Shown here one piece after another: positions 1 through 64,000 of a stretch of DNA of 64,000 bases. This stretch comes from Calditrichia bacterium. GTDB lineage: Bacteria; Calditrichota; Calditrichia; RBG-13-44-9; J075. The stretch is from contig JBOEGD010000001.1 in the NCBI GenBank assembly GCA_050633245.1, positions 160,001 through 224,000 on the forward strand, read 5' to 3'. The notes beneath the pieces were generated by a model that searched no databases, was not told the origin of the DNA, and saw nothing but the letters and a program-made list of their open reading frames with translations. Within the stretch, counting starts at the first letter, position 1, and the number at the start of each line of letters is the position of its first letter. The position numbers and the translations under genes are program-made.

Positions 1-354
1 TTGAGAGCCGATGTCTACATCCAAAACGATTGGCCCTATTAACTTCTTATATGTGCTTAAGCGTTGCATGGCGATGTTTAAGTTTGGACTACAGAGCGCT
101 GCAAATATGGGTGGACTAAATTCCTCTGTTGAAATCATTTGCCCAACACGCAGAGAGAAGAGCGGATCGTTCACACTCTCCTCCAGTGCTTTCCATAATC
201 TGAAATAGTCTTGCGATGTCAGTCTGATGTTCTTTTGGGTAAAGAGATTCTGCGGAAGTGAAGCCCTTCGTAAAAGAGTACCGACATTTATTCCCAAGTC
301 CTTTAAAATGAGTCTCCAGGACTGTTCGACACTAAATTTAACTTCCTGATTCAT
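1..354 (-). CDS. AraC-family transcriptional regulator, N-terminal part (runs off the window edge)
   Basis: Not in the ORF track. Hand translation from ATG at 354 gives MNQEVKFSVEQSWRLILKDLGINVGTLLRRASLP...YFRLWKALEE...FSPPIFAALCSPNLNIAMQRLSTYKKLIGP, open to position 1. This resembles the AraC ligand-binding (Arabinose_bd_2-type) N-terminus, and it follows an SDR gene on the same strand. Confidence 0.8.
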   Translation of the reverse strand, partial: MNQEVKFSVEQSWRLILKDLGINVGTLLRRASLPQNLFTQKNIRLTSQDYFRLWKALEESVNDPLFSLRVGQMISTEEFSPPIFAALCSPNLNIAMQRLSTYKKLIGPIVLDVDIGSQ

Positions 355-439
355 TCGATAACCGTTTTGTTCGTTAATAGATAACAGAAGTTCTTATTTG
401 AGTTATGGACAGGTTCTGTTTTCAAGCTCAGACTTTATC

Positions 440-1273
440 CTAGAGCTGGCTCATTACCGTTTTGTCAAAAATGCGATCGCCCATCCATTTTCGTATAAAT
501 AATAGTGGCTTCGCAAACCTGCCGGCCGCATAGCGGGTTTTCGGTGAGTCAGACTTTACAGCTTTTGATATGACGTCTGATATGACCGATGCCGGCGAGC
601 CGCCCCCTTTTTTATATGACTCCTCGGTTGCTTTTGCAAGTTTCCGAGTTAATTCTGCGTACGCTGTTTTGCCGGATCGTTCCATCATGGGGCCGATCAT
701 AACGTCACCAAACTCGGTTTGAATGAGACCTGGTTCAACAATAACCACCTGAATGCCAAACGGTTTCAGCTCGAGTCGTAAGCAGTCCGACCAGCCTTCA
801 AGTGCATGTTTGGTTGCATGATACCATGCGCCAAGCGGAGTGTAGATCTTTCCTCCAATTGAGCTGATATTGATTATCTTGCCTGCTCGTTTTTCACGCA
901 TATAAGGCAGAACATGTTGGGTAAGCCGTGCCAGGCCAAACAGATTAACCTCAAATTGATAGCGTGCATCATCGATTGGCGTATCTTCAACCGAGCCATA
1001 GCTGCCGAATCCCGCATTATTTACCAGAACATCGACCCCGCCACATTCACTACGAATAGTCATTACGGTATTGACGACATCTTCTTCTTTTGTAATATCC
1101 ATTTTTAATGCTTTTGCTCCAAGCTCTACCAGGGCGCTCATTTTATCAACACGTCTGGCGGCAACATAGACAGTCAGACCGTCTTTTATCAGCTGTCGGG
1201 CAATTGCCTCTCCAATTCCGGATGATGCTCCTGTAACCAGAGCAACTTTGGGGTTCGTATTCCTCGTCGACAT
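440..1273 (-). CDS. Short-chain dehydrogenase/reductase (classical SDR)
   Basis: TGASSGIG, NNAG and YHATK (YxxxK) motifs; AAGGAG RBS upstream. Confidence 0.95.
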   Translation of the reverse strand: MSTRNTNPKVALVTGASSGIGEAIARQLIKDGLTVYVAARRVDKMSALVELGAKALKMDITKEEDVVNTVMTIRSECGGVDVLVNNAGFGSYGSVEDTPIDDARYQFEVNLFGLARLTQHVLPYMREKRAGKIINISSIGGKIYTPLGAWYHATKHALEGWSDCLRLELKPFGIQVVIVEPGLIQTEFGDVMIGPMMERSGKTAYAELTRKLAKATEESYKKGGGSPASVISDVISKAVKSDSPKTRYAAGRFAKPLLFIRKWMGDRIFDKTVMSQL

Positions 1274-1345
1274 GATATTCTCCTTAAGTGTTGTCTTTAA
1301 TCGGTATTAATATAAGCCTTCTTTATGTCGATTCTTATGCAGATC

Positions 1346-1372
1346 GTGCCAGAATGTAAGCGAGGTGTGCCA
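1346..1372 (-). promoter_or_regulatory. Putative AraC-type tandem operator half-sites
   Basis: TGGCAC (minus strand) occurs twice exactly 21 bp apart (1346-1351, 1367-1372), upstream of the SDR-AraC pair. Confidence 0.35.
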
Positions 1373-1604
1373 TTCTGAATGCAAAAGATGAAGATTAGAG
1401 TATAAAAATATTAATTCCATAGATTGTAAATTCTTGACCCGCTGCACCATCCTACCGTAAAAACGATCCTATTTTTAGCACTCCCTTAAAATCTATCATT
1501 GAAATAGTGTCATTGGAAAAGCTCATCGGTCTGTGCGGCTCATTTATGTTTGAGCTGAAGGGGACTTATTGACCGAACTGCAAACTCCAATCTGAGGAAC
1601 TGCT

Positions 1605-4600
1605 ATGTCTATAGGAACTGGTAAAAACAAAAAAACGCTACTTTTTAACGCACTTGGTCGTCTACGCATTACGGTATTGCTATTTGTGAGCGTTTTCTTA
1701 TTTACAATGAACTGCGGAGTTGTTGATCCCCAGCCGATGGGTAATATTGTCGGAACAATCACCGACTCAGACGGAAATCTTCTGGCAGGCGTAGCAGTTA
1801 CGACCGACCCGGAAACCGAAAGTGCCACCAGCGGGCCGGATGGGAAATATAAAATTGAAGGTGTTGAGCCGGCGAGCTACACCGTTATAGCCAATAAAGA
1901 GGGTTATCTATCAAAGACTGGCCGAGCAGCGGTAAAAGTTGATGAGGATATTGAGCTGAACCTCTCTCTGGAACTCTCCATGCCGTCACTTAATGTAAGT
2001 TCCGTATTTGTCAATTTTGAATCAACGGAAACAACGCGCACCTTTCAGATCGAGAATGATGGAACCGGCTCGCTGAATTGGAATATTGTTGAGAACGAAG
2101 ACTGGATCGAAAGCGTGACGCCGGATAGTGGAACCGCCATTGATGGTGAGCAGTCCACAACAGTGACGATGACAGCAAGTCGCACCAATCTGCCAAATGG
2201 ATTGACGAACGGGTTCCTCACAATTTTTTCGGATAGCGATACCTTTACGGTAACCACTGCCATTATTAAAGGCGCAGCTGTTCAGCCTTCTACGCAACGT
2301 CTCAGTTTTAGCGGCCTTGTCGATCAGCAGACGTTAACACTGAAGAATTTGGTACCTGGAACGCTTACTTACGGCATAACATCCGATAAGAACTGGCTGA
2401 CAACGACGCCGATAAGCGGTAGTTTTGATAGCGGTGAGGAGACGATCACTGTAGCTGTTGATCGAAATAATGAGCCTTTCGGTACCCAATACGGCCATTT
2501 ATTCATTGAATCGAACGGTGGCAAAGATACGCTTCTAGTTGCAATGACCGTGACAAATCCTAATGCACCACAGATATTTGTACCGGTAAACAGTCTGGAT
2601 TTCGGCAGTTCGATTATCAACTATCAGCTGCCCCTGAGCAATAGCGGTGTCGGAACCTTAACCTGGGAGATTTCCGACAATGTGAGTTGGCTGGAGGCCG
2701 GTTTGGAAAGCGGTATAATTGCTTCCGAAGCTACCATCTCTGTTCCATTAACGGTCGATCGCAGTGGACTAAGCACGGCTGGTAATCCTTATCAGGGCGA
2801 GTTAACTCTTACCTCAAACGATCCGAATACATCCAGCCTTGTATTTCCATTGACTATGCTCGTCGAAGATCGTCCTGTGTTGAGTATCTCCGATCCTTAT
2901 ATTGATCTCGGCCTGGAAGGTATTGACAAAGACATCTTTATTGGAAACTCTGGTAGTGGAGATTTAAGCTGGTCGGCAGTTGCTGTAGAAAACTGGATAT
3001 CGATTTCTCCTACATCGGGTGGAAATAACTCCGCTGTTCAGGTCGCAGTTAACCGTAACAATTCAGGCTTCGGACACGTTAGTGGAGCCATAAACGTGCA
3101 GTCTAATGGCGGCGTGCAGCAGATTGTTGTTGCACTGGAAAATCGCGGAAATAATACTGCTCCGCTGGCGGATTTCAACATAAATCCCGAGAGTGGGCGT
3201 TTGGAGACGATCTTCTCCTTCGACGCATCGATTACCACAGATGACTACGACTCTTTGGATGCACTGGAATTTCGCTGGCGCTGGTACGCTGGTGGTGTGT
3301 TTACCGATTGGGCTACGTCACCCTTTGCCACCCATCAATACATCACCTCCGGGACTAAGCAGGTGACACTCGAAGCGCGTGATACCAATGGAGCCACCCG
3401 TGCAAAGAACCGTAACTTGCAGGTGATCGCCAATGCTGCTCCAACTGCAAACTTTACCAATACGCCGACATCGGGAACCACCTCGGATGTATTTACTTTT
3501 AATGCAGCCAATTCCTTTGATGATGTGGATTCATTAAGTGCTCTCAGATTTCGCTGGCGCTTTGGCTCAGCAGCAGACTTTACAGAATGGAGCAGTGATA
3601 CACTCATTGATCATCAGTTTACAACCAATGCTAATCATCAGGTAACGCTGGAAGTGATCGATAGTGATGATGCAATTGGTACTCGTACGAAACCAGTTTC
3701 GGTATCGCAAAACCCGGCTCCGACTGCCAGTTTTACCGTTGCACCGCCAAGTGGCACCACGGTAACCGTATTCGAATTTGATGCCGGTGCAAGCATGGAC
3801 GATCGCAATCCGATTGACTCTTTGCTGTTTCGCTGGCGTTGGGAAACAAGTGAGCCCTGGACAGACTGGAGTAGCGATACACTTGCCAGTCATCGATATA
3901 CTTCCAATGGTAGCAAGCAGGTAATGTTGGAAGTGATGGATACGGATAGTGCTGTTGGGACTCGAAATCGCACGATTTCTGTGGCTTCCAATCCTGCACC
4001 AACTGCAAACTTTAGTTTTACACCTAATACCGGCACAACCGTTACAGTGTTTGAATTCGATGCCGGTGCAAGTATGGACGACACCGACCCGATTGAAGTG
4101 CTTGATTTCCGCTGGCGCTGGGAAGCAGGGGCAGATTGGACAGAGTGGAGCAATGATACGTTGGCAAGTCATCAGTATTCATCAAATGGCAATAAAACAA
4201 TTACACTGCAAGTTCGCGACACCAATGCTGCTGTTGGGGAGAGAAATCGCAATTTAACGGTTTCCCAAAATCCGGCTCCTGATGCAGTGTTTACGTTTGA
4301 CCCGCCAACGGGCACTCCGGCCATGCAGTTTACGTTTAACTCCGGTGGATCGAGTGATGATACCGACCCCATTGAGTCACTGCAGTTTCGTTGGGAATTT
4401 GGAGCTGGCAACGGATTTACTACATGGAGTAACGATACGCTTATTACTCACCAATTTACCTCAATTGGCGATCAACAGGTAACGCTGGAAGTGCGCGACC
4501 TGGCAGGTGCGGCAAGCGATGATGAGCAGATAGTTCCGGTAGTTGCCAATCAGGAACCGACGGCAGCATTCGATTTCGATCCGCAGGACGGTACGGTTGA

Positions 4601-6779
4601 AACGATATATAACTTCGATGCTTCGGCATCGGTAGATGACTTTACACCTCCGGCTGATCTGGAATTTCGCTGGCGCTGGACAGCTAACTCGACATTTACA
4701 GCGTGGTCTGGTAGTCCGCTGGCCGATCATCAATTTACAACTACCGGTAGCAAGGAAGTTACGCTGGAAGTGAGAGATGGTGAGGATAGCGTTGGCTCTA
4801 TTGCCCAAACGTTGGAGGTTTTAGAAAACCAGCCTCCCAATGCAATATTTGTTGTTACACCGGAAAATGGGACGATTGCCACGCTGTTTCAATTTGATGC
4901 GTCCGGATCTATGGACGACGTAACACCTTTGGTCGACCTGGAATTCCGCTGGCGCTGGGAAAATGGCGGTGCTTATACCGACTGGTCGAATATCCCTACG
5001 GCTGAGCATCAGTATGCGACAGACGGGCAAAAGACCGTGAAGTTAGAAGTTCGCGATACGGGTGCTCTGATCGGAGGCTTTTCAGATTTGGTCTTGGTTG
5101 GTGCCGCTCCGGTTACTGAGAATGAACCAAATGATACGCGTGGACAAGCAGACGCAATCGGCGAGACCACAACCGTTTTTGGTGAGATTGGCGTTGCGGG
5201 GGATGAGGATGATTGGTTCGCTATCACGGTCCCGGCCAATGGTAAACTATGGTATAGACTCGAGAACCTTGAGGTTAGCGGAGCGTCTAGTAGTCGAATT
5301 GCCGAGAGCCCGCTTTTCGCGATAAATGAACTCCTGGATGCCGTGCAGCTTACCAGCGCCTATGTCTCTCATGGCGGTAGCCGCTATATCGGACCCGGTG
5401 AAGCAGCGACCAGTGTAAAAACGATTGTCGCTGCAAACCGAACCTATTATGTGCAAATTCCGCAGTATACTGGTCATTCTGCGCAGTATGAGCTGAGAAT
5501 GTTCTTCTCAGAACTTTCCCAGAGCGATTTGGGTGAGGACAACGATGCTCAGTCTTCGGCCTTTGTAGTTGCAGCAAACCAATTCCATCAGGCACATAAC
5601 GGTTTTTGGAAGAATGGTGCTACCAAAGAAGATCAACAGGATTGGTATGAACTGCAGTTTACAGAAAGCGGTGTGCTGCAATATACCGTAGAGAATCTGC
5701 ATAATGAGGCCGCTGCAAACGGATATGTAGATGAAACTATATTCCACAGCGCAACAACATTCGACTTTATTGAACTCACCCGTGCAGGTATCAATCATGG
5801 CGGCGGTAGTCGTTATATTGCGCCGACCGAAGTAGCACTTAGTGGAAAGGTTGGTATTGATAAAGGACGTGAGTTCTATCTGCAAATACCTCAATTTATT
5901 AATCACGCTGCGCCTTACGAATTTCAAGTCAACTTCGTTCCGTCGATGTTTACAGATTTTGGGGAAGATAATGATCAATCCAATAGTGCTGCACCCATTG
6001 ACGAGATAAGCGAAAACACCGCTGAAATCGGCTATATCAAGAGTGCCGGGCAGTATGATGAAAAAGACTGGTATTCGCCACAGGTTCAAAGGAATGGGTT
6101 GCTGCAGATTACAATTGAAAATCTGTATTCGACGGACATTCTGAATGGTCGTATCGCACCTTCGAAGGTCTATTTAAAAAATATTTTGGATTTTCTTGAA
6201 ATACAAACTCTGCAGGTTAATCATGGTGGAAACAATAACTATATCGGAGCAGGGGAGAGCGTTGTTAGTAGTCGCATTGCTGTCTCGACTGACGAGGATT
6301 ACTTTCTGGAGATCCCGCAGTATCTGACAGATCGCCATCAGGCGCCATATAAGGTAACAACAACGATAATTCCTACGGCACTTACGGCATTACAGGATAC
6401 CAATGACACTAGAACAGATGCGGATACGATTGCTGTGAACGACATTGTTACCGCCTCAATTGGTTATGAGGATGACGAATACGACTGGTATACGTTCTCG
6501 GCGCCTGCCAGCGGGTCTTTTCAGTTCTCCGTAGCGAATAATCATGTGACTGGCGTTATCGGGGGACGTATTGCCACTTGTTTGCTATTTGATAATCTTT
6601 TAGCAGTTATCGGAACTGCCACGGTTAACCATGGCGGCAATAACAATTATATTGATGCGGCAGAAACGGCAACCAGCGTGGTGATTCCGGTTGTGGGTGG
6701 TACGAGATATTACATACAAATTATCCGCGAGGAACAGGATGTTGCACCATATACAATGCAGACCAGTTTTAGCCAGTAA
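1605..6779 (+). CDS. Giant surface (lipo)protein: carboxypeptidase-regulatory-like domain, 4 BACON-like repeats, 7 PKD repeats, 4 PPC-like C-terminal repeats
   Basis: Hydrophobic stretch ending FTMNC (possible lipobox). GTITDSDG...GKYKIEGV..YTVIANKEGY. Four repeats with L(N/T/S)(W/Y)...W(L/I). Seven 93-aa repeats with FDA..S.DD...L.FRW. Four ~140-aa repeats with (E/D)xND...D.DW(Y/F). Confidence 0.85.
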   Translation: MSIGTGKNKKTLLFNALGRLRITVLLFVSVFLFTMNCGVVDPQPMGNIVGTITDSDGNLLAGVAVTTDPETESATSGPDGKYKIEGVEPASYTVIANKEGYLSKTGRAAVKVDEDIELNLSLELSMPSLNVSSVFVNFESTETTRTFQIENDGTGSLNWNIVENEDWIESVTPDSGTAIDGEQSTTVTMTASRTNLPNGLTNGFLTIFSDSDTFTVTTAIIKGAAVQPSTQRLSFSGLVDQQTLTLKNLVPGTLTYGITSDKNWLTTTPISGSFDSGEETITVAVDRNNEPFGTQYGHLFIESNGGKDTLLVAMTVTNPNAPQIFVPVNSLDFGSSIINYQLPLSNSGVGTLTWEISDNVSWLEAGLESGIIASEATISVPLTVDRSGLSTAGNPYQGELTLTSNDPNTSSLVFPLTMLVEDRPVLSISDPYIDLGLEGIDKDIFIGNSGSGDLSWSAVAVENWISISPTSGGNNSAVQVAVNRNNSGFGHVSGAINVQSNGGVQQIVVALENRGNNTAPLADFNINPESGRLETIFSFDASITTDDYDSLDALEFRWRWYAGGVFTDWATSPFATHQYITSGTKQVTLEARDTNGATRAKNRNLQVIANAAPTANFTNTPTSGTTSDVFTFNAANSFDDVDSLSALRFRWRFGSAADFTEWSSDTLIDHQFTTNANHQVTLEVIDSDDAIGTRTKPVSVSQNPAPTASFTVAPPSGTTVTVFEFDAGASMDDRNPIDSLLFRWRWETSEPWTDWSSDTLASHRYTSNGSKQVMLEVMDTDSAVGTRNRTISVASNPAPTANFSFTPNTGTTVTVFEFDAGASMDDTDPIEVLDFRWRWEAGADWTEWSNDTLASHQYSSNGNKTITLQVRDTNAAVGERNRNLTVSQNPAPDAVFTFDPPTGTPAMQFTFNSGGSSDDTDPIESLQFRWEFGAGNGFTTWSNDTLITHQFTSIGDQQVTLEVRDLAGAASDDEQIVPVVANQEPTAAFDFDPQDGTVETIYNFDASASVDDFTPPADLEFRWRWTANSTFTAWSGSPLADHQFTTTGSKEVTLEVRDGEDSVGSIAQTLEVLENQPPNAIFVVTPENGTIATLFQFDASGSMDDVTPLVDLEFRWRWENGGAYTDWSNIPTAEHQYATDGQKTVKLEVRDTGALIGGFSDLVLVGAAPVTENEPNDTRGQADAIGETTTVFGEIGVAGDEDDWFAITVPANGKLWYRLENLEVSGASSSRIAESPLFAINELLDAVQLTSAYVSHGGSRYIGPGEAATSVKTIVAANRTYYVQIPQYTGHSAQYELRMFFSELSQSDLGEDNDAQSSAFVVAANQFHQAHNGFWKNGATKEDQQDWYELQFTESGVLQYTVENLHNEAAANGYVDETIFHSATTFDFIELTRAGINHGGGSRYIAPTEVALSGKVGIDKGREFYLQIPQFINHAAPYEFQVNFVPSMFTDFGEDNDQSNSAAPIDEISENTAEIGYIKSAGQYDEKDWYSPQVQRNGLLQITIENLYSTDILNGRIAPSKVYLKNILDFLEIQTLQVNHGGNNNYIGAGESVVSSRIAVSTDEDYFLEIPQYLTDRHQAPYKVTTTIIPTALTALQDTNDTRTDADTIAVNDIVTASIGYEDDEYDWYTFSAPASGSFQFSVANNHVTGVIGGRIATCLLFDNLLAVIGTATVNHGGNNNYIDAAETATSVVIPVVGGTRYYIQIIREEQDVAPYTMQTSFSQ
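3154..5100 (+). repeat. Seven tandem 279-bp (93-aa) intragenic PKD repeats
   Basis: The FRW-coding motif recurs near 3270, 3549, 3828, 4107, 4386, 4665 and 4944. Confidence 0.9.
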
Positions 6780-6798
6780 CAGGCAATAAGAGCTATCG

Positions 6799-6838
6799 AA
6801 AAAAAGGACCATTCGGATTTTAGGGATGGCCCTTTTTT
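6799..6838 (+). terminator. Probable intrinsic terminator
   Basis: AAAAAAGGACCAT...ATGGCCCTTTTTT imperfect hairpin with a T-run, about 20 nt after the stop codon. Confidence 0.65.
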
Positions 6839-6901
6839 GTTTTTCCTCTATTTGGTTGAGCATGAATTGCATGTCAAATCCTTTTGCACTATTTTCCTCT
6901 C

Positions 6902-7594
6902 ATGAAACTCAGTATTGTCATTCCGGTTTATAATGAGCGTGAAACCCTGGAAGAGCTCGTGCAGCGCGTCTGCGAAGTGCAACTGCCCGGTGTTGAAAAA
7001 GAATTGATTCTGGTAGATGATGGTTCTACCGACGGCACGCGTGAGCTGATTACCGATAAGTTGAGTTCACAAGTGCAGCAGGTTATTTTTCAACCACAGA
7101 ATCAAGGTAAGGGCGCAGCGTTACGCGTTGGCTTTGCTGCAGCTACCGGCGATGTCTTGGTTGTGCAGGATGCTGATTTAGAATACGACCCGCGAGAGTA
7201 TATCAAGCTGCTGCAGCCGATTCTCGATGGCAGGGCAGATGTGGTTTATGGCTCTCGTTTTAGCGGAGAAGGCCCGCATCGCGTCTTGTTTTTCTGGCAT
7301 TATGTCGGTAATAAATTCCTGACGCTACTGTCCAATATGTTTACCAATCTCAACCTCACCGATATGGAAACCTGTTATAAAATGTTTCGCCGTGACGTTT
7401 TGGAAGGTATTGTTCTTCAGCAGAATCGCTTTGGTTTCGAACCTGAAATTACCGCCAAGTTTGCCAGAGGAAACTGGCGGATCTACGAAGTAGGCATATC
7501 CTATTATGGCAGAACCTATGAAGAGGGTAAAAAGATTGGGTGGAAAGACGGTTTGAAAGCGCTGTGGTGCATTGTCCGTTATGGTTTTTGGTAA
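6902..7594 (+). CDS. GT2 glycosyltransferase (polyprenol-phosphate glycosyltransferase, DPM1-like)
   Basis: [53 protein letters not shown] at 6902 preferred over TTG at 6884. Confidence 0.93.
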
Positions 7595-7692
7595 CGTAAT
7601 TGGAGCGGTTTTGGGTTAACACTGGGGTAGTTTTTAATACTGCTCCAGTTTTATTTTTAATTGTTTTCAAAATTTGGCGGTTTTTTTCTAAA

Positions 7693-7826
7693 AAGACTGC
7701 TCCATTCTAATAATGCTCCAGTCTGACGCTTCAATAATAAAATTCAAAATTTAACGTCTTTTCTATAATATAGTACAGACGTTCGGATATCCCAAGACTG
7801 CTCCATTCTAACAATGCTCCAGTCTG
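7693..7826. repeat. Two 33-bp direct repeats with a 101-bp period
   Basis: AAGACTGCTCCATTCTAA(T/C)AATGCTCCAGTCTG at 7693-7725 and 7794-7826, one mismatch. Confidence 0.9.
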
Positions 7827-7834
7827 GTGCCAAA

Positions 7835-7865
7835 AACCGGAACAGTTTTGAAAACCGTTCAGGTT
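7835..7865. repeat. Imperfect palindrome (REP-like)
   Basis: AACCGGAACAGTTTTGAAAACCGTTCAGGTT; a related shorter dyad CAGGTTTTTAGACCTG lies near 7896-7911. Confidence 0.5.
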
Positions 7866-8019
7866 CGTCGGATTTGCTAAGGTTATTATTTTTCACAGGT
7901 TTTTAGACCTGCTCTTCGCCTTATTAATCTAATAGCGTCGATAATCAAATTAATAAGTCTGTCCGTTTAAAAGACGCCAGTGGGTATAAAAAAGCGCGTG
8001 TTCTCGTCTTTTCAATGTT

Positions 8020-8035
8020 TGGTATGGCATTTGAA
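8020..8035 (+). promoter_or_regulatory. Possible sigma54 promoter (variant -12) for the GH5 gene
   Basis: TGGTATG-GCAT-TTGAA (GG-N10-GA), about 50 nt before the ATG at 8085. Confidence 0.35.
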
Positions 8036-8084
8036 TAATAACCCAATACCTAATAACCATAAGAATCTATTTTTTGGAGGCGAA

Positions 8085-9368
8085 ATGAAAGTTTGGCTTA
8101 TCTATATCTTTGTATCGATCGCTCTGCTGATCGGATGCTCGAAAGAGCAATCCACAGAGCCGATAAAAGATCCTCTGCAATTTCGAACTGCACAGCAAGT
8201 GCTGCCCGAGATGATGCGCGGAATAAACATCGGCAATACACTCGAACCGCCGACAGAGGGTGCGTGGAATAACGGGCTTCTTCAGGAATACTATTTCGAC
8301 GATTATAAGAGCGCTGGTTTTACTACGGTTCGCGTTCCCGTACGGTGGGAAAATCATACGCAGGAAGAAGCGCCTTATACTGTTGATGAAGCCTGGATGC
8401 AGCGCGTTGAGCAGGTGGTAGATTGGGGATTGGCGCGCGATCTGTATATTATTATCAATGCGCATCACGATTGGTGGTTGGTAAATAATTATGCCGATGC
8501 GGCCATCCGAGAGCGCTTTAAGAGTATCTGGACTCAAATTGCCGATCGCTTTCAGGATAAATCCCCAAAGCTTTTGTTTGAGATCATCAACGAGCCTAAG
8601 GGGATGACGCAGGAGCAAATCAATGAACTAAACTCCGATATCCTTGGAATTATCCGCGAAAATAATTCACAGCGAATCGTTATTTATAGTGGACATGAAT
8701 GGGCCGCACTTCAGCAATTACTTTCGGCAGCAATTCCCGATGATGACTATGTAATGGGATATTTCCATGCCTATGATCCTTGGGCATTTGCAGGGGAGGG
8801 GAATGGTCTTTGGGGCTCACCAGATGAAGTAAATGCTATTAAGAGTATGTTTGAAACCGCTTCTGCCTGGTCTACCGCAAATAATATTCCCGTGATGATA
8901 AGCGAGTTTGGAGCTGTTCAGGCATGCGATTACAATTCGCGTATGTTGTTTTATTCCGTTTATGTTGAGCAGGCACTAAGAAACAATATTGCCTTTCAAG
9001 CCTGGGATGATGGCGGAAACTTTGGTATTTATAAGCGCGCGGAGCGCGACTGGCCTGAGGTAAAAGATATTTTGGTTAATACCTATACCGATGGCCCAAC
9101 GTCGTTACAGGTAAGTGCACGTGCAAACTCTACTATGCTCTTAACCTGGCAAAACAGAGCAACATCTCAAACAGCCATTCGCGTAGAGCGCAGGAATGAG
9201 ACCAGTGATTTTTCCTCGATTGTAGAACTGCCTTCGGATGCTGTTGAATATTCGGATACCGGACTTGCAAGTGATACGTATTTTTATCGCGTGGTTTACG
9301 AGGCTGGAAACGGCGTAGAGAAATTCTCCTATCCTGTTAAGATAGTTCGTCTGACAGCCACACCATAG
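8085..9368 (+). CDS. Glycoside hydrolase family 5 lipoprotein with a C-terminal Fn3-like domain
   Basis: GGAGG RBS before ATG 8085; lipobox LIGC; GINIGNTLE, RVPVRW, NAHH, FEIINEP (acid/base), FHAYDP, ISEFG (nucleophile), WDDG. Confidence 0.93.
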   Translation: MKVWLIYIFVSIALLIGCSKEQSTEPIKDPLQFRTAQQVLPEMMRGINIGNTLEPPTEGAWNNGLLQEYYFDDYKSAGFTTVRVPVRWENHTQEEAPYTVDEAWMQRVEQVVDWGLARDLYIIINAHHDWWLVNNYADAAIRERFKSIWTQIADRFQDKSPKLLFEIINEPKGMTQEQINELNSDILGIIRENNSQRIVIYSGHEWAALQQLLSAAIPDDDYVMGYFHAYDPWAFAGEGNGLWGSPDEVNAIKSMFETASAWSTANNIPVMISEFGAVQACDYNSRMLFYSVYVEQALRNNIAFQAWDDGGNFGIYKRAERDWPEVKDILVNTYTDGPTSLQVSARANSTMLLTWQNRATSQTAIRVERRNETSDFSSIVELPSDAVEYSDTGLASDTYFYRVVYEAGNGVEKFSYPVKIVRLTATP

Positions 9369-9413
9369 AAGACTATTTTTGTCTGTGGTATCGAAAAGCG
9401 GATGGGTCTAAAT

Positions 9414-9452
9414 ACAAAAGAGCCGCGACATACGCTGTCGCAGCTCTTTTGT
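9414..9452. terminator. Bidirectional intrinsic terminator
   Basis: ACAAAAGAGCCGCGACA-TACGC-TGTCGCAGCTCTTTTGT between convergent genes. Confidence 0.85.
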
Positions 9453-9478
9453 TACTGCTATATTGAAACGTGGATTTC

Positions 9479-12178
9479 TTACTTAACTAACATCATTTTC
9501 TTGGCAATTTTAGTTGTCTTACCTTTAGCATCCAATGCCTTCAGCTCGTAGATGTAAACACCCGTGGCTGCCGGAATACCATTGTCGCCCATTCCGTCCC
9601 ACTTGCGGCTGTAAGCACCCGGTGCCAATTCGCCATTTACCAACTCGCGAACCTTCTCACCAAGAACATTGTAGATTGTCAGAGTCACTTGGCTAACATC
9701 CTGAATCGCATTGGAAACGTTGAAGCGAATCGTTGTTTCCGGGTTGAATGGATTCGGATAGTTCTCTTCCAAACGATACTCTTTAACCAGCGTTGGATTC
9801 GTATCCGGATCGTCATCGTTGGTGCTCACCGGAACGGTTCCGATTCCAACCACAATTTCGTGCGGATTCAACTCGCTGTTGCCATACTCGTCCTGTGCTT
9901 CTGTTCGCAGCTCCATTGTTCCTGCACTGATGCTGTTAAGTGTTACTTCCCAGGAACTATAGTTGTCGCCGGTCGGGATGGCTTCAACACCGTTGATCTT
10001 AACAGAAACGATGTTGCTGTTGTCCATTGCCACACCGCGAACGGTGATGGATGAAACCTGCGGGTCAAGAGACTGACCATTTGCCGGGTAAGTAATGACT
10101 ACTGCTGGCGGAAGCTGATCGTTAATATGGATCGGATTGTTCGGCCATGGAACATTGTCTACTGCAACGCGAACGTCTTCGTTAAACTGCGGCTCCATAT
10201 TTTGATAGCTACGACCATCGCTGCGATTCTGTGCAGTCGGAATAACAACCGCATCCTGATTATTACCAAACCAGTCGTGCATAATAAAGGTCAGATCCGG
10301 ATTGGATTTAGCGTTGTCATCGCCGGAAGCGCCATCGTGACCGTCTTCCATGTTTTTCACAATATAATTACGCATGTGAGCTTCGCAATCACGATCACGT
10401 GATTTTTGACCCAAAATCTTAAACGGGTATTCATTTGCTGTGTCAGCATACACTTCTTCGAAGGTAATCAGACCTTCCGGCTCTTTACGAAGTGAGAATA
10501 CTTCGTTTGTCGTGCGAATGGCTGTAAAACCTTCGATGCGACCGTCCTGAATTTCACGTCCATACATACCGTAGGCCGTATTCCAGATGTACAGGTTCTT
10601 GACATAAAAGTTTCTGTGATCCGGGCGGAAACCATACCAGGTTCCCCAGCTCTTGAAATCTTCGATTACGAAAGGCTCGTCGGCATTTGCATAGCCGTTA
10701 CCGAAGTAACCGTATTTCTGAATACCATGTGTCTCGTTACCTTTAAAGCGCAGGTAACCAAACTTCTGAATCTGAACGTTCTGTGCATAGCTGCCGTCAG
10801 GCTGTAGAACTGTTCCGTAGATGTCGGACTCAATCTCAAACTGATATCCATACGTATCGCACTCGTTCGCAACGTTGTTGATGAAAGAGTTACGACCATT
10901 TGCCCACCAGTATCCGGCGCCGTCGTTGTCGTCATAAGCCAATGCCTGATTCGGTAGCGGATCGGTCTCATAGGCCAAAACAGCCAGGTTGCCTTCAAAG
11001 TGGTTATATACCTCGGTTCCGTCTTCCATAAAGTAGCCGTGTCCGAGAGATTTGTAACCAACGTTATCCTTCACAACCAGAAAGTCTGTTCCGTGAACTG
11101 TTACCCAGCGGTTATCCGAATTGTGGATAGAGGCGCCAATAACGAAAGCTCCGCGGTTAGTAGACTTAACAATGTGAAAGTGAATCGGGTAGCGCGCCAG
11201 CTCGCCTTCTTTTCCAAGATAAGCAAACTCAGCATAGCTGATGCTTCCCTTGCTGCTCCAGTGATACATGGTATGACCACGAACACCATTCGGATTCTTG
11301 CTTTCAATAACAACGTTACGAGAAAGAACGGCAACCTCACCAGCATGCTGTCCGCCTTTCCATACAGGGTGCGGATGATCCAGCGGCTGATCGATGGTAA
11401 TGCGATTCCCATTGATAGCTGTAATGTAACGCTCTTCAGTTTCCTGCATTCCGTTTCCACGGAAGGAGCCATTGCTTACAATATTACCATTTGGGCGGCG
11501 ACTACGTGTAACGATAATCTTATCGCCAACATTCCAGTCGTTTACAGTCTCCTGTAGTCTTATCTCAGTCTCGCCGGACATGGCAGACTCAGCCATTTTA
11601 ACCCAGGTCTTCTTCATCGGAGCACCGTGGATCTCCATACGACCACCGTGTGCCTGAATTGAAGGGTTACAGTTATCGTCCAGGCTGCTGAAGTAGGTCA
11701 AACGTACGCGTGCTTCTATACCATAAGGAATCGGATTGTCAAAAGTTCCGATTTCCAGCGTCGGACGAGGTGTCCAGGTTGCGCCGGTCTGGCCAATTGA
11801 ACAATCCTGGTCGGGATCAACTGAAGTACGACTGGATATGAAAATTGTACCTACATCGAGTTGGGTGTCCTGAGTTCTGGAGAATTCAAGTTTGCCACGT
11901 ACGTGAATTAAGCGAATTTCATCACTGGAAACACGGTCGTAAAGAACAACGTGGCCACTATCGACCTTTACATTGTCGCCCTGGCCGGGAACAGAACCGC
12001 CGCTCCATGTATTACCATCAGACCAGTTTCCACTTCTTACACTTGTTATGTCGTCTGCCATTGCAAACATGCTAAAAAATGTGATAATAATGCACACAGT
12101 TTTGAGCATCATGCTCGTGCGCAGGACAGAGGGGTTGTGCCCTTTGCGCGTTTCGTATCGGTTACTCAAGTCCCTCAT
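9479..12178 (-). CDS. Secreted G8-domain parallel beta-helix protein (CEMIP/TMEM2/fibrocystin-like) with an Ig-like domain and a T9SS-type/FlgD-Ig C-terminal domain
   Basis: SGNWSD..TW..G.VP..GD.V (G8); W..GD.I.V, ETEER, EVAVLSRNVVI, RYPIHFH, SIHNSDNRWVTVHGT, GHGYFMEDGTE. C-terminal ENYPNPFNPET...WDG..D.G...ATGVYIY. An AAGGAG RBS favours ATG 12178 over 12262. Confidence 0.85.
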   Translation of the reverse strand: MRDLSNRYETRKGHNPSVLRTSMMLKTVCIIITFFSMFAMADDITSVRSGNWSDGNTWSGGSVPGQGDNVKVDSGHVVLYDRVSSDEIRLIHVRGKLEFSRTQDTQLDVGTIFISSRTSVDPDQDCSIGQTGATWTPRPTLEIGTFDNPIPYGIEARVRLTYFSSLDDNCNPSIQAHGGRMEIHGAPMKKTWVKMAESAMSGETEIRLQETVNDWNVGDKIIVTRSRRPNGNIVSNGSFRGNGMQETEERYITAINGNRITIDQPLDHPHPVWKGGQHAGEVAVLSRNVVIESKNPNGVRGHTMYHWSSKGSISYAEFAYLGKEGELARYPIHFHIVKSTNRGAFVIGASIHNSDNRWVTVHGTDFLVVKDNVGYKSLGHGYFMEDGTEVYNHFEGNLAVLAYETDPLPNQALAYDDNDGAGYWWANGRNSFINNVANECDTYGYQFEIESDIYGTVLQPDGSYAQNVQIQKFGYLRFKGNETHGIQKYGYFGNGYANADEPFVIEDFKSWGTWYGFRPDHRNFYVKNLYIWNTAYGMYGREIQDGRIEGFTAIRTTNEVFSLRKEPEGLITFEEVYADTANEYPFKILGQKSRDRDCEAHMRNYIVKNMEDGHDGASGDDNAKSNPDLTFIMHDWFGNNQDAVVIPTAQNRSDGRSYQNMEPQFNEDVRVAVDNVPWPNNPIHINDQLPPAVVITYPANGQSLDPQVSSITVRGVAMDNSNIVSVKINGVEAIPTGDNYSSWEVTLNSISAGTMELRTEAQDEYGNSELNPHEIVVGIGTVPVSTNDDDPDTNPTLVKEYRLEENYPNPFNPETTIRFNVSNAIQDVSQVTLTIYNVLGEKVRELVNGELAPGAYSRKWDGMGDNGIPAATGVYIYELKALDAKGKTTKIAKKMMLVK

Positions 12179-12313
12179 TGTGATACTCCTTGCCTTTTCA
12201 GTTAGTGCGATTAGTCGTTTTAGAGTATTCTGATTATGGGTTTCTTTAATAATTGAATACATCGATCTTCATCCTTGTAATTCGTCCATGTAATAGTCGA
12301 CGCCCCGGTGAAA

Positions 12314-12329
12314 AGCAATAGGCGTGCCA
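12314..12329 (-). promoter_or_regulatory. sigma54 (-24/-12) promoter for the G8 protein gene
   Basis: Minus strand reads TGGCACG-CCTA-TTGCT, a full match to TGGCACG-N4-TTGC. Confidence 0.8.
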
Positions 12330-12680
12330 TTATTTAATGGAATTCTTGTTGAGAGCGGTATAGAGCGGAATGCGTCTTATATATAGCACAACTTTATTTT
12401 TAAAATGTGACTGACTACATGGTTCTGTGGTTATTTTTTGCACAGATTTGGTTCAAATCGCTAAATAAGCACGAAAATACGCAGAAAAGCTTATTCAATA
12501 TGTTAGGGAAGCCTGTAAAGAGGGCGCTGAAAATTCCGATACTTACTACGTGCAAGGCATCACATTGAAATTTCAAATATTCGAAAAATTTGAGCCCTTT
12601 GGGAGCATTTCTATCATACGTACTCTACACTTGTCAACTGATCAAACACACCATATATCGATTGTAAAGGAATAATTCCT

Positions 12681-13775
12681 ATGAAGAGGATTATCAATGT
12701 TGTTGGGGCAAGACCCAATTTTATGAAAATAGGACCAATTCAACGCGAGATGGCAAAGTATCCAAATGAGATTGAGCCGCTCTTGTTACATACCGGTCAA
12801 CATTATGATGAAAAGATGAGTAAACTGTTCTTCGTAGATCTTGAGCTTCCGCAGCCGGATATCTATTTAGGTGTCGGTTCTGGCTCTCATGCCCAGCAAA
12901 CAGCCAAGATTATGACGGACTTTGAAAAAGTCTGCCTCGAACATAAACCAGATATGGTGCTTGTTGTTGGTGATGTAAACTCTACTGTTGCCTGCAGCCT
13001 CGTTGCTTCGAAACTGCACATACCGGTTATTCATGTTGAAGCCGGGTTGCGCAGTAATGATCGCAAAATGCCGGAAGAGCTGAATCGGTTGGTAACGGAT
13101 GTCTTGTCCGACCACCTCTTTATTACCGAGAAAAGCGGTATCGAGAATTTGAAGAACGAAGGTATTGATGATTCCAAGGTTCACTTTGTAGGCAACGTGA
13201 TGATCGATTCGCTCGCTTATAATGCGAAGAAAGCAGATGAGTCTAAAATCTTGGATCAACTTGAGCTGGAAAGCGGCAACTATGTACTGGTAACGCTGCA
13301 CCGACCCTCAAATGTTGATGACCCGGAAAACTTTATGAAAATCATTCGTGCATTTGAAGAGGTGCCGAAAGATTTACAGATCGTTTTCCCGATGCACCCA
13401 CGCACTGCGAATAATATTAAGAAGTTCGGTTTGGAAGAGCGCGTTGCTGCTCTAACCAACCTCAAGCAACTGCCTCCTATCGGCTATTTAGATTTCATGC
13501 AGCTTACGCGTAACAGTAAGTTTGTTATGACTGACTCTGGCGGTATTCAGGAAGAAACCACCTATCTCGGTATTCCCTGTATTACGCTGCGCGAAAATAC
13601 CGAACGACCGATCACCGCAGAAGTGGGAACGAATGAGATTGTCGGAACGGATATGGATCTGATTCTGAACTGTCTGGAACGCGTTCTTAGCGGTAACTGG
13701 AAAAAGGGAGAGATTCCCGAGCTGTGGGATGGCAAGGCTGCCGAGCGCATTGTTTCGGTTTTGCGTAAACTGTAA
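12681..13775 (+). CDS. wecB: UDP-N-acetylglucosamine 2-epimerase, non-hydrolysing (WecB/WbpI family)
   Basis: GARPNFMK, HTGQHYD, GDVNST, HVEAGLRS, MPEELNR, TLHRPSNVD, TDSGGIQEE, RENTERP. Confidence 0.95.
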   Translation: MKRIINVVGARPNFMKIGPIQREMAKYPNEIEPLLLHTGQHYDEKMSKLFFVDLELPQPDIYLGVGSGSHAQQTAKIMTDFEKVCLEHKPDMVLVVGDVNSTVACSLVASKLHIPVIHVEAGLRSNDRKMPEELNRLVTDVLSDHLFITEKSGIENLKNEGIDDSKVHFVGNVMIDSLAYNAKKADESKILDQLELESGNYVLVTLHRPSNVDDPENFMKIIRAFEEVPKDLQIVFPMHPRTANNIKKFGLEERVAALTNLKQLPPIGYLDFMQLTRNSKFVMTDSGGIQEETTYLGIPCITLRENTERPITAEVGTNEIVGTDMDLILNCLERVLSGNWKKGEIPELWDGKAAERIVSVLRKL

Positions 13776-13802
13776 TCATAGAAACGTCATTGGGACCGTA
13801 TC

Positions 13803-16163
13803 ATGGATGTATTAAAATACGCATCAAAACTTAGTAAAATGAGCTCGCATGAGATTTCCTTCCGTATTAAACAGAAGGCTCGAAATACTGTGGAAACCTT
13901 ACGCTGGAAGCGACAGGGCAGGCAGGATATGTTTGTTCCATCGCATATTTCGCAGTGGGATACCGCGTCTCATGTCTTTCCTGCCGCCGACCTGAAGTTC
14001 TTTGGTTTTGAAAAAGGCGCAAAAGCGCTTCAGGCAGGATATGAAGGCCATTTCAGTAAGCGCAAAGAAGAAACGATCAAGGCCGCTGATAAGCTAATGA
14101 AGCAGCAGTTTCGCCTGTTGGGACTCGACGTTACTTTGCAGGATACCATTCAATGGAATCAGAATCCACAAACCGGTACTAACTATCCGATGCAGCATCA
14201 TGTTATGATGGATACGTTTAATACAGAAAAATACGGTGACGTGAAGTTTGTCTGGGAGCTAAATCGTCATCAATTCTTTATCGAACTGGCGAAGAGTTAT
14301 TTTGTTAGCGGTAACGAAAAGTATGCTGAAAAGCTGTGGAGCTGGCTGGAAAGCTGGTTCGAGCAAAACCCGCATAAGATCGGCATCAATCATACCTCGG
14401 TGCTGGAACATTCAGTGCGCATTTATGCGTGGATCTGGAGCTATTACTTTACCGCCGAATCTCCCATTTGGACAAAAGAACGCAAGGCTACTCTGGCACG
14501 TAACCTGCTTCTTCAAGGCGAGATGATTGAAGAGAACCTGTCTTTCTATTATAGTCCCTACAATCATTTAATTGGGGAGCTTGCGGCTCTTTCTTTTTTG
14601 GGCACGGTTTACAGTAATTCCGAACGTATGATAGCATGGCGGGATGACTACTGGCTTGAGATGGAACGTCAGCTCGATATGCAGTACTCGAAAGATGGAT
14701 TCACGGTTGAACAAGCAACGTATTATCATCACTTTACAACCGGGTTTTATCTGCAGCTGGCCCTGTTACGACGTCAAAACGGACTGCCGGTTTCAGACAG
14801 AGCATGGAAACATATCGAGCAGGCACTGGATTTCCCAATGCGTTTTACCAGACCCGATGGCCAGCTTCCAATGCTCGGAGATATTGACAGTGCTCGCTCA
14901 ATTTATTTCTATCAGCCGCAGCCAATGTGGGATTTAAGACCGTTTCAGGCGCTCGGTGCAGTTGTTTTTAAGCGCAACGACATGCGGTTTGTCGCTGCCG
15001 AACCGGCGGAAGAACTGCTTTGGTTGCTGGGAACAGATGGCCTGGAAGAATTTAATACGCTCACTCCGGAAGCTCCCGAAGCTGTTTCCGAGGCGTTACC
15101 GGAAAGCGGTTATTATATGATGCGAGATGGCTGGGATGGCAAAAGTAATTATTGCTGTTTCGATTGTGGAGACATTGCACACGGTGTTTTTAAGGATGAA
15201 ACGCCATCTGCTGCTCATGGACATGGAGACATTCTATCTTTTGAGCTGACGGTTAATGGCAGTCCCTTAATAATCGACCCCGGATTTTATACTTATTTCG
15301 GGCCCTTGGAATGGCACCGTTACTTTCGCTCCACGCGTGGTCACAATAGTATTGAAATAAATGGTGCTGGTCAGGCGGTTCACGAAGGTCGAATTGGCTG
15401 GTCGCATGTTTCTTCGCCGACCCTCCTGCATTGGGCCTCGGGAAAAACAATGGACTTTGCTGCCGGTGAAATTGATCGTTTCGCGAAGCTGAATCAACCG
15501 GTTCGCCAACAGCGATATATGATCTTTCGCAAAGATGCCTATCTGTTAGTGGTCGATCGTCTGGTTGGTAGTGCAACGGGCAAGCTGGAAATCGAGTCTT
15601 CATTCCACTTTCCGCCGGGAGAATTGCGTGAGTCTGACGGACGTCTGTTTTACAATGATGCCCTCTGTGCCGCGGTGCAGAGCGCAGCGAAAACGAATGT
15701 ACAGATTTCCTGCGGCGGAGAGAATCCGGATGAAGGTTGGATGGCTGAAGGATATGGCTGTAAAACTGCCGCTCCGGTGCTGAGAATCACAGCGACGGAA
15801 GCTGCGCCGACCTATCTTGCGATGGCTTTTCCTCTGCAGGCTGTTAAGCCTGAAGCCTTTTCTATAGAAAGCAGAGAAGAGGATGGTATGCAAATTCTTG
15901 ATATCGCAATTAATGGATTAAAGGAGCGTATCTACTTGAATTCCGCCCGCAAACGAGTAAGCATAGGTGATGATTTTGAAACGGATGCCCTGTGTGTTGT
16001 TGCCAGCTCGAATCCTCAAGAAAAAGAAATGCAGTTAATTAAGTTGCGTCACCTGAAGCGCGGTGGTGAGGTTTTAGATTTAAAGATTCCCGATCAATCA
16101 TCGGGCGATCTAAATATCCATCTCAATTATTCTGGTAAACCGGAAGTGGCGGTTTGGAAATAA
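13803..16163 (+). CDS. Heparinase II/III-family protein (EPS/capsule-locus type)
   Basis: DVKFVWELNRHQ, YNHLIGE, EQATYYH, AHGHGDILSF, DPGFYTY, FRSTRGHN. Confidence 0.9.
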   Translation: MDVLKYASKLSKMSSHEISFRIKQKARNTVETLRWKRQGRQDMFVPSHISQWDTASHVFPAADLKFFGFEKGAKALQAGYEGHFSKRKEETIKAADKLMKQQFRLLGLDVTLQDTIQWNQNPQTGTNYPMQHHVMMDTFNTEKYGDVKFVWELNRHQFFIELAKSYFVSGNEKYAEKLWSWLESWFEQNPHKIGINHTSVLEHSVRIYAWIWSYYFTAESPIWTKERKATLARNLLLQGEMIEENLSFYYSPYNHLIGELAALSFLGTVYSNSERMIAWRDDYWLEMERQLDMQYSKDGFTVEQATYYHHFTTGFYLQLALLRRQNGLPVSDRAWKHIEQALDFPMRFTRPDGQLPMLGDIDSARSIYFYQPQPMWDLRPFQALGAVVFKRNDMRFVAAEPAEELLWLLGTDGLEEFNTLTPEAPEAVSEALPESGYYMMRDGWDGKSNYCCFDCGDIAHGVFKDETPSAAHGHGDILSFELTVNGSPLIIDPGFYTYFGPLEWHRYFRSTRGHNSIEINGAGQAVHEGRIGWSHVSSPTLLHWASGKTMDFAAGEIDRFAKLNQPVRQQRYMIFRKDAYLLVVDRLVGSATGKLEIESSFHFPPGELRESDGRLFYNDALCAAVQSAAKTNVQISCGGENPDEGWMAEGYGCKTAAPVLRITATEAAPTYLAMAFPLQAVKPEAFSIESREEDGMQILDIAINGLKERIYLNSARKRVSIGDDFETDALCVVASSNPQEKEMQLIKLRHLKRGGEVLDLKIPDQSSGDLNIHLNYSGKPEVAVWK

Positions 16164-16494
16164 ATAGCGAACGCATACAGGCTGCTGACACAGCGTTCCG
16201 CTAATCCCTTTGCCGGAAAGATTAATACCCATAGCACAACGTGACTGACACGGCGCCTGGGTTCGATACGAATACGGAAATTTTCTTCACTCGGAATCGA
16301 AACCTTACGATGATAAAGAACTTAGAGGCTGTGCGGGTTTTTCAGAGAACGAAAGCGTTGAGAAATCGATGCCCTTCGCTCTCTCTGAATACATAGCGAC
16401 CCGAGCGGGTTTCTCTCGCGGTATGCAGCTTAATCTTTTCTATGAGCAATAGTATCCGAATCGCAACGTTCCATAACGATTTTACGGAAGTAAC

Positions 16495-17589
16495 ATGGCA
16501 ACAAAGCAAATGAGTCGAAACGGAAGCCACAAAAAAATTCTTGAAATCAGTTCTTATCCACCGCCGCGTGCCGGTTGGGGAGTGCGTGTCTCATTCGTCA
16601 AAGACGCACTTATCGAAGGTGGACATGCCTGTGAGGTTATTAATATCGCGCCGGAAAGCCGAATGATTCCCAGCCCGGAGTATTTGACCTCTATGAATGG
16701 GTTGGATTACTGCATGAAGGTGCTGAAAAAGAGCCTGGCAGGATATCGCGTGCACATGCACCTTAACGGAAATTCTCCGAAGGGCTTTGTGCTGACCATT
16801 CTGGCAGGTACGATTAACCTCCTCACGTTTAAACGACCGATATTGACGGTGCATGCCGGGCCCTATCAGATTTATTTCCCCCGTGAGCGCGCCAAACATC
16901 TTGTTCCAATGTTTAAGTATATTTTTGGAACTGCGCGCAAAATTATCTGTAACAGCGATGCGGTAAAAGAGAAAATTGTGGAATACGGTATCAGCCCGGA
17001 TAAAATTGTGCCCATTCAGGCATTTAGCGTGCAGTATCTGCAATATGAGAAGCCCGAGCTAAAGCCGGATCTGCAGCAGTTTATCGATAAACACGACGTG
17101 CTGATAAGTTCGTATGTGTTTTTTCGACCGGAGTTCTTTATTGATAGCATGGTAAAGGCGATCGCAGAGCTGAAAAAGGTCTATCCCAAAATTGGACTCA
17201 TGATCCTTGGCTCGCACGACAACTCCGAAGATATACGCAAGCTGGTGACGGAGCTCGGTATTGATGACAATGTCTACTTTGCCGGAGATCTGGATCATGA
17301 TACATTCCTGACGCTGGTTGCAACAGCTCAAATCTTTCTGCGCACGCCGATACGCGACGGTATCTGTTCGTCAGTGCTGGAAGCACTGGCACTTGGTGTG
17401 CCTGTCGTTGCGTCTGAAAACGACCGCCGACCAGAAAGTGTAATTACATATAATCATGAAGAAGTTTCAGATATGGTGCGCGCAGTGCGTGAAACAATAG
17501 ATAATCTGGAAGAAGCAAAACAGCGCATTGTAAAACCGGTTATTCAGGATACGGTTGCCGATGAAGTCGCTGTATTGGTGGAGGCATAA
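16495..17589 (+). CDS. GT4 glycosyltransferase
   Basis: YPPPRAGWG at the N-terminus; DGICSSVLEALALGVPVVAS at the C-terminus. Confidence 0.85.
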   Translation: MATKQMSRNGSHKKILEISSYPPPRAGWGVRVSFVKDALIEGGHACEVINIAPESRMIPSPEYLTSMNGLDYCMKVLKKSLAGYRVHMHLNGNSPKGFVLTILAGTINLLTFKRPILTVHAGPYQIYFPRERAKHLVPMFKYIFGTARKIICNSDAVKEKIVEYGISPDKIVPIQAFSVQYLQYEKPELKPDLQQFIDKHDVLISSYVFFRPEFFIDSMVKAIAELKKVYPKIGLMILGSHDNSEDIRKLVTELGIDDNVYFAGDLDHDTFLTLVATAQIFLRTPIRDGICSSVLEALALGVPVVASENDRRPESVITYNHEEVSDMVRAVRETIDNLEEAKQRIVKPVIQDTVADEVAVLVEA

Positions 17590-18816
17590 ATGTCAAAAAA
17601 TGGTAAGCTAAAAGTATTATTCCTTTCGCAGCGCTTTTTATTCCCAATGGACACTGGCGGTAAGATCCGTACCGGGAAAATTCTTGAGCAGCTGAAAGAT
17701 TTGGTGTCGTTAACGGTGATCAGCAATGTAGAGTCACCCAAAGACGATAAGTATCTGGACGATATGAAAGCGCTTTGTGATCAATTTATTCCAGTTCCAT
17801 GGAAGGAAATGGAGCGATATAACATGAAGTTTTATATGAAAATCGCAGCCCAATCGTTTTCAAAATATCCCATTTCGGTTTTGAATGATTATTCGAAGTC
17901 GTTGGAAGAAGCGGTTATCAAGGAACTGAAGAACGAGACTTATGATCTCGCAATATGCGATTTCCTGCAGTCTACTCTGAACTTCCAGCATGTGCAGAAC
18001 ATTCAAACGCTCCTATTTCAGCACAATGTTGAAGCAACTATTACGCTGCGGCATCTCGAGAAGGCGAAAGATCCTGTCTCGAAAGTGTTTTGGTCGCTAC
18101 AGCATAAGAGAATGATGCGTCATGAAAAAGAAATGTGTAACAAATTTGATGGAACCATTGCCGTGTCCGGAAAAGATCGCGAACGCATGGAAGAATGGTT
18201 CGGCGCAAATAGCGTATATGATATTCCTACCGGAGTAGATACTGATTATTATCAGCCCTCGCCGGAGGTTGAGGAGAAGAAACAGCTTGTGTTTACCGGT
18301 TCAATGGACTGGCTGCCTAACGAAGACGCAATGATTTACTTTGTTGATAAGATTTTCCCGCTTATCAAGAAGGAAGAGCCAGATACCAAGCTGGTGATTG
18401 TAGGACGGCGTCCAACGCCTTCGCTGTTGAAGCTGACTGAAGGTCGAGAGGATATAGAAACCACCGGCTGGGTAGATGATACGCGTCCATACATTGCTGA
18501 AAGCGCAGTGTTTATTGTGCCAATTCGTATTGGTGGCGGAACACGTATGAAGATCTACGAAGCACTTGCAATGGGCAAAGCGATGGTCTCTACCGCGGTA
18601 GGAGCAGAGGGACTGCCTTTGGAACATGGTGAACAGATTATGTTCGCCGACGAAGAACAGAACTTTGCCGATCGCACTGTTGAGCTGCTGCGCAGTGCTG
18701 AACTTCGCAAAAAGCTGGGCGAAACTGCAAGAGAATATGTATATACCAACTTTCGCTGGGGTAAAGTTGCAGAAGTCTTCACGGACATCTGTAATACGGT
18801 AGCGCAAAAGAAGTAG
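17590..18816 (+). CDS. GT4 glycosyltransferase
   Basis: P.DTGGKIR, HNVE, FTGSMDWLPN, GGGTRMKIYEALAMG, GAEGL; abuts the upstream gene. Confidence 0.92.
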   Translation: MSKNGKLKVLFLSQRFLFPMDTGGKIRTGKILEQLKDLVSLTVISNVESPKDDKYLDDMKALCDQFIPVPWKEMERYNMKFYMKIAAQSFSKYPISVLNDYSKSLEEAVIKELKNETYDLAICDFLQSTLNFQHVQNIQTLLFQHNVEATITLRHLEKAKDPVSKVFWSLQHKRMMRHEKEMCNKFDGTIAVSGKDRERMEEWFGANSVYDIPTGVDTDYYQPSPEVEEKKQLVFTGSMDWLPNEDAMIYFVDKIFPLIKKEEPDTKLVIVGRRPTPSLLKLTEGREDIETTGWVDDTRPYIAESAVFIVPIRIGGGTRMKIYEALAMGKAMVSTAVGAEGLPLEHGEQIMFADEEQNFADRTVELLRSAELRKKLGETAREYVYTNFRWGKVAEVFTDICNTVAQKK

Positions 18817-18872
18817 GAACGCGCTGTTTAGCGTTCTGTTTGTATCAGCGCGATGTTTGCACAAGATGATTG

Positions 18873-18907
18873 TAAGAAATAAGAAATAAGAAATCATAAA
18901 TCATAAC
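18873..18907. repeat. Heptamer tandem repeat
   Basis: TAAGAAA x3 followed by TCATAAA TCATAAC. Confidence 0.7.
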
Positions 18908-18937
18908 TATTTAAATCTCATCTCGGAGGGTAATGCC

Positions 18938-20251
18938 TTGAGAATAGCTGTTTTTGGACTAGGATATGTTGGCTGTATTTCAGCCGCAAGTTTTGCAAAA
19001 GAAGGTAATCAGGTAATTGGAGTAGACGTTTCACCAGACAAGGTTGATATTATTAATGCCGGAAAATCACCGATTGTAGAGCCGGGATTAGAAGAAGGTA
19101 TTGCATCCGCTGTGGCAAATGGTTCGCTAAGAGCCGTCAGCTCCTGCGAAGAAGCCATTGCCAATAGCGATATTTCGCTGGTTTGTGTAGGTACACCAAG
19201 TGCACGCAACGGCAGCGTTAAACTGGATTATATCTATCGTGTAGCTGAGCAAATCGGTGATGCGCTGAAAAAAGTTGACCACTACCATGTATTCGTTATT
19301 CGAAGCACCGTTCTACCCGGAACGCACGAGCGATGTGTAAAGATTATTGCCGAACAGTCAGGCAAGAAGCCTGGTGAAGGCTTTGGCGTTTGCTCCAACC
19401 CGGAGTTTTTGCGTGAAGGAACTGCACTAAAAGATTTCTACTCTCCGCCGTATACCGTAATCGGTGAAATGGATAAACGCAGTGGTGACTATTTGGCTGA
19501 AATTTACAAGCCGCTTGATGCGCCCCTTATTCGCACTGAGGTAAAAGTAGCAGAGACCGTAAAGTATGCGAATAATGTTTGGCATGCAGTCAAGGTAGCC
19601 TTTGGTAACGAAATGGGTACGCTCTGTAAGCGTGAGGGCATTGACAGCCATAAACTGATGGAAATCTTCTGTATGGATACCAAGTTGAATCTGTCTCCGT
19701 ACTATCTGAAGCCGGGATTTGCTTTTGGTGGCTCCTGCTTGCCGAAAGACGTGCGCGCCATTACCTATCGTGCAAAGGACCGCGACCTGGATCTGCCGAT
19801 GTTAAATGCTGTGATGAAGAGCAATGAAGTTCATGTTGAGCGCTCCGCTCAGCTGGTAATGGATCAGGGCAAGAAAAAGATTGGTATTCTTGGACTTAGC
19901 TTCAAAGCCAATACCGATGACCTGCGTGAAAGCCCGATGGTTGATGTTGTTGAGACGCTTATTGGTAAAGGTTACGACATCAAAATCTACGACCGCAATG
20001 TGCAGCTGGCAAAATTGTTCGGTGCCAACAAAGAATATATCAACGACAAGATCCCGCATATCTCGGGTCTGATGGTTGAAAGCATCGAGGAAGTGCTGTC
20101 GCACGCCGAAGTTGTAGTAATCGGCAACAATAGTAAAGAATTCGACGAGAAGCTGGAAAGCCATAGTGGCGAGTATAAAATTGTCGACTTTGTGCGCATG
20201 GCTCAGGATACCGAGAAGTATCCGAGTGATTACGAAGGCCTGTGCTGGTAA
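18938..20251 (+). CDS. algD: Nucleotide-sugar 6-dehydrogenase, GDP-mannose dehydrogenase (AlgD)-like
   Basis: FGLGYVG, GKSPIVEPGL, NPEFLREG, PGFAFGGSCLPKD, DDLRESP, C-terminal EGLCW closely resembling the Pseudomonas AlgD end. TTG start after GGAGG. Substrate not proven. Confidence 0.8.
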   Translation: MRIAVFGLGYVGCISAASFAKEGNQVIGVDVSPDKVDIINAGKSPIVEPGLEEGIASAVANGSLRAVSSCEEAIANSDISLVCVGTPSARNGSVKLDYIYRVAEQIGDALKKVDHYHVFVIRSTVLPGTHERCVKIIAEQSGKKPGEGFGVCSNPEFLREGTALKDFYSPPYTVIGEMDKRSGDYLAEIYKPLDAPLIRTEVKVAETVKYANNVWHAVKVAFGNEMGTLCKREGIDSHKLMEIFCMDTKLNLSPYYLKPGFAFGGSCLPKDVRAITYRAKDRDLDLPMLNAVMKSNEVHVERSAQLVMDQGKKKIGILGLSFKANTDDLRESPMVDVVETLIGKGYDIKIYDRNVQLAKLFGANKEYINDKIPHISGLMVESIEEVLSHAEVVVIGNNSKEFDEKLESHSGEYKIVDFVRMAQDTEKYPSDYEGLCW

Positions 20252-20269
20252 CTAATAGTTCGAAGTTCA

Positions 20270-20310
20270 TCGTTCAAAGTTCGGGATCTTAAGTCTTGAA
20301 CTTTGAACGA
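20270..20310. repeat. Hairpin built from heptamer units
   Basis: TCGTTCAAAGTTC...GAACTTTGAACGA, 13-bp perfect stem directly after the dehydrogenase. Confidence 0.75.
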
Positions 20311-20358
20311 GCATATAACCGGAACATGCGTATTAAAACACGTTTTTCACGCAGTTTT

Positions 20359-20393
20359 TCAGAACTCAGAACTCAGAACTCAGAACTCAGAAC
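20359..20393. repeat. Perfect heptamer tandem repeat (TCAGAAC)5
   Basis: Read directly; ends 22 nt before the GT2 start. Confidence 0.95.
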
Positions 20394-20415
20394 TTATACC
20401 CTGGACTAACCTATC

Positions 20416-21594
20416 GTGGAAATTTACATTTATATATTCTGGATCAGCGTTTTTTTATTGATCTACCCCTATCTGATTTACCCGCCATTGTTAATGCTCT
20501 ATACCCGTATTTTCGGTGGTAAAGTAGCGGTAGCCGAAGACCCGAAAGAATGGCCGGCCGTTTCCTTTATCATCTCTGCTTACAATGAAGAAGCGGTAAT
20601 TCAGGAAAAGATTGAAAATACGCTGAGCCTCGACTATCCGAAAGGCAAACTGGATATTGTGGTCATCTCCGACGCAAGCAGCGATCGCACCGACGATATC
20701 GTTCGGGAAATGTCTGACAAGCACGGTAACATAAAGCTGGTGCGTCAGGAAGAGCGTAAGGGGAAGTCGGCAGGCCTCAATCATGGAATTAAAGAGACAA
20801 CCGGCGACGTTATCGTTTTCTCCGACGCGAATGCGATGTTTAACAACGATGCGATTAAAGAACTGACGCGTTATTTCAGTACTCCGGATATTGGATATGT
20901 TATAGGTGCTGCCCTGTATAACGAGAACAAGGACAGCGAAGCAACCGAAAGCGAAGGACTCTACTGGAAGTTTGAACTGTTTGTGAAGGAACTGGAATCG
21001 AAATTTTATTCTGTCGTTGGCGGCGACGGAGCTATTTATGCAACCCGCAAAGGGTTGTTCTGGGATTTAAAGGATGACGATATTAATGACTTTGTGAACC
21101 CGTTACAGATCGTATCCAAAGGCTATCGTGGAATCATTAATCCGAAAGCTATTTGCTATGAAGACGCCGCAGAAAACTTCGATAAGGAATTCGGCCGCAA
21201 GCGTCGCATTGTAAATCGCTCATGGCGTGCGGTAACCCGCTATATCAGTTGGTTTAGCCCGCTTCAGCATGCAAAATTTTTGTTCGAGTTGTTCTCTCAC
21301 AAAGTTATTCGCTGGTTTAGCTTGATGATTATGACGGTCTGTTTGTTAAGCAATATTGCCATCTTGCTGTTACACCCAACACCTCTGTATGTGGTTACGC
21401 TGCTTGGCCAGATTGCATTTATAATCGCAGCTTTGCTGGGAGCAAATCTTGACGCACGGAACAAGCCGATGCCCAAGCTGCTCTATTTACCCTACTACTT
21501 CTGCTTCGTTAATTTGGCCGGTCTGCTGGGAATTATTGACCAATTTCGTGGAATTCGGCATGCAACCTGGGAACATGTGAGAGAAACACAATAG
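20416..21594 (+). CDS. GT2 glycosyltransferase with N- and C-terminal membrane helices
   Basis: SAYNEE, DASSDRT, GKSAGLN, FSDAN, GLYWKFE, GGDGAIYA, RKRRI, SHKVIRW. Confidence 0.92.
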   Translation: MEIYIYIFWISVFLLIYPYLIYPPLLMLYTRIFGGKVAVAEDPKEWPAVSFIISAYNEEAVIQEKIENTLSLDYPKGKLDIVVISDASSDRTDDIVREMSDKHGNIKLVRQEERKGKSAGLNHGIKETTGDVIVFSDANAMFNNDAIKELTRYFSTPDIGYVIGAALYNENKDSEATESEGLYWKFELFVKELESKFYSVVGGDGAIYATRKGLFWDLKDDDINDFVNPLQIVSKGYRGIINPKAICYEDAAENFDKEFGRKRRIVNRSWRAVTRYISWFSPLQHAKFLFELFSHKVIRWFSLMIMTVCLLSNIAILLLHPTPLYVVTLLGQIAFIIAALLGANLDARNKPMPKLLYLPYYFCFVNLAGLLGIIDQFRGIRHATWEHVRETQ

Positions 21595-21627
21595 CCATAG
21601 CCGGCACAACGTGGAGATATAACAACT

Positions 21628-23502
21628 ATGTGTGGAATTGTTGGAATTTACAACTTTGATAAAAGCAAGACTGTTCAGCAAGCTCATCTGAAGGCCATGG
21701 CTGACAGAATGGAACATCGTGGTCCGGATGATCAGGGGTTTCATATTCAGGATAACGTAGGAATTGGTATGCGCCGCCTGAGTATTATTGACCTCGGTGG
21801 TGGACATCAGCCAATTTATACACAGGACCGTGAGAAGGTTATTGTCTTCAATGGTGAAGTGTATAATTACGGTGATCATCGTCCTGATCTGGAAAAGAAT
21901 GGACACAAATTTGATACCCATTCAGACACCGAAGTCGTGCTGCATCTCTACGAAGAGCACGGAATTGATTTTCTCGAAAAATTGAACGGAATGTTTGGTC
22001 TGGCTATCTGGCATAACCAGAAAAAAGAATTGATTATTGCCCGAGACCGTATTGGTATTAAGCCAATGTATTACTATCGCGATAGCGAGAAACTAATTTT
22101 TGCCTCCGAGGTGAAGTCTATTCTGGCGTTGCCCTTTATTAAAGCGGAGCTGGATTTAGGCGGCCTTGGCACGTTCTTGAAATATGGCTTTACGCCTGCA
22201 CCACACTCGATGTTTAAAAATATTCAAAAGATTCCTCCGGCGCACTTCATGCGTATTAAGGGGAACGATGTTGAGATTAAGCGATATTGGGATCTCGACT
22301 ATATGCCAAAACACACCGGTACGGAAGATCAAATTGGCGAAGAGCTTTACGAACTGCTTAAAGATGCCGTTCGCTATCGCATGATAGCCGATGTGCCGCT
22401 GGGTGCATTTTTGAGCGGTGGTATGGATTCGAGTGGTATCGTGCATCTGATGTCTGAGTTGGGTAGCAAATCCACCAGCACCTATAGTATTGGATTTGGC
22501 AAAGGATTTGAATTTTATAATGAACTCGATGCCGCCGGTCAATTCGCAAAGGACTATAATACAAATCACCATGAAATTATGGTTGAACCGGACGTGGCGG
22601 ATTTATTTCCCAAACTTATTCAATCGCTGGATGAACCATTAGCAGATTCCTCGTTTGTGGTCACCTACCTGGTGTCTAAGCTGGCTCGTCAATCTTCTAC
22701 GGTCATTCTTTCCGGAGTAGGTGGCGATGAGTTGTTTGGTGGCTATCGTCGCTATCTGAACGTACAGATGAACAAGTATGTGAAGATGATCCCTTTTTGG
22801 GCACGTAAGCATATTTTAAAGCGTGCGCTAAATGCTGTTCCAATTGATCGCAACAATACGATGCTCAATTACTTCCGCCTGGCGAAAGGATATATTAACT
22901 CTGCCGAACTTGAACTACAGCAGCAGTATGGTTCATATACATCCATTTTTAATGACGACTTTCAACGTCAACTGACCTTGCAGGAGCAGAATGTTCCGGA
23001 TTACTACGAGAAGTATTTTGAAGAGTGTAATTCACCGCATCTGTTAGACAAGATTATGTATTACGATCTTAAGACATCTCTGCCAGAGCAGCTACTAATG
23101 CTTACCGATAAGATGACTATGGCGACGTCATTGGAAGCACGCGTGCCGTTTTTGGATCACCGGATGGTTGAATTTGCCGCACGTATTCCAAATGAGCTGA
23201 AGATAAAGGGATTTAAGCTGCGCCATATTCAGAAGCACATTTTTGAGGGTAAATTGCCGGACTACGTGCTGCACAAGAAGAAAAAAGGTTTTGGCGCGCC
23301 GGTTGGCAGTTGGATTCGCGAGGAATTAAAAGAAATGACCTTCGATTTGTTGAGTGAGTCAAACTTGAAGAAGCAGGGGGTATTCAATCCAGCCACTGTT
23401 CAGACTATTTTAGACGACCACTTTAATATGCGCGAGGACTATAGCGATCACCTGTTATCCCTGATTGCCTTCCAAATTTGGTACGATCAGTACTTGGCAT
23501 AG
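21628..23502 (+). CDS. asnB: Asparagine synthase (glutamine-hydrolysing)-like amidotransferase, polysaccharide-locus type
   Basis: MCGI Ntn N-terminus, HRGPDD, RLSIID, FNGEVYN, RDRIGIKP, LSGGMDSS, SGVGGDELFGGY, EARVPFLD, KKGF. Confidence 0.93.
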   Translation: MCGIVGIYNFDKSKTVQQAHLKAMADRMEHRGPDDQGFHIQDNVGIGMRRLSIIDLGGGHQPIYTQDREKVIVFNGEVYNYGDHRPDLEKNGHKFDTHSDTEVVLHLYEEHGIDFLEKLNGMFGLAIWHNQKKELIIARDRIGIKPMYYYRDSEKLIFASEVKSILALPFIKAELDLGGLGTFLKYGFTPAPHSMFKNIQKIPPAHFMRIKGNDVEIKRYWDLDYMPKHTGTEDQIGEELYELLKDAVRYRMIADVPLGAFLSGGMDSSGIVHLMSELGSKSTSTYSIGFGKGFEFYNELDAAGQFAKDYNTNHHEIMVEPDVADLFPKLIQSLDEPLADSSFVVTYLVSKLARQSSTVILSGVGGDELFGGYRRYLNVQMNKYVKMIPFWARKHILKRALNAVPIDRNNTMLNYFRLAKGYINSAELELQQQYGSYTSIFNDDFQRQLTLQEQNVPDYYEKYFEECNSPHLLDKIMYYDLKTSLPEQLLMLTDKMTMATSLEARVPFLDHRMVEFAARIPNELKIKGFKLRHIQKHIFEGKLPDYVLHKKKKGFGAPVGSWIREELKEMTFDLLSESNLKKQGVFNPATVQTILDDHFNMREDYSDHLLSLIAFQIWYDQYLA

Positions 23503-23509
23503 CAGGGCC

Positions 23510-23538
23510 GTAGATGTCGCGATGTTTCGTGTCTCTAC
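23510..23538. repeat. GTAG-type REP-like imperfect palindrome
   Basis: GTAGATGTCGCGATGTTTCGTGTCTCTAC; a related element lies at 57143-57170. Confidence 0.5.
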
Positions 23539-23540
23539 TG

Positions 23541-23603
23541 CCGATTCACGAATACCGATTGCTGATTGCCGGTTCACAATTCACGATTCACGATTGCTGA
23601 CTT
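23541..23603. repeat. Degenerate heptamer tandem repeat (about 9 units)
   Basis: CCGATTC ACGAATA CCGATTG CTGATTG CCGGTTC ACAATTC ACGATTC ACGATTG CTGACTT, ending at the next ATG. Confidence 0.75.
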
Positions 23604-24374
23604 ATGAAAATTACACTTCTCATTCTCCTAACCGTCTTTAACATCTGGATGGTCTGGAAATATAAACAAGACAATGCCTTTCTGTTAAACTGGTCGAAAG
23701 GCCAGGTGTTGGAAGATGATAAGCCGAGTGAAAAGGCCATTAAACTGCTTACTTATATTCGTCAGAATTTGCGCACCAAACGCTGCCCTGATTCTTTTCT
23801 GCTGCCGATTTTTCGCTTCCTGCGTCCCACACCAAGGCAAATTGCCGTTAGTCAGGGAGATTGTGCAGATAAGTCCCGTTTGCTCATTACGCTCTTAAGG
23901 CTTCACGATGTGCCGGCATCAAAAGTTGCGCTACACGATGCGGAAGGTGTCTCTCGCCATGCTGTGGTAGAAGCAGAAATCGAAAACAACGGTCGCATGG
24001 TGATGGATGCCGTGTATGGTCTATATTTTCCGGCCGATAGCGGGTTTTATCATTCGCGCGACTTACAGAAGGACGAGTCACTTTTGCGCGATCGTGTTGC
24101 ACACCTGGTCGATCTTGGTGAAGATGTTTTACGTCCACCTCTGGAACGCTATCCCTATCATAAATACACTTATATGAACCCGCGCAGCATCAACTGGGAA
24201 AAGTCGATTGTTACCCGTATAGCTTACTCCGTACTGCACGTTTTTATAGGAGATAAGACAGATACTATTGAACGTCCGTTTTTTGTTGAGCGACCTGCAA
24301 TAATGCTTTTAATTGTCGGTTTGTTCGCACAACTTGGCATTGTTTTAACTTATCTACCGGCACTATGGCGATAA
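23604..24374 (+). CDS. Membrane-anchored transglutaminase-like (Cys-His-Asp) protein
   Basis: GDCADKSRLL, RHAVVE and VMDAVYG give the TGc triad order. Hydrophobic helices at both ends. Confidence 0.7.
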   Translation: MKITLLILLTVFNIWMVWKYKQDNAFLLNWSKGQVLEDDKPSEKAIKLLTYIRQNLRTKRCPDSFLLPIFRFLRPTPRQIAVSQGDCADKSRLLITLLRLHDVPASKVALHDAEGVSRHAVVEAEIENNGRMVMDAVYGLYFPADSGFYHSRDLQKDESLLRDRVAHLVDLGEDVLRPPLERYPYHKYTYMNPRSINWEKSIVTRIAYSVLHVFIGDKTDTIERPFFVERPAIMLLIVGLFAQLGIVLTYLPALWR

Positions 24375-24377
24375 AGG

Positions 24378-24440
24378 AATCATAATTCATCAATCATAAT
24401 TCATCAATCATAATTCATCAATCATAATTCATCAATCATA
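24378..24440. repeat. 14-bp tandem repeat (AATCATAATTCATC) x4.5
   Basis: Perfect copies at 24378, 24392, 24406 and 24420 plus a half copy. Confidence 0.95.
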
Positions 24441-24450
24441 TCTGGATATC

Positions 24451-25464
24451 ATGAATAAACAAGCTCTCTCTCTGCTTTTAAAAAAAGTGTTCTTTAAGTT
24501 CGGCGTGTACGGCTTCTTCCGCAGCCTGTTTCCCAATCGCAAGGTCTCAATTCTGCGTTATCATGCTGTTGTGCCAAATAAAGACAACTTTTATACATCG
24601 CATGCTATTGCCCTGTCTCCTGAAGAATTTGAGCGACATGTCCGTTATTTTGCCAGGAAATATACTGTTTTGTCTCTGGACGAAATCATTGATTTATTCA
24701 AGGAGAAAAAGCCGATACCCAAAAACAGTGTGGCTTTTACATTTGATGATGGCTATTTAGATAATTTGTTGGCAGCAAAAATCCTGAACAAATACGGCGC
24801 ACACGGCACGTTTTTTATCGTTACCGAAGCCATTGGACGCGAGTCTTTGCTCTGGCTCTCCGAAGTAACCTATATGTTGCTTAAAACGCCAAACACTTCC
24901 TTCCGCATTAACGCTGCAGAAAGCAACGAGACGCTTCCACTGGGCAATACGGTAGAACGTTGGAAAGCAATCCGTCATCTTGTAAAGCTTATAAAATCTA
25001 ACAATCGTGCAGTCCGCAAGGAAGTGCGTAAGCAGCTGCTGGAGCAAGTTGGAACACCGGAATTAGTGCAGGATGTAAAAGACCTGATGCTAACCTGGGA
25101 TCAGGTTAAGCAAATGGTTGATTTGGGGATGATTATTGGCTCGCATACTTTAAGTCACCTCAATCTGCCGAATGCCGAGCCGGATGATGCGGTCCAGGAG
25201 ATTACTCAAGCGAAGAAGGTGATCGAAGACCGCCTTGGAACTCAGGCAAGGCACTTCTCGTACCCGAACAGCGGGCCGTATGCTTATTTCGATGAGCGTA
25301 TTCGTAAGTATGTTGTGGAGGCTGGTTACGATAGCTCTTGCACTTCAAACAATGGCTTCGTTGATGCCGATAGCGATGCCTTTGCACTGGAACGCGTGCG
25401 CACGGTGCCAGACCTGGAAGAGGTTGTTCATGACATGGAGTGGTCGCGCGTTTTGGGTGGCTAA
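24451..25464 (+). CDS. Polysaccharide deacetylase (CE4/NodB; IcaB-like)
   Basis: ILRYH, FTFDDGY, GSHTLSH, FSYPN, L.R. Confidence 0.92.
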   Translation: MNKQALSLLLKKVFFKFGVYGFFRSLFPNRKVSILRYHAVVPNKDNFYTSHAIALSPEEFERHVRYFARKYTVLSLDEIIDLFKEKKPIPKNSVAFTFDDGYLDNLLAAKILNKYGAHGTFFIVTEAIGRESLLWLSEVTYMLLKTPNTSFRINAAESNETLPLGNTVERWKAIRHLVKLIKSNNRAVRKEVRKQLLEQVGTPELVQDVKDLMLTWDQVKQMVDLGMIIGSHTLSHLNLPNAEPDDAVQEITQAKKVIEDRLGTQARHFSYPNSGPYAYFDERIRKYVVEAGYDSSCTSNNGFVDADSDAFALERVRTVPDLEEVVHDMEWSRVLGG

Positions 25465-25491
25465 TGGCCAAAGCATTGCTTAAGTTAAGCG

Positions 25492-26499
25492 ATGACTCGT
25501 CTAAAGCTACTCCTGCGCCTGAAGATATTCGTTCCGTTTTTGCTTTCTGCGCTTTTCCTCTATATCGCATTCCAGGATATTAACTTAAATGAGCTGTGGA
25601 AGTCGTTGCGTTCGGCTTCCATGGTCACTATCGTATTGGCTTCCGCCCTTGCTATTATGGCAATCTTGTTCCGTGCCTGGCGTTGGCAATTTCTGCTTCG
25701 TCCGCTAAAAAACCTGCCCTACAAACGCGTTTACCCAATTACCATGATTGGATTTATGGCGAACAATATTTTACCGGCTCATGCCGGGGAATTGGTGCGC
25801 GCATATATCCTTGCCAGAGAAGAAAAGATTGACGGTGTAGCCACGTTTACCACGGTATTACTCGAACGTATTTTGGACCTGGTTGCACTGGTAAGCATCT
25901 TGGCTATTGTGGCATACTCCGTAGAACTGCCAGACTGGTTGCGATATAGTGCTTTTGCACTCGGCTTTTTTGCCTGGGCCACGCTTGGAGTACTTTATGC
26001 GACTACTCTAAAAAATTCCAGGTTAAAGGGCTTTTTGACAGGTCTTGTTGAACGATTGCCAATAAAAGTTCGCGGCTATTTGCAGGCAAAGTTACATGCT
26101 GTTCTCGAAGGTGTAAAGATTGTCGGTAGCCGTCGCGTTCTGGCGAAGCTTATGGTTATGTCATTAGCGGTCTGGCTACAGCTGGCATTTACTATTTGGG
26201 TTGTCCTGGTGGGATATCCGCTGGAAAACCCACAACCATCTTTTATTCTTCCCGCCCTCACAGCCTTACTGCTGGTCGCATTTGCCGCTGCCATTCCTTC
26301 TTCTCCCGGTTATGTTGGGGTTACTCAGGTCGCGTTTGTTTATGCATTAGAGCCTTTCGGAATAGGACAAGCTGAGGCTGTTGGTGTATCTGTTGTTTAT
26401 CATCTAACACAGTATTTTCCTATTACATTGGCCGGGATTTGGTATTTGCTTCGTCTCGGATTTTCTTTCCGCACGCTTACCGAAGCGCGTGAGAAATAG
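25492..26499 (+). CDS. Lysylphosphatidylglycerol-synthase TM-domain (UPF0104, flippase-like) membrane protein
   Basis: RAWRW, IGFMANNILP..AGE..R, ERILD, P.SPGYVG; multiple TM helices. Confidence 0.88.
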   Translation: MTRLKLLLRLKIFVPFLLSALFLYIAFQDINLNELWKSLRSASMVTIVLASALAIMAILFRAWRWQFLLRPLKNLPYKRVYPITMIGFMANNILPAHAGELVRAYILAREEKIDGVATFTTVLLERILDLVALVSILAIVAYSVELPDWLRYSAFALGFFAWATLGVLYATTLKNSRLKGFLTGLVERLPIKVRGYLQAKLHAVLEGVKIVGSRRVLAKLMVMSLAVWLQLAFTIWVVLVGYPLENPQPSFILPALTALLLVAFAAAIPSSPGYVGVTQVAFVYALEPFGIGQAEAVGVSVVYHLTQYFPITLAGIWYLLRLGFSFRTLTEAREK

Positions 26500-26645
26500 C
26501 CAAAAACGCCACATTTCGTTAGAAAACAACAGATTGGCTCTTTTCAAAGTGAACAAAATAATGGTCACCCTACCTAAATAATTAAGACTCTCCTGCGATT
26601 TTAGTGAAAGTTTGCAAAAAAAAATGAGCCAATTTTCTCAATTGT

Positions 26646-26674
26646 TTGACACGCCATAAAAAGTTTTGTATTAT
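26646..26674 (+). promoter_or_regulatory. sigma70-type promoter for carAB
   Basis: TTGACA (26646-26651), 17 nt, TATTAT (26669-26674); GGAGG RBS before the carA ATG. Confidence 0.75.
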
Positions 26675-26746
26675 GTGCCAATTTGTCTGTCTGAATAGCT
26701 CAGATGGTAAAAAAGTGATCTTCAAAGAAGCTGCCGGAGGTAACAT

Positions 26747-27808
26747 ATGCGAGCTGAACTCGTATTGGAAAACGGTCAAACCTTTACCGGCACCGCATTT
26801 GGTTGGAATGGTTCTGTCGCTGGTGAAGTAGTATTTAACACCGGTATGGTAGGCTACCCCGAAACTCTCACTGACCCTTCTTATCGCGGCCAGATTCTCG
26901 TTTTAACCTTTCCCTTGGTTGGAAATTACGGTGTCCCACAACAGGGCAGCACCGCGGTCGAGGCTCTTGCCGACTTTTTTGAATCGAATCGAATCCATAT
27001 TTCTGCTCTAATTGTCTCCGAATATAGTGAGGAGTATAGTCACTGGGCGGGAGAGACCTCATTGAGCGAATGGCTTAAGGAATATAAAATTCCAGCCATC
27101 TCAGGGGTGGATACCCGTCAGATCACGCAAATTCTGCGAGACCGCGGTTCGATGTTGGGCAGAGTGCAGATCGGAGAAGAGCAGCTTACTTTTCACGATC
27201 CAAACGAACGAAATCTGGTTTCAGAAGTTTCGATTTCCGAGCCGGTAGAGATCGGTAAAGGGAAAAAGCGGGTTGTCGTTGTAGACTGCGGTTGCAAGAA
27301 TAATATCGTTCGCTCGCTGCTGAAGCGAAAAGTAGCTGTAAAGGTCGTGCCGTGGAATCATCCGGTTCACCAGGAGAAGTGCGATGGCATAATAATTTCT
27401 AACGGCCCGGGCGATCCATCGGTTTGCCAGGAAACCATCACTGTTCTGCGCAAGCTGTATAAGAAGAAAGTGCCCGTTTTCGGAATTTGCCTCGGGAGCC
27501 AGCTGATGGCGCTGGCTGCAGGTGCAAAAACATTCAAACTTAAGTACGGCCATCGAAGTCAAAATCAACCCTGCGTAATGGTTCAGACAAAACGCTGCTT
27601 TATTACCTCGCAGAATCATGGCTATGCTGTGGAAGAGAAGAGCTTACCTTCGCAGTGGGAGCCTTGGTTCTTTAATGCGAATGACGGCACGAATGAAGGG
27701 ATAAAGCATACCTCGAAGCCGTTTATGGGGGTGCAGTTTCACCCGGAGGCGCATCCCGGACCTGTTGATACAAATTTTCTGTTTGACGATTTTGTAAACA
27801 TGTTATAA
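26747..27808 (+). CDS. carA: Carbamoyl-phosphate synthase small subunit
   Basis: GEVVFNTGMVGYPE.LTDPSY.GQ, SNGPGDP, GICLG, SQNHGY, QFHPE. Confidence 0.97.
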   Translation: MRAELVLENGQTFTGTAFGWNGSVAGEVVFNTGMVGYPETLTDPSYRGQILVLTFPLVGNYGVPQQGSTAVEALADFFESNRIHISALIVSEYSEEYSHWAGETSLSEWLKEYKIPAISGVDTRQITQILRDRGSMLGRVQIGEEQLTFHDPNERNLVSEVSISEPVEIGKGKKRVVVVDCGCKNNIVRSLLKRKVAVKVVPWNHPVHQEKCDGIIISNGPGDPSVCQETITVLRKLYKKKVPVFGICLGSQLMALAAGAKTFKLKYGHRSQNQPCVMVQTKRCFITSQNHGYAVEEKSLPSQWEPWFFNANDGTNEGIKHTSKPFMGVQFHPEAHPGPVDTNFLFDDFVNML

Positions 27809-27837
27809 GCCGACTCTCTTTGGAAAGTCGGCTTTTT
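27807..27837 (+). terminator. Terminator-like hairpin between carA and carB
   Basis: AAGCCGACT...AGTCGGCTT followed by T residues. Confidence 0.55.
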
Positions 27838-27856
27838 ATTTGAAAGGTAAAAGGCA

Positions 27857-30800
27857 ATGTCCGACTACAAAAAAGTGATTATCCTTGGAAGTGCTGCGCT
27901 GAAGATTGGTGAAGCAGGCGAGTTTGATTACTCGGGAAGCCAGGCCATTAAGGCATTGAAAGAAGAAAACATCAAAACGGTGCTAATCAATCCCAATATT
28001 GCAACGATTCAAACGTCCGAGCACCTCGCCGACAAAATATATTACCTGCCCGTAAATCCCTACTTTGTTGAAAAGATTATTGAAAAAGAAAAGCCAGATG
28101 GCATTTTCCTGGCCTTTGGCGGGCAGACTGCGCTGAATTGCGGGCTGGAGTTATGGAAAGCCGGCGTGTTTGAAAAATATAATGTCGCGGTTTTGGGAAC
28201 GCCGGTTTCTGTTATTGAAAGCACGGAAGATCGGGCTCTTTTTGCAAAGAAACTTGCGGAGATAAATGTAAGCGTTCCGCGTAGCGAGGCAGCAAAGAAC
28301 AAAAAGGAAGCTGTGAAAATCGCCGAGAAAATGGGCTACCCGGTAATGATTCGCATTGCCTTTGCCTTGGGCGGGCTCGGCTCTGGAATCTGCACAAATC
28401 GCGAAGAAGTGGAAGAGTTGGCCGAAAAGGCCTTTGCTCATACCAAGCAGATTCTGGTAGAGGAATATCTGAAAGGTTGGAAAGAAATTGAATATGAAGT
28501 CGTTCGCGATCGCTACGATAACTGTATTACCGTCTGCAATATGGAAAATTTCGACCCGATGGGAATTCATACCGGAGAAAGTATTGTCGTTGCACCAAGT
28601 CAGACGCTGAACAACTCAGAATACCATATGCTGCGTGAAACGGCAATAAACGTGATCCGCCACCTGGGTGTTGTGGGCGAATGCAATATTCAATATGCAT
28701 TGAATCCACACTCTGAACAATTCCGCGTAATAGAAGTGAATGCCAGACTGTCGCGAAGTAGCGCGTTGGCTTCAAAAGCAACTGGTTATCCACTGGCATT
28801 TGTTGCAGCCAAGTTGGCATTGGGATATGGACTTGTGGATATCAAGAACAAGATCACTCAAACGACGATGGCTTGCTTCGAACCGGCATTGGACTATGTC
28901 GTAATCAAAATTCCGCGTTGGGATCTGAAAAAATTTGATAAAGTGTCTACCCGGCTTGGCTCTGCAATGAAGTCTGTTGGTGAAGTAATGGGAATTGGAC
29001 GCACCTTTGAAGAAGCATTGCAGAAGGCTCTTCGCATGCTGGAGATTGGCGTGAATGGGTTAGTGTGCAATGAGCGCATGCGCTTCAAAAATGTAAAAGA
29101 CGTGCTGAAAAACCCTACGGATGAGCGTGTCTTTGCCATTGCAACAGCGATGGAAGATGGTCTGGATCTCGAGAAGATTCACAACCTGACGCATATTGAC
29201 CGCTGGTTCTTATACAAAATAAAGCACATTGTCGATATCTCCGCACAACTACGAATCTACAGTGGTGGTGTTTGTCCACGCGGAATTTTGTCGGAAGCTA
29301 AAAGAGCGGGTTTTTCAGATCAGCAAATTGGTTTGCTACTCAGTTTGCCCGAACACGATGTGCGATCGCTTCGTTTTAATTATGACATTCAGCCGGTGGT
29401 TAAGCAAATTGATACGCTTGCAGCGGAATATCCGGCTCGCAGTAATTTTTTATATCTTACCTATAACGGAGATGTCAATGACGTAACAGCTCATGGAAAA
29501 AAGTCTGTCATGGTACTGGGCTCCGGCGTTTATCGCATTGGCAGCTCGGTCGAATTTGACTGGTGCTGCGTGAATGCGGTGATGGCTCTGAAGAGCATGG
29601 GCTACAATACGATTATGGTGAACTACAATCCCGAAACGGTGAGTACAGACTTTGATGAATGCGATCGGCTGTATTTTGAGGAAATGACGTTTGAGGCAAT
29701 CGAAGATATTTATCGAAAAGAAAAACCGATTGGCATTATTGTCTCGATGGGCGGACAGTCACCGAACAATCTGGCGCTACGTCTTCATGAGGCCGGAATG
29801 ACGATCCTGGGAACCCCTCCGGGAAAAATTGATCAGGCAGAGGATCGGCATAAATTTTCGTCACTTCTCGATACGCTAAAGATCGATCAGCCAGCCTGGA
29901 AAGAACTAACGTCTATTGCTGATGCGAAACAGTTTGCGAAGAAACATCAATTTCCACTACTGGTTCGTCCGTCTTATGTCCTTTCCGGATCGGCGATGGC
30001 AGTCGCGTACAATATGAAGGAGCTGGAACGGTTTCTGGCAAAAGCCGTCGATATTTCTCCGGAGCATCCAGTGGTTATTAGCAAGTTTATTGAGGATGCC
30101 AAAGAAATTGAATTTGACGGTGTTGCACAAAATGGGAAGCTGTTGGTCTATGCGATTTCAGAGCATGTAGAGAATGCCGGAACACACTCGGGCGATGCGA
30201 CTCTGGTATTGCCACCGCAGCGTACCTATCTGGAAACTCTGCGACGTATTCGAAATATTGCACGTGAAATTGCAGAGTCGCTCGCTATAACCGGGCCGTT
30301 CAATATGCAGTTTCTGGCGCGGAAAAATGCGGTTAAGGTGATTGAGCTTAATCTTCGCGCATCGCGTAGCTTTCCTTTTGCTTCAAAGTTATACAAAGTG
30401 AACTTCATCGATCTCGCGACACGAGCCATTATGGGCGAGACGTTGCAGGAGGTTGAGAAGTCGTTTATGGAGTTGGAGTATGTTGGTGTTAAGGCGCCGC
30501 AATTCTCATTTACGAGGCTCGAGGGTGCCGATCCAACATTGGGAGTTGAAATGGGGTCTACAGGAGAGGTCGGCTGTATTGGAGACGATTTTGAAGAGGC
30601 TTTCTTAAAGGCAATGCTTTCTGTCGGCACTAAAATAGACATTCGTTCCGTACTGCTTTCAACGGGTCCATTAGGTAATAAAGCAAAGTTTGTTGATGCG
30701 GCAAGAAACCTACAGGAATCTGGAATAACTCTATATGCTACTCACGGGACGGCTGCATTTATGAAGCAGTATGGCATTAAGGCCCGGGTTTTAAATTGGC

Positions 30801-31045
30801 CTCTTGAAAAGAAGAAACCAAATATTCTGCACTATTTGAGCGATGGAAAAATAGATATGGTTATCAATATTCCTAAAAATGCGCAGAAAGAGGAGCTGAC
30901 CAACGGCTATATAATTAGACGAAAGGCGGTCGACCTTGGCATTCCGCTTATCACAAATTTACAGCTGGCACAGCGCTTTGTAGAGGCGATAGTTTCCAAG
31001 TCTCTGGAAGACCTTCATATCAAAAGTTGGGATGAATATCGCTAA
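27857..31045 (+). CDS. carB: Carbamoyl-phosphate synthase large subunit
   Basis: AGEFDYSGSQA, ENFDPMGIHTGES, EVNARLSRSSALASKATGYP, NPETVSTD, RPSYVLSG; MGS domain at the C-terminus. Confidence 0.97.
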   Translation: MSDYKKVIILGSAALKIGEAGEFDYSGSQAIKALKEENIKTVLINPNIATIQTSEHLADKIYYLPVNPYFVEKIIEKEKPDGIFLAFGGQTALNCGLELWKAGVFEKYNVAVLGTPVSVIESTEDRALFAKKLAEINVSVPRSEAAKNKKEAVKIAEKMGYPVMIRIAFALGGLGSGICTNREEVEELAEKAFAHTKQILVEEYLKGWKEIEYEVVRDRYDNCITVCNMENFDPMGIHTGESIVVAPSQTLNNSEYHMLRETAINVIRHLGVVGECNIQYALNPHSEQFRVIEVNARLSRSSALASKATGYPLAFVAAKLALGYGLVDIKNKITQTTMACFEPALDYVVIKIPRWDLKKFDKVSTRLGSAMKSVGEVMGIGRTFEEALQKALRMLEIGVNGLVCNERMRFKNVKDVLKNPTDERVFAIATAMEDGLDLEKIHNLTHIDRWFLYKIKHIVDISAQLRIYSGGVCPRGILSEAKRAGFSDQQIGLLLSLPEHDVRSLRFNYDIQPVVKQIDTLAAEYPARSNFLYLTYNGDVNDVTAHGKKSVMVLGSGVYRIGSSVEFDWCCVNAVMALKSMGYNTIMVNYNPETVSTDFDECDRLYFEEMTFEAIEDIYRKEKPIGIIVSMGGQSPNNLALRLHEAGMTILGTPPGKIDQAEDRHKFSSLLDTLKIDQPAWKELTSIADAKQFAKKHQFPLLVRPSYVLSGSAMAVAYNMKELERFLAKAVDISPEHPVVISKFIEDAKEIEFDGVAQNGKLLVYAISEHVENAGTHSGDATLVLPPQRTYLETLRRIRNIAREIAESLAITGPFNMQFLARKNAVKVIELNLRASRSFPFASKLYKVNFIDLATRAIMGETLQEVEKSFMELEYVGVKAPQFSFTRLEGADPTLGVEMGSTGEVGCIGDDFEEAFLKAMLSVGTKIDIRSVLLSTGPLGNKAKFVDAARNLQESGITLYATHGTAAFMKQYGIKARVLNWPLEKKKPNILHYLSDGKIDMVINIPKNAQKEELTNGYIIRRKAVDLGIPLITNLQLAQRFVEAIVSKSLEDLHIKSWDEYR

Positions 31046-31281
31046 GAGCATCATATATCCATGTGGCGCAATGTGAGAAATATCATATGTTATTTTATGG
31101 CTGCCCGTATCTTTTACGATTAAATCTGGATTTACCTCTTTGGGAATGGATGACGCACACATAAATAGTTCACGTTAAGATCGCTATATAATCGGTAGTG
31201 AACGGAATCATTTTAGTGCCTCCCAAACTTGACGTGTTGTAAAATCATGATTTTTTCACTAAAGGTTGAGAAGCTCTTTCG

Positions 31282-32244
31282 ATGGCTCGAATTATTCTTA
31301 CCGGATCGACCGGTTTTGTCGGTAGACATGTACTTGAGGCGCTTCTGGAAGAAGGGCATATGATTTTTGCTCCGGTGCGAAACACCGAAGATTTGGCTGC
31401 GTACGCAGGTATAGAAGGTCTTGTTGTCAAAAAAGGATCATTTTATAGTAAGTCCATGATACAGATGTATGAGCAATTTCAACCCGATATCGTTATGCAT
31501 TTTGCCGGTATTAAACAAGGGCGATATAGCAAGAAAGAATATAATTCCATCAATGTGCGAGGGACCGAGGTTCTGGCTCAGTTTGCTCTGCGAGCACAGC
31601 TCGAACGATTCATCTTTTGCAGCACCGTTGGAATTTACGGAAGTGTTCCGGGCCGCATCCCGGCAGATGCCTGGACTCCTGCCTCTCCAGACAATGAATA
31701 TCAACGCTCGAAGTATCGCGCGGAGAAAACGCTCGTGAACCTATTGCGCAATCAGGTTCCCTTTGTCATTCTTCGTCCAACTGTAACCTATGGTGAAGGT
31801 GATGCCGGGTTTCTTTATAAACTTGCCAATCTTATTCGCAAGCGTCGTATCCCGCTGGTGCGTGACCAAATTCTAATTCATTTATTAGATGTTCAAACGA
31901 TTGCCGAGCTCGTAAAGCAGATTGTTCGATCGACACCTGAAAATGAATGTATTCTGAATATTGCTGATGCAAATCCGGTAATGCTCGATAAGCTGGTAAA
32001 TCGTATTCACAGTCATTTTCACGGCGCTGAATATCCAGGTTACCTGGTTTGGAATCCCACGGTTTATAACGTGGGAAGACGCTTCTCCAAGGTCCTGAAT
32101 ATGGATAAAATGGACAATCAGATTCAGCTTCTATCAAACTCCTGGTATTACGACACATCAAATTTAGAAGCGCAATTTGCCATTCCACAACGAGATACTC
32201 TCACCCAAATTCAGCGTTATCTCACCGAAAAAGTCTTCGATTAA
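31282..32244 (+). CDS. NAD-dependent epimerase/dehydratase (extended SDR)
   Basis: TGSTGFVG, NVRGT, YQRSK (YxxxK), LRPTVTYG. Confidence 0.88.
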   Translation: MARIILTGSTGFVGRHVLEALLEEGHMIFAPVRNTEDLAAYAGIEGLVVKKGSFYSKSMIQMYEQFQPDIVMHFAGIKQGRYSKKEYNSINVRGTEVLAQFALRAQLERFIFCSTVGIYGSVPGRIPADAWTPASPDNEYQRSKYRAEKTLVNLLRNQVPFVILRPTVTYGEGDAGFLYKLANLIRKRRIPLVRDQILIHLLDVQTIAELVKQIVRSTPENECILNIADANPVMLDKLVNRIHSHFHGAEYPGYLVWNPTVYNVGRRFSKVLNMDKMDNQIQLLSNSWYYDTSNLEAQFAIPQRDTLTQIQRYLTEKVFD

Positions 32245-32749
32245 GCCCTTCTTTTTTTCCAAAATTCTCTGCTCATTTTTGCAAATCAATTTTTACCGTT
32301 TTGCCGTTAGGTAGAATTAATACGACAAAGATATAATTGTGATATGCCACAATGGTAAAATAGTGATTGAGAGTATTTTTCAGCATTCCAACAGGCTCAA
32401 CGAATGGATTCGCCGAGCCATACGAAATGCCCCTTCGTGATGGAAATATGGTGCCTGAAACCTCTGGGATAGGGGAGGCACCTGCTTTGTGCCTGGCAAT
32501 CCTAAGCTTGTCACAGACTTGATCTTTGTGTACTACTTCTGTCGCTATTGCCCGGTGACGTTAATCGTGGTTACGACTGTCTTGATACCCCAGCCAAATC
32601 AAGCATAGTTCTGGAATCTCCAGTGTTTATTTAGTAAAACGATGCAAATTTTAATTGCTAAAAATGGTATGCCGGAATGGCGATAATGGAAATAGTGGTT
32701 TCAAAGATTAAACCATTACTGAGATTATTTTGTTAATGGAGTAACAACG

Positions 32750-33361
32750 TTGGGTAATTCTACGATCTTTTATAAGTGCTTCTTAATTTTTACGCTTTGG
32801 TGCTTTCCGGTTCTATCTCAAAACATTGGACCTGGCGATGGCGTTCGCCTTACACTTTACAATATTAGTGATCCACTTACGGGCGACTACTATGTACAGG
32901 AAGACTGGCACATCCAGTTGCCCTATATTGGCCTTGTCGATGTTCGGCAGCGTGAGATCAACGAGATTCGCAACGAGATATTTGAAAAATACGCGAAGAT
33001 TTATCGAAATCCAGAACTCACTGTAAGGGCGCTTTACAGAATTAATGTTCTTGGCGAGATAAAAAATCCCGGGGTCTACTTCGTAACAGGAGTTGAGAAA
33101 ATTTCAGATTTGCTTGCGGAAGCAGGTGGCGAAACGCGTGACGCCAGTATTAACAAGATTTTTTTTATTCGCGAAGATCAAAAGATGGACATTGACGGCA
33201 AAGCAATTTTGGAACAAGGGAAACGTTTGAATGATATCGGTCTGCGTTCAGGAGATCAAATTTATATTCCGCGAAAACGCTGGTTGTCGTTTCGCAACGC
33301 ATCTGTATTGATTTCGGCCTTGGCGCTATCGATTGCTATTTACGACCGTAGCGGAAATTGA
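32750..33361 (+). CDS. wza: Polysaccharide export protein (Wza-like; Poly_export + SLBB)
   Basis: IGPGD, I.LPYIG.V, NP...V, V.GE...PG.Y, AGG, L.SGD.IYIP; directly upstream of wzc. Confidence 0.85.
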   Translation: MGNSTIFYKCFLIFTLWCFPVLSQNIGPGDGVRLTLYNISDPLTGDYYVQEDWHIQLPYIGLVDVRQREINEIRNEIFEKYAKIYRNPELTVRALYRINVLGEIKNPGVYFVTGVEKISDLLAEAGGETRDASINKIFFIREDQKMDIDGKAILEQGKRLNDIGLRSGDQIYIPRKRWLSFRNASVLISALALSIAIYDRSGN

Positions 33362-33399
33362 GATAAAGCATTAATTGAGCTAGAGATTGGGTTTGTAGT

Positions 33400-35892
33400 A
33401 TGAATAATGGAAGTATGACGAGCAATGGGCATCACGATTTTTCCGCCAATGGAACGAATACAAGAACTATTGGAATGCCGGAAATCCTGCAAATTCTAAA
33501 AAGACAAAAATGGTTGCTGATTGGTATCACTATCATTATGGTTCTACTGGCTCTTCTCTACAACCTCTTTTCAACTCCGGTCTATCGTGCTGCAACGATG
33601 ATAAAAAAGGAAAAGCCGCTTAAGGACTACGGCAGCGATGATGTAAGTAAGATTATCCAAATGGGCTCGCCGGATGAGATTGAAACTGAAATAGAAATTC
33701 TTAAAACCCGCGCTGTTTTGGATAAAGTTGTTGATGAGCTTATGCTGTTTTTTCACGTGGGTAAAATTGATCTTCCCAATACGCCGGTTCAAGAATACAA
33801 TATGGATTTGGCCGATTTTAAGGAACTTTATACAAACTTTTATGAGAACCCGGCCTGGTGGCCAAGATTCTCTGAATTTGCATTTATGCCGGGTTATGAA
33901 GGCGGCAGCTACTTTATTGATATATCCAGCGACACATTAAGGCTCTTTAATGCAGAAGAGCTACGCGTTTTGAACGTAATCACCAATAGCAAAAATGCCC
34001 GCTTTCAGGCTGAAGGCGTTGGGTTTACTGTTGACTGCAGTAAAATAATTTCCGGATCGCAAATCTATTTTTCCCTGAAAGACCCGGATGTCGCCATTCT
34101 CGATCTGAAAAATAATATTGAAGTCGATGCCTTACGCAAGACCAGCATCTTCCGCGTCTCTGCGGAATCGCACTCTCCATATATGGCCATGTTGTTGGCG
34201 AATACGTTGGCAGATAAGTTCCGCGAAACGCGCCTGGAGCATAAGCGACAGACCATCCGCTATTCGTACGACTTTGTTGATAAGCAACTTGAAGAGATTA
34301 ACGCGAATCTGAAGGCTGCGGAAGCTGAGCTAAGCGGGTTTCGCAGTAAGAATCAAATTGTAGCAATCGATGAAACCTCGCGTGGGACCATCGAGTTTCT
34401 AAGCAATTTGGAATCGGAAAAAGTTAAGACTGATCTGCAGTTAGCAGAGTATCGCAATCGACATAAAGCGCTCTCGGATGCTGTTGGTGAGACAGGCTAC
34501 TTCGATCAAACATACTTGACGCCAACTCAATCCGATCAACGCGATTCGCCTTTTTCGGTCTTACTGAGGCAGCTTTCCGAAGCAGAGCTCGAACGCCTTG
34601 AGCTTCTGCAAAAGCGAACGGATAATCACCCTGATGTTTTGGCAATAGACCAGCGAATTGAGCAGATAAAAACCCGCTTGGCCGGATTTAATCAAAATAC
34701 GATCACTTCCTACCAGGTATTCATTACGTCGCTTGAACAGAAACAGCGGGATCTGCGACGCCTTATTCGCAAATACGAATCTAAAATTAAAGCTCTTCCG
34801 GCATTTGAAACGCGGTTGCTGAGCCTGAATCGCAAAAAAGGCGTCTATGAAAAAATGTTTGTTCAGCTTTTGGATAAGCGTGAAGAAATGCGGATGGCTG
34901 AACTTTCTAAGCTTCAGGATATTGTCATTGTAGACCCGGCAGATGTACCCTATCGTCCGGTTCGACCGCGCCAGCGTTTTAATCTGTTCTTTGGATTGGT
35001 TTTTGGTCTTATGTGTGGATTAGTAACAATTTTCTGGCGAGAGTTGCGCAGTGATACGATCCGTAGCATAAACGAGATTGAAGATGTATACGGCCTTCCG
35101 GTGATGTCGATTCTACCGGTTTATCCGAAGCAATATATTCGCGAAATTGATAATGAGTTTACTCTGGAAAACCATCTCGAGCTGCTTACCGATGCCGAGT
35201 TTGGCTATAAGGAAGCATATCGCGTGTTGCGAACGCGATTGTCGCATACTCTGAAGGATAACAAGATTTTCATGGTGTCCAGCTGTGAAGAGAATACCGG
35301 GAAAACCACAGTTCTCACAAATTACGCAGTTGCTTTAGCACTTGCTGAAAAGAAGGTGTTGGTAATTGACTGCGACCTGCGCAAGCCGAAGGTTGGAGAA
35401 TTTTTTGGTCTGCCATATCGCTCTCCGGGGCTAATTGGTTTTTTGACCAGGGAAACGCCCAGGCCAACCATCTATACACCTTTTGAAAAGATAAACGGTC
35501 GTAAGATAAAGCTCGATGTTATTCCTTCTGGCGGCACTGTAGACAATTCCAGTGAGCTTCTGGATTCTGAAGAGTTCCGAATGTTCTTGAACGACATTGC
35601 AACGTATTATGATTATGTATTAATCGATACGCCGCCGGTAACACGAACGGTAGATGCTCTGGTCGTTGGCGGATTTATTAAGGAAATGGTGTTTATTATT
35701 CGCCCCAACCTTACGCATAAAGATAGCCTGGCCGGTGCCTTGCAAGACCTGAGACAGTTTGATGTGAACGTCTTGGGAACGGTTGTAAACGCCTGCGATG
35801 AGAAGCTCATGAAAGAACAGTACCGACACGGTTATAGCTATGGATATGGATATCAATATCAGGATCAACCGGATACCGGACGGATTCTGTAA
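33400..35892 (+). CDS. wzc: Polysaccharide co-polymerase / tyrosine autokinase
   Basis: Two TM helices flanking a coiled-coil domain; EAYRVLRT, Walker A ENTGKTT, IDCDLRKP, IDTPP, C-terminal Tyr cluster YRHGYSYGYGYQY. Confidence 0.95.
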   Translation: MNNGSMTSNGHHDFSANGTNTRTIGMPEILQILKRQKWLLIGITIIMVLLALLYNLFSTPVYRAATMIKKEKPLKDYGSDDVSKIIQMGSPDEIETEIEILKTRAVLDKVVDELMLFFHVGKIDLPNTPVQEYNMDLADFKELYTNFYENPAWWPRFSEFAFMPGYEGGSYFIDISSDTLRLFNAEELRVLNVITNSKNARFQAEGVGFTVDCSKIISGSQIYFSLKDPDVAILDLKNNIEVDALRKTSIFRVSAESHSPYMAMLLANTLADKFRETRLEHKRQTIRYSYDFVDKQLEEINANLKAAEAELSGFRSKNQIVAIDETSRGTIEFLSNLESEKVKTDLQLAEYRNRHKALSDAVGETGYFDQTYLTPTQSDQRDSPFSVLLRQLSEAELERLELLQKRTDNHPDVLAIDQRIEQIKTRLAGFNQNTITSYQVFITSLEQKQRDLRRLIRKYESKIKALPAFETRLLSLNRKKGVYEKMFVQLLDKREEMRMAELSKLQDIVIVDPADVPYRPVRPRQRFNLFFGLVFGLMCGLVTIFWRELRSDTIRSINEIEDVYGLPVMSILPVYPKQYIREIDNEFTLENHLELLTDAEFGYKEAYRVLRTRLSHTLKDNKIFMVSSCEENTGKTTVLTNYAVALALAEKKVLVIDCDLRKPKVGEFFGLPYRSPGLIGFLTRETPRPTIYTPFEKINGRKIKLDVIPSGGTVDNSSELLDSEEFRMFLNDIATYYDYVLIDTPPVTRTVDALVVGGFIKEMVFIIRPNLTHKDSLAGALQDLRQFDVNVLGTVVNACDEKLMKEQYRHGYSYGYGYQYQDQPDTGRIL

Positions 35893-35950
35893 AATAGACT
35901 ACTCGCATTCCTGGTAGTCTTAACACTAAACGGATTTTGCAGGTTGGGAA

Positions 35951-37267
35951 TTGAAGCTGTTAACTCGTACATCCTTACCTCATGCTTCGGAAAAGCTGGA
36001 TACAGTTGTTACGAAGCATAATGGCTGGTATGCCATAGAGGACTTTAAGCTATTTCTCAGACGTGAGCGCGAGCGTGAGCAGCGCACCGGCTGGGTTACG
36101 GCTTTTGTCTCTATTTCATTACCAAACTATCAGAAACGTTCGTCGGCTATTTCTAACCGAAGTTACGATCGCTTTTTGGCTCAATTTATTGGTATCATTG
36201 CCAATAATACACGTGATGCCGATATCAAGGCCATCTCAGATAATTATCGCATTTCATTACTGCTGGTCGATACCTCAATGGATCAGGCTAAGCAATTCAT
36301 TGATAAAATTTCTAAGATTCTGTCAGAGTATTTTAAGGGAGAGAACGTTGATCAAGAGCTTCAACTACTCCAAAATGTTCTCATTGCTTCCTATGCTCTT
36401 AGCTCGATAGATAATGGTGGAGAAGTACGCGGTGACGCTATTTCCCTCAAGCATTTCAGATTTCAGGATGAAGTGGATGGGCCAGCGCCTGAGAACGGCA
36501 AGCTTAATAACGCAACGCCTGCTGATGACAGCTTCTATTTTAATTGGGGAATTTTTAGTGCGTCTACACAGCCGTCTCAATTAGACCCGGCACTGACAGC
36601 AGGCCGGACGAAACAATCTTATCATACAGCCTATCCTTTTCTGAAAAGATGTGTCGACATAATTGGCAGCCTTGTGGGAATTCTTCTCTTTCTACCACTG
36701 ATGGTATTGATTGGAGTCCTTGTTAAATTCACATCTAAAGGACCAATGCTGTTTAAACAAAAACGGATTGGATATCGTGGAGAAATCTTTACCTTCTTGA
36801 AATTCCGCTCTATGCGCACGGATATGGATGATTCGATCCATCGGGAATACGTTACCAAGCTGATTGAAGGAAAGAACGATCAGATAAACAATGGCTCGGG
36901 CGAGGATCCTGTGTATAAAATTACACACGATCCACGAATAACCAAGATTGGTGGCTTTCTAAGGAAAACCAGTCTGGATGAAATACCACAATTTTTCAAT
37001 GTGCTGAGTGGGAAAATGAGCTTGGTTGGTCCACGACCACCGATTCCCTATGAAGTAGACATGTATGAAGACTGGCATTTGCGTCGAATCATGGAAGCAA
37101 AGCCGGGTATTACCGGATTGTGGCAGGTATATGGCCGCAATCAGACAACATTTGATGAGATGGTGCGCCTCGATCTCCAATATATAAAGAAACGATCCAT
37201 CCTTCTGGATCTGAAACTGATTCTACAAACGATTACGGTACTATTTAACCCTGGAGCAGGGTTGTAA
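35951..37267 (+). CDS. Priming polyprenyl-phosphate sugar phosphotransferase with an N-terminal degenerate GGDEF-like domain
   Basis: KRCVDI, KFRSM, DPRIT, RKTSLDEIPQ, MSLVGPRP, KPGITGLWQV. The ~220-aa N-terminal extension carries a GGDEF-fold pattern. Confidence 0.9.
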   Translation: MKLLTRTSLPHASEKLDTVVTKHNGWYAIEDFKLFLRREREREQRTGWVTAFVSISLPNYQKRSSAISNRSYDRFLAQFIGIIANNTRDADIKAISDNYRISLLLVDTSMDQAKQFIDKISKILSEYFKGENVDQELQLLQNVLIASYALSSIDNGGEVRGDAISLKHFRFQDEVDGPAPENGKLNNATPADDSFYFNWGIFSASTQPSQLDPALTAGRTKQSYHTAYPFLKRCVDIIGSLVGILLFLPLMVLIGVLVKFTSKGPMLFKQKRIGYRGEIFTFLKFRSMRTDMDDSIHREYVTKLIEGKNDQINNGSGEDPVYKITHDPRITKIGGFLRKTSLDEIPQFFNVLSGKMSLVGPRPPIPYEVDMYEDWHLRRIMEAKPGITGLWQVYGRNQTTFDEMVRLDLQYIKKRSILLDLKLILQTITVLFNPGAGL

Positions 37268-37282
37268 TGGAAGGAGAAATGA

Positions 37283-38323
37283 ATGCTTAAAGTTGGAGTC
37301 GTTGGATGTGGGTACTGGGGCCCAAACCTGATTAGAAATTTTCGAAATGCAAAAGACTGCACGGTTGTTATGTGTGCGGACAAGAATGAAGAACGTCTTG
37401 CTAAAATGAAATCACTTTATCCGGAAGTAGAAACGACCACGGATCATCGCGATCTATTGCGCGGAGATATTGCTGCCGTTGCTATCGCAACACCGGTGTG
37501 GACACATTTTCCGCTCGCCAAGGAGTTCCTAAATGCGGGTAAACATGTTTTTATCGAAAAGCCGATTACGCCCTCAGCTAATGAATGCCTGGAATTGATT
37601 GATCTTGCCGAAAAGAAGAATCGCAAGCTAATGGTAGGGCATACGTTTGAGTATACGGCAGCGGTAAATAAAATACGCGAAATTGTGCGCAGTGGAGAGC
37701 TTGGCGATATTATGTATATCAGCAGCACGCGCGTAAACCTGGGGCTTTTTCAGCCGGATATCAATGTGATCTGGGATCTGGCGCCACACGATATTTCCAT
37801 TATTTCATATGTGCTTGGTAAAGATCCGGTCTCGGTGAACGCCCAGGGAAGTGCACACTTCAAGGAGGATATTGAAGATGTGGCAATGACGACGCTGAAT
37901 TACGATAATGGCACAATTGCCTTTCTACATAATAGTTGGTTAGACCCCAACAAAATTCGCAACATGGTCTTTGTCGGAAGTAAGAAGATGCTCGTTTACG
38001 ATGATATCAGTCCAAACGAGAAGATCAAGATTTATGACAAGGGTGTGGATAAACCGAAATACTATGACAGCTTTGCAGAATTTCAGTTTTCCTACCGCTA
38101 TGGTGACATTTATATTCCACGAGTCGAGGAAACAGAAGCCCTTAACAGCGAATGTAATCACTTCCTTAATGCTATTCGAAACGATACCACGCCACGCAGC
38201 GATGGCTATAGTGGACTCAGAGTTGTGCGCATTATTGAAGCCGCATGCAAATCTTTGCGTGAAAACGGATCGGCAGTTCCTTTAGAGCCGCTGGAAAAGC
38301 TTCAAGCAGTAGAGGAGAATTAA
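37283..38323 (+). CDS. Gfo/Idh/MocA oxidoreductase (WbpB/WlbA-like sugar-nucleotide 3-dehydrogenase)
   Basis: GCGYWGPN, ATP, EKP, MVGH, WDLAPHD. Confidence 0.88.
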   Translation: MLKVGVVGCGYWGPNLIRNFRNAKDCTVVMCADKNEERLAKMKSLYPEVETTTDHRDLLRGDIAAVAIATPVWTHFPLAKEFLNAGKHVFIEKPITPSANECLELIDLAEKKNRKLMVGHTFEYTAAVNKIREIVRSGELGDIMYISSTRVNLGLFQPDINVIWDLAPHDISIISYVLGKDPVSVNAQGSAHFKEDIEDVAMTTLNYDNGTIAFLHNSWLDPNKIRNMVFVGSKKMLVYDDISPNEKIKIYDKGVDKPKYYDSFAEFQFSYRYGDIYIPRVEETEALNSECNHFLNAIRNDTTPRSDGYSGLRVVRIIEAACKSLRENGSAVPLEPLEKLQAVEEN

Positions 38324-38324
38324 G

Positions 38325-38807
38325 ATGGATTTTCAGAAGATCGCCCCGGACGTTAAGCTGGCGAAAACAGCCAAAGTCTTCAGCTTTGTCAATCTATACG
38401 GTTGTGAGATTGGTGAGAATAGTAAGGTTGGCACTTTCGTAGAGATACAAAAAGGCGCAGTGGTCGGTGCGAATTGCAAAATATCCAGCCATTCATTTAT
38501 CTGCGAAGGCGTAACCATCGAAGACGGGGTTTTTATTGGACACGGCGTGATGTTCATAAATGATGTGTATCCACGCTCTACAACTGAAGACGGTGAATTG
38601 CAGACCGATAGCGATTGGGAATGCGTTCCCACCCGCATATGCGAACGCGCTTCAATTGGTTCAAATGCCACCATTCTCTGTGGCGTTACGGTTGGGAAAA
38701 ATGCAATAGTCGGTGCAGGAAGTGTTGTTACAAAGGATGTGCCCGAGAATACAATCGTTGCCGGAAACCCGGCGCGCGAGATACGACATATTGAGGAGAC
38801 CAAATAG
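38325..38807 (+). CDS. Hexapeptide-repeat N-acetyltransferase (WbpD/WlbB-like)
   Basis: EIQKG, CKISSHSFICEGV, FIND, ASIGSNATIL, VGAGSVVTKDVP, GNPA. Confidence 0.9.
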   Translation: MDFQKIAPDVKLAKTAKVFSFVNLYGCEIGENSKVGTFVEIQKGAVVGANCKISSHSFICEGVTIEDGVFIGHGVMFINDVYPRSTTEDGELQTDSDWECVPTRICERASIGSNATILCGVTVGKNAIVGAGSVVTKDVPENTIVAGNPAREIRHIEETK

Positions 38808-39932
38808 ATGCGAGTACCTTTTCTGGACTTGAAAGCTCAGTACAATAGCATTAACACGGAAGTTCATGAAGCCATTCAAAAAGTCATTGATAAAACTGCT
38901 TTTGCCGGAGGACCGTTTGTAAATGCCTTCGAAGAAGAATTTGCTTCCTATTGCACAACCGAATATGCCATAGGTTGCAGCAGCGGAACCTCTGCTCTTT
39001 GGTTGGCATTGGCAGCCCTTGGCGTTGGCCCGGGAGACGAAGTGATTACTGCGGCAAATACTTTTATTGCTACTGCGGAAGCGATCAGCTTTGCCGGTGC
39101 GACGCCTGTATTTGTCGATATTGAAGAGAACTCGTTTAATCTCGATGCCAGCTTACTTGAACAGGCTGTTACATCGCGCACCAAAGCCGTAATTCCGGTT
39201 CATTTGTTTGGCCAAATGGCAGACATGGATCCGATTATGGAAATTGCCCGTCGACATAATCTGTTTGTTATAGAGGATGCCAGCCAAGCTCACGGTGCAG
39301 AGTACAAAGGAAGGCGTGCCGGTTCCATTGGTGACATTGGCTGTTTTTCTTTCTATCCGGGGAAAAACCTTGGCGCATATGGAGAAGCAGGTGGCATTGT
39401 TACCAATAGTGCTGAGTGGGCTGCTAAAATGAAGATGATAAGAGATCACGGCCAGTCGAAAAAATATCATCATGAAATTATTGGATGGAATGGTCGAATG
39501 GATGGAATTCAGGGGGCAATACTCAGCGTAAAGCTGCGCCATCTGGAAACCTGGACAAATGGACGCCGTGCAAATGCCGGGCTCTATCAGAAATATCTCG
39601 CAGATACCGAGGGCGTGCTGCTGCCAAAGGAGGCTGACCAGGCTCGTCATGTGTATCATATATATGCGATTCGTACATCAAATCGTGATGAGTTGATGAA
39701 AAAACTCAGCGAAAAGGAAATCTATTGCGGTATTCACTACCCGATTCCACTGCATCTGCAAACTGCCTATAGCGATATGGGACATAAGCGCGGCGACTTT
39801 CCGGTTACGGAAGCCTGTGCCGATAGCTATATCTCACTACCCATGTTCGCAGAACTGACCGAAGAACAGATTGCTTTTACTGCAGCAACCATAAAGCAAT
39901 TGATGTCTGAAGAAGTGCCTGTTGGAGTATAG
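38808..39932 (+). CDS. DegT/DnrJ/EryC1/StrS sugar aminotransferase (WbpE/WlbC-like)
   Basis: PFLDL, PVHLFGQ, EDASQAHGA, SFYPGKNLGAYGEAG (PLP Lys), HYPIPLH. Confidence 0.93.
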   Translation: MRVPFLDLKAQYNSINTEVHEAIQKVIDKTAFAGGPFVNAFEEEFASYCTTEYAIGCSSGTSALWLALAALGVGPGDEVITAANTFIATAEAISFAGATPVFVDIEENSFNLDASLLEQAVTSRTKAVIPVHLFGQMADMDPIMEIARRHNLFVIEDASQAHGAEYKGRRAGSIGDIGCFSFYPGKNLGAYGEAGGIVTNSAEWAAKMKMIRDHGQSKKYHHEIIGWNGRMDGIQGAILSVKLRHLETWTNGRRANAGLYQKYLADTEGVLLPKEADQARHVYHIYAIRTSNRDELMKKLSEKEIYCGIHYPIPLHLQTAYSDMGHKRGDFPVTEACADSYISLPMFAELTEEQIAFTAATIKQLMSEEVPVGV

Positions 39933-39976
39933 AAAACGAGACGCAGGAAGATTGAAGGCGTAATATATTCGAAGGA

Positions 39977-42900
39977 TTGAATGCTATGTACACAGGGAAA
40001 AGTTTGCCGGATCTGCTGGCGGAAGGATTACAGCTGTGGCTAAAGGGACCCGATCAACTCGGGTTTAAGGCGCCGCGCGGCAAACTTTCTCCTGAGCTTA
40101 AAGAAAAGCTTATCGCTGCAAAGCCCGAGCTTTTGGTTACGCTGGAGCGAAACAGGAAATATGCGGCCTGTTCTTTCGCACAACACCGGCTGTGGTTTCT
40201 TGAGCAATTAGATGGCGCCAACCCTGTCTACAATATTCATGCTACCCATATGCTGGAAGGGGAACTGAATGTTGAGGCACTGCAAAACAGCATCACTAAG
40301 GTTCTTCAAAGGCATGATTCCCTGCGCACGGTGTTCGATGCCGCTGACGGTCAGCCGTTTCAGGTAATTGCTGATTCCGTTGAGTTTGAACTACAGCAAA
40401 CCGATTTAACCGCTGTTGAAGAAAGTCTGCGCGACGAGGCGATTGAGCACCATTTGCAAAAAGCCGCGGTAGACACGTTCGATCTACAGCAGGGGCCGTT
40501 GATACGGTTCAGCCTCTATAAACTTTCCGATACCCGCCATGCGTTTATGATTCTTACGCATCACATTATTTTTGATGGTATCTCACTCGGTCTATTGATC
40601 AATGAACTGAGTGCTTCTTATGAAGCACTAATTAGCGGAAAAGAACCGGATTTGCCGCAGCTGCAAAGTAGTTATGCTGATCACGTTAGCTGGCAGCGTC
40701 AGTGGTTTAGCGGCGACGTCGCTCAGAAACAATTGGACTATTGGAAAAATAAGCTGGCCGGTGACCTGGAATCGCTGAATTTGCCATTGGACTATCAGCG
40801 ACCGCAAATTCAGGATACGAGCGGCGATATTCTTTTCTCCGAGATTCCACAAGAGCTATTGAACCGGTTGGATGCTACAGCAAAGCAACACAAGGTCTCG
40901 CTGTTTATGCTGCTCGTTACAGCGGTTAACGTGTTGTTGTCTCGATACTGTAGTCAGGATGATATCTTGCTCGGCCTTCCGGTTGCCAATCGCTCGCGAA
41001 AAAAAGTTGAATCTACTGTCGGCTACTTTGCCAATACCCTGGTTTTGCGCACAAATCTGGCCGACGAACCTACCTTTGCAGAAATGCTACAGCGCGTTCG
41101 TACTGTTTGTTTGGATGCGTATAATCATGAAGATGCTCCATTTGAACAAGTTGTAAGTGCCGTTCAACCGGCTCAGGATCGTAGTCGGACACCACTCTTC
41201 CAGGCAATGGTTAGTTATGATGAAGCAGTTAATCATGCCCGAAAGCTTGGGGAAGTGACAATGGAGCGAATGCCGATAAGAAGCAGGGCAGCACGTACCG
41301 ACCTGACTATTTGGATGAGTAAAGAGATCGATTCTATTCGCTTTGCCTTTGAATATGCCACAAAGCTATTTCGCCCGGAGACTATCAGGCGGATGATGGA
41401 TGGATTCCTTGCGCTCCTTGAAGCTGTGGTATTAGATACTTCTTTGCCGATAAGCATACTTCCGGTAATAACCGCCGAAAATAAACACCAGCTGTTGAGA
41501 GAGTGGAACCAAACGCAAGCCGATGTGCCGACAAATTGCTGTTTCCATCAGCTGTTTGAAGAAAAGGCTAAGGAGAAACCCGGTCAGATAGCTGCTTCAT
41601 TTAATGGCAGTCAAATTAATTATGATGAGCTCAATAAAGCAGCAAATCGACTCGCAAATCTGCTGATAGGCTATGGTATTGAATCTGGCGACCTGCTCGG
41701 TATTTGTATGGATCGCTCCTTGAGCATGCTTATTGGCTTATTGGCTGCCCAAAAGATTGGTGCCACCTACATACCAATGGACCCGTCGTTTCCTGTAGAC
41801 CGCTTGCAATACATGTGCGAAGACGCTGATGTGAAGTGTATTCTTTCCGAGACCGTTTATGGCGAATTAGTAAGTGGTTTTTCCGGTGAACAAGTTTTCT
41901 ATGATCAGCTTGAAGAAGAGCTGATGCAACAGCCCGATCGCAATTTGGATATTCGAATCTCTCCTACGGCAGCGATGTACATGATTTATACTTCTGGTTC
42001 TACAGGAAGACCGAAAGGCGCTTTGCTGCCGCATTCTGCAGTTGTGAACTTTTTGAATTCAATGAGTAAGTCCCCGGGAGTGCAGGCCTCCGATCGGTTA
42101 TTAGCGATCACCACTCTGTCTTTTGATATTGCAGTCTTAGAACTTTACCTGCCGTTGATGCAGGGAGCCTGCGTTGTTATCGCAGATAGCAAGACGGTAA
42201 TGGATCCGCCTTCACTGAAGCTGCTTTTGAGCAACGAGAATATTACGGTAATGCAAGCAACACCCACAACTTGGCGGATGCTCCTGGAAACAAGCTGGAA
42301 TCCTCCACCGCAGTTTAAAGCTTTATGCGGTGGAGAAGCAATGCCACAGTCGTTGTGCAACAGCCTGCTGAAAAAAGGCGTGGAACTGTGGAATATGTAT
42401 GGTCCTACCGAAACATGCGTCTGGTCTTGCGTTCAAAGAATGCAGCCGGAGCATGACCGCATCCTTATTGGCAGGCCGATCGATAATACAACGATTTACA
42501 TTCTCGATAAGCATCTGAATCCCGTTCCGCAGGGAGTTGCCGGTGATCTGTGGATTGGCGGTGTCGGATTGGCGTTGGGCTATCATAACCGCCCTGAACT
42601 GACCGTAGAACGTTTTATTGATAATCCATTCTCAAGCGAGCCTGATTCAAGGCTATATAAAACGGGGGATTTAGCACGCTATGTAGCTGATGAAACGCTC
42701 GAATGTTTAGGCCGCGATGACTTCCAAATAAAGATACGCGGATATCGGATTGAACCCGGTGAAATTGAGGTGGCCTTAAAAAGCTATTCCGGGATTGAAC
42801 AAGCGGTTGTTACGGTAAAGACATTTTCTGAGGATGATGAAAGGCTGGTCGGCTACGTTATTTCAGAGAATCAAATTGAAGAACAACTACAATCGATTCG

Positions 42901-44191
42901 GCAACACATGAAAGAGGCGCTACCGGACTACATGATTCCCGCAGCAATAATGCAGCTCGATACAATTCCACTGACACCGAATGGTAAAATTGACAGAAAT
43001 GCGCTACCACTGCCACAGCCCAAGGTGTCCACTATTCCGATTGAGGTAAAGCGCCCGGTTACCAAATTGGAAGCGAAGCTGATCGCTATTTGGGAATCCG
43101 TTTTGATGGCGAAATCTATTGGAGTGAACGACAATTTTTTTGAGATTGGCGGACATTCATTACTGGCTGCGCGAATCTTTGCTCGAATTGAGAGTGAGTT
43201 GGGTAAAAAATTGCCGCTGGCCACGCTCTTTACCGTACAAACGATTGCCGGACTCGCCGCAGCGATGCAGGAAGAAACGGTCTCTTCAGACTGGTCTTCG
43301 CTGGTGCCAATCCAAACCTCTGGTGACCGTCCACCGTTGTTCTTAATTCACGGTGCCGGTGGGAATGTGCTGCTTTATCGCGACTTAGCTCATTATTTAG
43401 GAGACGATCAGCCCGTTTATGGTCTGCAGGCCCAAGGGCTCGATGGCTCGATGAATTATCTGACTCGTTTTGAAGAGATGGCTGAGCGTTACATCTCCGA
43501 AATCAGAGCTCAACAGCCGAGTGGACCATATTACTTGGGTGGTTATTGTCTTGGCGGCACTCTGGCGTTTGAAGTGGCTAAGCAGCTAACGAGTGTCGGA
43601 GAGCAGGTTGCACTCGTGGCCATGTTCGAGACATTTAACATACATGTGCTGAATAAAAAAGTTCACTCGAAGCCTTACCAGATTCTACACAAAATGCAAA
43701 ATTGGAAGTTTCACTTTGAGAATCTGATGGCACTGGATGCAAAGAGTCGTGCAGACTTCTTCCTCGAAAAAGCACGCGTAGAACGCAGCAGGGCCAAGGC
43801 TTCGCTGGAAGTTGGCGTGAACAATCTTTTTCGAAAGTTAGGCCGTGCCAATCTTGTCGAAGACAAGCCGGCTCCCGTTATTCTCGACCCTATTAATGAT
43901 CGCGCACAATATCACTATGTGCCAACACCATACTCAGGGCGCATAACCCTTTTCCAACCGGTAAAAAGTTTCGCAGGATTCGAGGATGAATTCAGTGGTT
44001 GGAGTGGACTTGCGGAAGGTGGAATTGACCTTCAGGAAATGCCGTTAAGGCCGCGTGGCATGATGGTGGAACCGTTTGTTAAACTTTTAGCTGAAAAACT
44101 AAACGTTTGTATAAGCAAAAGTAGGCGAACCTATTTTGCTCAAGAAACCAATGACCCTAAAAAGACAGGAATGTCTGATGAAGCGAGATAG
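39977..44191 (+). CDS. Single-module non-ribosomal peptide synthetase: TubC-type docking domain, C, A (predicted Gly), T, TE-like
   Basis: SFAQHRLWFL, RHDSLRT, HHIIFDG (C); YTSGSTGRPKG, SFDI, YGPTE, YKTGDLAR, KIRGYRIE, NGKIDR (A); NFFEIGGHSL (T); LFLIHGAGG, GGYCLGG (TE). Confidence 0.95.
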   Translation: MNAMYTGKSLPDLLAEGLQLWLKGPDQLGFKAPRGKLSPELKEKLIAAKPELLVTLERNRKYAACSFAQHRLWFLEQLDGANPVYNIHATHMLEGELNVEALQNSITKVLQRHDSLRTVFDAADGQPFQVIADSVEFELQQTDLTAVEESLRDEAIEHHLQKAAVDTFDLQQGPLIRFSLYKLSDTRHAFMILTHHIIFDGISLGLLINELSASYEALISGKEPDLPQLQSSYADHVSWQRQWFSGDVAQKQLDYWKNKLAGDLESLNLPLDYQRPQIQDTSGDILFSEIPQELLNRLDATAKQHKVSLFMLLVTAVNVLLSRYCSQDDILLGLPVANRSRKKVESTVGYFANTLVLRTNLADEPTFAEMLQRVRTVCLDAYNHEDAPFEQVVSAVQPAQDRSRTPLFQAMVSYDEAVNHARKLGEVTMERMPIRSRAARTDLTIWMSKEIDSIRFAFEYATKLFRPETIRRMMDGFLALLEAVVLDTSLPISILPVITAENKHQLLREWNQTQADVPTNCCFHQLFEEKAKEKPGQIAASFNGSQINYDELNKAANRLANLLIGYGIESGDLLGICMDRSLSMLIGLLAAQKIGATYIPMDPSFPVDRLQYMCEDADVKCILSETVYGELVSGFSGEQVFYDQLEEELMQQPDRNLDIRISPTAAMYMIYTSGSTGRPKGALLPHSAVVNFLNSMSKSPGVQASDRLLAITTLSFDIAVLELYLPLMQGACVVIADSKTVMDPPSLKLLLSNENITVMQATPTTWRMLLETSWNPPPQFKALCGGEAMPQSLCNSLLKKGVELWNMYGPTETCVWSCVQRMQPEHDRILIGRPIDNTTIYILDKHLNPVPQGVAGDLWIGGVGLALGYHNRPELTVERFIDNPFSSEPDSRLYKTGDLARYVADETLECLGRDDFQIKIRGYRIEPGEIEVALKSYSGIEQAVVTVKTFSEDDERLVGYVISENQIEEQLQSIRQHMKEALPDYMIPAAIMQLDTIPLTPNGKIDRNALPLPQPKVSTIPIEVKRPVTKLEAKLIAIWESVLMAKSIGVNDNFFEIGGHSLLAARIFARIESELGKKLPLATLFTVQTIAGLAAAMQEETVSSDWSSLVPIQTSGDRPPLFLIHGAGGNVLLYRDLAHYLGDDQPVYGLQAQGLDGSMNYLTRFEEMAERYISEIRAQQPSGPYYLGGYCLGGTLAFEVAKQLTSVGEQVALVAMFETFNIHVLNKKVHSKPYQILHKMQNWKFHFENLMALDAKSRADFFLEKARVERSRAKASLEVGVNNLFRKLGRANLVEDKPAPVILDPINDRAQYHYVPTPYSGRITLFQPVKSFAGFEDEFSGWSGLAEGGIDLQEMPLRPRGMMVEPFVKLLAEKLNVCISKSRRTYFAQETNDPKKTGMSDEAR

Positions 44192-45140
44192 CAAAGTCAA
44201 AAAGTTGTATTATATGGCACGGCCGGTAATTCCGCGTCGGATTCAGCTGTCTGCCAGAAGAAAGCTAATAGCGCGACAACGCGAGCAGTTCCGCGAAAGC
44301 TGGCCGATTTTGAAAAGCGCATCTAAGCCACCAATGGGTTGGCGGGGATGGCCGGAGGGCAAACGCTTTTCAGTGGTTTTGACGCATGATGTGGAAACAT
44401 ATCGCGGACATGAACGCTGTATGAGGCTAATGGATCTGGAGAAAAAGCTGGGATTTCGTTCCTCATTTAACTTCGTTCCAGAACGGTATGACGTTTCACC
44501 GGATTTACGCAGCCAACTACAGTTGCATGGGTTCGAGGTGGGTGTGCATGGTCTGAACCATGATGGAAAACTGTATCGCAGCAAAAAAACCTTTCGAGAA
44601 CGAGCAAAGAAGATAAATCAATATTTGGAAGAATGGCAGGTCTCGGGATTCCGCTCACCGGCGATGCATCATAATTTGGATTGGATACGGATGTTAAATA
44701 TCGAATATGATTGTTCTACATTCGATACCGATCCGTTTGAACCGCAATCGGATGGTGTTGCAACTATCTTTCCGTTTTGGGTGGAAAGTGCTCGTGACGA
44801 AAAAGGTTTTGTTGAAATGCCTTATACCCTGGCTCAGGACTTTACTCTTTTTGTGCTAATGCAGGAAAAAACGATTCATCTTTGGCAGCAAAAGCTGGAT
44901 TGGATTGCCGAAAACGGCGGAATGGTGCTGATAAATACCCACCCGGATTACATGCGATTTGGTAGCGCCAAGCCGGGAATTGAAGAATATTACGTCGATC
45001 GATATGTCGAATTATTGTCTTATATAAACGAGCGATATGCGGGTGATTTCTGGCATGTTTTACCTTTGGAGATGGCGCGATATTGGTCAGAATACGTAGA
45101 ATCGGATAAAAATACATCCGATATCGGTTTTGTTTTATAA
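44178..45140 (+). CDS. Polysaccharide deacetylase-family (CE4-like) protein overlapping the NRPS stop codon
   Basis: WP.GKRF...LTHDVE, EVGVHG.NH, GFRSP, YDCS, NTHPDY. ATG 44178 overlaps the NRPS end by 14 nt. Confidence 0.82.
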   Translation: MKRDSKVKKLYYMARPVIPRRIQLSARRKLIARQREQFRESWPILKSASKPPMGWRGWPEGKRFSVVLTHDVETYRGHERCMRLMDLEKKLGFRSSFNFVPERYDVSPDLRSQLQLHGFEVGVHGLNHDGKLYRSKKTFRERAKKINQYLEEWQVSGFRSPAMHHNLDWIRMLNIEYDCSTFDTDPFEPQSDGVATIFPFWVESARDEKGFVEMPYTLAQDFTLFVLMQEKTIHLWQQKLDWIAENGGMVLINTHPDYMRFGSAKPGIEEYYVDRYVELLSYINERYAGDFWHVLPLEMARYWSEYVESDKNTSDIGFVL

Positions 45141-45250
45141 GATGTTTGATGAGGTTTACACGCTTTCCCGGGATGGATAGCAGGTGATGTAAAGAGGAAA
45201 TAGAGAAAGCAATAAGTCTGTTTTATGCAGACTCTTATGGAAGGAAAGAA

Positions 45251-46513
45251 ATGAAACGCATCGCAATGGTTGTGTATTCCTATTATCCCAGTGACCCGCG
45301 GGTAACGCGGGAGGCGCTTGCCCTTAGCGAGAAAGGTTATGAAGTAGACATTATTTGTCTAAGAGGAGAATCTGAAGCAGCAAAAGAAACGGTTGATGGA
45401 ATTACAGTTTACCGGTTGAATATGAGTCGCCATCGTGGCAATATGCTGCGGTATCTGTGGGCATACTTCTCGTTTCTTATGCGTTCTTTTGTAAAGCTGA
45501 GTCTGAAACAACTTAAGAAAAGCTACGACATTGTTCACGTCCACAACATGCCCGATATCTTGGTCTTATCGGCACTGCTTCCAAAGTTAATGGGAGCCAA
45601 AATTGTTCTGGATCTGCACGATCCCATGCCGGAAGTATTCATCGCAAAGTTTGAGTCTGGCTACAGTCATCCGCTAATTCGCTTATTAATGATGATGGAA
45701 AAGTTTAGTGTCGGTTTCTCGAACCTTGTGCTTACCCCTAACCTGGCATTTCGGGATCTGTTTATCAAACGAGGTTGTCCGGACTGGAAAATTCACATTG
45801 TAATGAATTCTCCTGTCGAGGAAATCTTTGATGAGAAACTTAATGCTTTGGCATCTTCTGCTGAGAGGCTTGATGACGCGCCTGAGCCCTTTGTGGTAAT
45901 GTATCACGGAAGCGTAGTACGACGTCATGGATTAGACGATGCCGTAAAAGCCGTTAAGTTGCTAAAGGACAAAATTCCAATGCTGCACTTTAACGTTTTT
46001 GGCGGGGGCGAGTTTGTAGAGCCTTTCAAAAAGGTCGTGCGTGATGAAGGTGTGTCTTCACATGTTACCTACTTCGGTGGAGTGAGTATTGAGCGTATTG
46101 CCAGAGAAATTGCGCGCGTTGATGTTGGGATTATTCCGAATAAAAGAAGCCCGTTTACCGATATCAACCTGCCAACCCGTATTTTTGAGTATCTATCAAT
46201 GAAAAAGCCGGTTATCGCTTGCCGAACGCACGGGATCCAGGATTATTTTTCCGAGGATGAAATCCACTTCTTTGAGCCAGGAAATATTACAGATCTTGCG
46301 CGAGTGATCGGAGATATTTACGACAACCGTGAGCGAGCTTTGGCCGTTATGCAGCGCGGACAGGCAGTCTATAATTCCTATCGGTGGACAAAGCAGAAAG
46401 ACTACCTGGTACGTTTGGTCGATGCTTTGCTTGCGGATGGAATAAAGCAGATTCAACCGGAGCTTCCGGAAGATATAACTCGTGACGTAGTGGATGCACC
46501 CTTTTCAGGGTAA
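45251..46513 (+). CDS. GT4 glycosyltransferase
   Basis: YP.DPRV.REA, HVHNMPD, LDLHD..PE, YHGS, PTRIFEYLSM. Confidence 0.92.
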   Translation: MKRIAMVVYSYYPSDPRVTREALALSEKGYEVDIICLRGESEAAKETVDGITVYRLNMSRHRGNMLRYLWAYFSFLMRSFVKLSLKQLKKSYDIVHVHNMPDILVLSALLPKLMGAKIVLDLHDPMPEVFIAKFESGYSHPLIRLLMMMEKFSVGFSNLVLTPNLAFRDLFIKRGCPDWKIHIVMNSPVEEIFDEKLNALASSAERLDDAPEPFVVMYHGSVVRRHGLDDAVKAVKLLKDKIPMLHFNVFGGGEFVEPFKKVVRDEGVSSHVTYFGGVSIERIAREIARVDVGIIPNKRSPFTDINLPTRIFEYLSMKKPVIACRTHGIQDYFSEDEIHFFEPGNITDLARVIGDIYDNRERALAVMQRGQAVYNSYRWTKQKDYLVRLVDALLADGIKQIQPELPEDITRDVVDAPFSG

Positions 46514-46558
46514 AAAGCTTATCCAAGAGCGCTAAATGAACAACAGGCTGATGCAAAT

Positions 46559-47431
46559 ATGAAGTATACCTTAATTACTCCGGCTCGCAATGAAGAGGCC
46601 TATTTGGAAAAAACGATTCAGACCGTTATTGCACAAACAATCCTGCCGCAGCGCTGGGTAATTGTCAGCGATGGCTCGACGGATCGGACAGATGAAATAG
46701 CCGGTAAATACGCAGCAGAATACGATTTCATTCAGTTGATTGCCAATGATGCAGATGCCGAGCGCAATTTTGGCTCGAAATCGAAAGCTATCGAGTATGG
46801 CTATAAACAACTTTCCGGAATCGATTACGATTACATCGGAAATCTTGATGCCGATGTCGCCTTTGCCCCAAATTATTACGAGCAAATTCTGACGAAATTT
46901 GAAGAAAATCCGAAACTTGGAGTAGCGGGAGGCATTCGATATGATCTGGTCTCGGGTGAAACGTTTGAAAAAGTAATGTGCGCTAAAAATAGTGTCGGTG
47001 GACCATTTCAACTTTTTCGACGGGAATGTTATGAAAAAATCGGCGGTTACTTGCCATTAAAATACGGTGGTGTCGATGCCGTTGCCGAAACGATGGCCAG
47101 GATGCATGGCTGGCAAGTTCAGTCATTTGATGAGTATCGTGTTAACCATTTTCGTCGCACCGGAACTGCCGGGCGCGGCATTATCCACGCGCGATTTCGC
47201 GCCGGAATTAAAGACTACCTGATCGGTTATCATCCCCTTTTTCAACTGCTTCGAGGAACATATCATATGCTGGGCAGCCCGTTTCTAATCGGTGGAGCTG
47301 CATTTCTAAGCGGCTACTTTTGGGCAGCATTGCGTCGCTTAAAACGTCCGGTTTCTGATGAGTTTGTCAGCTACCTGCGTACCGAGCAAATGGCGCGGCT
47401 ACGTGGCAAGAATGCGGCTTTTCGCTTATAG
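46559..47431 (+). CDS. GT2 glycosyltransferase
   Basis: ITPARNE, VSDGSTDRT, NLDAD, FRRECY..IGG, GYHP. Confidence 0.92.
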   Translation: MKYTLITPARNEEAYLEKTIQTVIAQTILPQRWVIVSDGSTDRTDEIAGKYAAEYDFIQLIANDADAERNFGSKSKAIEYGYKQLSGIDYDYIGNLDADVAFAPNYYEQILTKFEENPKLGVAGGIRYDLVSGETFEKVMCAKNSVGGPFQLFRRECYEKIGGYLPLKYGGVDAVAETMARMHGWQVQSFDEYRVNHFRRTGTAGRGIIHARFRAGIKDYLIGYHPLFQLLRGTYHMLGSPFLIGGAAFLSGYFWAALRRLKRPVSDEFVSYLRTEQMARLRGKNAAFRL

Positions 47432-47462
47432 CACTATAAATTAGCATTAATTAGCAGGGAAT

Positions 47463-48926
47463 ATGGATAAAGGGTTTGTAAAATCTTTCTTGAAAGGCTC
47501 CGCCGCCGCTTCTATCGGGCAATTTGCGTCGATTGCCTTTCACTTCCTCAGCATAATGGTGCTTACCAGGAAGATGCCAAAAGAAGAATTTGGTATTTAT
47601 TTACTCATCCTTGTTGTAGTACATCTCCTGAAAATTCTTAGCGGGCTCGGTCTGGATCTGACGCTCGTAAAGTTTATTGCCTCTCGCAAAGAGCATACGA
47701 AGTCTGGTGTACTGGGCACAGTTTTGACGCTTCGTGCGATGCTTCTTGTTCTCTTCGGAGCATTGGTTTATGGGGTTGGGCATTTGCTGACCCCGATGCT
47801 GGATGTGCGGATTAATGACTATCTGATTTATATTCCAATTATTGTCTTTTTTGCCAGCTTTCGGGAATTATTCTTCTTTTTATTTCAGGGGTTAAAGCAA
47901 TTTAAGCATTACGCAATTGTACAGGTGCTGTCTGCACTATTCAAGTTTGGATTGATTTTCTGGGCGTATTGGGTGAATGCTTTATCAGTAAGCAATCTTC
48001 TGATGATCGAAATTATCGCATTTGCCATTTCGCTCGTAGTGCAAATTGCATTGACGCCAATGAAGGAACTTGGCGGCTATTCGTTTAAAATGGAAAGTGT
48101 GCGTGAACTACTGCAATTCGGCTTGCCGTTATATGCGAATAACGTTCTAACCTTCCTGTATGGTCGAGTGAATGTGTTTATGATTGGTGCATTTCTTAAT
48201 CCGGCAAGCATTGCTTCATTTGAAGTCGCGGGAAATATCCCGGGTGGATTTGCTCGAATCTTCAAGTCTTTTATCGTTGTGTATTTTCCCAACCTCGCTA
48301 CGCTTTTTGCTGAGGGAAAAACACGCGATGCAGAGAAGGTTATGAATAAGTCGTTGGTTATTTGTGCGACAGCAGTAGCGTTTCTGACAATGGGCGCGTT
48401 TGCATTTCGCGAGGAAATTATGACGCTAATCTTCTCAGAGAATTATCGGGAAGCCGCACTGGCCTTCGCTTTGTTAATGCTGAGCTTTTTACTTTATGCA
48501 CAGGCATCGATTATGGGCTATTCTTTAGTGTCCGCCGGTTATTCCGGCGTTCCCGTAAAAGCCAATATAATTTCCAGCCTGCTTAACCTGGCATTGAGCA
48601 TTGTTCTAATTCCAAAGTATGGCTATATAGGCGCGGTATATTCGGTGATTGCCATGAACGCTGTTTCGCAGATTGTTTACCTCTACTTTTTAAGGAAAAA
48701 CAATATTAAGGCCGACATTATAAATTACGTGAAGCCGCTTGTATTAGCGGTCGGATTACTGGTGCCGTTTATGATGGCAGGTGAACTTCATATTCTACTT
48801 CGCGCTTTGCTGCCTGTCTGTTATGCCGTAGCTGCTGGTCTTTTACTGCCCGATATTCGCAGTCTTCTTATGATGCTACTAAAACGCGGTAACAAGAGCG
48901 ATATGTCTACGGAGTCGGCGTCATGA
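47463..48926 (+). CDS. wzx: Oligosaccharide flippase
   Basis: About 12-14 hydrophobic segments; EFGIY, L...G.P, LIPKYG.IGA. Confidence 0.88.
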   Translation: MDKGFVKSFLKGSAAASIGQFASIAFHFLSIMVLTRKMPKEEFGIYLLILVVVHLLKILSGLGLDLTLVKFIASRKEHTKSGVLGTVLTLRAMLLVLFGALVYGVGHLLTPMLDVRINDYLIYIPIIVFFASFRELFFFLFQGLKQFKHYAIVQVLSALFKFGLIFWAYWVNALSVSNLLMIEIIAFAISLVVQIALTPMKELGGYSFKMESVRELLQFGLPLYANNVLTFLYGRVNVFMIGAFLNPASIASFEVAGNIPGGFARIFKSFIVVYFPNLATLFAEGKTRDAEKVMNKSLVICATAVAFLTMGAFAFREEIMTLIFSENYREAALAFALLMLSFLLYAQASIMGYSLVSAGYSGVPVKANIISSLLNLALSIVLIPKYGYIGAVYSVIAMNAVSQIVYLYFLRKNNIKADIINYVKPLVLAVGLLVPFMMAGELHILLRALLPVCYAVAAGLLLPDIRSLLMMLLKRGNKSDMSTESAS

Positions 48927-50047
48927 AGATTATTATGGTAGACAGCCTGGTGGATAACGATTATGCGATCTGTCTTTGCGATGCGCTTCAGCAAAGTGGT
49001 GCGGATGTAAGTTTAGTGGTTACCGAAAATCGTCGCGTGCCGGAGAACGTATCGTTCGATTTGCAGTTTATGGCACCATCAAAAGCACAGGGCATTAGCA
49101 AGATAAGCAAGCTCTGGAAATATTTTCGCTATCTGTATCGCCTGCGTAAATTTGCAAAATCGAGCAATGCTGCTGCCATACACTTTCAGTTCTTTCGACG
49201 TGAAAGACTCGATACCTTCTACTTTGTATTACTACGATTGCTGGGCTACAATGTCATTCATACTGCACATAATGTGTTGCCGCATGAGCGCAGCCGTATC
49301 GACTTCTATCTGAAATATCTGGTCTATCTTTCTGCCCGGCAAATTGTTGTGCACTCCGGCTATATTCGGGATAAGTTGCTGGCATCATTCCGGGTTACAC
49401 CGGGGAAGGTGCACATCATTCCGCACGGGAATTTTGATATGTATGTGCCCGAAGAAGAACTTACTGTTGCAGAGGCGCGGTCGAAGATCAATCTTCCGGA
49501 ATCGGCAGCTGTCGTGCTATGTTTTGGTCATATCCGCGAATACAAAGGCATTGACATCCTGATTCAGGCTTTCGATTTAGCAGCACAGGAGGAAAAAGAC
49601 CTGCATCTTATTATTGCCGGAAGTGCCCGGACGCAGGAACTGAAGGAGCGCTACTGCGTGCAGATTGATGCGATTTCTGCGAGTGATCGAGTGCAATATG
49701 TACCGGACTTTATCCCCAATGAAGCGGTTGCCGAATATTTTACTGCGGCGGATATAATTGCTCTACCGTATCGCGCAATAGATCACAGTGGAATTGTACA
49801 TCTGGCGTACTCTTTTGGTAAGCCGATAATTGCTACACGGGTAGGAGATTTTAGTGAGGCCGTTGAAGAGGGCAAGAGTGGCTTTCTCGTTGAGAAAGAA
49901 GATGCGAAGGCTTTAGCAGAAGCATTAAGGTTGGTAGCAGGTAGCAAAGGCAAGCTGGTCGAAATGGGTGAGTATGCCCAAATGCTGAACAAAACAAAAT
50001 ATTCATGGCAGGATATTGCCCGCAAAACCAGAGCAATATATAAATAA
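48923..50047 (+). CDS. GT4 glycosyltransferase
   Basis: TAHNVLPHE, IPHG, FGHIREYKG, LPY....SG, FGKPII; ATGA overlap with wzx. Confidence 0.93.
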   Translation: MKIIMVDSLVDNDYAICLCDALQQSGADVSLVVTENRRVPENVSFDLQFMAPSKAQGISKISKLWKYFRYLYRLRKFAKSSNAAAIHFQFFRRERLDTFYFVLLRLLGYNVIHTAHNVLPHERSRIDFYLKYLVYLSARQIVVHSGYIRDKLLASFRVTPGKVHIIPHGNFDMYVPEEELTVAEARSKINLPESAAVVLCFGHIREYKGIDILIQAFDLAAQEEKDLHLIIAGSARTQELKERYCVQIDAISASDRVQYVPDFIPNEAVAEYFTAADIIALPYRAIDHSGIVHLAYSFGKPIIATRVGDFSEAVEEGKSGFLVEKEDAKALAEALRLVAGSKGKLVEMGEYAQMLNKTKYSWQDIARKTRAIYK

Positions 50048-50083
50048 GTTTTAGGGCGTACCAAGGTATTACGAGAATTAAGC

Positions 50084-51391
50084 ATGAAGACGATCCGACA
50101 CCAAGAGATAATGTTCGTTTATCAACAGCCAACTATTTATTCGCGTGTTGCTGAGTTTGCCTTTTATCTGATGGCAGCCGCCGTCCTTTTTGGAACGACT
50201 ATGCCGTTCCCGGAAACGGAAGGATTTAATGCAGAAAATACCTCGAATATAATGAATCAGATTGTATTCAGTTTCCTCCTTTTATCCGGAACCTTCTCAC
50301 TTATTCCGCTACGTATGGAAGCACTAGCCATTTTGCGTCGTGAGAAGCTGCTTATTATATTGCTGGCCTGGTGCACAATTTCGCTGATGTGGTCGATATA
50401 TCCATTTGTCGGCTTTAAGCGCTTGGTTCTGCTCTTGTCGGTAAGCGTAACTTCGCTTGCTGTATTACTACACTCGCGCAATAGGCCAAACCTACTTTCC
50501 CGCCTGAAATATGTTATTGGCATTTACATTCTGCTAACGATTGTGGTGTGCCTGGTTTTACCTGCTGCCAAAGATCCCAAATTTCATACCTGGCGTGGGT
50601 TTGAGCCGACAAAAAACAATCTGGGACAGGTTGCGCTTGTGTGCATTTTGCTGCTGTTTGTAACCTTTAAGTCTGAACAGGGAAAGCGTTACTTCTCTGG
50701 TGCTTTGCTAGCACTTACCGGAGTTGTATTAATAGGCAGCTGGAGCGTTACTTCAATAGGCGTATTGTTTGGTCTTCTGGGAATTGGTCTGCTGGTATGG
50801 GGAATAGATGTTGCGTTCAACTCTGCACCAATTGCACGGCTACTGAGTATTGTGGCGATTGCAGGCTTTGGTCTGCTGGCCTTGGGAGCGATGCTGTGGG
50901 CCCCGGAATTATTGACAACTATTCCGAAATCATTGGGAAAAGACATTACTTTTTCTGGTCGAACCTATCTATGGGAGTCGATGTGGTTAGAAATTGAACG
51001 CCATTGGATGTTGGGAACGGGTTATGCAGGATTTTGGAACCCGGAGAGTGTTGGGATGGAAGTGCTTCACGAAGAGTTTGTCTGGCTGCCTAACCAGGCA
51101 CACAACGGCTATCTGGATGTGTTGAATGAAATTGGTTTGGTCGGGCTATTTCTCTTTGCTGCGCTAATAATCCGCTACTTGCGAGATGCAGTGGAGCTTG
51201 GAGAAGGATTCTACTGGCAATGGTTTATTGTTGCAATGCTGGTAATGAACCTTCAGGAGAGCACTTTTTTACGTCCGCATAATGCTTTTAATGTTTTTTT
51301 CCTCTTTGCATACTTCTCGTTGTTTGTGGAGCAACATTTTCGCGAAGTGCGGCGTTTTGGTGCAGACGATCAGCTGATATCACCTAACTGA
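50084..51391 (+). CDS. wzy: O-antigen polymerase/ligase family (Wzy_C; ExoQ-like)
   Basis: WRG....KNNLG, T.SGRT.LW, G.GY..FW, AHNGYLD...E.G.VG; many TM helices. Confidence 0.85.
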   Translation: MKTIRHQEIMFVYQQPTIYSRVAEFAFYLMAAAVLFGTTMPFPETEGFNAENTSNIMNQIVFSFLLLSGTFSLIPLRMEALAILRREKLLIILLAWCTISLMWSIYPFVGFKRLVLLLSVSVTSLAVLLHSRNRPNLLSRLKYVIGIYILLTIVVCLVLPAAKDPKFHTWRGFEPTKNNLGQVALVCILLLFVTFKSEQGKRYFSGALLALTGVVLIGSWSVTSIGVLFGLLGIGLLVWGIDVAFNSAPIARLLSIVAIAGFGLLALGAMLWAPELLTTIPKSLGKDITFSGRTYLWESMWLEIERHWMLGTGYAGFWNPESVGMEVLHEEFVWLPNQAHNGYLDVLNEIGLVGLFLFAALIIRYLRDAVELGEGFYWQWFIVAMLVMNLQESTFLRPHNAFNVFFLFAYFSLFVEQHFREVRRFGADDQLISPN

Positions 51392-51398
51392 TCTTCTC

Positions 51399-52742
51399 CT
51401 AGTGACCGCCCTGAATATGGAAATTACCGGGCGGTGAGGGCGCAGTTGTATCATTTAAAATAAATTCCAGTGCACCAGCGTCGAAGGCCCCATTGTGCGG
51501 TCGTAAGGTTCCGCTTACGTCACGTGCGCTGCCGATGCCGCTAACATTTGCTCCCATGTTCAGAGCGATAGAACTTTCTTTAAGACGAAAGTCGTATTGC
51601 TGGAGATTTAAAAAATGTGGATTACCGCTTTTCCCGCCAGTTTCCTGTCCTTGCGAAGATTGAAATTCAGAAAAGCTAAACTTCGGTCCGCCCCAATAAA
51701 TAATGTTGTCGACATTGGGGTAATACACATTGTTGTTTAACGTGTGCCCGGAGGTTGCTTCGGCATTCATAAACACTTCATATTGGCTGTTTTGTACCGT
51801 ATGTCCATAAATGATATTGTTCTTCAGAGTGAGGTGTGTTGCGCTGTTATTGCGAATGCCACTAAACCCATTGTTGACAATCGTATTGCTAACAATATAA
51901 CCATCAGCGCGATAAGTTGCCGGACCATTACCGTGACGGTGCAGAAAAATTCCGTTTTCCTGATTGTTGTAAATCAAATTACCCGAAATGTCATAGTCTT
52001 TCTGATAGCGAGTATAGATGCCACCGAGATTGTTATAAAGCGTGTTGTTACGGATGCGGTTTCCAATTTGCATAGATTGGGCATCAGCTGTATTAGGAAA
52101 AACATTTATTCCGAAGTGCAGTGGGTTATCATGCGAAATATTCTGCTCGATTAGAGTATAATTACTGTTCTCTGCATTAATGCCGTTCCAGCCGCAGTTG
52201 TAGACTTCGTTACCGCGAATGATATTGTAGTCACCCTGTCGAATCAAAATGCCTACACCCTTGGTTGTTGAACCGCAATTATAGATGATGCAGTTACGAA
52301 TAATATTATGATCGCCTTCAATCCAAAGAGCCCAGCGAGCCACATTGCGAACTGTGAATCCATCGAAAATGATATAATTCTTGTCGATCCCATTGGATGC
52401 TGAACCTTTCCAATCGACAAACTTATCTTGTGCCGAGCCGCTGCCATCAATAATAACGCTCTCACCGGGAAATGCCTGAATGACCAAATAGTTGTTTGGT
52501 TCACCAGACACGGACATTCGCAGGGGATTGGTATAAACCCCTTCCCGAATAAAAATAGTATCACCAGCCTGAACCTGATTCAGAGCATGTTGAATGCTAA
52601 ACCAGGGGTTCTCCTGAGTGCCGGTTGCACCATCTGATGCCTGAGCATTGTTTTTGTCTACAAAATAGGTCTCACCGCGCAGAGAAAAACTGCAGGCAAA
52701 GAACAGAAGCAGTGGCAACAGGATTAAGCGTTTTAATTCCAT
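51399..52742 (-). CDS. Secreted right-handed parallel beta-helix protein (pectate-lyase-like fold)
   Basis: Signal peptide (possible lipobox FFAC); Y.V.....ASD...GT...PW.SIQ.A....AGDT..IR.GVY; Asn-rich PbH1 repeats; C-terminal DFRL...S.A...G...D.GA.E. Confidence 0.82.
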   Translation of the reverse strand: MELKRLILLPLLLFFACSFSLRGETYFVDKNNAQASDGATGTQENPWFSIQHALNQVQAGDTIFIREGVYTNPLRMSVSGEPNNYLVIQAFPGESVIIDGSGSAQDKFVDWKGSASNGIDKNYIIFDGFTVRNVARWALWIEGDHNIIRNCIIYNCGSTTKGVGILIRQGDYNIIRGNEVYNCGWNGINAENSNYTLIEQNISHDNPLHFGINVFPNTADAQSMQIGNRIRNNTLYNNLGGIYTRYQKDYDISGNLIYNNQENGIFLHRHGNGPATYRADGYIVSNTIVNNGFSGIRNNSATHLTLKNNIIYGHTVQNSQYEVFMNAEATSGHTLNNNVYYPNVDNIIYWGGPKFSFSEFQSSQGQETGGKSGNPHFLNLQQYDFRLKESSIALNMGANVSGIGSARDVSGTLRPHNGAFDAGALEFILNDTTAPSPPGNFHIQGGH

Positions 52743-52885
52743 CTAAAACCATCTCTTTCAAGAGTTCACTTCATGTGGACTCACTTTCAATGAATAAGCC
52801 AATTATTGCGTAACAAGTGAATGATTGGTGTCACTGCACCAAGAAAAAATAATGCACGTCTTTTGTGACCCATTACCAGTTTAAG

Positions 52886-52901
52886 AGCAAAATTAATACC
52901 A
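52886..52901 (-). promoter_or_regulatory. Putative sigma54 promoter for the beta-helix gene
   Basis: Minus strand TGGTATT-AATT-TTGCT (GG-N10-GC), preceded by AAATAA exactly as at the G8 promoter. Confidence 0.6.
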
Positions 52902-53150
52902 TTATTTGAAGCTCGAAACGTCGACTCTTTAGCGCCCCTCCCGCTTGATAAACTGTAAAAAAGCTACACAAATTGAGGAGGAGTATAGAGTTAGAATACA
53001 GAATGGCAAGATGCCGCGCAAAAATCGAAAGTTGACTGTCATCAACGCATGGTAGAATTGATTAGCGTATTTTGATAAATTATGCTGGTTAGATAGCACA
53101 TGGGATGATCTGATCTTTCGAATGCGAATTTTGGTTAAGGACAGACTGGG

Positions 53151-54785
53151 ATGAAACGTGATTTAAAGCGATTGAGCGATACACAGTTTGATCTGCTCAT
53201 TATTGGTGGTGGTATTCAAGGTGCCGGAATTGCCTGGCGCGCTTCATTGGAAGGCCTGAAAGTTGCCCTCATAGACAAAAGCGATTTTGCTGCAGGAAGC
53301 TCTTCAAATACCTCAAAAGTAATATACGGCGGTATGCAGGAACTTCGCCAATACGGCATTAAGCGAAGCCGATATTCCATGCACGAACGCCTGCGCTTGA
53401 TGCATATTGCACCCCATTTAGTCCATCAATTAAATTGTATTGTGCCAATTTACGGCGACGAGAATAAAACCAGCACCGGAATGAAGGCTGCGTTGAAGTT
53501 GTATGATTGGCTTGGACGAAAGCAGAACCGCGAGTTGGAAGACGAAGATGCACCTCACGCTGCCGAACCACTGGAAATTGAGAAGGTTCTCAAATTAATC
53601 CCTGGTGTAGATAAGGATGGACTGAAAGGCGGGGCCCGTTGGCAGGAAGCCGTGTGCAGTAATACTGAACGTCTGGTTATTTCTTTCCTGAAAACCGCAT
53701 ACATTCGTGGTGCCGCTCTGGCCAATTACATTCGCGCGCAGAAAATTATTACCGAGAAGAATAAGGCGATTGGCGTAGAAGTTCGTGATGAACTAAGCGG
53801 AGAGCAGTTTACCATCATGGCCGGTGAAATAGTTGATTGCAGCGGTCCATGGACAGATGAAATTTACGCTGGTAATGACGATAAAAAGAAAAAAGAAAAG
53901 CAATCCTATGTGGCGGGAATAAGCATTGTTACTCGTCAAATCATCTCTTCCGACCACTGCGTATATTTACGCCGCAGTTCTCATAGCGATCAATTTTACA
54001 ACGTTATTCCCTGGCGCGACCGTTCGATCCTTGGCACAGAGTGGTTTCGCTATGAAGGACATCCCGATCATTTACAGATAAGCCGCGGACAGTGCTTACA
54101 GCTTATCGAGAACTTTAACCGAATTTATCCTCATGCGAACTTGAACTTGGCTGATGTCAGCTTTATCTACAAGGGAATGGTGCCGGGCAGCGGTGAGGAC
54201 TATTTTGGCACAGAAACATTGAATAAGTTTCGCTTTCTCGATCATTCAGAGCATGGCGTAAAAGGATTAACGCGCATTGTCGGTGTAGAGTTCGGGGCGG
54301 CATTGCACGTTGCTGAAACCTTTTTGATGCGCCACTTCCCGCAGGTGAAACGACGTCCTTTAGCCGATCAGGGGGTGGTTGCCGGTGGTATGCCGATTGG
54401 AATTGAAGATTACCGCGAAGATTTGTTTAAGCGCTGGAAAGATCGTGTTGATATTAAAGAGCTCGAGCGGCTGTTTATGAATTATGGAAATGAGACCGAG
54501 CAGGTGCTGGTACGTTCCGAGAACAGCAGTCAGCGTGGTGGTGAACGTATTGATAATCGCTCAATTATGTTTGCTGAAGTGCGACATGCCTTAAGTGAGG
54601 AAATGGCTGTTAAGCTGACCGATGTCGTTATGCGGCGGACCGACCTTGGCTCTCATCAGCGTCCTTCCGAAATCGAACTTACCGACATTACCGAGCAAAT
54701 GGCCTCAGTGCTACAGTGGAGCGAAAACCGCTGCGTCTCCGAGCTTACCGAATGCCGCGATCGCTATCCGTTTATGTATAACTAG
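53151..54785 (+). CDS. FAD-dependent oxidoreductase, glycerol-3-phosphate dehydrogenase (GlpD)-like, divergent
   Basis: IIGGGIQGAG, DFAAGSS, APHLV, GPW, EMA..L.D...RRT. Confidence 0.8.
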   Translation: MKRDLKRLSDTQFDLLIIGGGIQGAGIAWRASLEGLKVALIDKSDFAAGSSSNTSKVIYGGMQELRQYGIKRSRYSMHERLRLMHIAPHLVHQLNCIVPIYGDENKTSTGMKAALKLYDWLGRKQNRELEDEDAPHAAEPLEIEKVLKLIPGVDKDGLKGGARWQEAVCSNTERLVISFLKTAYIRGAALANYIRAQKIITEKNKAIGVEVRDELSGEQFTIMAGEIVDCSGPWTDEIYAGNDDKKKKEKQSYVAGISIVTRQIISSDHCVYLRRSSHSDQFYNVIPWRDRSILGTEWFRYEGHPDHLQISRGQCLQLIENFNRIYPHANLNLADVSFIYKGMVPGSGEDYFGTETLNKFRFLDHSEHGVKGLTRIVGVEFGAALHVAETFLMRHFPQVKRRPLADQGVVAGGMPIGIEDYREDLFKRWKDRVDIKELERLFMNYGNETEQVLVRSENSSQRGGERIDNRSIMFAEVRHALSEEMAVKLTDVVMRRTDLGSHQRPSEIELTDITEQMASVLQWSENRCVSELTECRDRYPFMYN

Positions 54786-54960
54786 CAGAACACAGAACAC
54801 AGATGAAAAGGATGAAGCACCTGTAGATGCTTCGCGTCTCAAGCCAGAAGTGAAAAGATTTCCCCGCCTTGTCTCCCATTCTCCTTGTCTCCTTTTCCCA
54901 GCAGCGAGCTTGCGAGCGCATCAGTATCGCTCCCTTTTTCCTTGTCTCCCCATCACCCGC

Positions 54961-55593
54961 TCATTTCTGCAGCACCGCCTTCTGCATCCTACGCTGACCT
55001 GCGCTAAGAAGCTGGTAGAAGTAAATACCGGTTGAGAGAGCATTACCATTATCATCCTTACCATCCCACTCTATAGAATAAGCGCCCTTTTCCATAAAAT
55101 CGTCTACCAATGTGCGGATCTTCATGCCAAGAGCATTGAAAATCAAGAGTTGCGTGCGACCCTTGGCAGGAATGGCATAGTCGATGGTGGTGGTTGGATT
55201 AAACGGATTAGGGTAGTTCTGAGCCAGGCGAAATTCGCCGGGTACAGGTGTATTCTCACCGGTCGAGGTAAGAATGCCGGAGGTGGCACTTAGTTCAGGG
55301 GTGGCAGCGCTTTCATTACCGGAGTAATCCACTGCGGTGAGTTTATAGAAATAGGTGCGGTTTTGCTCTACACCATGATCGCTAAATGAGGTGTTCGTGG
55401 CCTGCACGGTTGCATACGGCCTGTAGGTGCCGGACAAGGTATCGCGATAAATAACGTAATGTGAGATATCGGCTTCCGGACTGGCATCCCAGCTAAGCTC
55501 CAGCGGTTGCGCAGAAAGCTCCGGTAGCATAAAAGTCATAATTGCGCCTAAACAGACGCCTATTTTTTTAAGTAGCTTCACAGCTCGTTTCAT
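54961..55593 (-). CDS. Small secreted protein: one Fn3-like domain plus a T9SS-type/FlgD-Ig C-terminal domain
   Basis: Signal peptide; LSW....E.DI..Y.IYR...YFYKLTAVD..GNES; QNYPNPFNPTT, WDGKD..G...STGIYFY. Confidence 0.85.
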   Translation of the reverse strand: MKRAVKLLKKIGVCLGAIMTFMLPELSAQPLELSWDASPEADISHYVIYRDTLSGTYRPYATVQATNTSFSDHGVEQNRTYFYKLTAVDYSGNESAATPELSATSGILTSTGENTPVPGEFRLAQNYPNPFNPTTTIDYAIPAKGRTQLLIFNALGMKIRTLVDDFMEKGAYSIEWDGKDDNGNALSTGIYFYQLLSAGQRRMQKAVLQK

Positions 55594-55663
55594 TAAGACC
55601 CACCGTTTGAGAATACCAAACTAAGCGAATTGAGTCCTCATCCATCCAGAATGCCTTAACAAA

Positions 55664-55679
55664 AGCAAATCAGATACCA
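55664..55679 (-). promoter_or_regulatory. Putative sigma54 promoter for the Fn3-CTD gene
   Basis: Minus strand TGGTATC-TGAT-TTGCT (GG-N10-GC), about 70 nt before the ATG. Confidence 0.62.
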
Positions 55680-55906
55680 ATAGTGGAAAAGCCGTAGAAA
55701 TGCGGCTCTGTAATGTTGTCTGTATGATGGAAAACGGATTCTGTGCATATATTTCATCATTTTTTTGTATCCTTAGGGCAAGATGAGGTATCAATAAAGA
55801 TGTGGTTTGGCAGAAAAAAGCCGAACCTGTTTTCGACAAGTGGGCACTGAACAAATAATTATACCCGCGCCGGAGCAATGTTGTAAAACCGTTGTTGGAG
55901 ATGTTT

Positions 55907-57136
55907 ATGAAAATGATGAGCTGTATACTTTTGATTGCTGCACTTTTTCTTGGCTGTAGCGAGCAACATTCTACGCTTGAAGTAGGAACCTGGCGAGCTC
56001 TTGTTAAACTACCTGGTGGTGAGCTGCCGTTTACACTGGACGTTCGAGAAAAGGGCAGCAGCTATGCCGTTACGTTTATTAATGGCGATGAACGCGTTTT
56101 GGTAGACAGCCTGCGTATCGATAAAGATCATCTTTATCTGAAGCTACCGGCATTTAATTCCACCATTGAAGCCACAATTGAGCGGCGTCATCGCCTTACC
56201 GGATTTCTAACGCTGATTAAGCGCGGTGGTAAAAAGCAGGTCATGTCTTTTGTTGCGATGCACGGTGAAGGTCATCGCTTCTCGAAGGAGGATGTAGCGA
56301 ATCCGGTGGATGTCTCCGGGCGCTGGGCCGTGACCTTTCGTGAAGAATCCGGTGACAGCACGCTGGCGGTTGGTGTTTTTGAGCAGGATGGAAAAGTTGT
56401 AACCGGCACGTTCATGACGCCCACGGGGGATTATCGCTATTTGGCCGGGGAAGTAGCTGCTAACGGAAGCATGCAGCTTTCCTGTTTCGATGGTAATCAT
56501 GCTTTTCTATTTAATGCAGTATTAGATGAGAACGATATGCTTAGCGGCAACTTTTGGTCTGGCACGCAATGGCATGAGACATGGACCGCAAAGCGGGATG
56601 CCGATGTTTCGCTTCCCGATGCATATCGGATGACTTACTTGAAAGATGGCTACGATCGCTTCGATTTTACTTTTCCTGATACTGATAGCAACAGCGTGTC
56701 TTTAACGGACGAGAAATATCGCGATAAGGTTGTTGTTCTGACAATTGCCGGAAGCTGGTGCCCAAATTGCCATGATGAGGCGGCATTTATGGCGCCATTC
56801 CATAAGCGCTATCGTGAGCACGGTCTTGAGATTGTTGGTTTAATGTATGAGCACTTTCGCGATTTTCCTACCGCCGCTAAGCAGGTAGAGCGCTTCCGCA
56901 AAAAATTTAAGATTGAGTATGACCTGCTGGTTGCCGGCTACTCCGATAAAGCCGATGCCGCTAAGACCTTACCGATGATCAATCATGTCCTGTCTTATCC
57001 GACCACTATCTTTATCGACAAGAAGGGTAATGTACGAAAGATTCATACCGGCTTTACCGGTCCTGGAACCGGCGATGCTTACGAAACGCTGACGCACGAA
57101 TTTACCGAACTTGTGGAAACGCTGCTGGCCGAATAA
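55907..57136 (+). CDS. TlpA-family thiol-disulfide oxidoreductase lipoprotein
   Basis: Lipobox FLGC; GSWCPNC..E, YPTT.FID..G.V..IH.GF.GP. ATG 55907 follows GGAG. Confidence 0.88.
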   Translation: MKMMSCILLIAALFLGCSEQHSTLEVGTWRALVKLPGGELPFTLDVREKGSSYAVTFINGDERVLVDSLRIDKDHLYLKLPAFNSTIEATIERRHRLTGFLTLIKRGGKKQVMSFVAMHGEGHRFSKEDVANPVDVSGRWAVTFREESGDSTLAVGVFEQDGKVVTGTFMTPTGDYRYLAGEVAANGSMQLSCFDGNHAFLFNAVLDENDMLSGNFWSGTQWHETWTAKRDADVSLPDAYRMTYLKDGYDRFDFTFPDTDSNSVSLTDEKYRDKVVVLTIAGSWCPNCHDEAAFMAPFHKRYREHGLEIVGLMYEHFRDFPTAAKQVERFRKKFKIEYDLLVAGYSDKADAAKTLPMINHVLSYPTTIFIDKKGNVRKIHTGFTGPGTGDAYETLTHEFTELVETLLAE

Positions 57137-57142
57137 CGTATT

Positions 57143-57170
57143 GTAGAGTCGTACAATTGTGCGGCTCTAC
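57143..57170. repeat. GTAG-type REP-like palindrome between convergent genes, overlapping the dnaE stop codon
   Basis: GTAGAGTCGTACAATTGTGCGGCTCTAC. Confidence 0.6.
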
Positions 57171-60100
57171 AATACGTCGATTTTATCTGCAATCAAATTA
57201 GCCTCGCCCGGGATGCGAGATTGAATGGTGCCGTGTATTCGGTAGGGACCCGGGCCTTTCACCAGATGCCCATAGCGGCTGTAGGTCTGCGCAAACAATA
57301 CCACTTCACAAAGGCCGTGCAGATCTTCCAGCGTCAGAAATTTCATCAACTCTTTGTTTTGCGTGGTTACTCGTCTACTGGTAACCATCCAGCCAATAAA
57401 CGTAACGCGCTTTCCTTTATTCTCTTCCAGCTGAAAAGATGTGATAGTATTCGCGCTGATATGCTTGGTGTAAAGCGTTAGCGGATGATCTGTAATGGCA
57501 AACCCCAATAGTTCAAGCTCGTAATAAATAGCCTGCCGCGGCGCATAAGGCTGAAGGCGAACCTGTTCCATCATGGCCTCGGTAAGGCTGCGTCGGCGTT
57601 TGTTCTTGAAGTAAAACTTATTGCGCAACAGCAGCTCCGGCTCGTTTGGGTTCAATGAGCGCAGTGCGCCACATTTTATCAGATTTTCCACTTCCCCTTC
57701 GCGTGGCGTTACCCGATTGATGAAATCGTAATAGTCACGAAATTGAGATTCACGTCGTTGCTCTACAATTCGTTGCTGAGTGCGAATGGTCAGCTCATGC
57801 ACGCTTTCCAGGCCGGTAATAATCGTATCATGTGTGCAGATAAATACCCGTTCCGATTGTTGTACATCTGGTGGCAAGAGCTTGATACCCATGCGACGAC
57901 ATTCGGAGATGTAAGCAGACAGGGAATAAAACCCACCCTGATTGTTCAATACGGCGGTCATATATGGCACCGGGAAATAACACTTTAGGAAAGCGGTTTG
58001 GTAGGCGATAACGCCATATGTGCAAGAATGCGCTTTATTGAAACCGTAGCCAACAAAATTCCCAAGAAATTTCCAGACGGTTTCCGTCTGCGACTTGGAA
58101 AGTCCCTTTTCTTTCGCGCCGTCGTTAAAGCGTTTGCGCATTTTATCCAGCGTTTCATGGTTACGACTTTTCGTCATGGCACGTCGCAGTACGTCTGCCT
58201 CCGAGAGCGTGAATCCCGCCACTGCAGCAGCAATCTGCATCACCTGTTCCTGATAAATAATACTGCCGTAGCTTTCCTCTAAAACCGGCTTTAGCAGTGG
58301 ATGGATGTAGTCTACCGTTTCCAAACCGGCGCGCCGAGCGATGTATTTTTCCTTCATACCGCTGTCAGCTGCTCCGGGGCGAATTAGCGCAACGGAAATA
58401 ATCACGTCTTCCATACCGTCAATCTGCATCTTTTGCAGCAGGCCGCGCATGGCCGGGCTTTCGGTTTGAAAACAACCCATGCTCATGCCTTCGCGTAAAA
58501 GTGCAATAACGTTTGGGTCGTTTTCCGGAATCATGCGCAGATCCAGTGGAGAAATATGGGACTTGCTGGTATCGAGAAATGGAAAACGCTTCTGGGTAAG
58601 ATAAGATGCGGCAGGCTCGAGGGTAATGTGTCTTCCTTCCAGGTCGTAACGGCAAACAATTTGTTTTAGAGGGTCGTCCCTAACACGATTGGAGGCCTTT
58701 CTAATGTCTTCCAGACAATCGGTAATCACGCTGAGTGAGCGCACGCCAAGCAGGTCCATTTTTACCAACCCCAGTGGCTCTACCGAATACATATCGTAAT
58801 GCGATGTAATGATGCCCTTTCCGGCAACCTGTAGTGGAGTGTAGTTGCGGATATCGTCCGGGGCGATAATGATGCCGCCGGAATGAATTGAGCAATGACG
58901 TGGATAACCGGCAATCTGTTGTGCAAAGTCCAGCACTTGTTCCAGTACATCGGCATGGGTGCGAATATGACGACATTCCGGTGCCTCCGAAAGTGCTTTG
59001 CTGAGAGAATTGCGGCTGTAATGCGGCAGGTAACGGGTAATCGCGCCGATCTCATCTTCAGGAAAACCATAGCAGCGTGCGATGTCGCGAATAGAGGAGC
59101 GTAGCTTAAATCTGCTGAAGGTACAAATCATTGCAGTATGCGCGCTGCCGTAGGTATCGTAAACATAGCGAATAACCCGGTCGCGATTCTTCCAGCATAA
59201 ATCCAGATCAATATCCGGCATGTCCGATCGTTCGCGATTTAAAAATCGTTCAAAGTAGAGGTTATAGCGTAACGGATCCGCCTGAGTAATGCCCAGAACA
59301 TAGGACACCAGACTATCACCAGCAGAACCCCGACCAATGCAGGGAATGCGTTCGCGATGGCAGAACTCTACGATGTCTTTCACAATTAGAAAGTAATCGC
59401 TGAATCCGAGAGCATTAATGGTATTCAGTTCGGTGGTAAGGCGAGCGGTTAATTCCTGGGTTAAGATGTGATAGCGTTCCTGCGCACCGCTGAATGCTGC
59501 TTTCCATAGATAAGAATAGCTGGTTTCGCTATCAGGCAGATCAATCGATGGAAAAATATGTTTATTCAGTCCAAAAGAGAATTCACACTGTGACGCAATT
59601 GTTTTGGTGTTTCGAATCGCATCCGGAAATTGTTTAAACAGCCGCTGCATTTCATTTGCAGGCTTCAGATATTGCTCTGCACTGACGCGTTCTGTTATGC
59701 GTTCGATTAGGGTGTTTTCATCAACTGCCCGTAACACCGCATGCAGTTCCTGCTCCTGCCTGTTTGCCAGATAGACATCATTGGTAGCAGCGAGTGGAAT
59801 CTCGTACTGACGCCCCAGATCGCGCAGGCGCAGGTTCATCATCAGATCGCTTTGCTGGAAGTGCTGCAGCTCGATAAAGAAGTGTCTGCCAAAAATGCGC
59901 TTCATCTGTCGGCAGTAGGTTTGTGCCTCTGCCAGTCGATGTGCATTGACCTGTTTCCAGAGCAAACCGACCTTACCTGCCGAGAGAACTGTAAGCCCTT
60001 TTTTGTATGTGATAAGGTCCTTGAGTTCCAGTTTAAATCCAAGATGTCCACCCTGTAAATGTCCCAACGAAAGTAGGTGACAGAGATTGCTATAGCCTTT

Positions 60101-60340
60101 TTGGTTTCGGACCAATAGCAATAATGTTTGGTCGGTGAACGTGATTTCCGAACCAATAATTGGTTGAATGCCGATTTCCAGTGCTTGCTGATAAAACTCG
60201 ATTGCCCCGTATAGTGCATTGCGATCGGTGAGAGCGAGATAGGTAAAACCAAGTTTTTGCGCATTGCCAAGCAGCGTATCGATTTTCATCGTGCCGCGTA
60301 ATAAGCTGTAACAGCTATGTGTATGAAGATGAACAAACAT
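57167..60340 (-). CDS. dnaE: DNA polymerase III alpha subunit, probably an accessory/error-prone (DnaE2-like) copy
   Basis: PHP HLHTHS.YS, ALTD, GRGSA..S, FERFL...R..MPDIDLD, KMDLLG, YQEQVM, YGFNKAH. Ends after the OB fold with no long C-terminal tail. Confidence 0.9.
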   Translation of the reverse strand: MFVHLHTHSCYSLLRGTMKIDTLLGNAQKLGFTYLALTDRNALYGAIEFYQQALEIGIQPIIGSEITFTDQTLLLLVRNQKGYSNLCHLLSLGHLQGGHLGFKLELKDLITYKKGLTVLSAGKVGLLWKQVNAHRLAEAQTYCRQMKRIFGRHFFIELQHFQQSDLMMNLRLRDLGRQYEIPLAATNDVYLANRQEQELHAVLRAVDENTLIERITERVSAEQYLKPANEMQRLFKQFPDAIRNTKTIASQCEFSFGLNKHIFPSIDLPDSETSYSYLWKAAFSGAQERYHILTQELTARLTTELNTINALGFSDYFLIVKDIVEFCHRERIPCIGRGSAGDSLVSYVLGITQADPLRYNLYFERFLNRERSDMPDIDLDLCWKNRDRVIRYVYDTYGSAHTAMICTFSRFKLRSSIRDIARCYGFPEDEIGAITRYLPHYSRNSLSKALSEAPECRHIRTHADVLEQVLDFAQQIAGYPRHCSIHSGGIIIAPDDIRNYTPLQVAGKGIITSHYDMYSVEPLGLVKMDLLGVRSLSVITDCLEDIRKASNRVRDDPLKQIVCRYDLEGRHITLEPAASYLTQKRFPFLDTSKSHISPLDLRMIPENDPNVIALLREGMSMGCFQTESPAMRGLLQKMQIDGMEDVIISVALIRPGAADSGMKEKYIARRAGLETVDYIHPLLKPVLEESYGSIIYQEQVMQIAAAVAGFTLSEADVLRRAMTKSRNHETLDKMRKRFNDGAKEKGLSKSQTETVWKFLGNFVGYGFNKAHSCTYGVIAYQTAFLKCYFPVPYMTAVLNNQGGFYSLSAYISECRRMGIKLLPPDVQQSERVFICTHDTIITGLESVHELTIRTQQRIVEQRRESQFRDYYDFINRVTPREGEVENLIKCGALRSLNPNEPELLLRNKFYFKNKRRRSLTEAMMEQVRLQPYAPRQAIYYELELLGFAITDHPLTLYTKHISANTITSFQLEENKGKRVTFIGWMVTSRRVTTQNKELMKFLTLEDLHGLCEVVLFAQTYSRYGHLVKGPGPYRIHGTIQSRIPGEANLIADKIDVL

Positions 60341-60362
60341 TGTAAGTTCCTGTAAGATCCTT

Positions 60363-60396
60363 TGATTGATGAATTATGATTGATGAATTATGAATT
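60363..60396 (-). repeat. About 2.4 copies of the same AATCATAATTCATC 14-mer found at 24378
   Basis: TGATTGATGAATTATGATTGATGAATTATGAATT is the reverse complement of that unit. Confidence 0.85.
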
Positions 60397-60619
60397 AACC
60401 AGAGACCAGAGAGTTTTCTGCCTACTGTCTGCTACCTCCTGCGAGTCGAGCATCGCGAGACGACCTACCAACGAACACAATGAGTAATTGATTTTACGTG
60501 ATCATTCGTTCACTATTCTAGCATCCTGGGATCAATAAAATCAACTAAAATCTGAAAAAAGGCTGTGAAAATAAAAATCATTCCGTTGTCAACTTTTTTA
60601 AATCCACAATGTCTATATA

Positions 60620-61207
60620 TTGAAAGAAAATGGTGCTATTGGTGTGAATCGCGAACAGGAACTCATCCGGGAGGCGCAAACCGGGGACGTCGGATCATTT
60701 GACGAGCTGGTGCGTCTATACGACCGGAAAATACTTCAGCTTATTGAAAGCATTGTCGGCAGTCGACACGACGCCTATGATGTTTATCAGGATACCTTTA
60801 TCCGGGCATTCCGTAAGCTGGACACGTTTCGCGGCGAAAGCGCCTTCGGCACCTGGCTGTCTCGTATTGCCATCAATCTGTCGCTGAATTGGTGTAAGCG
60901 GCAGCGACGCAAAGAACTCTTCTCGATGGATGCGAAGCAGGAGCAGCAGGGAGGCTGGGATTTAATAGAGGGAGCGAAAGGCAGTGAGAAGCGGGTACTG
61001 CAGGATGAACTGATGAGTCATGTGGATGTTGGATTGAAGAAGCTGCCACATAAACAACGCTCGATTTTTATCCTGAAACATCAGCATGGGTATAAGATAA
61101 AAGAGATTGCCGGGATGATGAACTGCGCAGAGGGAACGGTAAAGCAACATCTGTTTCGCGCAACGGCAAAGTTGAAGGAAATGCTGACCCCGTATTATGA
61201 AAACTGA
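60620..61207 (+). CDS. ECF RNA polymerase sigma factor
   Basis: GD..SF.ELV..Y, D.YQDTFI, F.G.S.F.TWL.RIA.N, region 4 EIA.MM...EGTVK..L.RA. Confidence 0.95.
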   Translation: MKENGAIGVNREQELIREAQTGDVGSFDELVRLYDRKILQLIESIVGSRHDAYDVYQDTFIRAFRKLDTFRGESAFGTWLSRIAINLSLNWCKRQRRKELFSMDAKQEQQGGWDLIEGAKGSEKRVLQDELMSHVDVGLKKLPHKQRSIFILKHQHGYKIKEIAGMMNCAEGTVKQHLFRATAKLKEMLTPYYEN

Positions 61208-61227
61208 GGCGAGAAGCGAGAAGGTAA

Positions 61228-61310
61228 AATGGTCAATGGTCAATGAACAATTGAAAATGGTCAATGAAAAATGTCCAATAATAAACCATCAATAATAACT
61301 CATCAATTAT
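61228..61310. repeat. Degenerate heptamer tandem repeat
   Basis: AATGGTC AATGGTC AATGAAC AATTGAA AATGGTC AATGAAA AATGTCC AATAATA AACCATC AATAATA ACTCATC... Confidence 0.75.
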
Positions 61311-61322
61311 AGATTGATTGCT

Positions 61323-62312
61323 ATGAAAAAAATAGATCAACAAAATCTGATTCTCTACCATCTCGATGAGCTGGAATCTGTGGAGCGCGCGAAGGTTGAG
61401 CAGCGCTTGCAGAATGAACCAGCCTTGCAAAAAGAGTTGGAGAAAATTGCAGCATTACACGAGGCCGCGGCAAAAAAAGCGCCTGCCGACGTATCTGATG
61501 AAACATTGGATATGCTGCGCCAAAGCGTTATGCGAAAGCTGCGCCAAGAACAGGCCAAGCCGGCAAAACAGCCTTTCTGGGGCTTTTTGCAGCCCGGCCC
61601 TGCACTACAGTTCGGATTTGCAGCGCTGCTTGTGCTGGTAGGGTTTCTATTTGGAAGATTAAATAGCGAGGCAGTACCGATAGAGAATAATCAACTTGCG
61701 GAACTATTAACCGCAAGTCGGGAAATTCAGTCGGGCAATAGCGCTGTTAATCCACTTCTGGCAGGGGTGGAAAAGCTACGTTACGACCCGCAAAGCGGCA
61801 CTCTCGAAATTTCTTATACCACGGTTAACGACATTCGGTTGAGTGGTCAGGTGGCCGATCCATCTGTGCGCAGACTTCTGCAAGAAGCGGTGATGGAAGA
61901 GGAACGCCCAAATGTGCGGCTGCATGCCGTGAAAGCACTAGAGCTTATGGCTGAAAAGAAGGAGCTGGATCGTGATCTGATAGAAACGCTTATCTTTCTG
62001 CTGGAACGCGATAGCAACACCGGCGTCCGGTTGCGGATTTTATCGGTATTGGAAAGCATGGAAAACGATCCGTTGGTAAAAGCGACGCTCACCCGGATTG
62101 TTCTTAATGATCCCGATGAGGCGGTGCGAATTCGCGCGATGGAAACGTTTACCAAGGGAATGATACATCTTGAAGATACACATATTATGAAGAAGGTTGC
62201 CAAGCAGGATTCGAACAGTTACGTTCGTAGAATGGCACAGGACGTGCTTGAAAAAATTGACATAACAGAGCCTCCCAGGGAAGAGCAGACGACTAGTCAG
62301 GAGCAGATATGA
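61323..62312 (+). CDS. Anti-sigma factor (ASD, one TM helix, extracytoplasmic HEAT repeats)
   Basis: Y..DEL...E...VE..L (no HxxxCxxC), one TM helix, NVRL.AV..L / D.N.GVR / D....VR repeats; follows the ECF sigma gene. Confidence 0.8.
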   Translation: MKKIDQQNLILYHLDELESVERAKVEQRLQNEPALQKELEKIAALHEAAAKKAPADVSDETLDMLRQSVMRKLRQEQAKPAKQPFWGFLQPGPALQFGFAALLVLVGFLFGRLNSEAVPIENNQLAELLTASREIQSGNSAVNPLLAGVEKLRYDPQSGTLEISYTTVNDIRLSGQVADPSVRRLLQEAVMEEERPNVRLHAVKALELMAEKKELDRDLIETLIFLLERDSNTGVRLRILSVLESMENDPLVKATLTRIVLNDPDEAVRIRAMETFTKGMIHLEDTHIMKKVAKQDSNSYVRRMAQDVLEKIDITEPPREEQTTSQEQI

Positions 62313-63613
62313 GAATATTATTAATTGGATTATTACTGTGTAGCATAGGTTTTGCACAGGATATGGAAACCATACACGGTGGAAAAGGCGATTATACCTA
62401 TCGCAATAGCCAGTGGTTTGATGTTGGGAAAACCGGTGAGATTAAAGTCGAACGCGTCAATGCAGATGTCAAAATTATCGGCTGGGATCAATCGCGCGTC
62501 GAGGTTATCGAAACGGCCAAAATGGATGTGTATACCAAAGAGGAGGCGAACGAAATTATCGATCGTTTTGAGACATCCTTCAGCCAAACCGGCAGCCGAA
62601 TTACCATTCGCGGGAATAATCATGGCCATTGGGAGAAGAAGTTCTTTGAGATCAATGTGCCTCGTAAATTCCTTACCAATGTGCGGATAAACCAAGGTTC
62701 TATTTATGTAGAAGGCATGAATGAAACGGTCGACCTGCGTTCTTCCAGTGGAAACATTGCGGTAAAAGATATTGACGGCAATGTAAAAATGCGCACCTCT
62801 GGTGGAGAGCTGGAAGCATTTGGCGTTAGTGGAACCTGTTTTGGAAAAACCTCCGGCGGAAACATTACCTATGAAGATCTTGGAATGGAATCTGAGGCGC
62901 GAACGTCAGGTGGAAATATTCGCGTAACCAATGCTAAGAAAACGCTGCTGCTTAAAACGTCTGGTGGCGAAATAGGTGTTAAAAACGCCGGTGGCGATAT
63001 TGATGCACATACAAATGGCGGGGCAATCGGTGTTCGTGATTGTAAGGGAGACGTGAACTTACGAACCAACGGTGGTAATATCTTTCTGAAAGACATTGTT
63101 GGCAAGATGCTTGGCGATACCAATGGTGGCGATATTATCGGTGAAAACCTTGAAGGCAGCTTGAATGTCGAGACGAATGGTGGTGATATTGAGCTGGACG
63201 ATATCCGCGGTGGAGTTCGCGCCACAACTCATGCCGGTGATATTGAGTTAACTATTACCAGCACAGATTTTAGTAAAGATCATACCAGCCATTTAAAAAC
63301 GCACCATGGGGATATACACGTCACGCTGCCGTCGAAAATGCCGTTAACAATTTCGGCCCAAATCACCCAAAAGAGCCGTTGGGATCGCTATGAGATCTAC
63401 ACCGATTTTCCGATGACCATGCAGCCGACAGGCACGAATCGCACCACGCGTAGTAGCGGCACAATCAATGGTGGGGGAGACACAATGGTGTTGGAAACAT
63501 CGGCGGGAAATATCTACATCGGGGATGGGTCGGGCACAAAAAACAGAAAACGTCAACGCATGCGTTCAGAAGGCAAAAACTGGCATGATGATGAAGAAGA
63601 CTGCGATTGTTAA
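62309..63613 (+). CDS. DUF4097 (putative adhesin) beta-strand repeat protein
   Basis: Signal peptide; many T(S/N)GG.I repeats; G.INGGG....L.TS.GNI; ATGA overlap with the upstream gene. Confidence 0.85.
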   Translation: MRILLIGLLLCSIGFAQDMETIHGGKGDYTYRNSQWFDVGKTGEIKVERVNADVKIIGWDQSRVEVIETAKMDVYTKEEANEIIDRFETSFSQTGSRITIRGNNHGHWEKKFFEINVPRKFLTNVRINQGSIYVEGMNETVDLRSSSGNIAVKDIDGNVKMRTSGGELEAFGVSGTCFGKTSGGNITYEDLGMESEARTSGGNIRVTNAKKTLLLKTSGGEIGVKNAGGDIDAHTNGGAIGVRDCKGDVNLRTNGGNIFLKDIVGKMLGDTNGGDIIGENLEGSLNVETNGGDIELDDIRGGVRATTHAGDIELTITSTDFSKDHTSHLKTHHGDIHVTLPSKMPLTISAQITQKSRWDRYEIYTDFPMTMQPTGTNRTTRSSGTINGGGDTMVLETSAGNIYIGDGSGTKNRKRQRMRSEGKNWHDDEEDCDC

Positions 63614-63691
63614 GTTCACAACGCGTCTAAATAATTTGAAACGTTTACCAGGAATAACCGTCAGTTATAGAAAGTGACCATAGGAGAAACC

Positions 63692-64000
63692 ATGAAAATG
63701 ATTACCAGATTACTCGTTGTATTTATGCTGTTTGCTTCAGCAAGCCTGTTGGCAGATACCGAGCTGTTAATGGAGAAAACCCTCAACACCGGCAAAAATG
63801 GACTGCTTTATGTAAAGAGCCTGAAAGGATCGATTCAGGTAGAAACGAGCAGCGCAAGTGAGGTTCGCGTGCGGATAGAATATCGCGATCGCGGTTGGGG
63901 CAGAGGAATGGAAAAAGATGAGATTATAGAAGAACTCGACCTGAGCATCGAGCAAGATGGTAAAAATGTCAATGTAACAACGCGTCGTGGTGGCAATGGT
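63692..64000 (+). CDS. Secreted protein, probably a second DUF4097-family member (truncated by the window end)
   Basis: AGGAG RBS; hand translation MKMITRLLVVFMLFASASLLADTELLMEKTLNTGKNGLLYVKSLKGSIQVET..., open to the window end. Confidence 0.65.
   Translation, partial: MKMITRLLVVFMLFASASLLADTELLMEKTLNTGKNGLLYVKSLKGSIQVETSSASEVRVRIEYRDRGWGRGMEKDEIIEELDLSIEQDGKNVNVTTRRGGNG

Follow-up and report, generated by a model that had tools for sequence, protein, structure and literature searches.

Sigma-54-type promoter motifs ahead of exported-protein genes flanking an exopolysaccharide locus in a Calditrichia bacterium

Exported-protein genes around an EPS cluster

The window, a stretch of 64,000 nucleotides from a Calditrichia bacterium, contains a plus-strand exopolysaccharide (EPS) biosynthesis cluster (12681..51391), identified from its gene content by domain search. 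The cluster encodes an epimerase, a heparinase II/III-like protein, glycosyltransferases, a UDP-sugar dehydrogenase, AsnB, deacetylases and carAB, together with Wza/Wzc-like proteins, a priming transferase, an NRPS module, Wzx and Wzy. No sigma-54 site was found ahead of the EPS operon in a scan of the plus strand of the window.

Four genes for exported proteins flank this cluster, and all are single-gene units preceded by intergenic regions of 370-490 nt. On one side, a GH5 (cellulase-family) glycoside hydrolase (8085..9368, plus strand; PF00150, 1.8e-54), whose N-terminus, MKVWLIYIFVSIALLIGCS..., is a lipoprotein-type signal peptide, is convergent with a minus-strand gene at 9479..12262. Domain search divides the product of the latter into a G8 domain, a CEMIP-type beta-helix, Big_7 and a C-terminal domain (CTD) of the FlgD_ig/T9SS type, which falls just below the cut-off of TIGR04183 (22.2 against 23) and above that of PF13860 (40.3 against 27). 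The likely true start of this G8 gene is the ATG at 12178 (MRD...), and the MRD start is kept in its orthologues. On the other side, also on the minus strand, lie a right-handed beta-helix (DUF1565/pectate-lyase-like) protein gene (51399..52742; signal peptide MELKRLILLPLLLFFAC...) and a gene for a small exported protein (54961..55593; 210 amino acids from the ATG at 55593). The small protein carries the signal peptide MKRAVKLLKKIGVCLGAIMTFMLPELSA, an Ig/FN3-like domain and a T9SS type-A CTD (TIGR04183, 27.9 against a cut-off of 23). Profile search found no C-terminal sorting domain in the GH5 and DUF1565 beta-helix proteins.

The original prediction had placed a GG-N10-GC motif 70-145 nt upstream of each of the three minus-strand genes, two of them encoding CTD proteins, and the window letters bear this out. 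The candidate promoters read TGGCACGCCTATTGCT for the G8 gene (12329 to 12314), TGGTATTAATTTTGCT for the DUF1565 beta-helix gene (52901 to 52886) and TGGTATCTGATTTGCT for the small CTD gene (55679 to 55664), at 135, 143 and 70 nt from the likely start codons at 12178, 52742 and 55593. Two of the three proteins indeed end in a FlgD_ig/CHU_C/Por_Secre_tail domain. The "variant" proposed for the GH5 gene is present on the plus strand at 8020..8035 as TGGTATGGCATTTGAA, 49 nt ahead of the gene. The three minus-strand sites match TGGYAY-N5-TTGCT exactly; the GH5 site differs by an A at -12, which is the form seen most often in this genome, and its PWM score of 21.3 is the highest in the window (the small CTD gene's promoter scores 19.3). 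Predicted transcription start sites lie near 8046 (GH5), 12303 (G8), 52875 (DUF1565 beta-helix) and 55653 (small CTD).

The AAATAA that had been pointed out does stand directly 5' of the first two motifs, but we rejected it as a motif, as A/T richness is all that positions -6 to -1 share across 63 sigma-54 sites. Three polyA RNA runs chosen by species label gave 0 reads on window positions 7800-12700, which is not a test of expression, and one contig run gave short fragments only.

A sigma-54 promoter class across the genome

Both strands of the 6.35 Mb genome (97% complete) were scanned; intergenic status and the CTD census come from our own scripts with a crude gene caller (4884 genes). The strict motif TGGYAY-N5-TTGCW stands above background: 17 of its 30 matches on both strands are intergenic, compared with 1-5 of 31-46 for control spacings of 2-4 and 6-9. 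The TGGCACGCCTATTGCT, TGGTATTAATTTTGCT and TGGTATCTGATTTGCT sites are three of these 17. The bare GG-N10-GC core is uninformative, with 41000 matches genome-wide, and the signal resides in the extended TGGYAY-N5-TTGHW match. Allowing one mismatch while keeping GG and GC fixed gave no intergenic excess (51/376, against 35-57 at controls), so looser GC-type scans add noise only. Free PWM iteration was dropped when it drifted to AT-rich intergenic composition, and regular-expression classes with spacing controls were used instead.

Classified by the -12 base, intergenic sites at spacing 5 number 29 with A, 24 with T and 17 with C, and five control spacings give 0-10. The -12 element in this genome thus reads TTGH, and C is the -12 base in just 17 of the 73 intergenic sites. 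Sixty-three of the 73 intergenic TTGNW sites point at a co-directional gene within 450 nt. The genome encodes a single RpoN (one PF04552 match, 198 bits), a gene on which the original prediction depended, and 33 strong enhancer-binding proteins (bEBPs; PF00158, 191-254 bits). Twenty-two of the 73 sites lie less than 5 kb from a bEBP gene where simple arithmetic would give about 4 (330 kb of 6.35 Mb), and the 30 bEBP loci hold 16 sites with spacing 5, compared with 0-2 for control spacings. The promoter class is confirmed as real in this genome, and the window motifs belong to it.

Judged by the control spacings, which still yield 1-5 intergenic strict matches, chance could account for about one in six of the strict intergenic sites. 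In the window, the sites of the beta-helix and small CTD genes, one or both, might then be fortuitous and their genes served by another sigma factor, and for these two genes, with 2 and 1 homologues, no conserved site is demonstrable. Counter to this, both sites are perfect, sense-oriented matches that lie 70-143 nt from the start, with a phased TGT-N11-ACA site as an additional feature of the beta-helix promoter. In addition, finding three strict sites within three selected regions of 400 nt would be expected about 0.003 times (30 per 12.7 Mb strand, by simple arithmetic). We consider chance matches a very improbable explanation.

Targets of the class and their sorting domains

By a crude count, signal peptides occur in 28 of 63 genes behind sites, compared with 1389 of 4884 genes overall. 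Among the targets are two flagellar rod genes, two bEBPs, two ECF sigma factors, ClpB, ExbB, a TonB-dependent receptor, OmpA, and glycan-binding or glycan-degrading CTD proteins with CBM6, PA14 or Glyco_hydro_cc domains. The breadth of this set argues for a general pattern of control over the cell exterior and not for one tied to sorting or to EPS.

An enrichment of CTD genes, as the original prediction would have it, is found: they are about 4-5 times over-represented behind sigma-54 sites (14/63 against 262/4884; OR 5.3, p=4e-6), and an excess persists against the subset of background genes that have 100 nt or more of intergenic DNA upstream (OR 3.7-4.3). Of the expected T9SS components, SprA_N (148 bits), PorU (twice over its cut-off) and PorV (also above cut-off) were found; GldM_1st and GldL profiles gave 0 matches without a positive control, so that absence is not shown. 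Seen from the CTD genes, a site precedes 14 of 262, and 23 of 193 when the score is relaxed to PWM>=12, that is, 5-12%. These results partly support the proposed link: the sigma-54 set favours surface-sorted proteins, but it does not form a dedicated sorting-linked system.

The stronger form of that link is a dedicated module resembling the PEP-CTERM system, in which one PrsR-like activator would co-induce CTD matrix proteins with EPS and PorU would replace exosortase. There are real likenesses. According to the available text of Haft et al. 2006 (PMC1569441), PEP-CTERM genes are single-gene units with long intergenic regions; as here, the products are exported and bear a C-terminal sorting tag, sigma-54 promoters are accompanied by an upstream activator site, and the genes adjoin an EPS cluster with AsnB and deacetylases. 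The enrichment of CTD genes among sigma-54 targets and the presence of PorU, PorV and SprA are likewise what such a module would need.

The differences weigh more heavily. Exosortase (EpsH) was not found, as had been claimed (PF09721, 0 matches; the control gave a signal in 1 genome), and the PEP-CTERM domain PF07589 had 0 matches in the genome, with no signal from a control. The tag here is a T9SS-type CTD. The postulated PrsR-like activator did not materialise: the best TIGR02915 score, 449.3 against a cut-off of 502.6, identifies no equivalog, and the best score for PrsK (TIGR02916) in the genome is 105.3 against 300. In the same source, 99 of 167 PEP-CTERM genes in Proteobacteria (59%) have the motif (PMC1569441, available text), compared with the 5-12% of tagged genes that are sigma-54-driven here, and two of the four window genes have no tag. 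Nor is the clustering at the EPS locus significant: although no 48-kb stretch of the genome holds more than four sites, at least four were reached in 1969 of 5000 random placements (39%). The idea that CTD proteins fill the PEP-CTERM role thus stands as regards their sigma-54 sites and CTD enrichment and fails as regards coverage of CTD genes, a common upstream activator site and PrsR/PrsK. We think such a module unlikely.

Candidate activator sites

The beta-helix promoter has a candidate bEBP site, TGTGTAGCTTTTTTACA (52954..52970, minus strand), which starts 69 nt upstream of the -24 TGG. The same 17-mer class occurs at -68/-69 in three other sigma-54 promoters. Promoters of three CTD genes elsewhere (C4:126779, C12:80834 and C34:32991) share a TGT-N11-ACA site with the beta-helix promoter, and the TGT-N11-ACA pattern is found in 8 of 63 sigma-54 upstream regions compared with 18 of 2484 background regions. 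As read from these sequences, it probably marks a sub-regulon that includes the window's DUF1565 beta-helix gene. The G8 promoter has a putative activator site of its own, CTGTG-N11-CACAG (12425..12445, minus strand), 116 nt upstream of the -24 element and with a spacing 2 nt wider than the TGT-N11-ACA class. In orthologues of the G8 gene, sites of the TGTAAAATTTTTCTACA type lie between about -100 and -125, and six of nine have the TGT-N11-ACA type. The sharing of this pattern among the beta-helix promoter, three CTD-gene promoters and most G8 orthologues would suit a single PrsR-like activator.

Arguing against a single activator, TGT-N11-ACA at -69 is confined to the beta-helix promoter among the four in the window, and at least two classes of upstream activator site exist among sigma-54 promoters, neither common to all four. 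GGAAA-N4-TTTCC is a further candidate bEBP target. Pairwise anchored comparison found no activator motif common to the four window promoters; it returned only the beta-helix group and a borderline pairing of GH5 with C18:29805 (16/20). The activators of the four promoters are probably not one protein. They would act in trans, given that no bEBP gene is found within 37 kb of the window promoters. The TGT-N11-ACA promoters likewise have no bEBP gene within 27 kb, and tblastn found none in the flanks of G8 orthologue loci.

Conservation in relatives

In relatives' genomes, all nine G8 orthologues have a sense-strand sigma-54 site. The site is likewise present at six of six G8 loci of named KSB1/Calditrichia under the pattern TGGYAY-N5-TTGNN, one of which duplicates relative G008, compared with one of 33 Planctomycetota/Verrucomicrobiota G8 homologues with upstream DNA. 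Four GH5 homologues yielded two strict sites in one genus and one near-consensus site in another: the orthologues in relatives G012 and G008 have TGGTATAATTTTTGAA at -68/-69, and that in G003 has AGGCACATTTTTTGCG. The DUF1565 beta-helix gene has only two homologues in 20 relatives, one with a loose TGGAACCACTTTTGTT and one with no site. The single likely orthologue of the small CTD gene (G010) has TGGCACAATGGTTGCG about 315 nt ahead of its start.

The G8 and GH5 promoters are retained in relatives at unlinked loci, and in G008 the two orthologues themselves are unlinked, which again argues against a dedicated module. The G8 gene adjoins polysaccharide genes in G000 and G003, and in a KSB1 MAG its orthologue lies among VWA-CTD and beta-helix-CTD genes, adjoining Wzx/Wzy. 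This last arrangement favours the PEP-CTERM-like reading. On such neighbourhoods, a functional tie of the G8 gene to EPS is possible.

Alternatively, the promoters may be real while the GH5 and beta-helix enzymes forage on foreign polysaccharides, the EPS neighbourhood being coincidental. A cluster of four compatible with chance would agree with this, as would the lack of an EPS gene within 1.5 kb in GH5 orthologues and in eight of nine G8 orthologues. The same may be said of the other targets, among them the TonB-dependent receptor, ExbB and the CTD proteins with CBM6, PA14 or Glyco_hydro_cc. However, the G8 flanks surveyed spanned only 1.5 kb, and G8 adjoins polysaccharide-synthesis genes in three lineages. 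We regard foraging as improbable.

A probable general sigma-54 set

The explanation we favour, with moderate confidence, is that the four motifs are functional RpoN promoters of monocistronic exported-protein genes that belong to a general set, not to a regulon tied to sorting or to EPS. Following established sigma-54 biology, E-sigma54 would sit on the -24 TGGYAY and -12 TTGH elements as a closed complex and fire only once remodelled by an ATP-hydrolysing enhancer-binding protein, whose binding site would lie some 70-120 bp further upstream. The predicted outcome is a strict on/off switch that operates apart from the EPS synthesis operon, itself without such a promoter. The four genes would take their place in a set of roughly 60 sigma-54 promoters with its four- to fivefold excess of T9SS-sorted proteins, as an instance of sigma-54 control of the cell exterior carried gene by gene.

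A more specific extension can be offered tentatively and seems to us less likely than not. In KSB1/Calditrichia, sigma-54 with a relaxed -12 element (TTGH, C in about a quarter) and a trans-acting bEBP on TGT-N11-ACA may gate T9SS-sorted or exported glycan-active proteins that accompany EPS loci. This would amount to a convergent counterpart of PrsK/PrsR-PEP-CTERM, with PorU in the place of exosortase.

KSB1/Calditrichia-type bacteria are uncultured or little studied, and none of the papers listed in our literature searches connects sigma-54 to these lineages or to T9SS cargo. In Bacteroidota, T9SS cargo likewise has Ig-like CTDs, is exported through SprA/PorV and is processed by PorU. Cargo regulation in Porphyromonas is by PorXY/SigP, whereas in the present genome sigma-54 and bEBPs are the predicted regulators. 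Reconstructed from sequence, the set of about 60 promoters is a testable regulon in which transcription strictly gated by activators would be linked to surface-sorted proteins and glycan-active enzymes. At the EPS locus, matrix-processing proteins are accordingly predicted to be switched independently of polymer synthesis.

Francke et al. 2011 (PMC3162934) describe sigma-54 as controlling the exterior of bacteria, and the target set resembles the systems in the available text of that paper and of a cross-phylum survey (PMC12316311), with sigma-54 promoters before flagellar, envelope, transport and EPS-related genes. The survey also links ClpB-type proteases to sigma-54 in Bacteroidota, and such a target recurs here within the FCB group. 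The main text of the survey contains no "type IX", "exopolysaccharide" or "Calditrich", and that of PMC3162934 no "Bacteroidetes" or "Chlorobi". Unlike the survey consensus, TGGCAC-N5-7-TTGCT (PMC12316311, available text), C at -12 is the minority form in this genome, and promoter searches that demand "GC" at -12 would overlook about three quarters of this lineage's sigma-54 promoters.

Predicted sigma-54 promoters and the genes behind them

Four genes in the window lie behind predicted sigma-54 promoters. The three minus-strand motifs of the original prediction are present to the nucleotide: TGGCACGCCTATTGCT (12329->12314) stands upstream of a gene whose product combines G8, CEMIP beta-helix, Big_7 and FlgD_ig/CHU_C C-terminal domains (9479-12262, minus strand), TGGTATTAATTTTGCT (52901->52886) of a right-handed beta-helix/DUF1565 gene (51399-52742, minus strand), and TGGTATCTGATTTGCT (55679->55664) of a gene for a small protein with a FlgD_ig/CHU_C/Por_Secre_tail T9SS-type C-terminal sorting domain, or CTD (54961-55593, minus strand; domains from Pfam throughout). 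The AAATAA proposed directly 5' of the first two motifs is there as well. On the plus strand, TGGTATGGCATTTGAA (8020-8035), put forward as a variant, is found 49 nt 5' of the refined start (8085) of a GH5 gene (8085-9368) and belongs to the commonest -12 class of the genome. Each of the four genes is preceded by 370-490 nt of non-coding DNA; all are convergent with their downstream neighbours and thus monocistronic.

A fifth strong site, TGGCATATCAGTTGCT (PWM 20.7), occurs 15.5 kb past the window end (C1:239553-239568, C1 being the contig that holds the window), 66 nt 5' of the gene for a 190-aa protein without a Pfam or NCBIfam family. The match TGGCAAAGGATTTGAA at 22497-22512 (plus strand, PWM 16.2) falls within the AsnB coding sequence, has A at -21, and is most likely a chance match.

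A sigma-54 motif with a TTGH -12 element

We scanned the whole genome (6.35 Mb, 59 contigs, 97% complete), calling genes with a self-written dicodon-score caller (4884 genes, 87% coding) on which all intergenic counts depend. TGGYAY-N5-TTGCW occurs 30 times over both strands, a total not above that at other spacings (31-46); what rises above background is its placement, intergenic in 17 of 30 cases versus 1-5 at control spacings 2-4 and 6-9. Tolerating a single mismatch outside the fixed GG and GC brought no gain (51/376 intergenic versus 35-57 at controls). Once mismatches were split by position, the sole large signal lay at the -12 C, with 56 intergenic sites at spacing 5 versus 7-15 at controls. 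The -12 base at intergenic spacing-5 sites is A in 29, T in 24, C in 17 and G in 3; the five control spacings give 0-10, a background that G does not exceed. From these counts, the working motif of the genome is TGGYAY-N5-TTGHW; in other words, its -12 element is TTGH, not TTGC. Scanners demanding 'GC' at -12 would overlook most of its promoters. The A and T forms also occur in loci of sigma-54 enhancer-binding proteins (bEBPs) in G023, a relative from another family. We regard this element as unusual, a claim on which the class-specific matrices supplementing PMC12316311 could bear.

With G included, there are 73 intergenic TGGYAY-N5-TTGNW sites, ~59 above control expectation. The single rpoN and 33 strong Sigma54_activat proteins (bEBPs) found in the genome supply the machinery that the original prediction presupposed. 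Sites associate with activator genes: 22 of the 73 lie <=5 kb from a bEBP gene versus ~4 expected by our arithmetic (33 x 10 kb, ~5% of the genome), and 20 of these 22 are non-C at -12. Across 30 bEBP loci (105 kb), 16 sites have spacing 5 versus 0-2 at spacings 3, 4, 6 and 7. By established sigma-54 biology, the holoenzyme would bind such promoters as a closed complex and fire only upon the action of an ATPase activator, with transcription expected to start ~12 nt past the -12 base and target genes held under tight on/off control.

A Pfam scan of 59 first downstream genes (the four window genes being scanned separately) returned two flagellar rod genes, two bEBPs, two ECF sigma factors, ExbB, a TonB-dependent receptor, OmpA-type and OMP proteins, ClpB and many exported proteins. 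Such a repertoire is typical of sigma-54 and compares with those in Francke 2011 (PMC3162934) and PMC12316311. The ClpB gene (C1:398067) lies 61 nt 3' of TGGCACCCAATTTGAT, directly downstream of an NtrC-type bEBP gene (C1:396270-397598). Its position fits a sigma-54-linked protease/chaperone theme in Bacteroidota, where, according to PMC12316311, COG0542 proteases are sigma-54-linked.

Enrichment of sorted proteins among the targets

A CTD profile iterated from the two window CTDs matched the C termini of 262 proteins (5.4% of the 4884 called genes). A co-directional gene follows within 450 nt at 63 of the 73 sites, and 14 of those 63 genes encode a CTD (OR 5.3, one-sided Fisher p=4e-6), independent of the -12 base (A 5/25, C 5/15, T 4/21). 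The enrichment is also seen when both groups are restricted to genes with >=100 nt of upstream intergenic DNA, at PWM>=16 (14/193 CTD genes versus 46/2572, OR 4.3) and at PWM>=12 (23/193 versus 81/2572, OR 4.2). Signal peptides, called by a crude detector that recovers 174 of the 262 CTD proteins, were flagged in 28/63 targets versus 1389/4884 genes overall (p=0.005). The predicted enrichment upstream of CTD genes is therefore real but of modest extent: a site is present at 5-12% of CTD genes, compared with 99/167 PEP-CTERM genes in Proteobacteria (Haft 2006, PMC1569441).

Conservation in relatives

Conservation was found for two of the four genes. Full-length orthologues of the G8/beta-helix gene (49-55% identity) occupy nine places in nine relatives from two families, with two further paralogous places left out. 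All nine have one sense-strand TGGYAY-N5-TTGNW upstream, and no other site in ~5.6 kb; the -12 element reads TTGTA in seven, TTGCT in one and TTGAA in one. Six more orthologues, one being the place in relative G008, come from named records of Calditrichia and candidate-division-KSB1 MAGs; TGGYAY-N5-TTGNN precedes all six, 4/6 under stricter patterns. In Planctomycetota and Verrucomicrobiota MAG records (L141-L177), more distant G8/CEMIP beta-helix homologues (34-47% identity) occur widely; they end near residue 800, without a CTD. Upstream DNA was available for 33 of 35 such homologues scanned (Planctomycetota, Verrucomicrobiota and others), and just one of the 33 had a strict site. This contrast indicates that the promoter is lineage-specific and conserved, not a by-product of the gene sequence; CTD and promoter were apparently gained in the KSB1/Calditrichia lineage.

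For GH5, the site is TGGTATAATTTTTGAA at -68/-69 in the orthologues of G012 and G008, which share a genus, and AGGCACATTTTTTGCG in the orthologue of relative G003; a 45%-identity homologue has no site upstream. For the DUF1565 beta-helix gene, 20 relatives yielded just two homologues, one with a loose TGGAACCACTTTTGTT and one with no site. The small CTD protein has one plausible orthologue, with TGGCACAATGGTTGCG ~315 nt 5' of the start.

Candidate upstream activator sites

No bEBP gene was found within 37 kb of the window promoters. Aligning the 63 upstream regions at the -24 element, with 2484 regions as background, yielded two phased inverted repeats. GGAAA-N4-TTTCC (4/63 versus 4/2484) lies, as GGAAA-N4-TTTCC(CACT), 115-118 nt 5' of the -24 element in four promoters outside the window (C3:64622, C11:237946, C27:107358 and C41:41863); their targets are a TonB-dependent receptor, an ECF sigma factor, a PD40/peptidase protein and a CTD protein, and the repeat is probably the site of another bEBP.

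TGTRNA-N5-TNYACA (8/63 versus 18/2484; 60 occurrences genome-wide), which we take to resemble the NifA-type TGT-N10-ACA site, sits exactly at -68/-69 in four promoters: that of the window beta-helix gene (TGTGTAGCTTTTTTACA, 52970->52954), C4:126779 (beta-helix plus CTD), C12:80834 (small CTD protein) and C2:59706. A site of this type (e.g. TGTAAAATTTTTCTACA) occurs ~100-125 nt upstream in 6/9 G8 orthologue promoters, three of the six from near-identical relatives. The window G8 promoter has CTGTG-N11-CACAG at -116 instead, its spacer 2 nt longer; no convincing copy was seen at the GH5 or small-CTD promoter. No upstream activator site common to all four window promoters was found, and we read the repeat as a candidate bEBP binding site of a sub-regulon, not a signal common to the four genes.

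Relationship to the EPS locus

The EPS cluster (12681-51391, plus strand; Pfam) encodes a UDP-GlcNAc 2-epimerase, a heparinase II/III-like protein, GT1/GT2/GT4 glycosyltransferases, a UDP-sugar dehydrogenase, AsnB, a transglutaminase-like protein, deacetylases, CarA/CarB, Wza-like and Wzc-like proteins, a priming transferase, an aminotransferase, an NRPS C-A-T-TE module, Wzx and Wzy. The single NRPS module (with a TubC-type docking domain) and carA/carB, at 39977-44191 and 26747-31045 respectively, may serve aminoacyl or carbamoyl polymer decoration, or may be merely inserted housekeeping genes.

A locus-level sigma-54 module beside this cluster, as first envisaged, is not borne out. Four sites in 48 kb form the densest cluster in the genome, but when 63 sites were placed at random among eligible genes, 39% of 5000 trials reached four or more. 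On its own strand the EPS operon lacks a sigma-54 site, the gap at 12263-12680 holding only the minus-strand promoter. In relatives, the genes have their promoters with them at unlinked positions (in G008, 4.06 Mb for G8 and 1.30 Mb for GH5), and an epimerase gene lies within 1.5 kb of G8 in only one of nine loci (G003). On the other hand, in the KSB1 MAG locus L136 the G8 orthologue has VWA-CTD and beta-helix-CTD genes around it and Wzx and Wzy genes 1.8 kb away; at locus L135, sulfotransferase and deacetylase genes are nearby; and sigma-54 targets in the window's own genome include one VWA-CTD and one beta-helix-CTD gene. These observations make a functional link between the G8 protein and polysaccharide loci plausible.

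Comparison with PEP-CTERM systems

The predicted absence of exosortase holds: PF09721 has no match in the 97%-complete genome. Neither does PEP-CTERM (PF07589), in a search without a positive control. No Prs/Eps components were found in it; the PrsR-like activator that had been suggested is not found (best model score 449.3, below the cut-off of 502.6), and PrsK peaks at 105.3 against a cut-off of 300. CTDs were claimed for two of the three flanking proteins, and the G8 and small proteins do carry them, none being assigned to the DUF1565 beta-helix protein; the small-protein CTD passes TIGR04183, and the G8 CTD falls 0.8 bits below that cut-off and passes PF13860.

The proposal that CTD-sorted proteins fill the PEP-CTERM role is thus partly supported, by promoter architecture, gene organisation and CTD enrichment, and not supported as to a shared activator site, Prs/Eps components and breadth. 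The set resembles the PEP-CTERM arrangement without being a member of that system. We see a sound variation on a known theme, sigma-54 gating exterior and EPS-associated proteins; new here are the unstudied lineage, T9SS-type instead of PEP-CTERM sorting and the unusual -12 element. In the libraries we searched, no listed paper connects sigma-54 to KSB1, Calditrichia or T9SS cargo.

Of the expected T9SS components, SprA, two PorU ("T9SS sortase") and PorV score above cut-offs; GldM_1st and GldL have no match in the genome, in searches without a positive control. Flagellar rod genes are present too. The genome may have a T9SS-like export route whose motor is divergent or missing.

What the first reader, a model, noticed from the sequence alone, without database searches (positions are those of the whole stretch)
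39977..45140. Glycine-type single-module NRPS inside a Wzx/Wzy polysaccharide operon, coupled to a deacetylase: candidate NRPS-based EPS aminoacylation system
Seen: an intact C-A-T-TE gene lies between the sugar aminotransferase and a deacetylase that overlaps its stop, within a co-oriented wza-wzc-...-wzx-wzy run. No other NRPS/PKS, tailoring or peptide-export genes are in the window. Pocket residues read by eye (FDIAVLEL, MQATP, ALCGGE, NMYGPTETCVW) give about D-I-L-Q-L-G-M-V-W-K, close to the known Gly code DILQLG(L/M)IWK. Known: amino-acid decoration of wall polymers normally uses Dlt-type stand-alone A/carrier proteins or FemAB/GNAT enzymes, not a full C-A-T-TE module. Inference: the module makes a glycyl or N-acyl-glycyl unit and transfers it to an amino sugar, lipid-linked repeat unit or deacetylated polymer, giving a peptide-decorated and possibly cross-linkable capsule.
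Basis: partly seen in the sequence, partly recalled or inferred. Interest (0 to 1): 0.9.

Follow-up and report, generated by a model that had tools for sequence, protein, structure and literature searches.

The report
NRPS module replaces VimA in glycan locus
A glycine-activating peptide-synthetase module sits in a surface-sugar gene cluster exactly where related bacteria carry a tRNA-dependent enzyme that hangs an amino acid on an amino sugar, so it probably attaches glycine, or a peptide ending in glycine, to the polysaccharide.

Summary
An intact dock-C-A-T-TE NRPS gene (39986-44191) lies between a WbpE-type aminotransferase and a CE4-fold deacetylase. The deacetylase start (44178) overlaps the NRPS stop by 14 nt. 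Both sit inside a co-oriented wza-wzc-PGT-wbpB-wbpD-wbpE-...-wzx-wzy run. The A-domain pocket reads DILQLGMVWK, a glycine-type code.

In 16 related loci without this NRPS, a FemAB-like gene lies directly upstream of the deacetylase orthologue in 10 and elsewhere in the fetched region in 5. The two NRPS-bearing loci, this window and a fully syntenic metagenome contig, have none. FemAB-like plus deacetylase after WbpB/D/E is the published Wbp/Vim arrangement, which makes 2-N-seryl or 2-N-glycyl uronic sugars.

My best reading (0.5) is that the NRPS has displaced VimA and passes a glycyl or acyl/peptidyl-glycyl unit to the sugar amine.

- The module has a conserved N-terminal docking domain and an elongation-type C domain.
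- It carries the only NRPS-fused TE in the assembled genome.
- A TE-less NRPS elsewhere ends in an unpaired docking-type tail.

So the module is probably the trans-encoded last module of a larger line. A free lipopeptide remains the main rival (0.3). Nothing here is biochemically shown.

The parts
39986..44191 (+). NRPS termination module: TubC_N dock, C, A(Gly), T, TE. The ORF is open from TTG 39977; the stop is TAG 44189-44191.
   Evidence: Pfam, translation, sequence, self-record of 1401 aa.
40007..40147 (+). N-terminal TubC_N-type docking domain.
   Evidence: PF18563 match at G000:C1:200007-200147, one of only 3 in the genome. 77% identical in the syntenic orthologue, against 45% for the C domain.
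40160..41497 (+). Condensation domain with HHIIFDG intact. Best PDB matches are elongation C domains (LgrA module 2, TycC).
41555..42988 (+). Adenylation domain, pocket DILQLGMVWK (glycine-type).
43076..43264 (+). Carrier (T) domain with GGHSL serine.
43334..44131 (+). Thioesterase-fold domain of a Cys-nucleophile clade: GYCLG, Glu in place of Asp, Arg at the canonical His position, and a conserved His in the lid.
44178..45140 (+). VimE-like CE4-fold deacetylase. Its start overlaps the NRPS stop by 14 nt.
37283..38323 (+). WbpB-like sugar 3-dehydrogenase (GFO_IDH_MocA).
   Evidence: NCBIfam UDP-GlcNAc 3-dehydrogenase, 194.7 bits, below its cut-off.
38325..38807 (+). WbpD-like hexapeptide N-acetyltransferase.
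38808..39932 (+). WbpE-like DegT aminotransferase.
45251..46513 (+). GT4 glycosyltransferase that follows the deacetylase in most related loci.
32750..37267 (+). wza (Poly_export), wzc (Wzz/GNVR/AAA_31) and the initiating polyprenyl-phosphate sugar transferase.
46559..51391 (+). GT2, wzx (Polysacc_synt), GT4 and a Wzy_C-family polymerase or ligase.
12681..25464 (+). Upstream sugar genes of the same super-locus: UDP-GlcNAc 2-epimerase, heparinase II/III-like, GT4 x2, nucleotide-sugar dehydrogenase (18938-20251), GT2, AsnB-like amidotransferase (21628-23502; TIGR03108, 570 bits, below its cut-off) and a second CE4 deacetylase (24451-25464).

Best explanation
The locus is a Wbp/Vim-type amino-uronic-sugar polysaccharide locus. 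In it, the usual FemAB-like, aminoacyl-tRNA-dependent transferase (VimA type) has been displaced by an NRPS termination module.

Inferred steps:
1. WbpA/B/E/D-like enzymes make a 2,3-diacetamido uronic sugar.
2. The CE4 deacetylase (VimE-like), translationally coupled to the NRPS, frees one amine, by analogy the one at C-2.
3. The A domain adenylates glycine and loads the T domain, using the Sfp-type PPTase encoded beside the other NRPS cluster.
4. The Cys-type TE, or less likely the C domain, passes the glycyl thioester to that sugar amine and forms an amide.

The module keeps a conserved docking domain and an elongation-type C domain, so the glycine is probably first N-acylated. The donor would be a chain handed over by a trans-encoded NRPS: either the TE-less three-module line on contig C19, whose C-terminal tail has no adjacent partner, or the C18 hybrid line. 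The transferred unit would then be acyl/peptidyl-glycyl and not bare glycyl.

Shown here: gene content, order, overlap, domain integrity, the pocket code, the synteny and the FemAB/NRPS complementary distribution. Inferred: every chemical step.
For: 1. Slot displacement. Orthologues of the deacetylase (52-64% identity) lie in 16 loci of 14 other genomes of the phylum, mostly after wbpB-(wbpD)-wbpE.
- A FemAB-like gene lies directly upstream in 10 of 16 loci. It carries PF13480 + PF02388, and two were scanned against TIGR03019 at E about 1e-40, below the curated cut-off.
- It lies elsewhere in the fetched region in 5 of 16 loci and is absent in 1 of 16.
- The two loci with the NRPS (this window and L142) have no FemAB-like gene in 64 kb and 24 kb respectively.

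2. Published pathway (abstract and passages of PMC7468200 read). After WbpA/B/E/D, VimE (CE4) is proposed to remove the 2-N-acetyl. VimA (which matches TIGR03019) sets serine or glycine on the amine. Swapping in the T. forsythia vimA changed the residue to glycine.

3. Glycine code. DILQLGMVWK occurs in this module, in P0009, in P0010 and in G001:C841. In the pocket segment, 5 of 6 code residues equal those of AB3403, which was crystallised with glycine.

4. Conservation. L142 has the full order epimerase-wza-wzc-PGT-wbpB-wbpD-wbpE-NRPS-deacetylase-GT4-GT2-wzx-GT4-wzy. Neighbours are 64-92% identical and the NRPS is an intact 1389-aa ORF at 56%. Synonymous sites are saturated. Identity is 77% for the dock, 72% for T, 78% for the TE core and 45% for C. 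A roughly 93%-identical strain keeps both junctions.

5. TE relatives in EPS loci of other genera:
- G001:C841 has A-T-TE (53-59%), followed by a GT2 that is 63% identical to ours.
- G015:C55 has FemAB-like, then a stand-alone T-TE, then the deacetylase.
- G015:C2 has a 3489-aa A-ACP-KS-AT-ACP-aminotransferase-C-A(Gly)-T-TE gene between wzy of one EPS gene set and wza of the next.

6. The deacetylase start overlaps the NRPS stop by 14 nt. Its model has a CE4 fold. The best matches are 3RXZ (E 1e-11) and also ArnD, which by my recollection acts on a lipid-linked amino sugar.

7. The TE's best NCBIfam rows include the Pks13 TE (71.6 bits). By my recollection that TE offloads to a sugar.
Against: - No chemistry was tested.
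- The docking domain and C domain are unnecessary for bare glycyl transfer. They point to an upstream NRPS partner.
- This is the only NRPS-fused TE in the assembled genome, and a TE-less line exists elsewhere. The module could therefore simply release a free lipopeptide.
- The Cys-TE clade is large: 2596 representative clusters at E <= 1e-30. Most members are ordinary NRPS proteins whose context I did not examine. AB3403's pathway is described as uncharacterised, with no polysaccharide link mentioned.
- G015:C2 carries both a FemAB-like gene and an NRPS, so the two are not strictly exclusive. L148 has neither.
- Homology of the deacetylase and FemAB-like genes to P. gingivalis VimE and VimA was not tested directly. 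It rests on shared family matches and shared gene order.
- The sampled genomes are kin, so the complementary distribution may reflect few independent events.
- No orthologue above 44% identity exists in 185,579 species genomes, so recurrence across phyla is not shown.
Confidence: 0.5

Rival explanations
1. The gene is the trans-encoded last module of a lipopeptide assembly line (the C19 three-module line or the C18 hybrid PKS/NRPS line). Its TE releases a free, secreted (lipo)peptide ending in glycine. Placement in the polysaccharide operon serves only co-regulation, for example a surfactant made together with matrix, or is historical accident. The deacetylase works on the sugar independently.
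For: - TubC_N docking domain plus an elongation-type C domain.
- Only three such docks occur in the genome. Two sit immediately after proteins that end ...NLVEGSL and ...EMEEGMI. A third similar tail (...EITEDAI) ends the C19 C-A-T protein, which has no adjacent dock partner and no TE.
- Of the 5 PF00975 matches, only the window's is NRPS-fused. The two others above the curated cut-off are generic alpha/beta hydrolases, and the two below cut-off were not examined.
- The only Sfp-type PPTase lies beside the C18 hybrid.
- Paralogous pieces in the same genome are as close as the orthologue: C domain 58%, A domain 63%.
- The same glycine code occurs in modules of both other lines.
- The TE clade is widespread in ordinary NRPSs.
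Against: - It does not explain why the module sits exactly in the VimA slot, overlaps the deacetylase start, and coincides with loss of the FemAB-like gene in both NRPS-bearing loci.
- It does not explain why TE relatives recur at different positions of EPS loci in two other genera.
- The position has been kept across a divergence at which synonymous sites are saturated.
- The assembly is fragmented at NRPS repeats, so another TE may be unassembled, and the one-to-one pairing argument is weak.
Confidence: 0.3
2. The module delivers bare glycine to the sugar amine, a true functional equivalent of T. forsythia VimA. The glycine amine is left free as an attachment point, for example for type IX secretion cargo. 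The dock and C domain are idle leftovers of its NRPS ancestry.
For: - Glycine code.
- VimA-slot position.
- The genome encodes at least 150 Por_Secre_tail (T9SS C-terminal) domains and no exosortase.
- In the published pathway the amino acid's free amine is what cargo is bonded to.
- The C domain is the least conserved part: 45% identity, dN 0.53.
Against: - The docking domain is among the best-conserved parts (77%).
- The C domain keeps HHxxxDG in all three orthologues and is far from neutral decay.
- The deacetylase family is missing from 6 of 15 other family genomes, including one that is 99% complete (G010). The sugar is therefore not a universal T9SS requirement here.
Confidence: 0.12
3. 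The NRPS is a selfish or accidental insertion that destroyed vimA and has no role in either pathway.
For: - It is rare. No orthologue above 44% identity was found in the species-genome collection, and only two (57-58%) appear among the 120 proteins listed by the 5.8-billion-protein search.
Against: - The ORF is intact at 1389-1401 aa in diverged lineages, with all catalytic motifs.
- dN is well below saturated dS.
- No flanking mobile-element genes were seen in the annotated neighbours.
Confidence: 0.03

Closest known systems
Wbp/Vim linking-sugar pathway of Porphyromonas gingivalis and Tannerella forsythia (VimA, VimE, WbpA/B/D/E, WbpS; PMC7468200, abstract and passages read)
   Same: It has WbpB/D/E-type genes, a CE4 deacetylase, a GT4 after it and an AsnB-like amidotransferase nearby. 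Its expected product is a 2-N-aminoacyl-3-N-acetyl uronic sugar, and T. forsythia uses glycine. Related genomes here have the FemAB-like gene directly before the deacetylase.
   Different: The VimA-type, presumably aminoacyl-tRNA-dependent, transferase is absent and an ATP-dependent NRPS C-A-T-TE module stands in its place. The locus also has wza/wzc export genes. With a C domain and dock present, the glycine may be N-acylated and not left free. Direct sequence comparison with VimA and VimE was not possible with these tools.
AB3403 (ABBFA_003403) of Acinetobacter baumannii, PDB 4ZXH/4ZXI
   Same: It has a single-protein C-A-T-TE architecture and matches at E 1.5e-186. It was crystallised with glycine. 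Pocket residues are identical at 5 of 6 positions in the aligned segment. Its TE nucleophile is also Cys, GWCFG. Its C domain is fed in trans by a free-standing A domain and carrier.
   Different: The review describes AB3403's pathway as uncharacterised and mentions no polysaccharide link. No TubC_N dock is reported for it. Membership of the same TE sub-clade was not tested beyond the first 102 aligned residues.
XrtA/PEP-CTERM EPS-locus families: TIGR03019 FemAB-like, TIGR03006 deacetylase, TIGR03098 acyl-CoA ligase, TIGR03108 amidotransferase
   Same: The relatives' slot genes and the window's AsnB-like gene hit these models. FemAB-like scores E about 1e-40, the ligase 368 bits and the amidotransferase 570 bits. 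The theme is the same: an activating enzyme next to a deacetylase in EPS loci.
   Different: All scores are below the curated cut-offs. The window's deacetylase hits TIGR03006 only at E 2e-5. No exosortase (PF09721) was found in this genome.
Pks13 thioesterase of mycobacteria (function recalled: acyl transfer to trehalose)
   Same: It is a TE-fold domain that hands its acyl chain to a sugar and not to water. It is among the best NCBIfam and PDB matches of the TE's N-terminal half.
   Different: Pks13 has a Ser nucleophile and forms an ester, not an amide. The similarity is generic for TE domains: EntF scores the same.
Dlt system (DltA/DltC) and FemXAB
   Same: Both put an amino acid on a cell-envelope polymer or its precursor. 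DltA is an A-domain relative (one search lists 3DHV).
   Different: Dlt has no C or TE domain and makes esters of D-alanine outside the membrane. Fem enzymes use aminoacyl-tRNA.
Collimonas carenaemin proposal (PMC8313283, passages read)
   Same: The authors hypothesise that a PKS/NRPS peptide is joined to a lipid-linked oligosaccharide of a Wzy-dependent pathway and exported with it.
   Different: That case involves two separate loci, has no NRPS inside the sugar operon, and its linkage is unknown and untested.

Membership tests
NRPS termination module (C-A-T-TE) | Condensation domain with HHxxxDG | tested here: met
   PF00668 at E 2.5e-111. HHIIFDG is in the translation, and HHIVSDG in P0009 and P0010.
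NRPS termination module (C-A-T-TE) | Adenylation domain with core motifs and the A10 lysine | tested here: met
   PF00501 at 1.1e-81 and PF13193. The motifs were read. K at code position 10.
NRPS termination module (C-A-T-TE) | Carrier domain with a phosphopantetheine serine, and a PPTase in the genome | tested here: met
   PF00550 at 3.9e-14 with GGHSL. An Sfp-type PF01648 match lies at C18:239261-239581, not in this locus.
NRPS termination module (C-A-T-TE) | TE with a Ser-Asp-His triad at the canonical positions | tested here: not met
   The residues are GYCLG (Cys), Glu for Asp, and Arg at the canonical His column. A conserved His lies in the lid instead. In the alignment of the 149 best representatives plus P0009 and P0010, nearly all rows have Cys at the nucleophile column. 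The fold family is met (PF00975 at 2e-26), but the catalytic geometry was not testable.
Glycine-activating A domain | Specificity code close to DILQLG(L/M)(I/V)WK | tested here: met
   The code is DILQLGMVWK (the position mapping and the reference code are recalled, not taken from a tool). AB3403, with glycine bound, shares Q, L, G, V and W in the aligned segment. No activity assay was done.
TubC-type docking pair | N-terminal TubC_N domain | tested here: met
   PF18563 at 37.8 bits, above the cut-off of 26. It is one of 3 in the genome.
TubC-type docking pair | A partner protein whose C-terminal tail binds the dock | tested here: inconclusive
   Three T-ending proteins share an acidic ...E(G/D)x(L/I) end. 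The one on C19 lacks an adjacent dock. Binding was not established.
Wbp/Vim amino-acylated uronic sugar pathway | WbpA/B/D/E-type enzymes | tested here: inconclusive
   The Pfam families fit: nucleotide-sugar dehydrogenase, GFO_IDH_MocA, hexapeptide transferase and DegT. NCBIfam gives a UDP-GlcNAc 3-dehydrogenase match below its cut-off. No equivalog-level assignment was reached.
Wbp/Vim amino-acylated uronic sugar pathway | CE4 deacetylase (VimE) next to the aminoacyl transferase | tested here: met
   CE4 fold by Foldseek (E 1e-11, TM 0.58-0.66). Invariant H70, D71, H124, H128, D129 and H255 in 36 sequences. Orthology to VimE itself was not tested.
Wbp/Vim amino-acylated uronic sugar pathway | FemAB-like VimA transferase | tested here: not met
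   No FemAB-like gene lies in the window or in L142. The only genome hit is 24% identical, at C1:141647-142636, 58 kb upstream of the NRPS. This missing member is what the NRPS is proposed to replace.
XrtA/PEP-CTERM EPS system | Exosortase EpsH | tested here: not met
   PF09721 gave 0 matches in the 97%-complete genome.

The most novel reading that the evidence does not exclude
A nonribosomally made lipopeptide or peptide is grafted through its C-terminal glycine onto the 2-amino group of a Wbp-type uronic sugar of a Wzx/Wzy polysaccharide. The chain would be built by a TE-less NRPS line elsewhere in the genome and handed over by docking domains. The Cys-type TE would act as an amide-forming transferase to a sugar. 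This would be an assembly-line counterpart of the sortase-type attachment of proteins to the same kind of linking sugar. It would give a lipopeptide-anchored or peptide-decorated surface glycan.
Probability: 0.27. Interest if true: 0.9.

Novelty: new variant of a known kind. Interest (0 to 1): 0.74.

Why it matters
Amino-acylated uronic sugars of the Wbp/Vim type are the anchor points by which type IX secretion cargo is fixed to surface glycans. The same has been proposed for exosortase and rhombosortase substrates.

If an NRPS module can stand in for the tRNA-dependent VimA enzyme, three things follow. NRPS termination domains can offload to sugar amines of primary cell-envelope pathways. Surface polysaccharides may carry nonribosomal acyl or peptidyl groups that standard glycan analysis would miss. 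And orphan single-module C-A-T-TE proteins with Cys-type TEs, a large clade that includes the structurally known but functionally unassigned AB3403, gain a testable class of acceptor.

The locus also gives a compact system to test directly: WbpA/B/E/D, the deacetylase and one NRPS protein.

Tried and rejected
- Orthologue search in 185,579 species genomes. All 80 kept loci were generic NRPSs at 34-44% identity. This gave no help on context.
- Family- and order-level genome searches with the whole NRPS. These were dominated by unrelated NRPS modules. They were useful only for the paralogous pieces and for G001:C841.
- Promoter and terminator scan of 32300-52000. It found 34 promoter-like sites against 32.0 +/- 6.7 in shuffles, and 25 terminator-like sites against 20.2 +/- 4.5. 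This is not above chance and says nothing about operon structure.
- dN/dS between the window and L142. Synonymous sites are saturated, so only dN and amino-acid identity per domain could be used.
- Complex prediction on the docking domain (60 aa) against the last 40 residues of the C19 C-A-T protein. The result was no verdict (score 0.01, mark 0.34). I do not use it for or against binding.
- The look-up of sequencing runs. No RNA holder was listed.
- Read laying on two poly-A RNA runs. No reads were laid, which is no test of expression. The DNA contigs of run X2 were useful for the junctions only.
- TE tree. The careful search did not finish, so only a quick tree with SH-aLRT support was obtained. 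The window, P0009 and P0010 form a clade (support 100). A wider 10-row clade also holding G001:C841 and the G015:C2 TE has support of only 82. The G015:C55 T-TE sits on a long branch elsewhere. Monophyly of the EPS-linked TEs is not established.
- Protein Atlas on the deacetylase. It returned only 'hypothetical protein' clusters from several phyla.
- Searching the record behind L142 for other NRPS genes. That record is not held.
- Rejected idea: that the deacetylase ORF is spurious because of its weak Pfam score. The family is very large and about 60% identical across phyla, and its model folds as CE4.
- Rejected idea: that the other PF00975 hits in the genome are NRPS TEs. The two above the curated cut-off are generic alpha/beta hydrolases. 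The two below cut-off (C16:199143 and C2:2851) were not examined.
- Literature searches. I found no paper that places an NRPS in a Wbp/Vim or wzx/wzy sugar-modification role. One search returned 0 papers. These are full-text word searches of open-access papers only, and supplements were not seen. Fig. S7 of PMC7468200, which shows vimA/vimE gene neighbourhoods, could bear on how common other slot occupants are.
No earlier findings were used.

Full report
WHAT IS THERE

The ORF list and Pfam scan confirm one long gene, 39977/39986-44191 on the + strand. It carries these domains:
- Condensation, residues 62-507
- AMP-binding, 527-870, plus AMP-binding_C, 929-1004
- PP-binding, 1034-1096
- Thioesterase, 1120-1223

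The translation shows HHIIFDG, the A-domain core motifs, GGHSL and an uninterrupted frame. The likely start is ATG 39986. That agrees with the 1401-aa self-record P0003.

The next ORF has only a weak Polysacc_deac_1 match (E 1.5e-5). Several results show it is nonetheless a real enzyme gene:
- It belongs to a very large family. Of 8000 scored candidates, 7997 reached E <= 0.001. The best 120 are 57-98% identical, mostly 303-362 aa long, mostly without a Pfam hit, and include named records from Deltaproteobacteria, Rhodothermales and a Thermoplasmata archaeon.
- A 36-sequence alignment has invariant H70, D71, H124, H128, D129 and H255.
- Its AlphaFold model (mean pLDDT 89.1) matches CE4 deacetylases. 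The best match is 3RXZ (E 1e-11, TM 0.58-0.66). PuuE, HP0310 and ArnD also match.

The 320-aa near-identical record P0123 puts the start at ATG 44178. The NRPS ends with TAG at 44189-44191. The two genes therefore overlap by 14 nt.

Around them, all on the + strand, lie wza, wzc, a polyprenyl-phosphate sugar transferase, and WbpB-, WbpD- and WbpE-like genes. After the deacetylase come GT4, GT2, wzx, GT4 and a Wzy_C protein.

Further upstream lie a UDP-GlcNAc 2-epimerase, a heparinase II/III-like protein, two GT4s and a nucleotide-sugar dehydrogenase. These are followed by a GT2, an AsnB-like amidotransferase (TIGR03108, 570 bits, below its cut-off), a second CE4 deacetylase and an LPG_synthase_TM protein. 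The carAB genes interrupt this run.

GLYCINE SPECIFICITY

I used motif positions recalled from the GrsA numbering, not a tool mapping. On that basis the ten pocket residues read DILQLGMVWK.

The same code is found in the two database orthologues P0009 and P0010, in G001:C841 and in the second A domain of the G015:C2 hybrid. With I or V at position 8, it is also found in three other modules of this genome: the C18 hybrid, C38 and the last C19 module.

The pocket segment's best PDB matches are 5U89 and AB3403. AB3403 shares Q, L, G, V and W with the window protein and differs only at position 322 (V against M). A review states that it was crystallised with AMP and glycine (passages read).

The best whole-protein PDB match is LgrA module 2. 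By my recollection that is also a glycine module with an ordinary elongation C domain.

IS THE NRPS PART OF THE SUGAR PATHWAY?

Orthologues of the NRPS are rare.
- The species-genome collection gave nothing above 44% identity.
- The 16-genome family search gave no full-length match above 42%.
- Among the 120 proteins listed by the 5.8-billion-protein search, only two single-module proteins of the same architecture are close: P0009 (57%, 1389 aa) and P0010 (58%, 1395 aa).

The locus of P0009 could be fetched (L142). It is syntenic gene for gene: epimerase-wza-wzc-PGT-wbpB-wbpD-wbpE-NRPS-deacetylase-GT4-GT2-wzx-GT4-wzy. Its neighbours are 64-92% identical.

Synonymous sites between the two loci are saturated. 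The NRPS is nevertheless intact in both. Its identity by domain is uneven: dock 77%, T 72%, TE core 78%, A core 59%, C 45%.

Contigs of a roughly 93%-identical strain in a public run span both junctions. That largely rules out misassembly.

The deacetylase was the better handle for context. It has 52-64% orthologues at 11 places in 9 of the 15 other genomes of the family. It also has orthologues in 5 further genomes of the phylum sample; in that sample, 13 of 56 genomes, including the own genome, had a match.

In these 16 loci the deacetylase typically follows wbpB-(wbpD)-wbpE and precedes a GT4. The gene directly upstream is as follows:
- A 343-375-aa protein with Acetyltransf_6 and FemAB domains, in 10 loci. 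Seven of these were confirmed by Pfam, and two scanned against NCBIfam hit TIGR03019 at E about 1e-40, below its cut-off. The others were identified by tblastn at 36-41%.
- A stand-alone T-TE protein, with the FemAB-like gene one position further upstream, in one locus (L129, G015:C55).
- A WbpB-like gene, with a FemAB-like match just beyond it, in one locus (L131).
- An AMP-binding enzyme preceded by two acyl-CoA dehydrogenases and a methyltransferase, with a FemAB-like gene 4 kb further on, in one locus (L132).
- An ATP-grasp protein plus a phosphatidylserine-decarboxylase-like protein in one locus (L123).
- wbpE itself, with no FemAB-like match in 14 kb, in one locus (L148).
- A contig edge in one locus (L126).

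In all, 15 of 16 loci hold a FemAB-like gene somewhere in the fetched stretch. Neither of the two NRPS-bearing loci does. The only FemAB-like match in this genome is 24% identical and lies 58 kb upstream of the NRPS.

The published meaning of this gene order is the Wbp/Vim pathway (PMC7468200; abstract and passages read):
- After WbpA/B/E/D make the di-N-acetyl uronic acid, VimE (CE4) is proposed to remove the 2-N-acetyl group.
- VimA, which matches TIGR03019, then puts serine (P. gingivalis) or glycine (T. forsythia) on the amine. Exchanging vimA changed the residue.
- An AsnB-like WbpS makes the uronamide.
- The amino acid's amine is where T9SS cargo is attached.
- The authors note vimA-vimE pairs beside complete wbp sets in other bacteria.

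The window thus has the whole set except VimA, and a glycine-activating NRPS stands in VimA's place. This genome has no exosortase match and at least 150 T9SS C-terminal domains.

TE RELATIVES IN OTHER POLYSACCHARIDE LOCI

An order-level search with the TE alone found matches at E <= 1e-25 in 7 of 37 genomes, the own genome included. The three closest matches all lie in EPS loci:
- G001:C841 is an A-T-TE fragment, 53-59% identical. It is followed by a GT2 that is 63% identical to the window's GT2.
- G015:C55 is the T-TE between the FemAB-like gene and the deacetylase.
- G015:C2 is a 3489-aa A-ACP-KS-AT-ACP-aminotransferase-C-A(Gly)-T-TE protein. It lies after the wzy of one complete Wbp/FemAB/deacetylase locus and before a second wza-wzc-wzy set.

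The other four matches (32-38% identity) are multi-module NRPSs on contigs that showed no EPS genes.

WHAT KIND OF TE

The nucleophile motif is GYCLG. The usual Asp is Glu. The column of the canonical His holds Arg. A His in the lid (FHF) is conserved.

The clade is large, with 2596 representative clusters at E <= 1e-30. I aligned the 149 best representatives plus P0009 and P0010:
- The commonest residue patterns have Cys, a conserved lid His and a variable residue at the canonical His column.
- By length, there are 42 C-A-T-TE-sized proteins, 33 A-T-TE-sized, 15 T-TE-sized, 9 TE-only, 12 of 520-700 aa and 40 multi-module.

AB3403 also has Cys (GWCFG). ObiF's Cys-TE is the published example of a functional cysteine TE (passages read).

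So the TE type is not specific to sugar loci. Its acceptor cannot be read from sequence.

THE COMPLICATION: THE MODULE IS PROBABLY NOT ALONE

The genome holds a fragmented hybrid cluster. Its parts are:
- On C18, a 3617-aa A-ACP-sulfotransferase-KS-AT-ACP-aminotransferase-C-A-T protein, followed by a dock-C ORF that runs off the contig.
- On C38, an A domain only, 63% identical to the window's.
- On C48, the end of a T-ending protein followed by another dock-C.
- On C19, the end of a T-ending protein, followed by two alpha/beta hydrolases and tailoring genes.
- Also on C19, a second line preceded by an acyl-CoA dehydrogenase, an AMP-ligase and a TonB receptor. That line reads C-A-T-C-A-T-(C/E)-C-A-T.

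Several facts tie the window's module to these clusters:
- Only three TubC_N docks exist in the genome: C18 end, C48 and the window.
- Three T-ending proteins share a similar acidic tail...NLVEGSL...EMEEGMI and ...EITEDAI. The first two are each followed by a dock protein. The third, the last C19 module, is not, and it has no TE.
- Of the 5 PF00975 matches, only the window's is part of an NRPS. The two others above the cut-off are generic hydrolases.
- The only Sfp-type PPTase sits beside the C18 hybrid.

The window's module is therefore a good candidate for the trans-encoded last module of the C19 line, or of the C18 line. This rests on counting in an incomplete assembly of 59 contigs at 97% completeness. 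A structure-based test of dock-tail binding gave no verdict; it is listed only under Tried and rejected.

SYNTHESIS

Two lines of evidence point in different directions, but they are compatible. Position, overlap, synteny, the FemAB/NRPS complementarity and the recurrence of TE relatives in EPS loci all tie the module to the sugar pathway. The dock, the C domain, the orphan tail and the PPTase tie it to an assembly line.

The reading that uses all of this is as follows. The module receives an acyl or peptidyl chain, adds glycine, and offloads the product to the amine freed by the deacetylase. Formally, the C domain would make the bond that a sortase makes in the Wbp/Vim system, and the TE would make the bond that VimA makes.

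I put 0.5 on the module acting on the sugar at all, with any N-substituent, and about 0.27 on the full peptide-grafting version. I put 0.3 on a free lipopeptide whose last module merely resides in the operon. I put 0.12 on bare glycyl transfer with idle dock and C domain, and 0.03 on a functionless insertion. The bare-glycyl case is counted separately from the 0.5; the remainder is unassigned.

NOVELTY

The Wbp/Vim logic and single-module glycine C-A-T-TE proteins are both known. An NRPS occupying the VimA position of such a locus was not found in my searches. These were open-access full-text word searches only, and supplements were not seen. The nearest published idea is the untested Collimonas proposal of a PKS/NRPS peptide joined to a Wzy-pathway oligosaccharide encoded at a separate locus.

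I rate this a new variant of a known kind. It is of high interest if the chemistry holds, and it is directly testable with a handful of purified proteins.

Noticed in passing
window 44178-45140, and P0123-P0242: The VimE-like deacetylase family is unusually conserved: about 60% identity across named records from Deltaproteobacteria, Rhodothermales and a Thermoplasmata archaeon. It mostly escapes Pfam. It has THD where, by my recollection, CE4 enzymes have a DD motif.
   Followed up: partly
window 43334-44131; P0243-P0391: There is a large TE clade (2596 representative clusters at E <= 1e-30) with a Cys nucleophile, a conserved His in the lid and no conserved His at the canonical column. Many members are single-module C-A-T-TE, A-T-TE or stand-alone T-TE proteins.
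   Followed up: partly
L123:7631-9620 (G006), L132:10475-16282 (G009), L148:1818-3380 (G026): The slot before the deacetylase varies. One locus has an ATP-grasp protein plus a phosphatidylserine-decarboxylase-like protein. Another has an amino-acid-adenylating or acyl-CoA-ligase-like enzyme (TIGR03098-like, 368 bits) with two acyl-CoA dehydrogenases and a methyltransferase. This suggests different N-acyl groups are put on the same sugar.
   Followed up: partly
L135/L127 (G015:C2:10054-20524): A 3489-aa A-ACP-KS-AT-ACP-aminotransferase-C-A(Gly)-T-TE hybrid lies between two polysaccharide gene sets. It would make a beta-amino-fatty-acyl-glycine. It is 42-47% identical to most of this genome's C18 hybrid, which lacks the TE.
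   Followed up: partly
G000:C18:239735-252082, C38, C48, C19:1-24450 (L099-L103, L002): The hybrid PKS/NRPS cluster is broken at repeats. The 3617-aa protein has a sulfotransferase domain between the first carrier domain and the KS. The 1.3-kb A-domain-only contig C38 may be a collapsed repeat used twice.
   Followed up: partly
window 21628-26499: An AsnB-like amidotransferase (TIGR03108-like), an ORF with no family match, a second and clearer CE4 deacetylase (PF01522, 5e-23) and an LPG_synthase_TM protein form a small block. The carAB genes (26747-31045) separate it from the main locus.
   Followed up: no
G000:C1:141647-159058 (just upstream of the window): A distant FemAB-like match (24% identity) and two ATP-grasp matches lie 1-18 kb before the window start. 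This may be another sugar-modification locus.
   Followed up: no
window 1605-6779 and 9479-12262 (-): Two large surface-type proteins lie here. One has PKD, BACON and CarboxypepD_reg domains. The other has G8, a CEMIP beta-helix and a weak CHU_C T9SS signal. The genome has at least 150 Por_Secre_tail matches, so it relies heavily on type IX secretion.
   Followed up: no
window 13803-16163 and 51399-52742 (-): A heparinase II/III-like protein sits inside the sugar super-locus, and a right-handed beta-helix protein lies on the opposite strand right after wzy. These may be polysaccharide-modifying or -degrading enzymes for the locus's own product.
   Followed up: no
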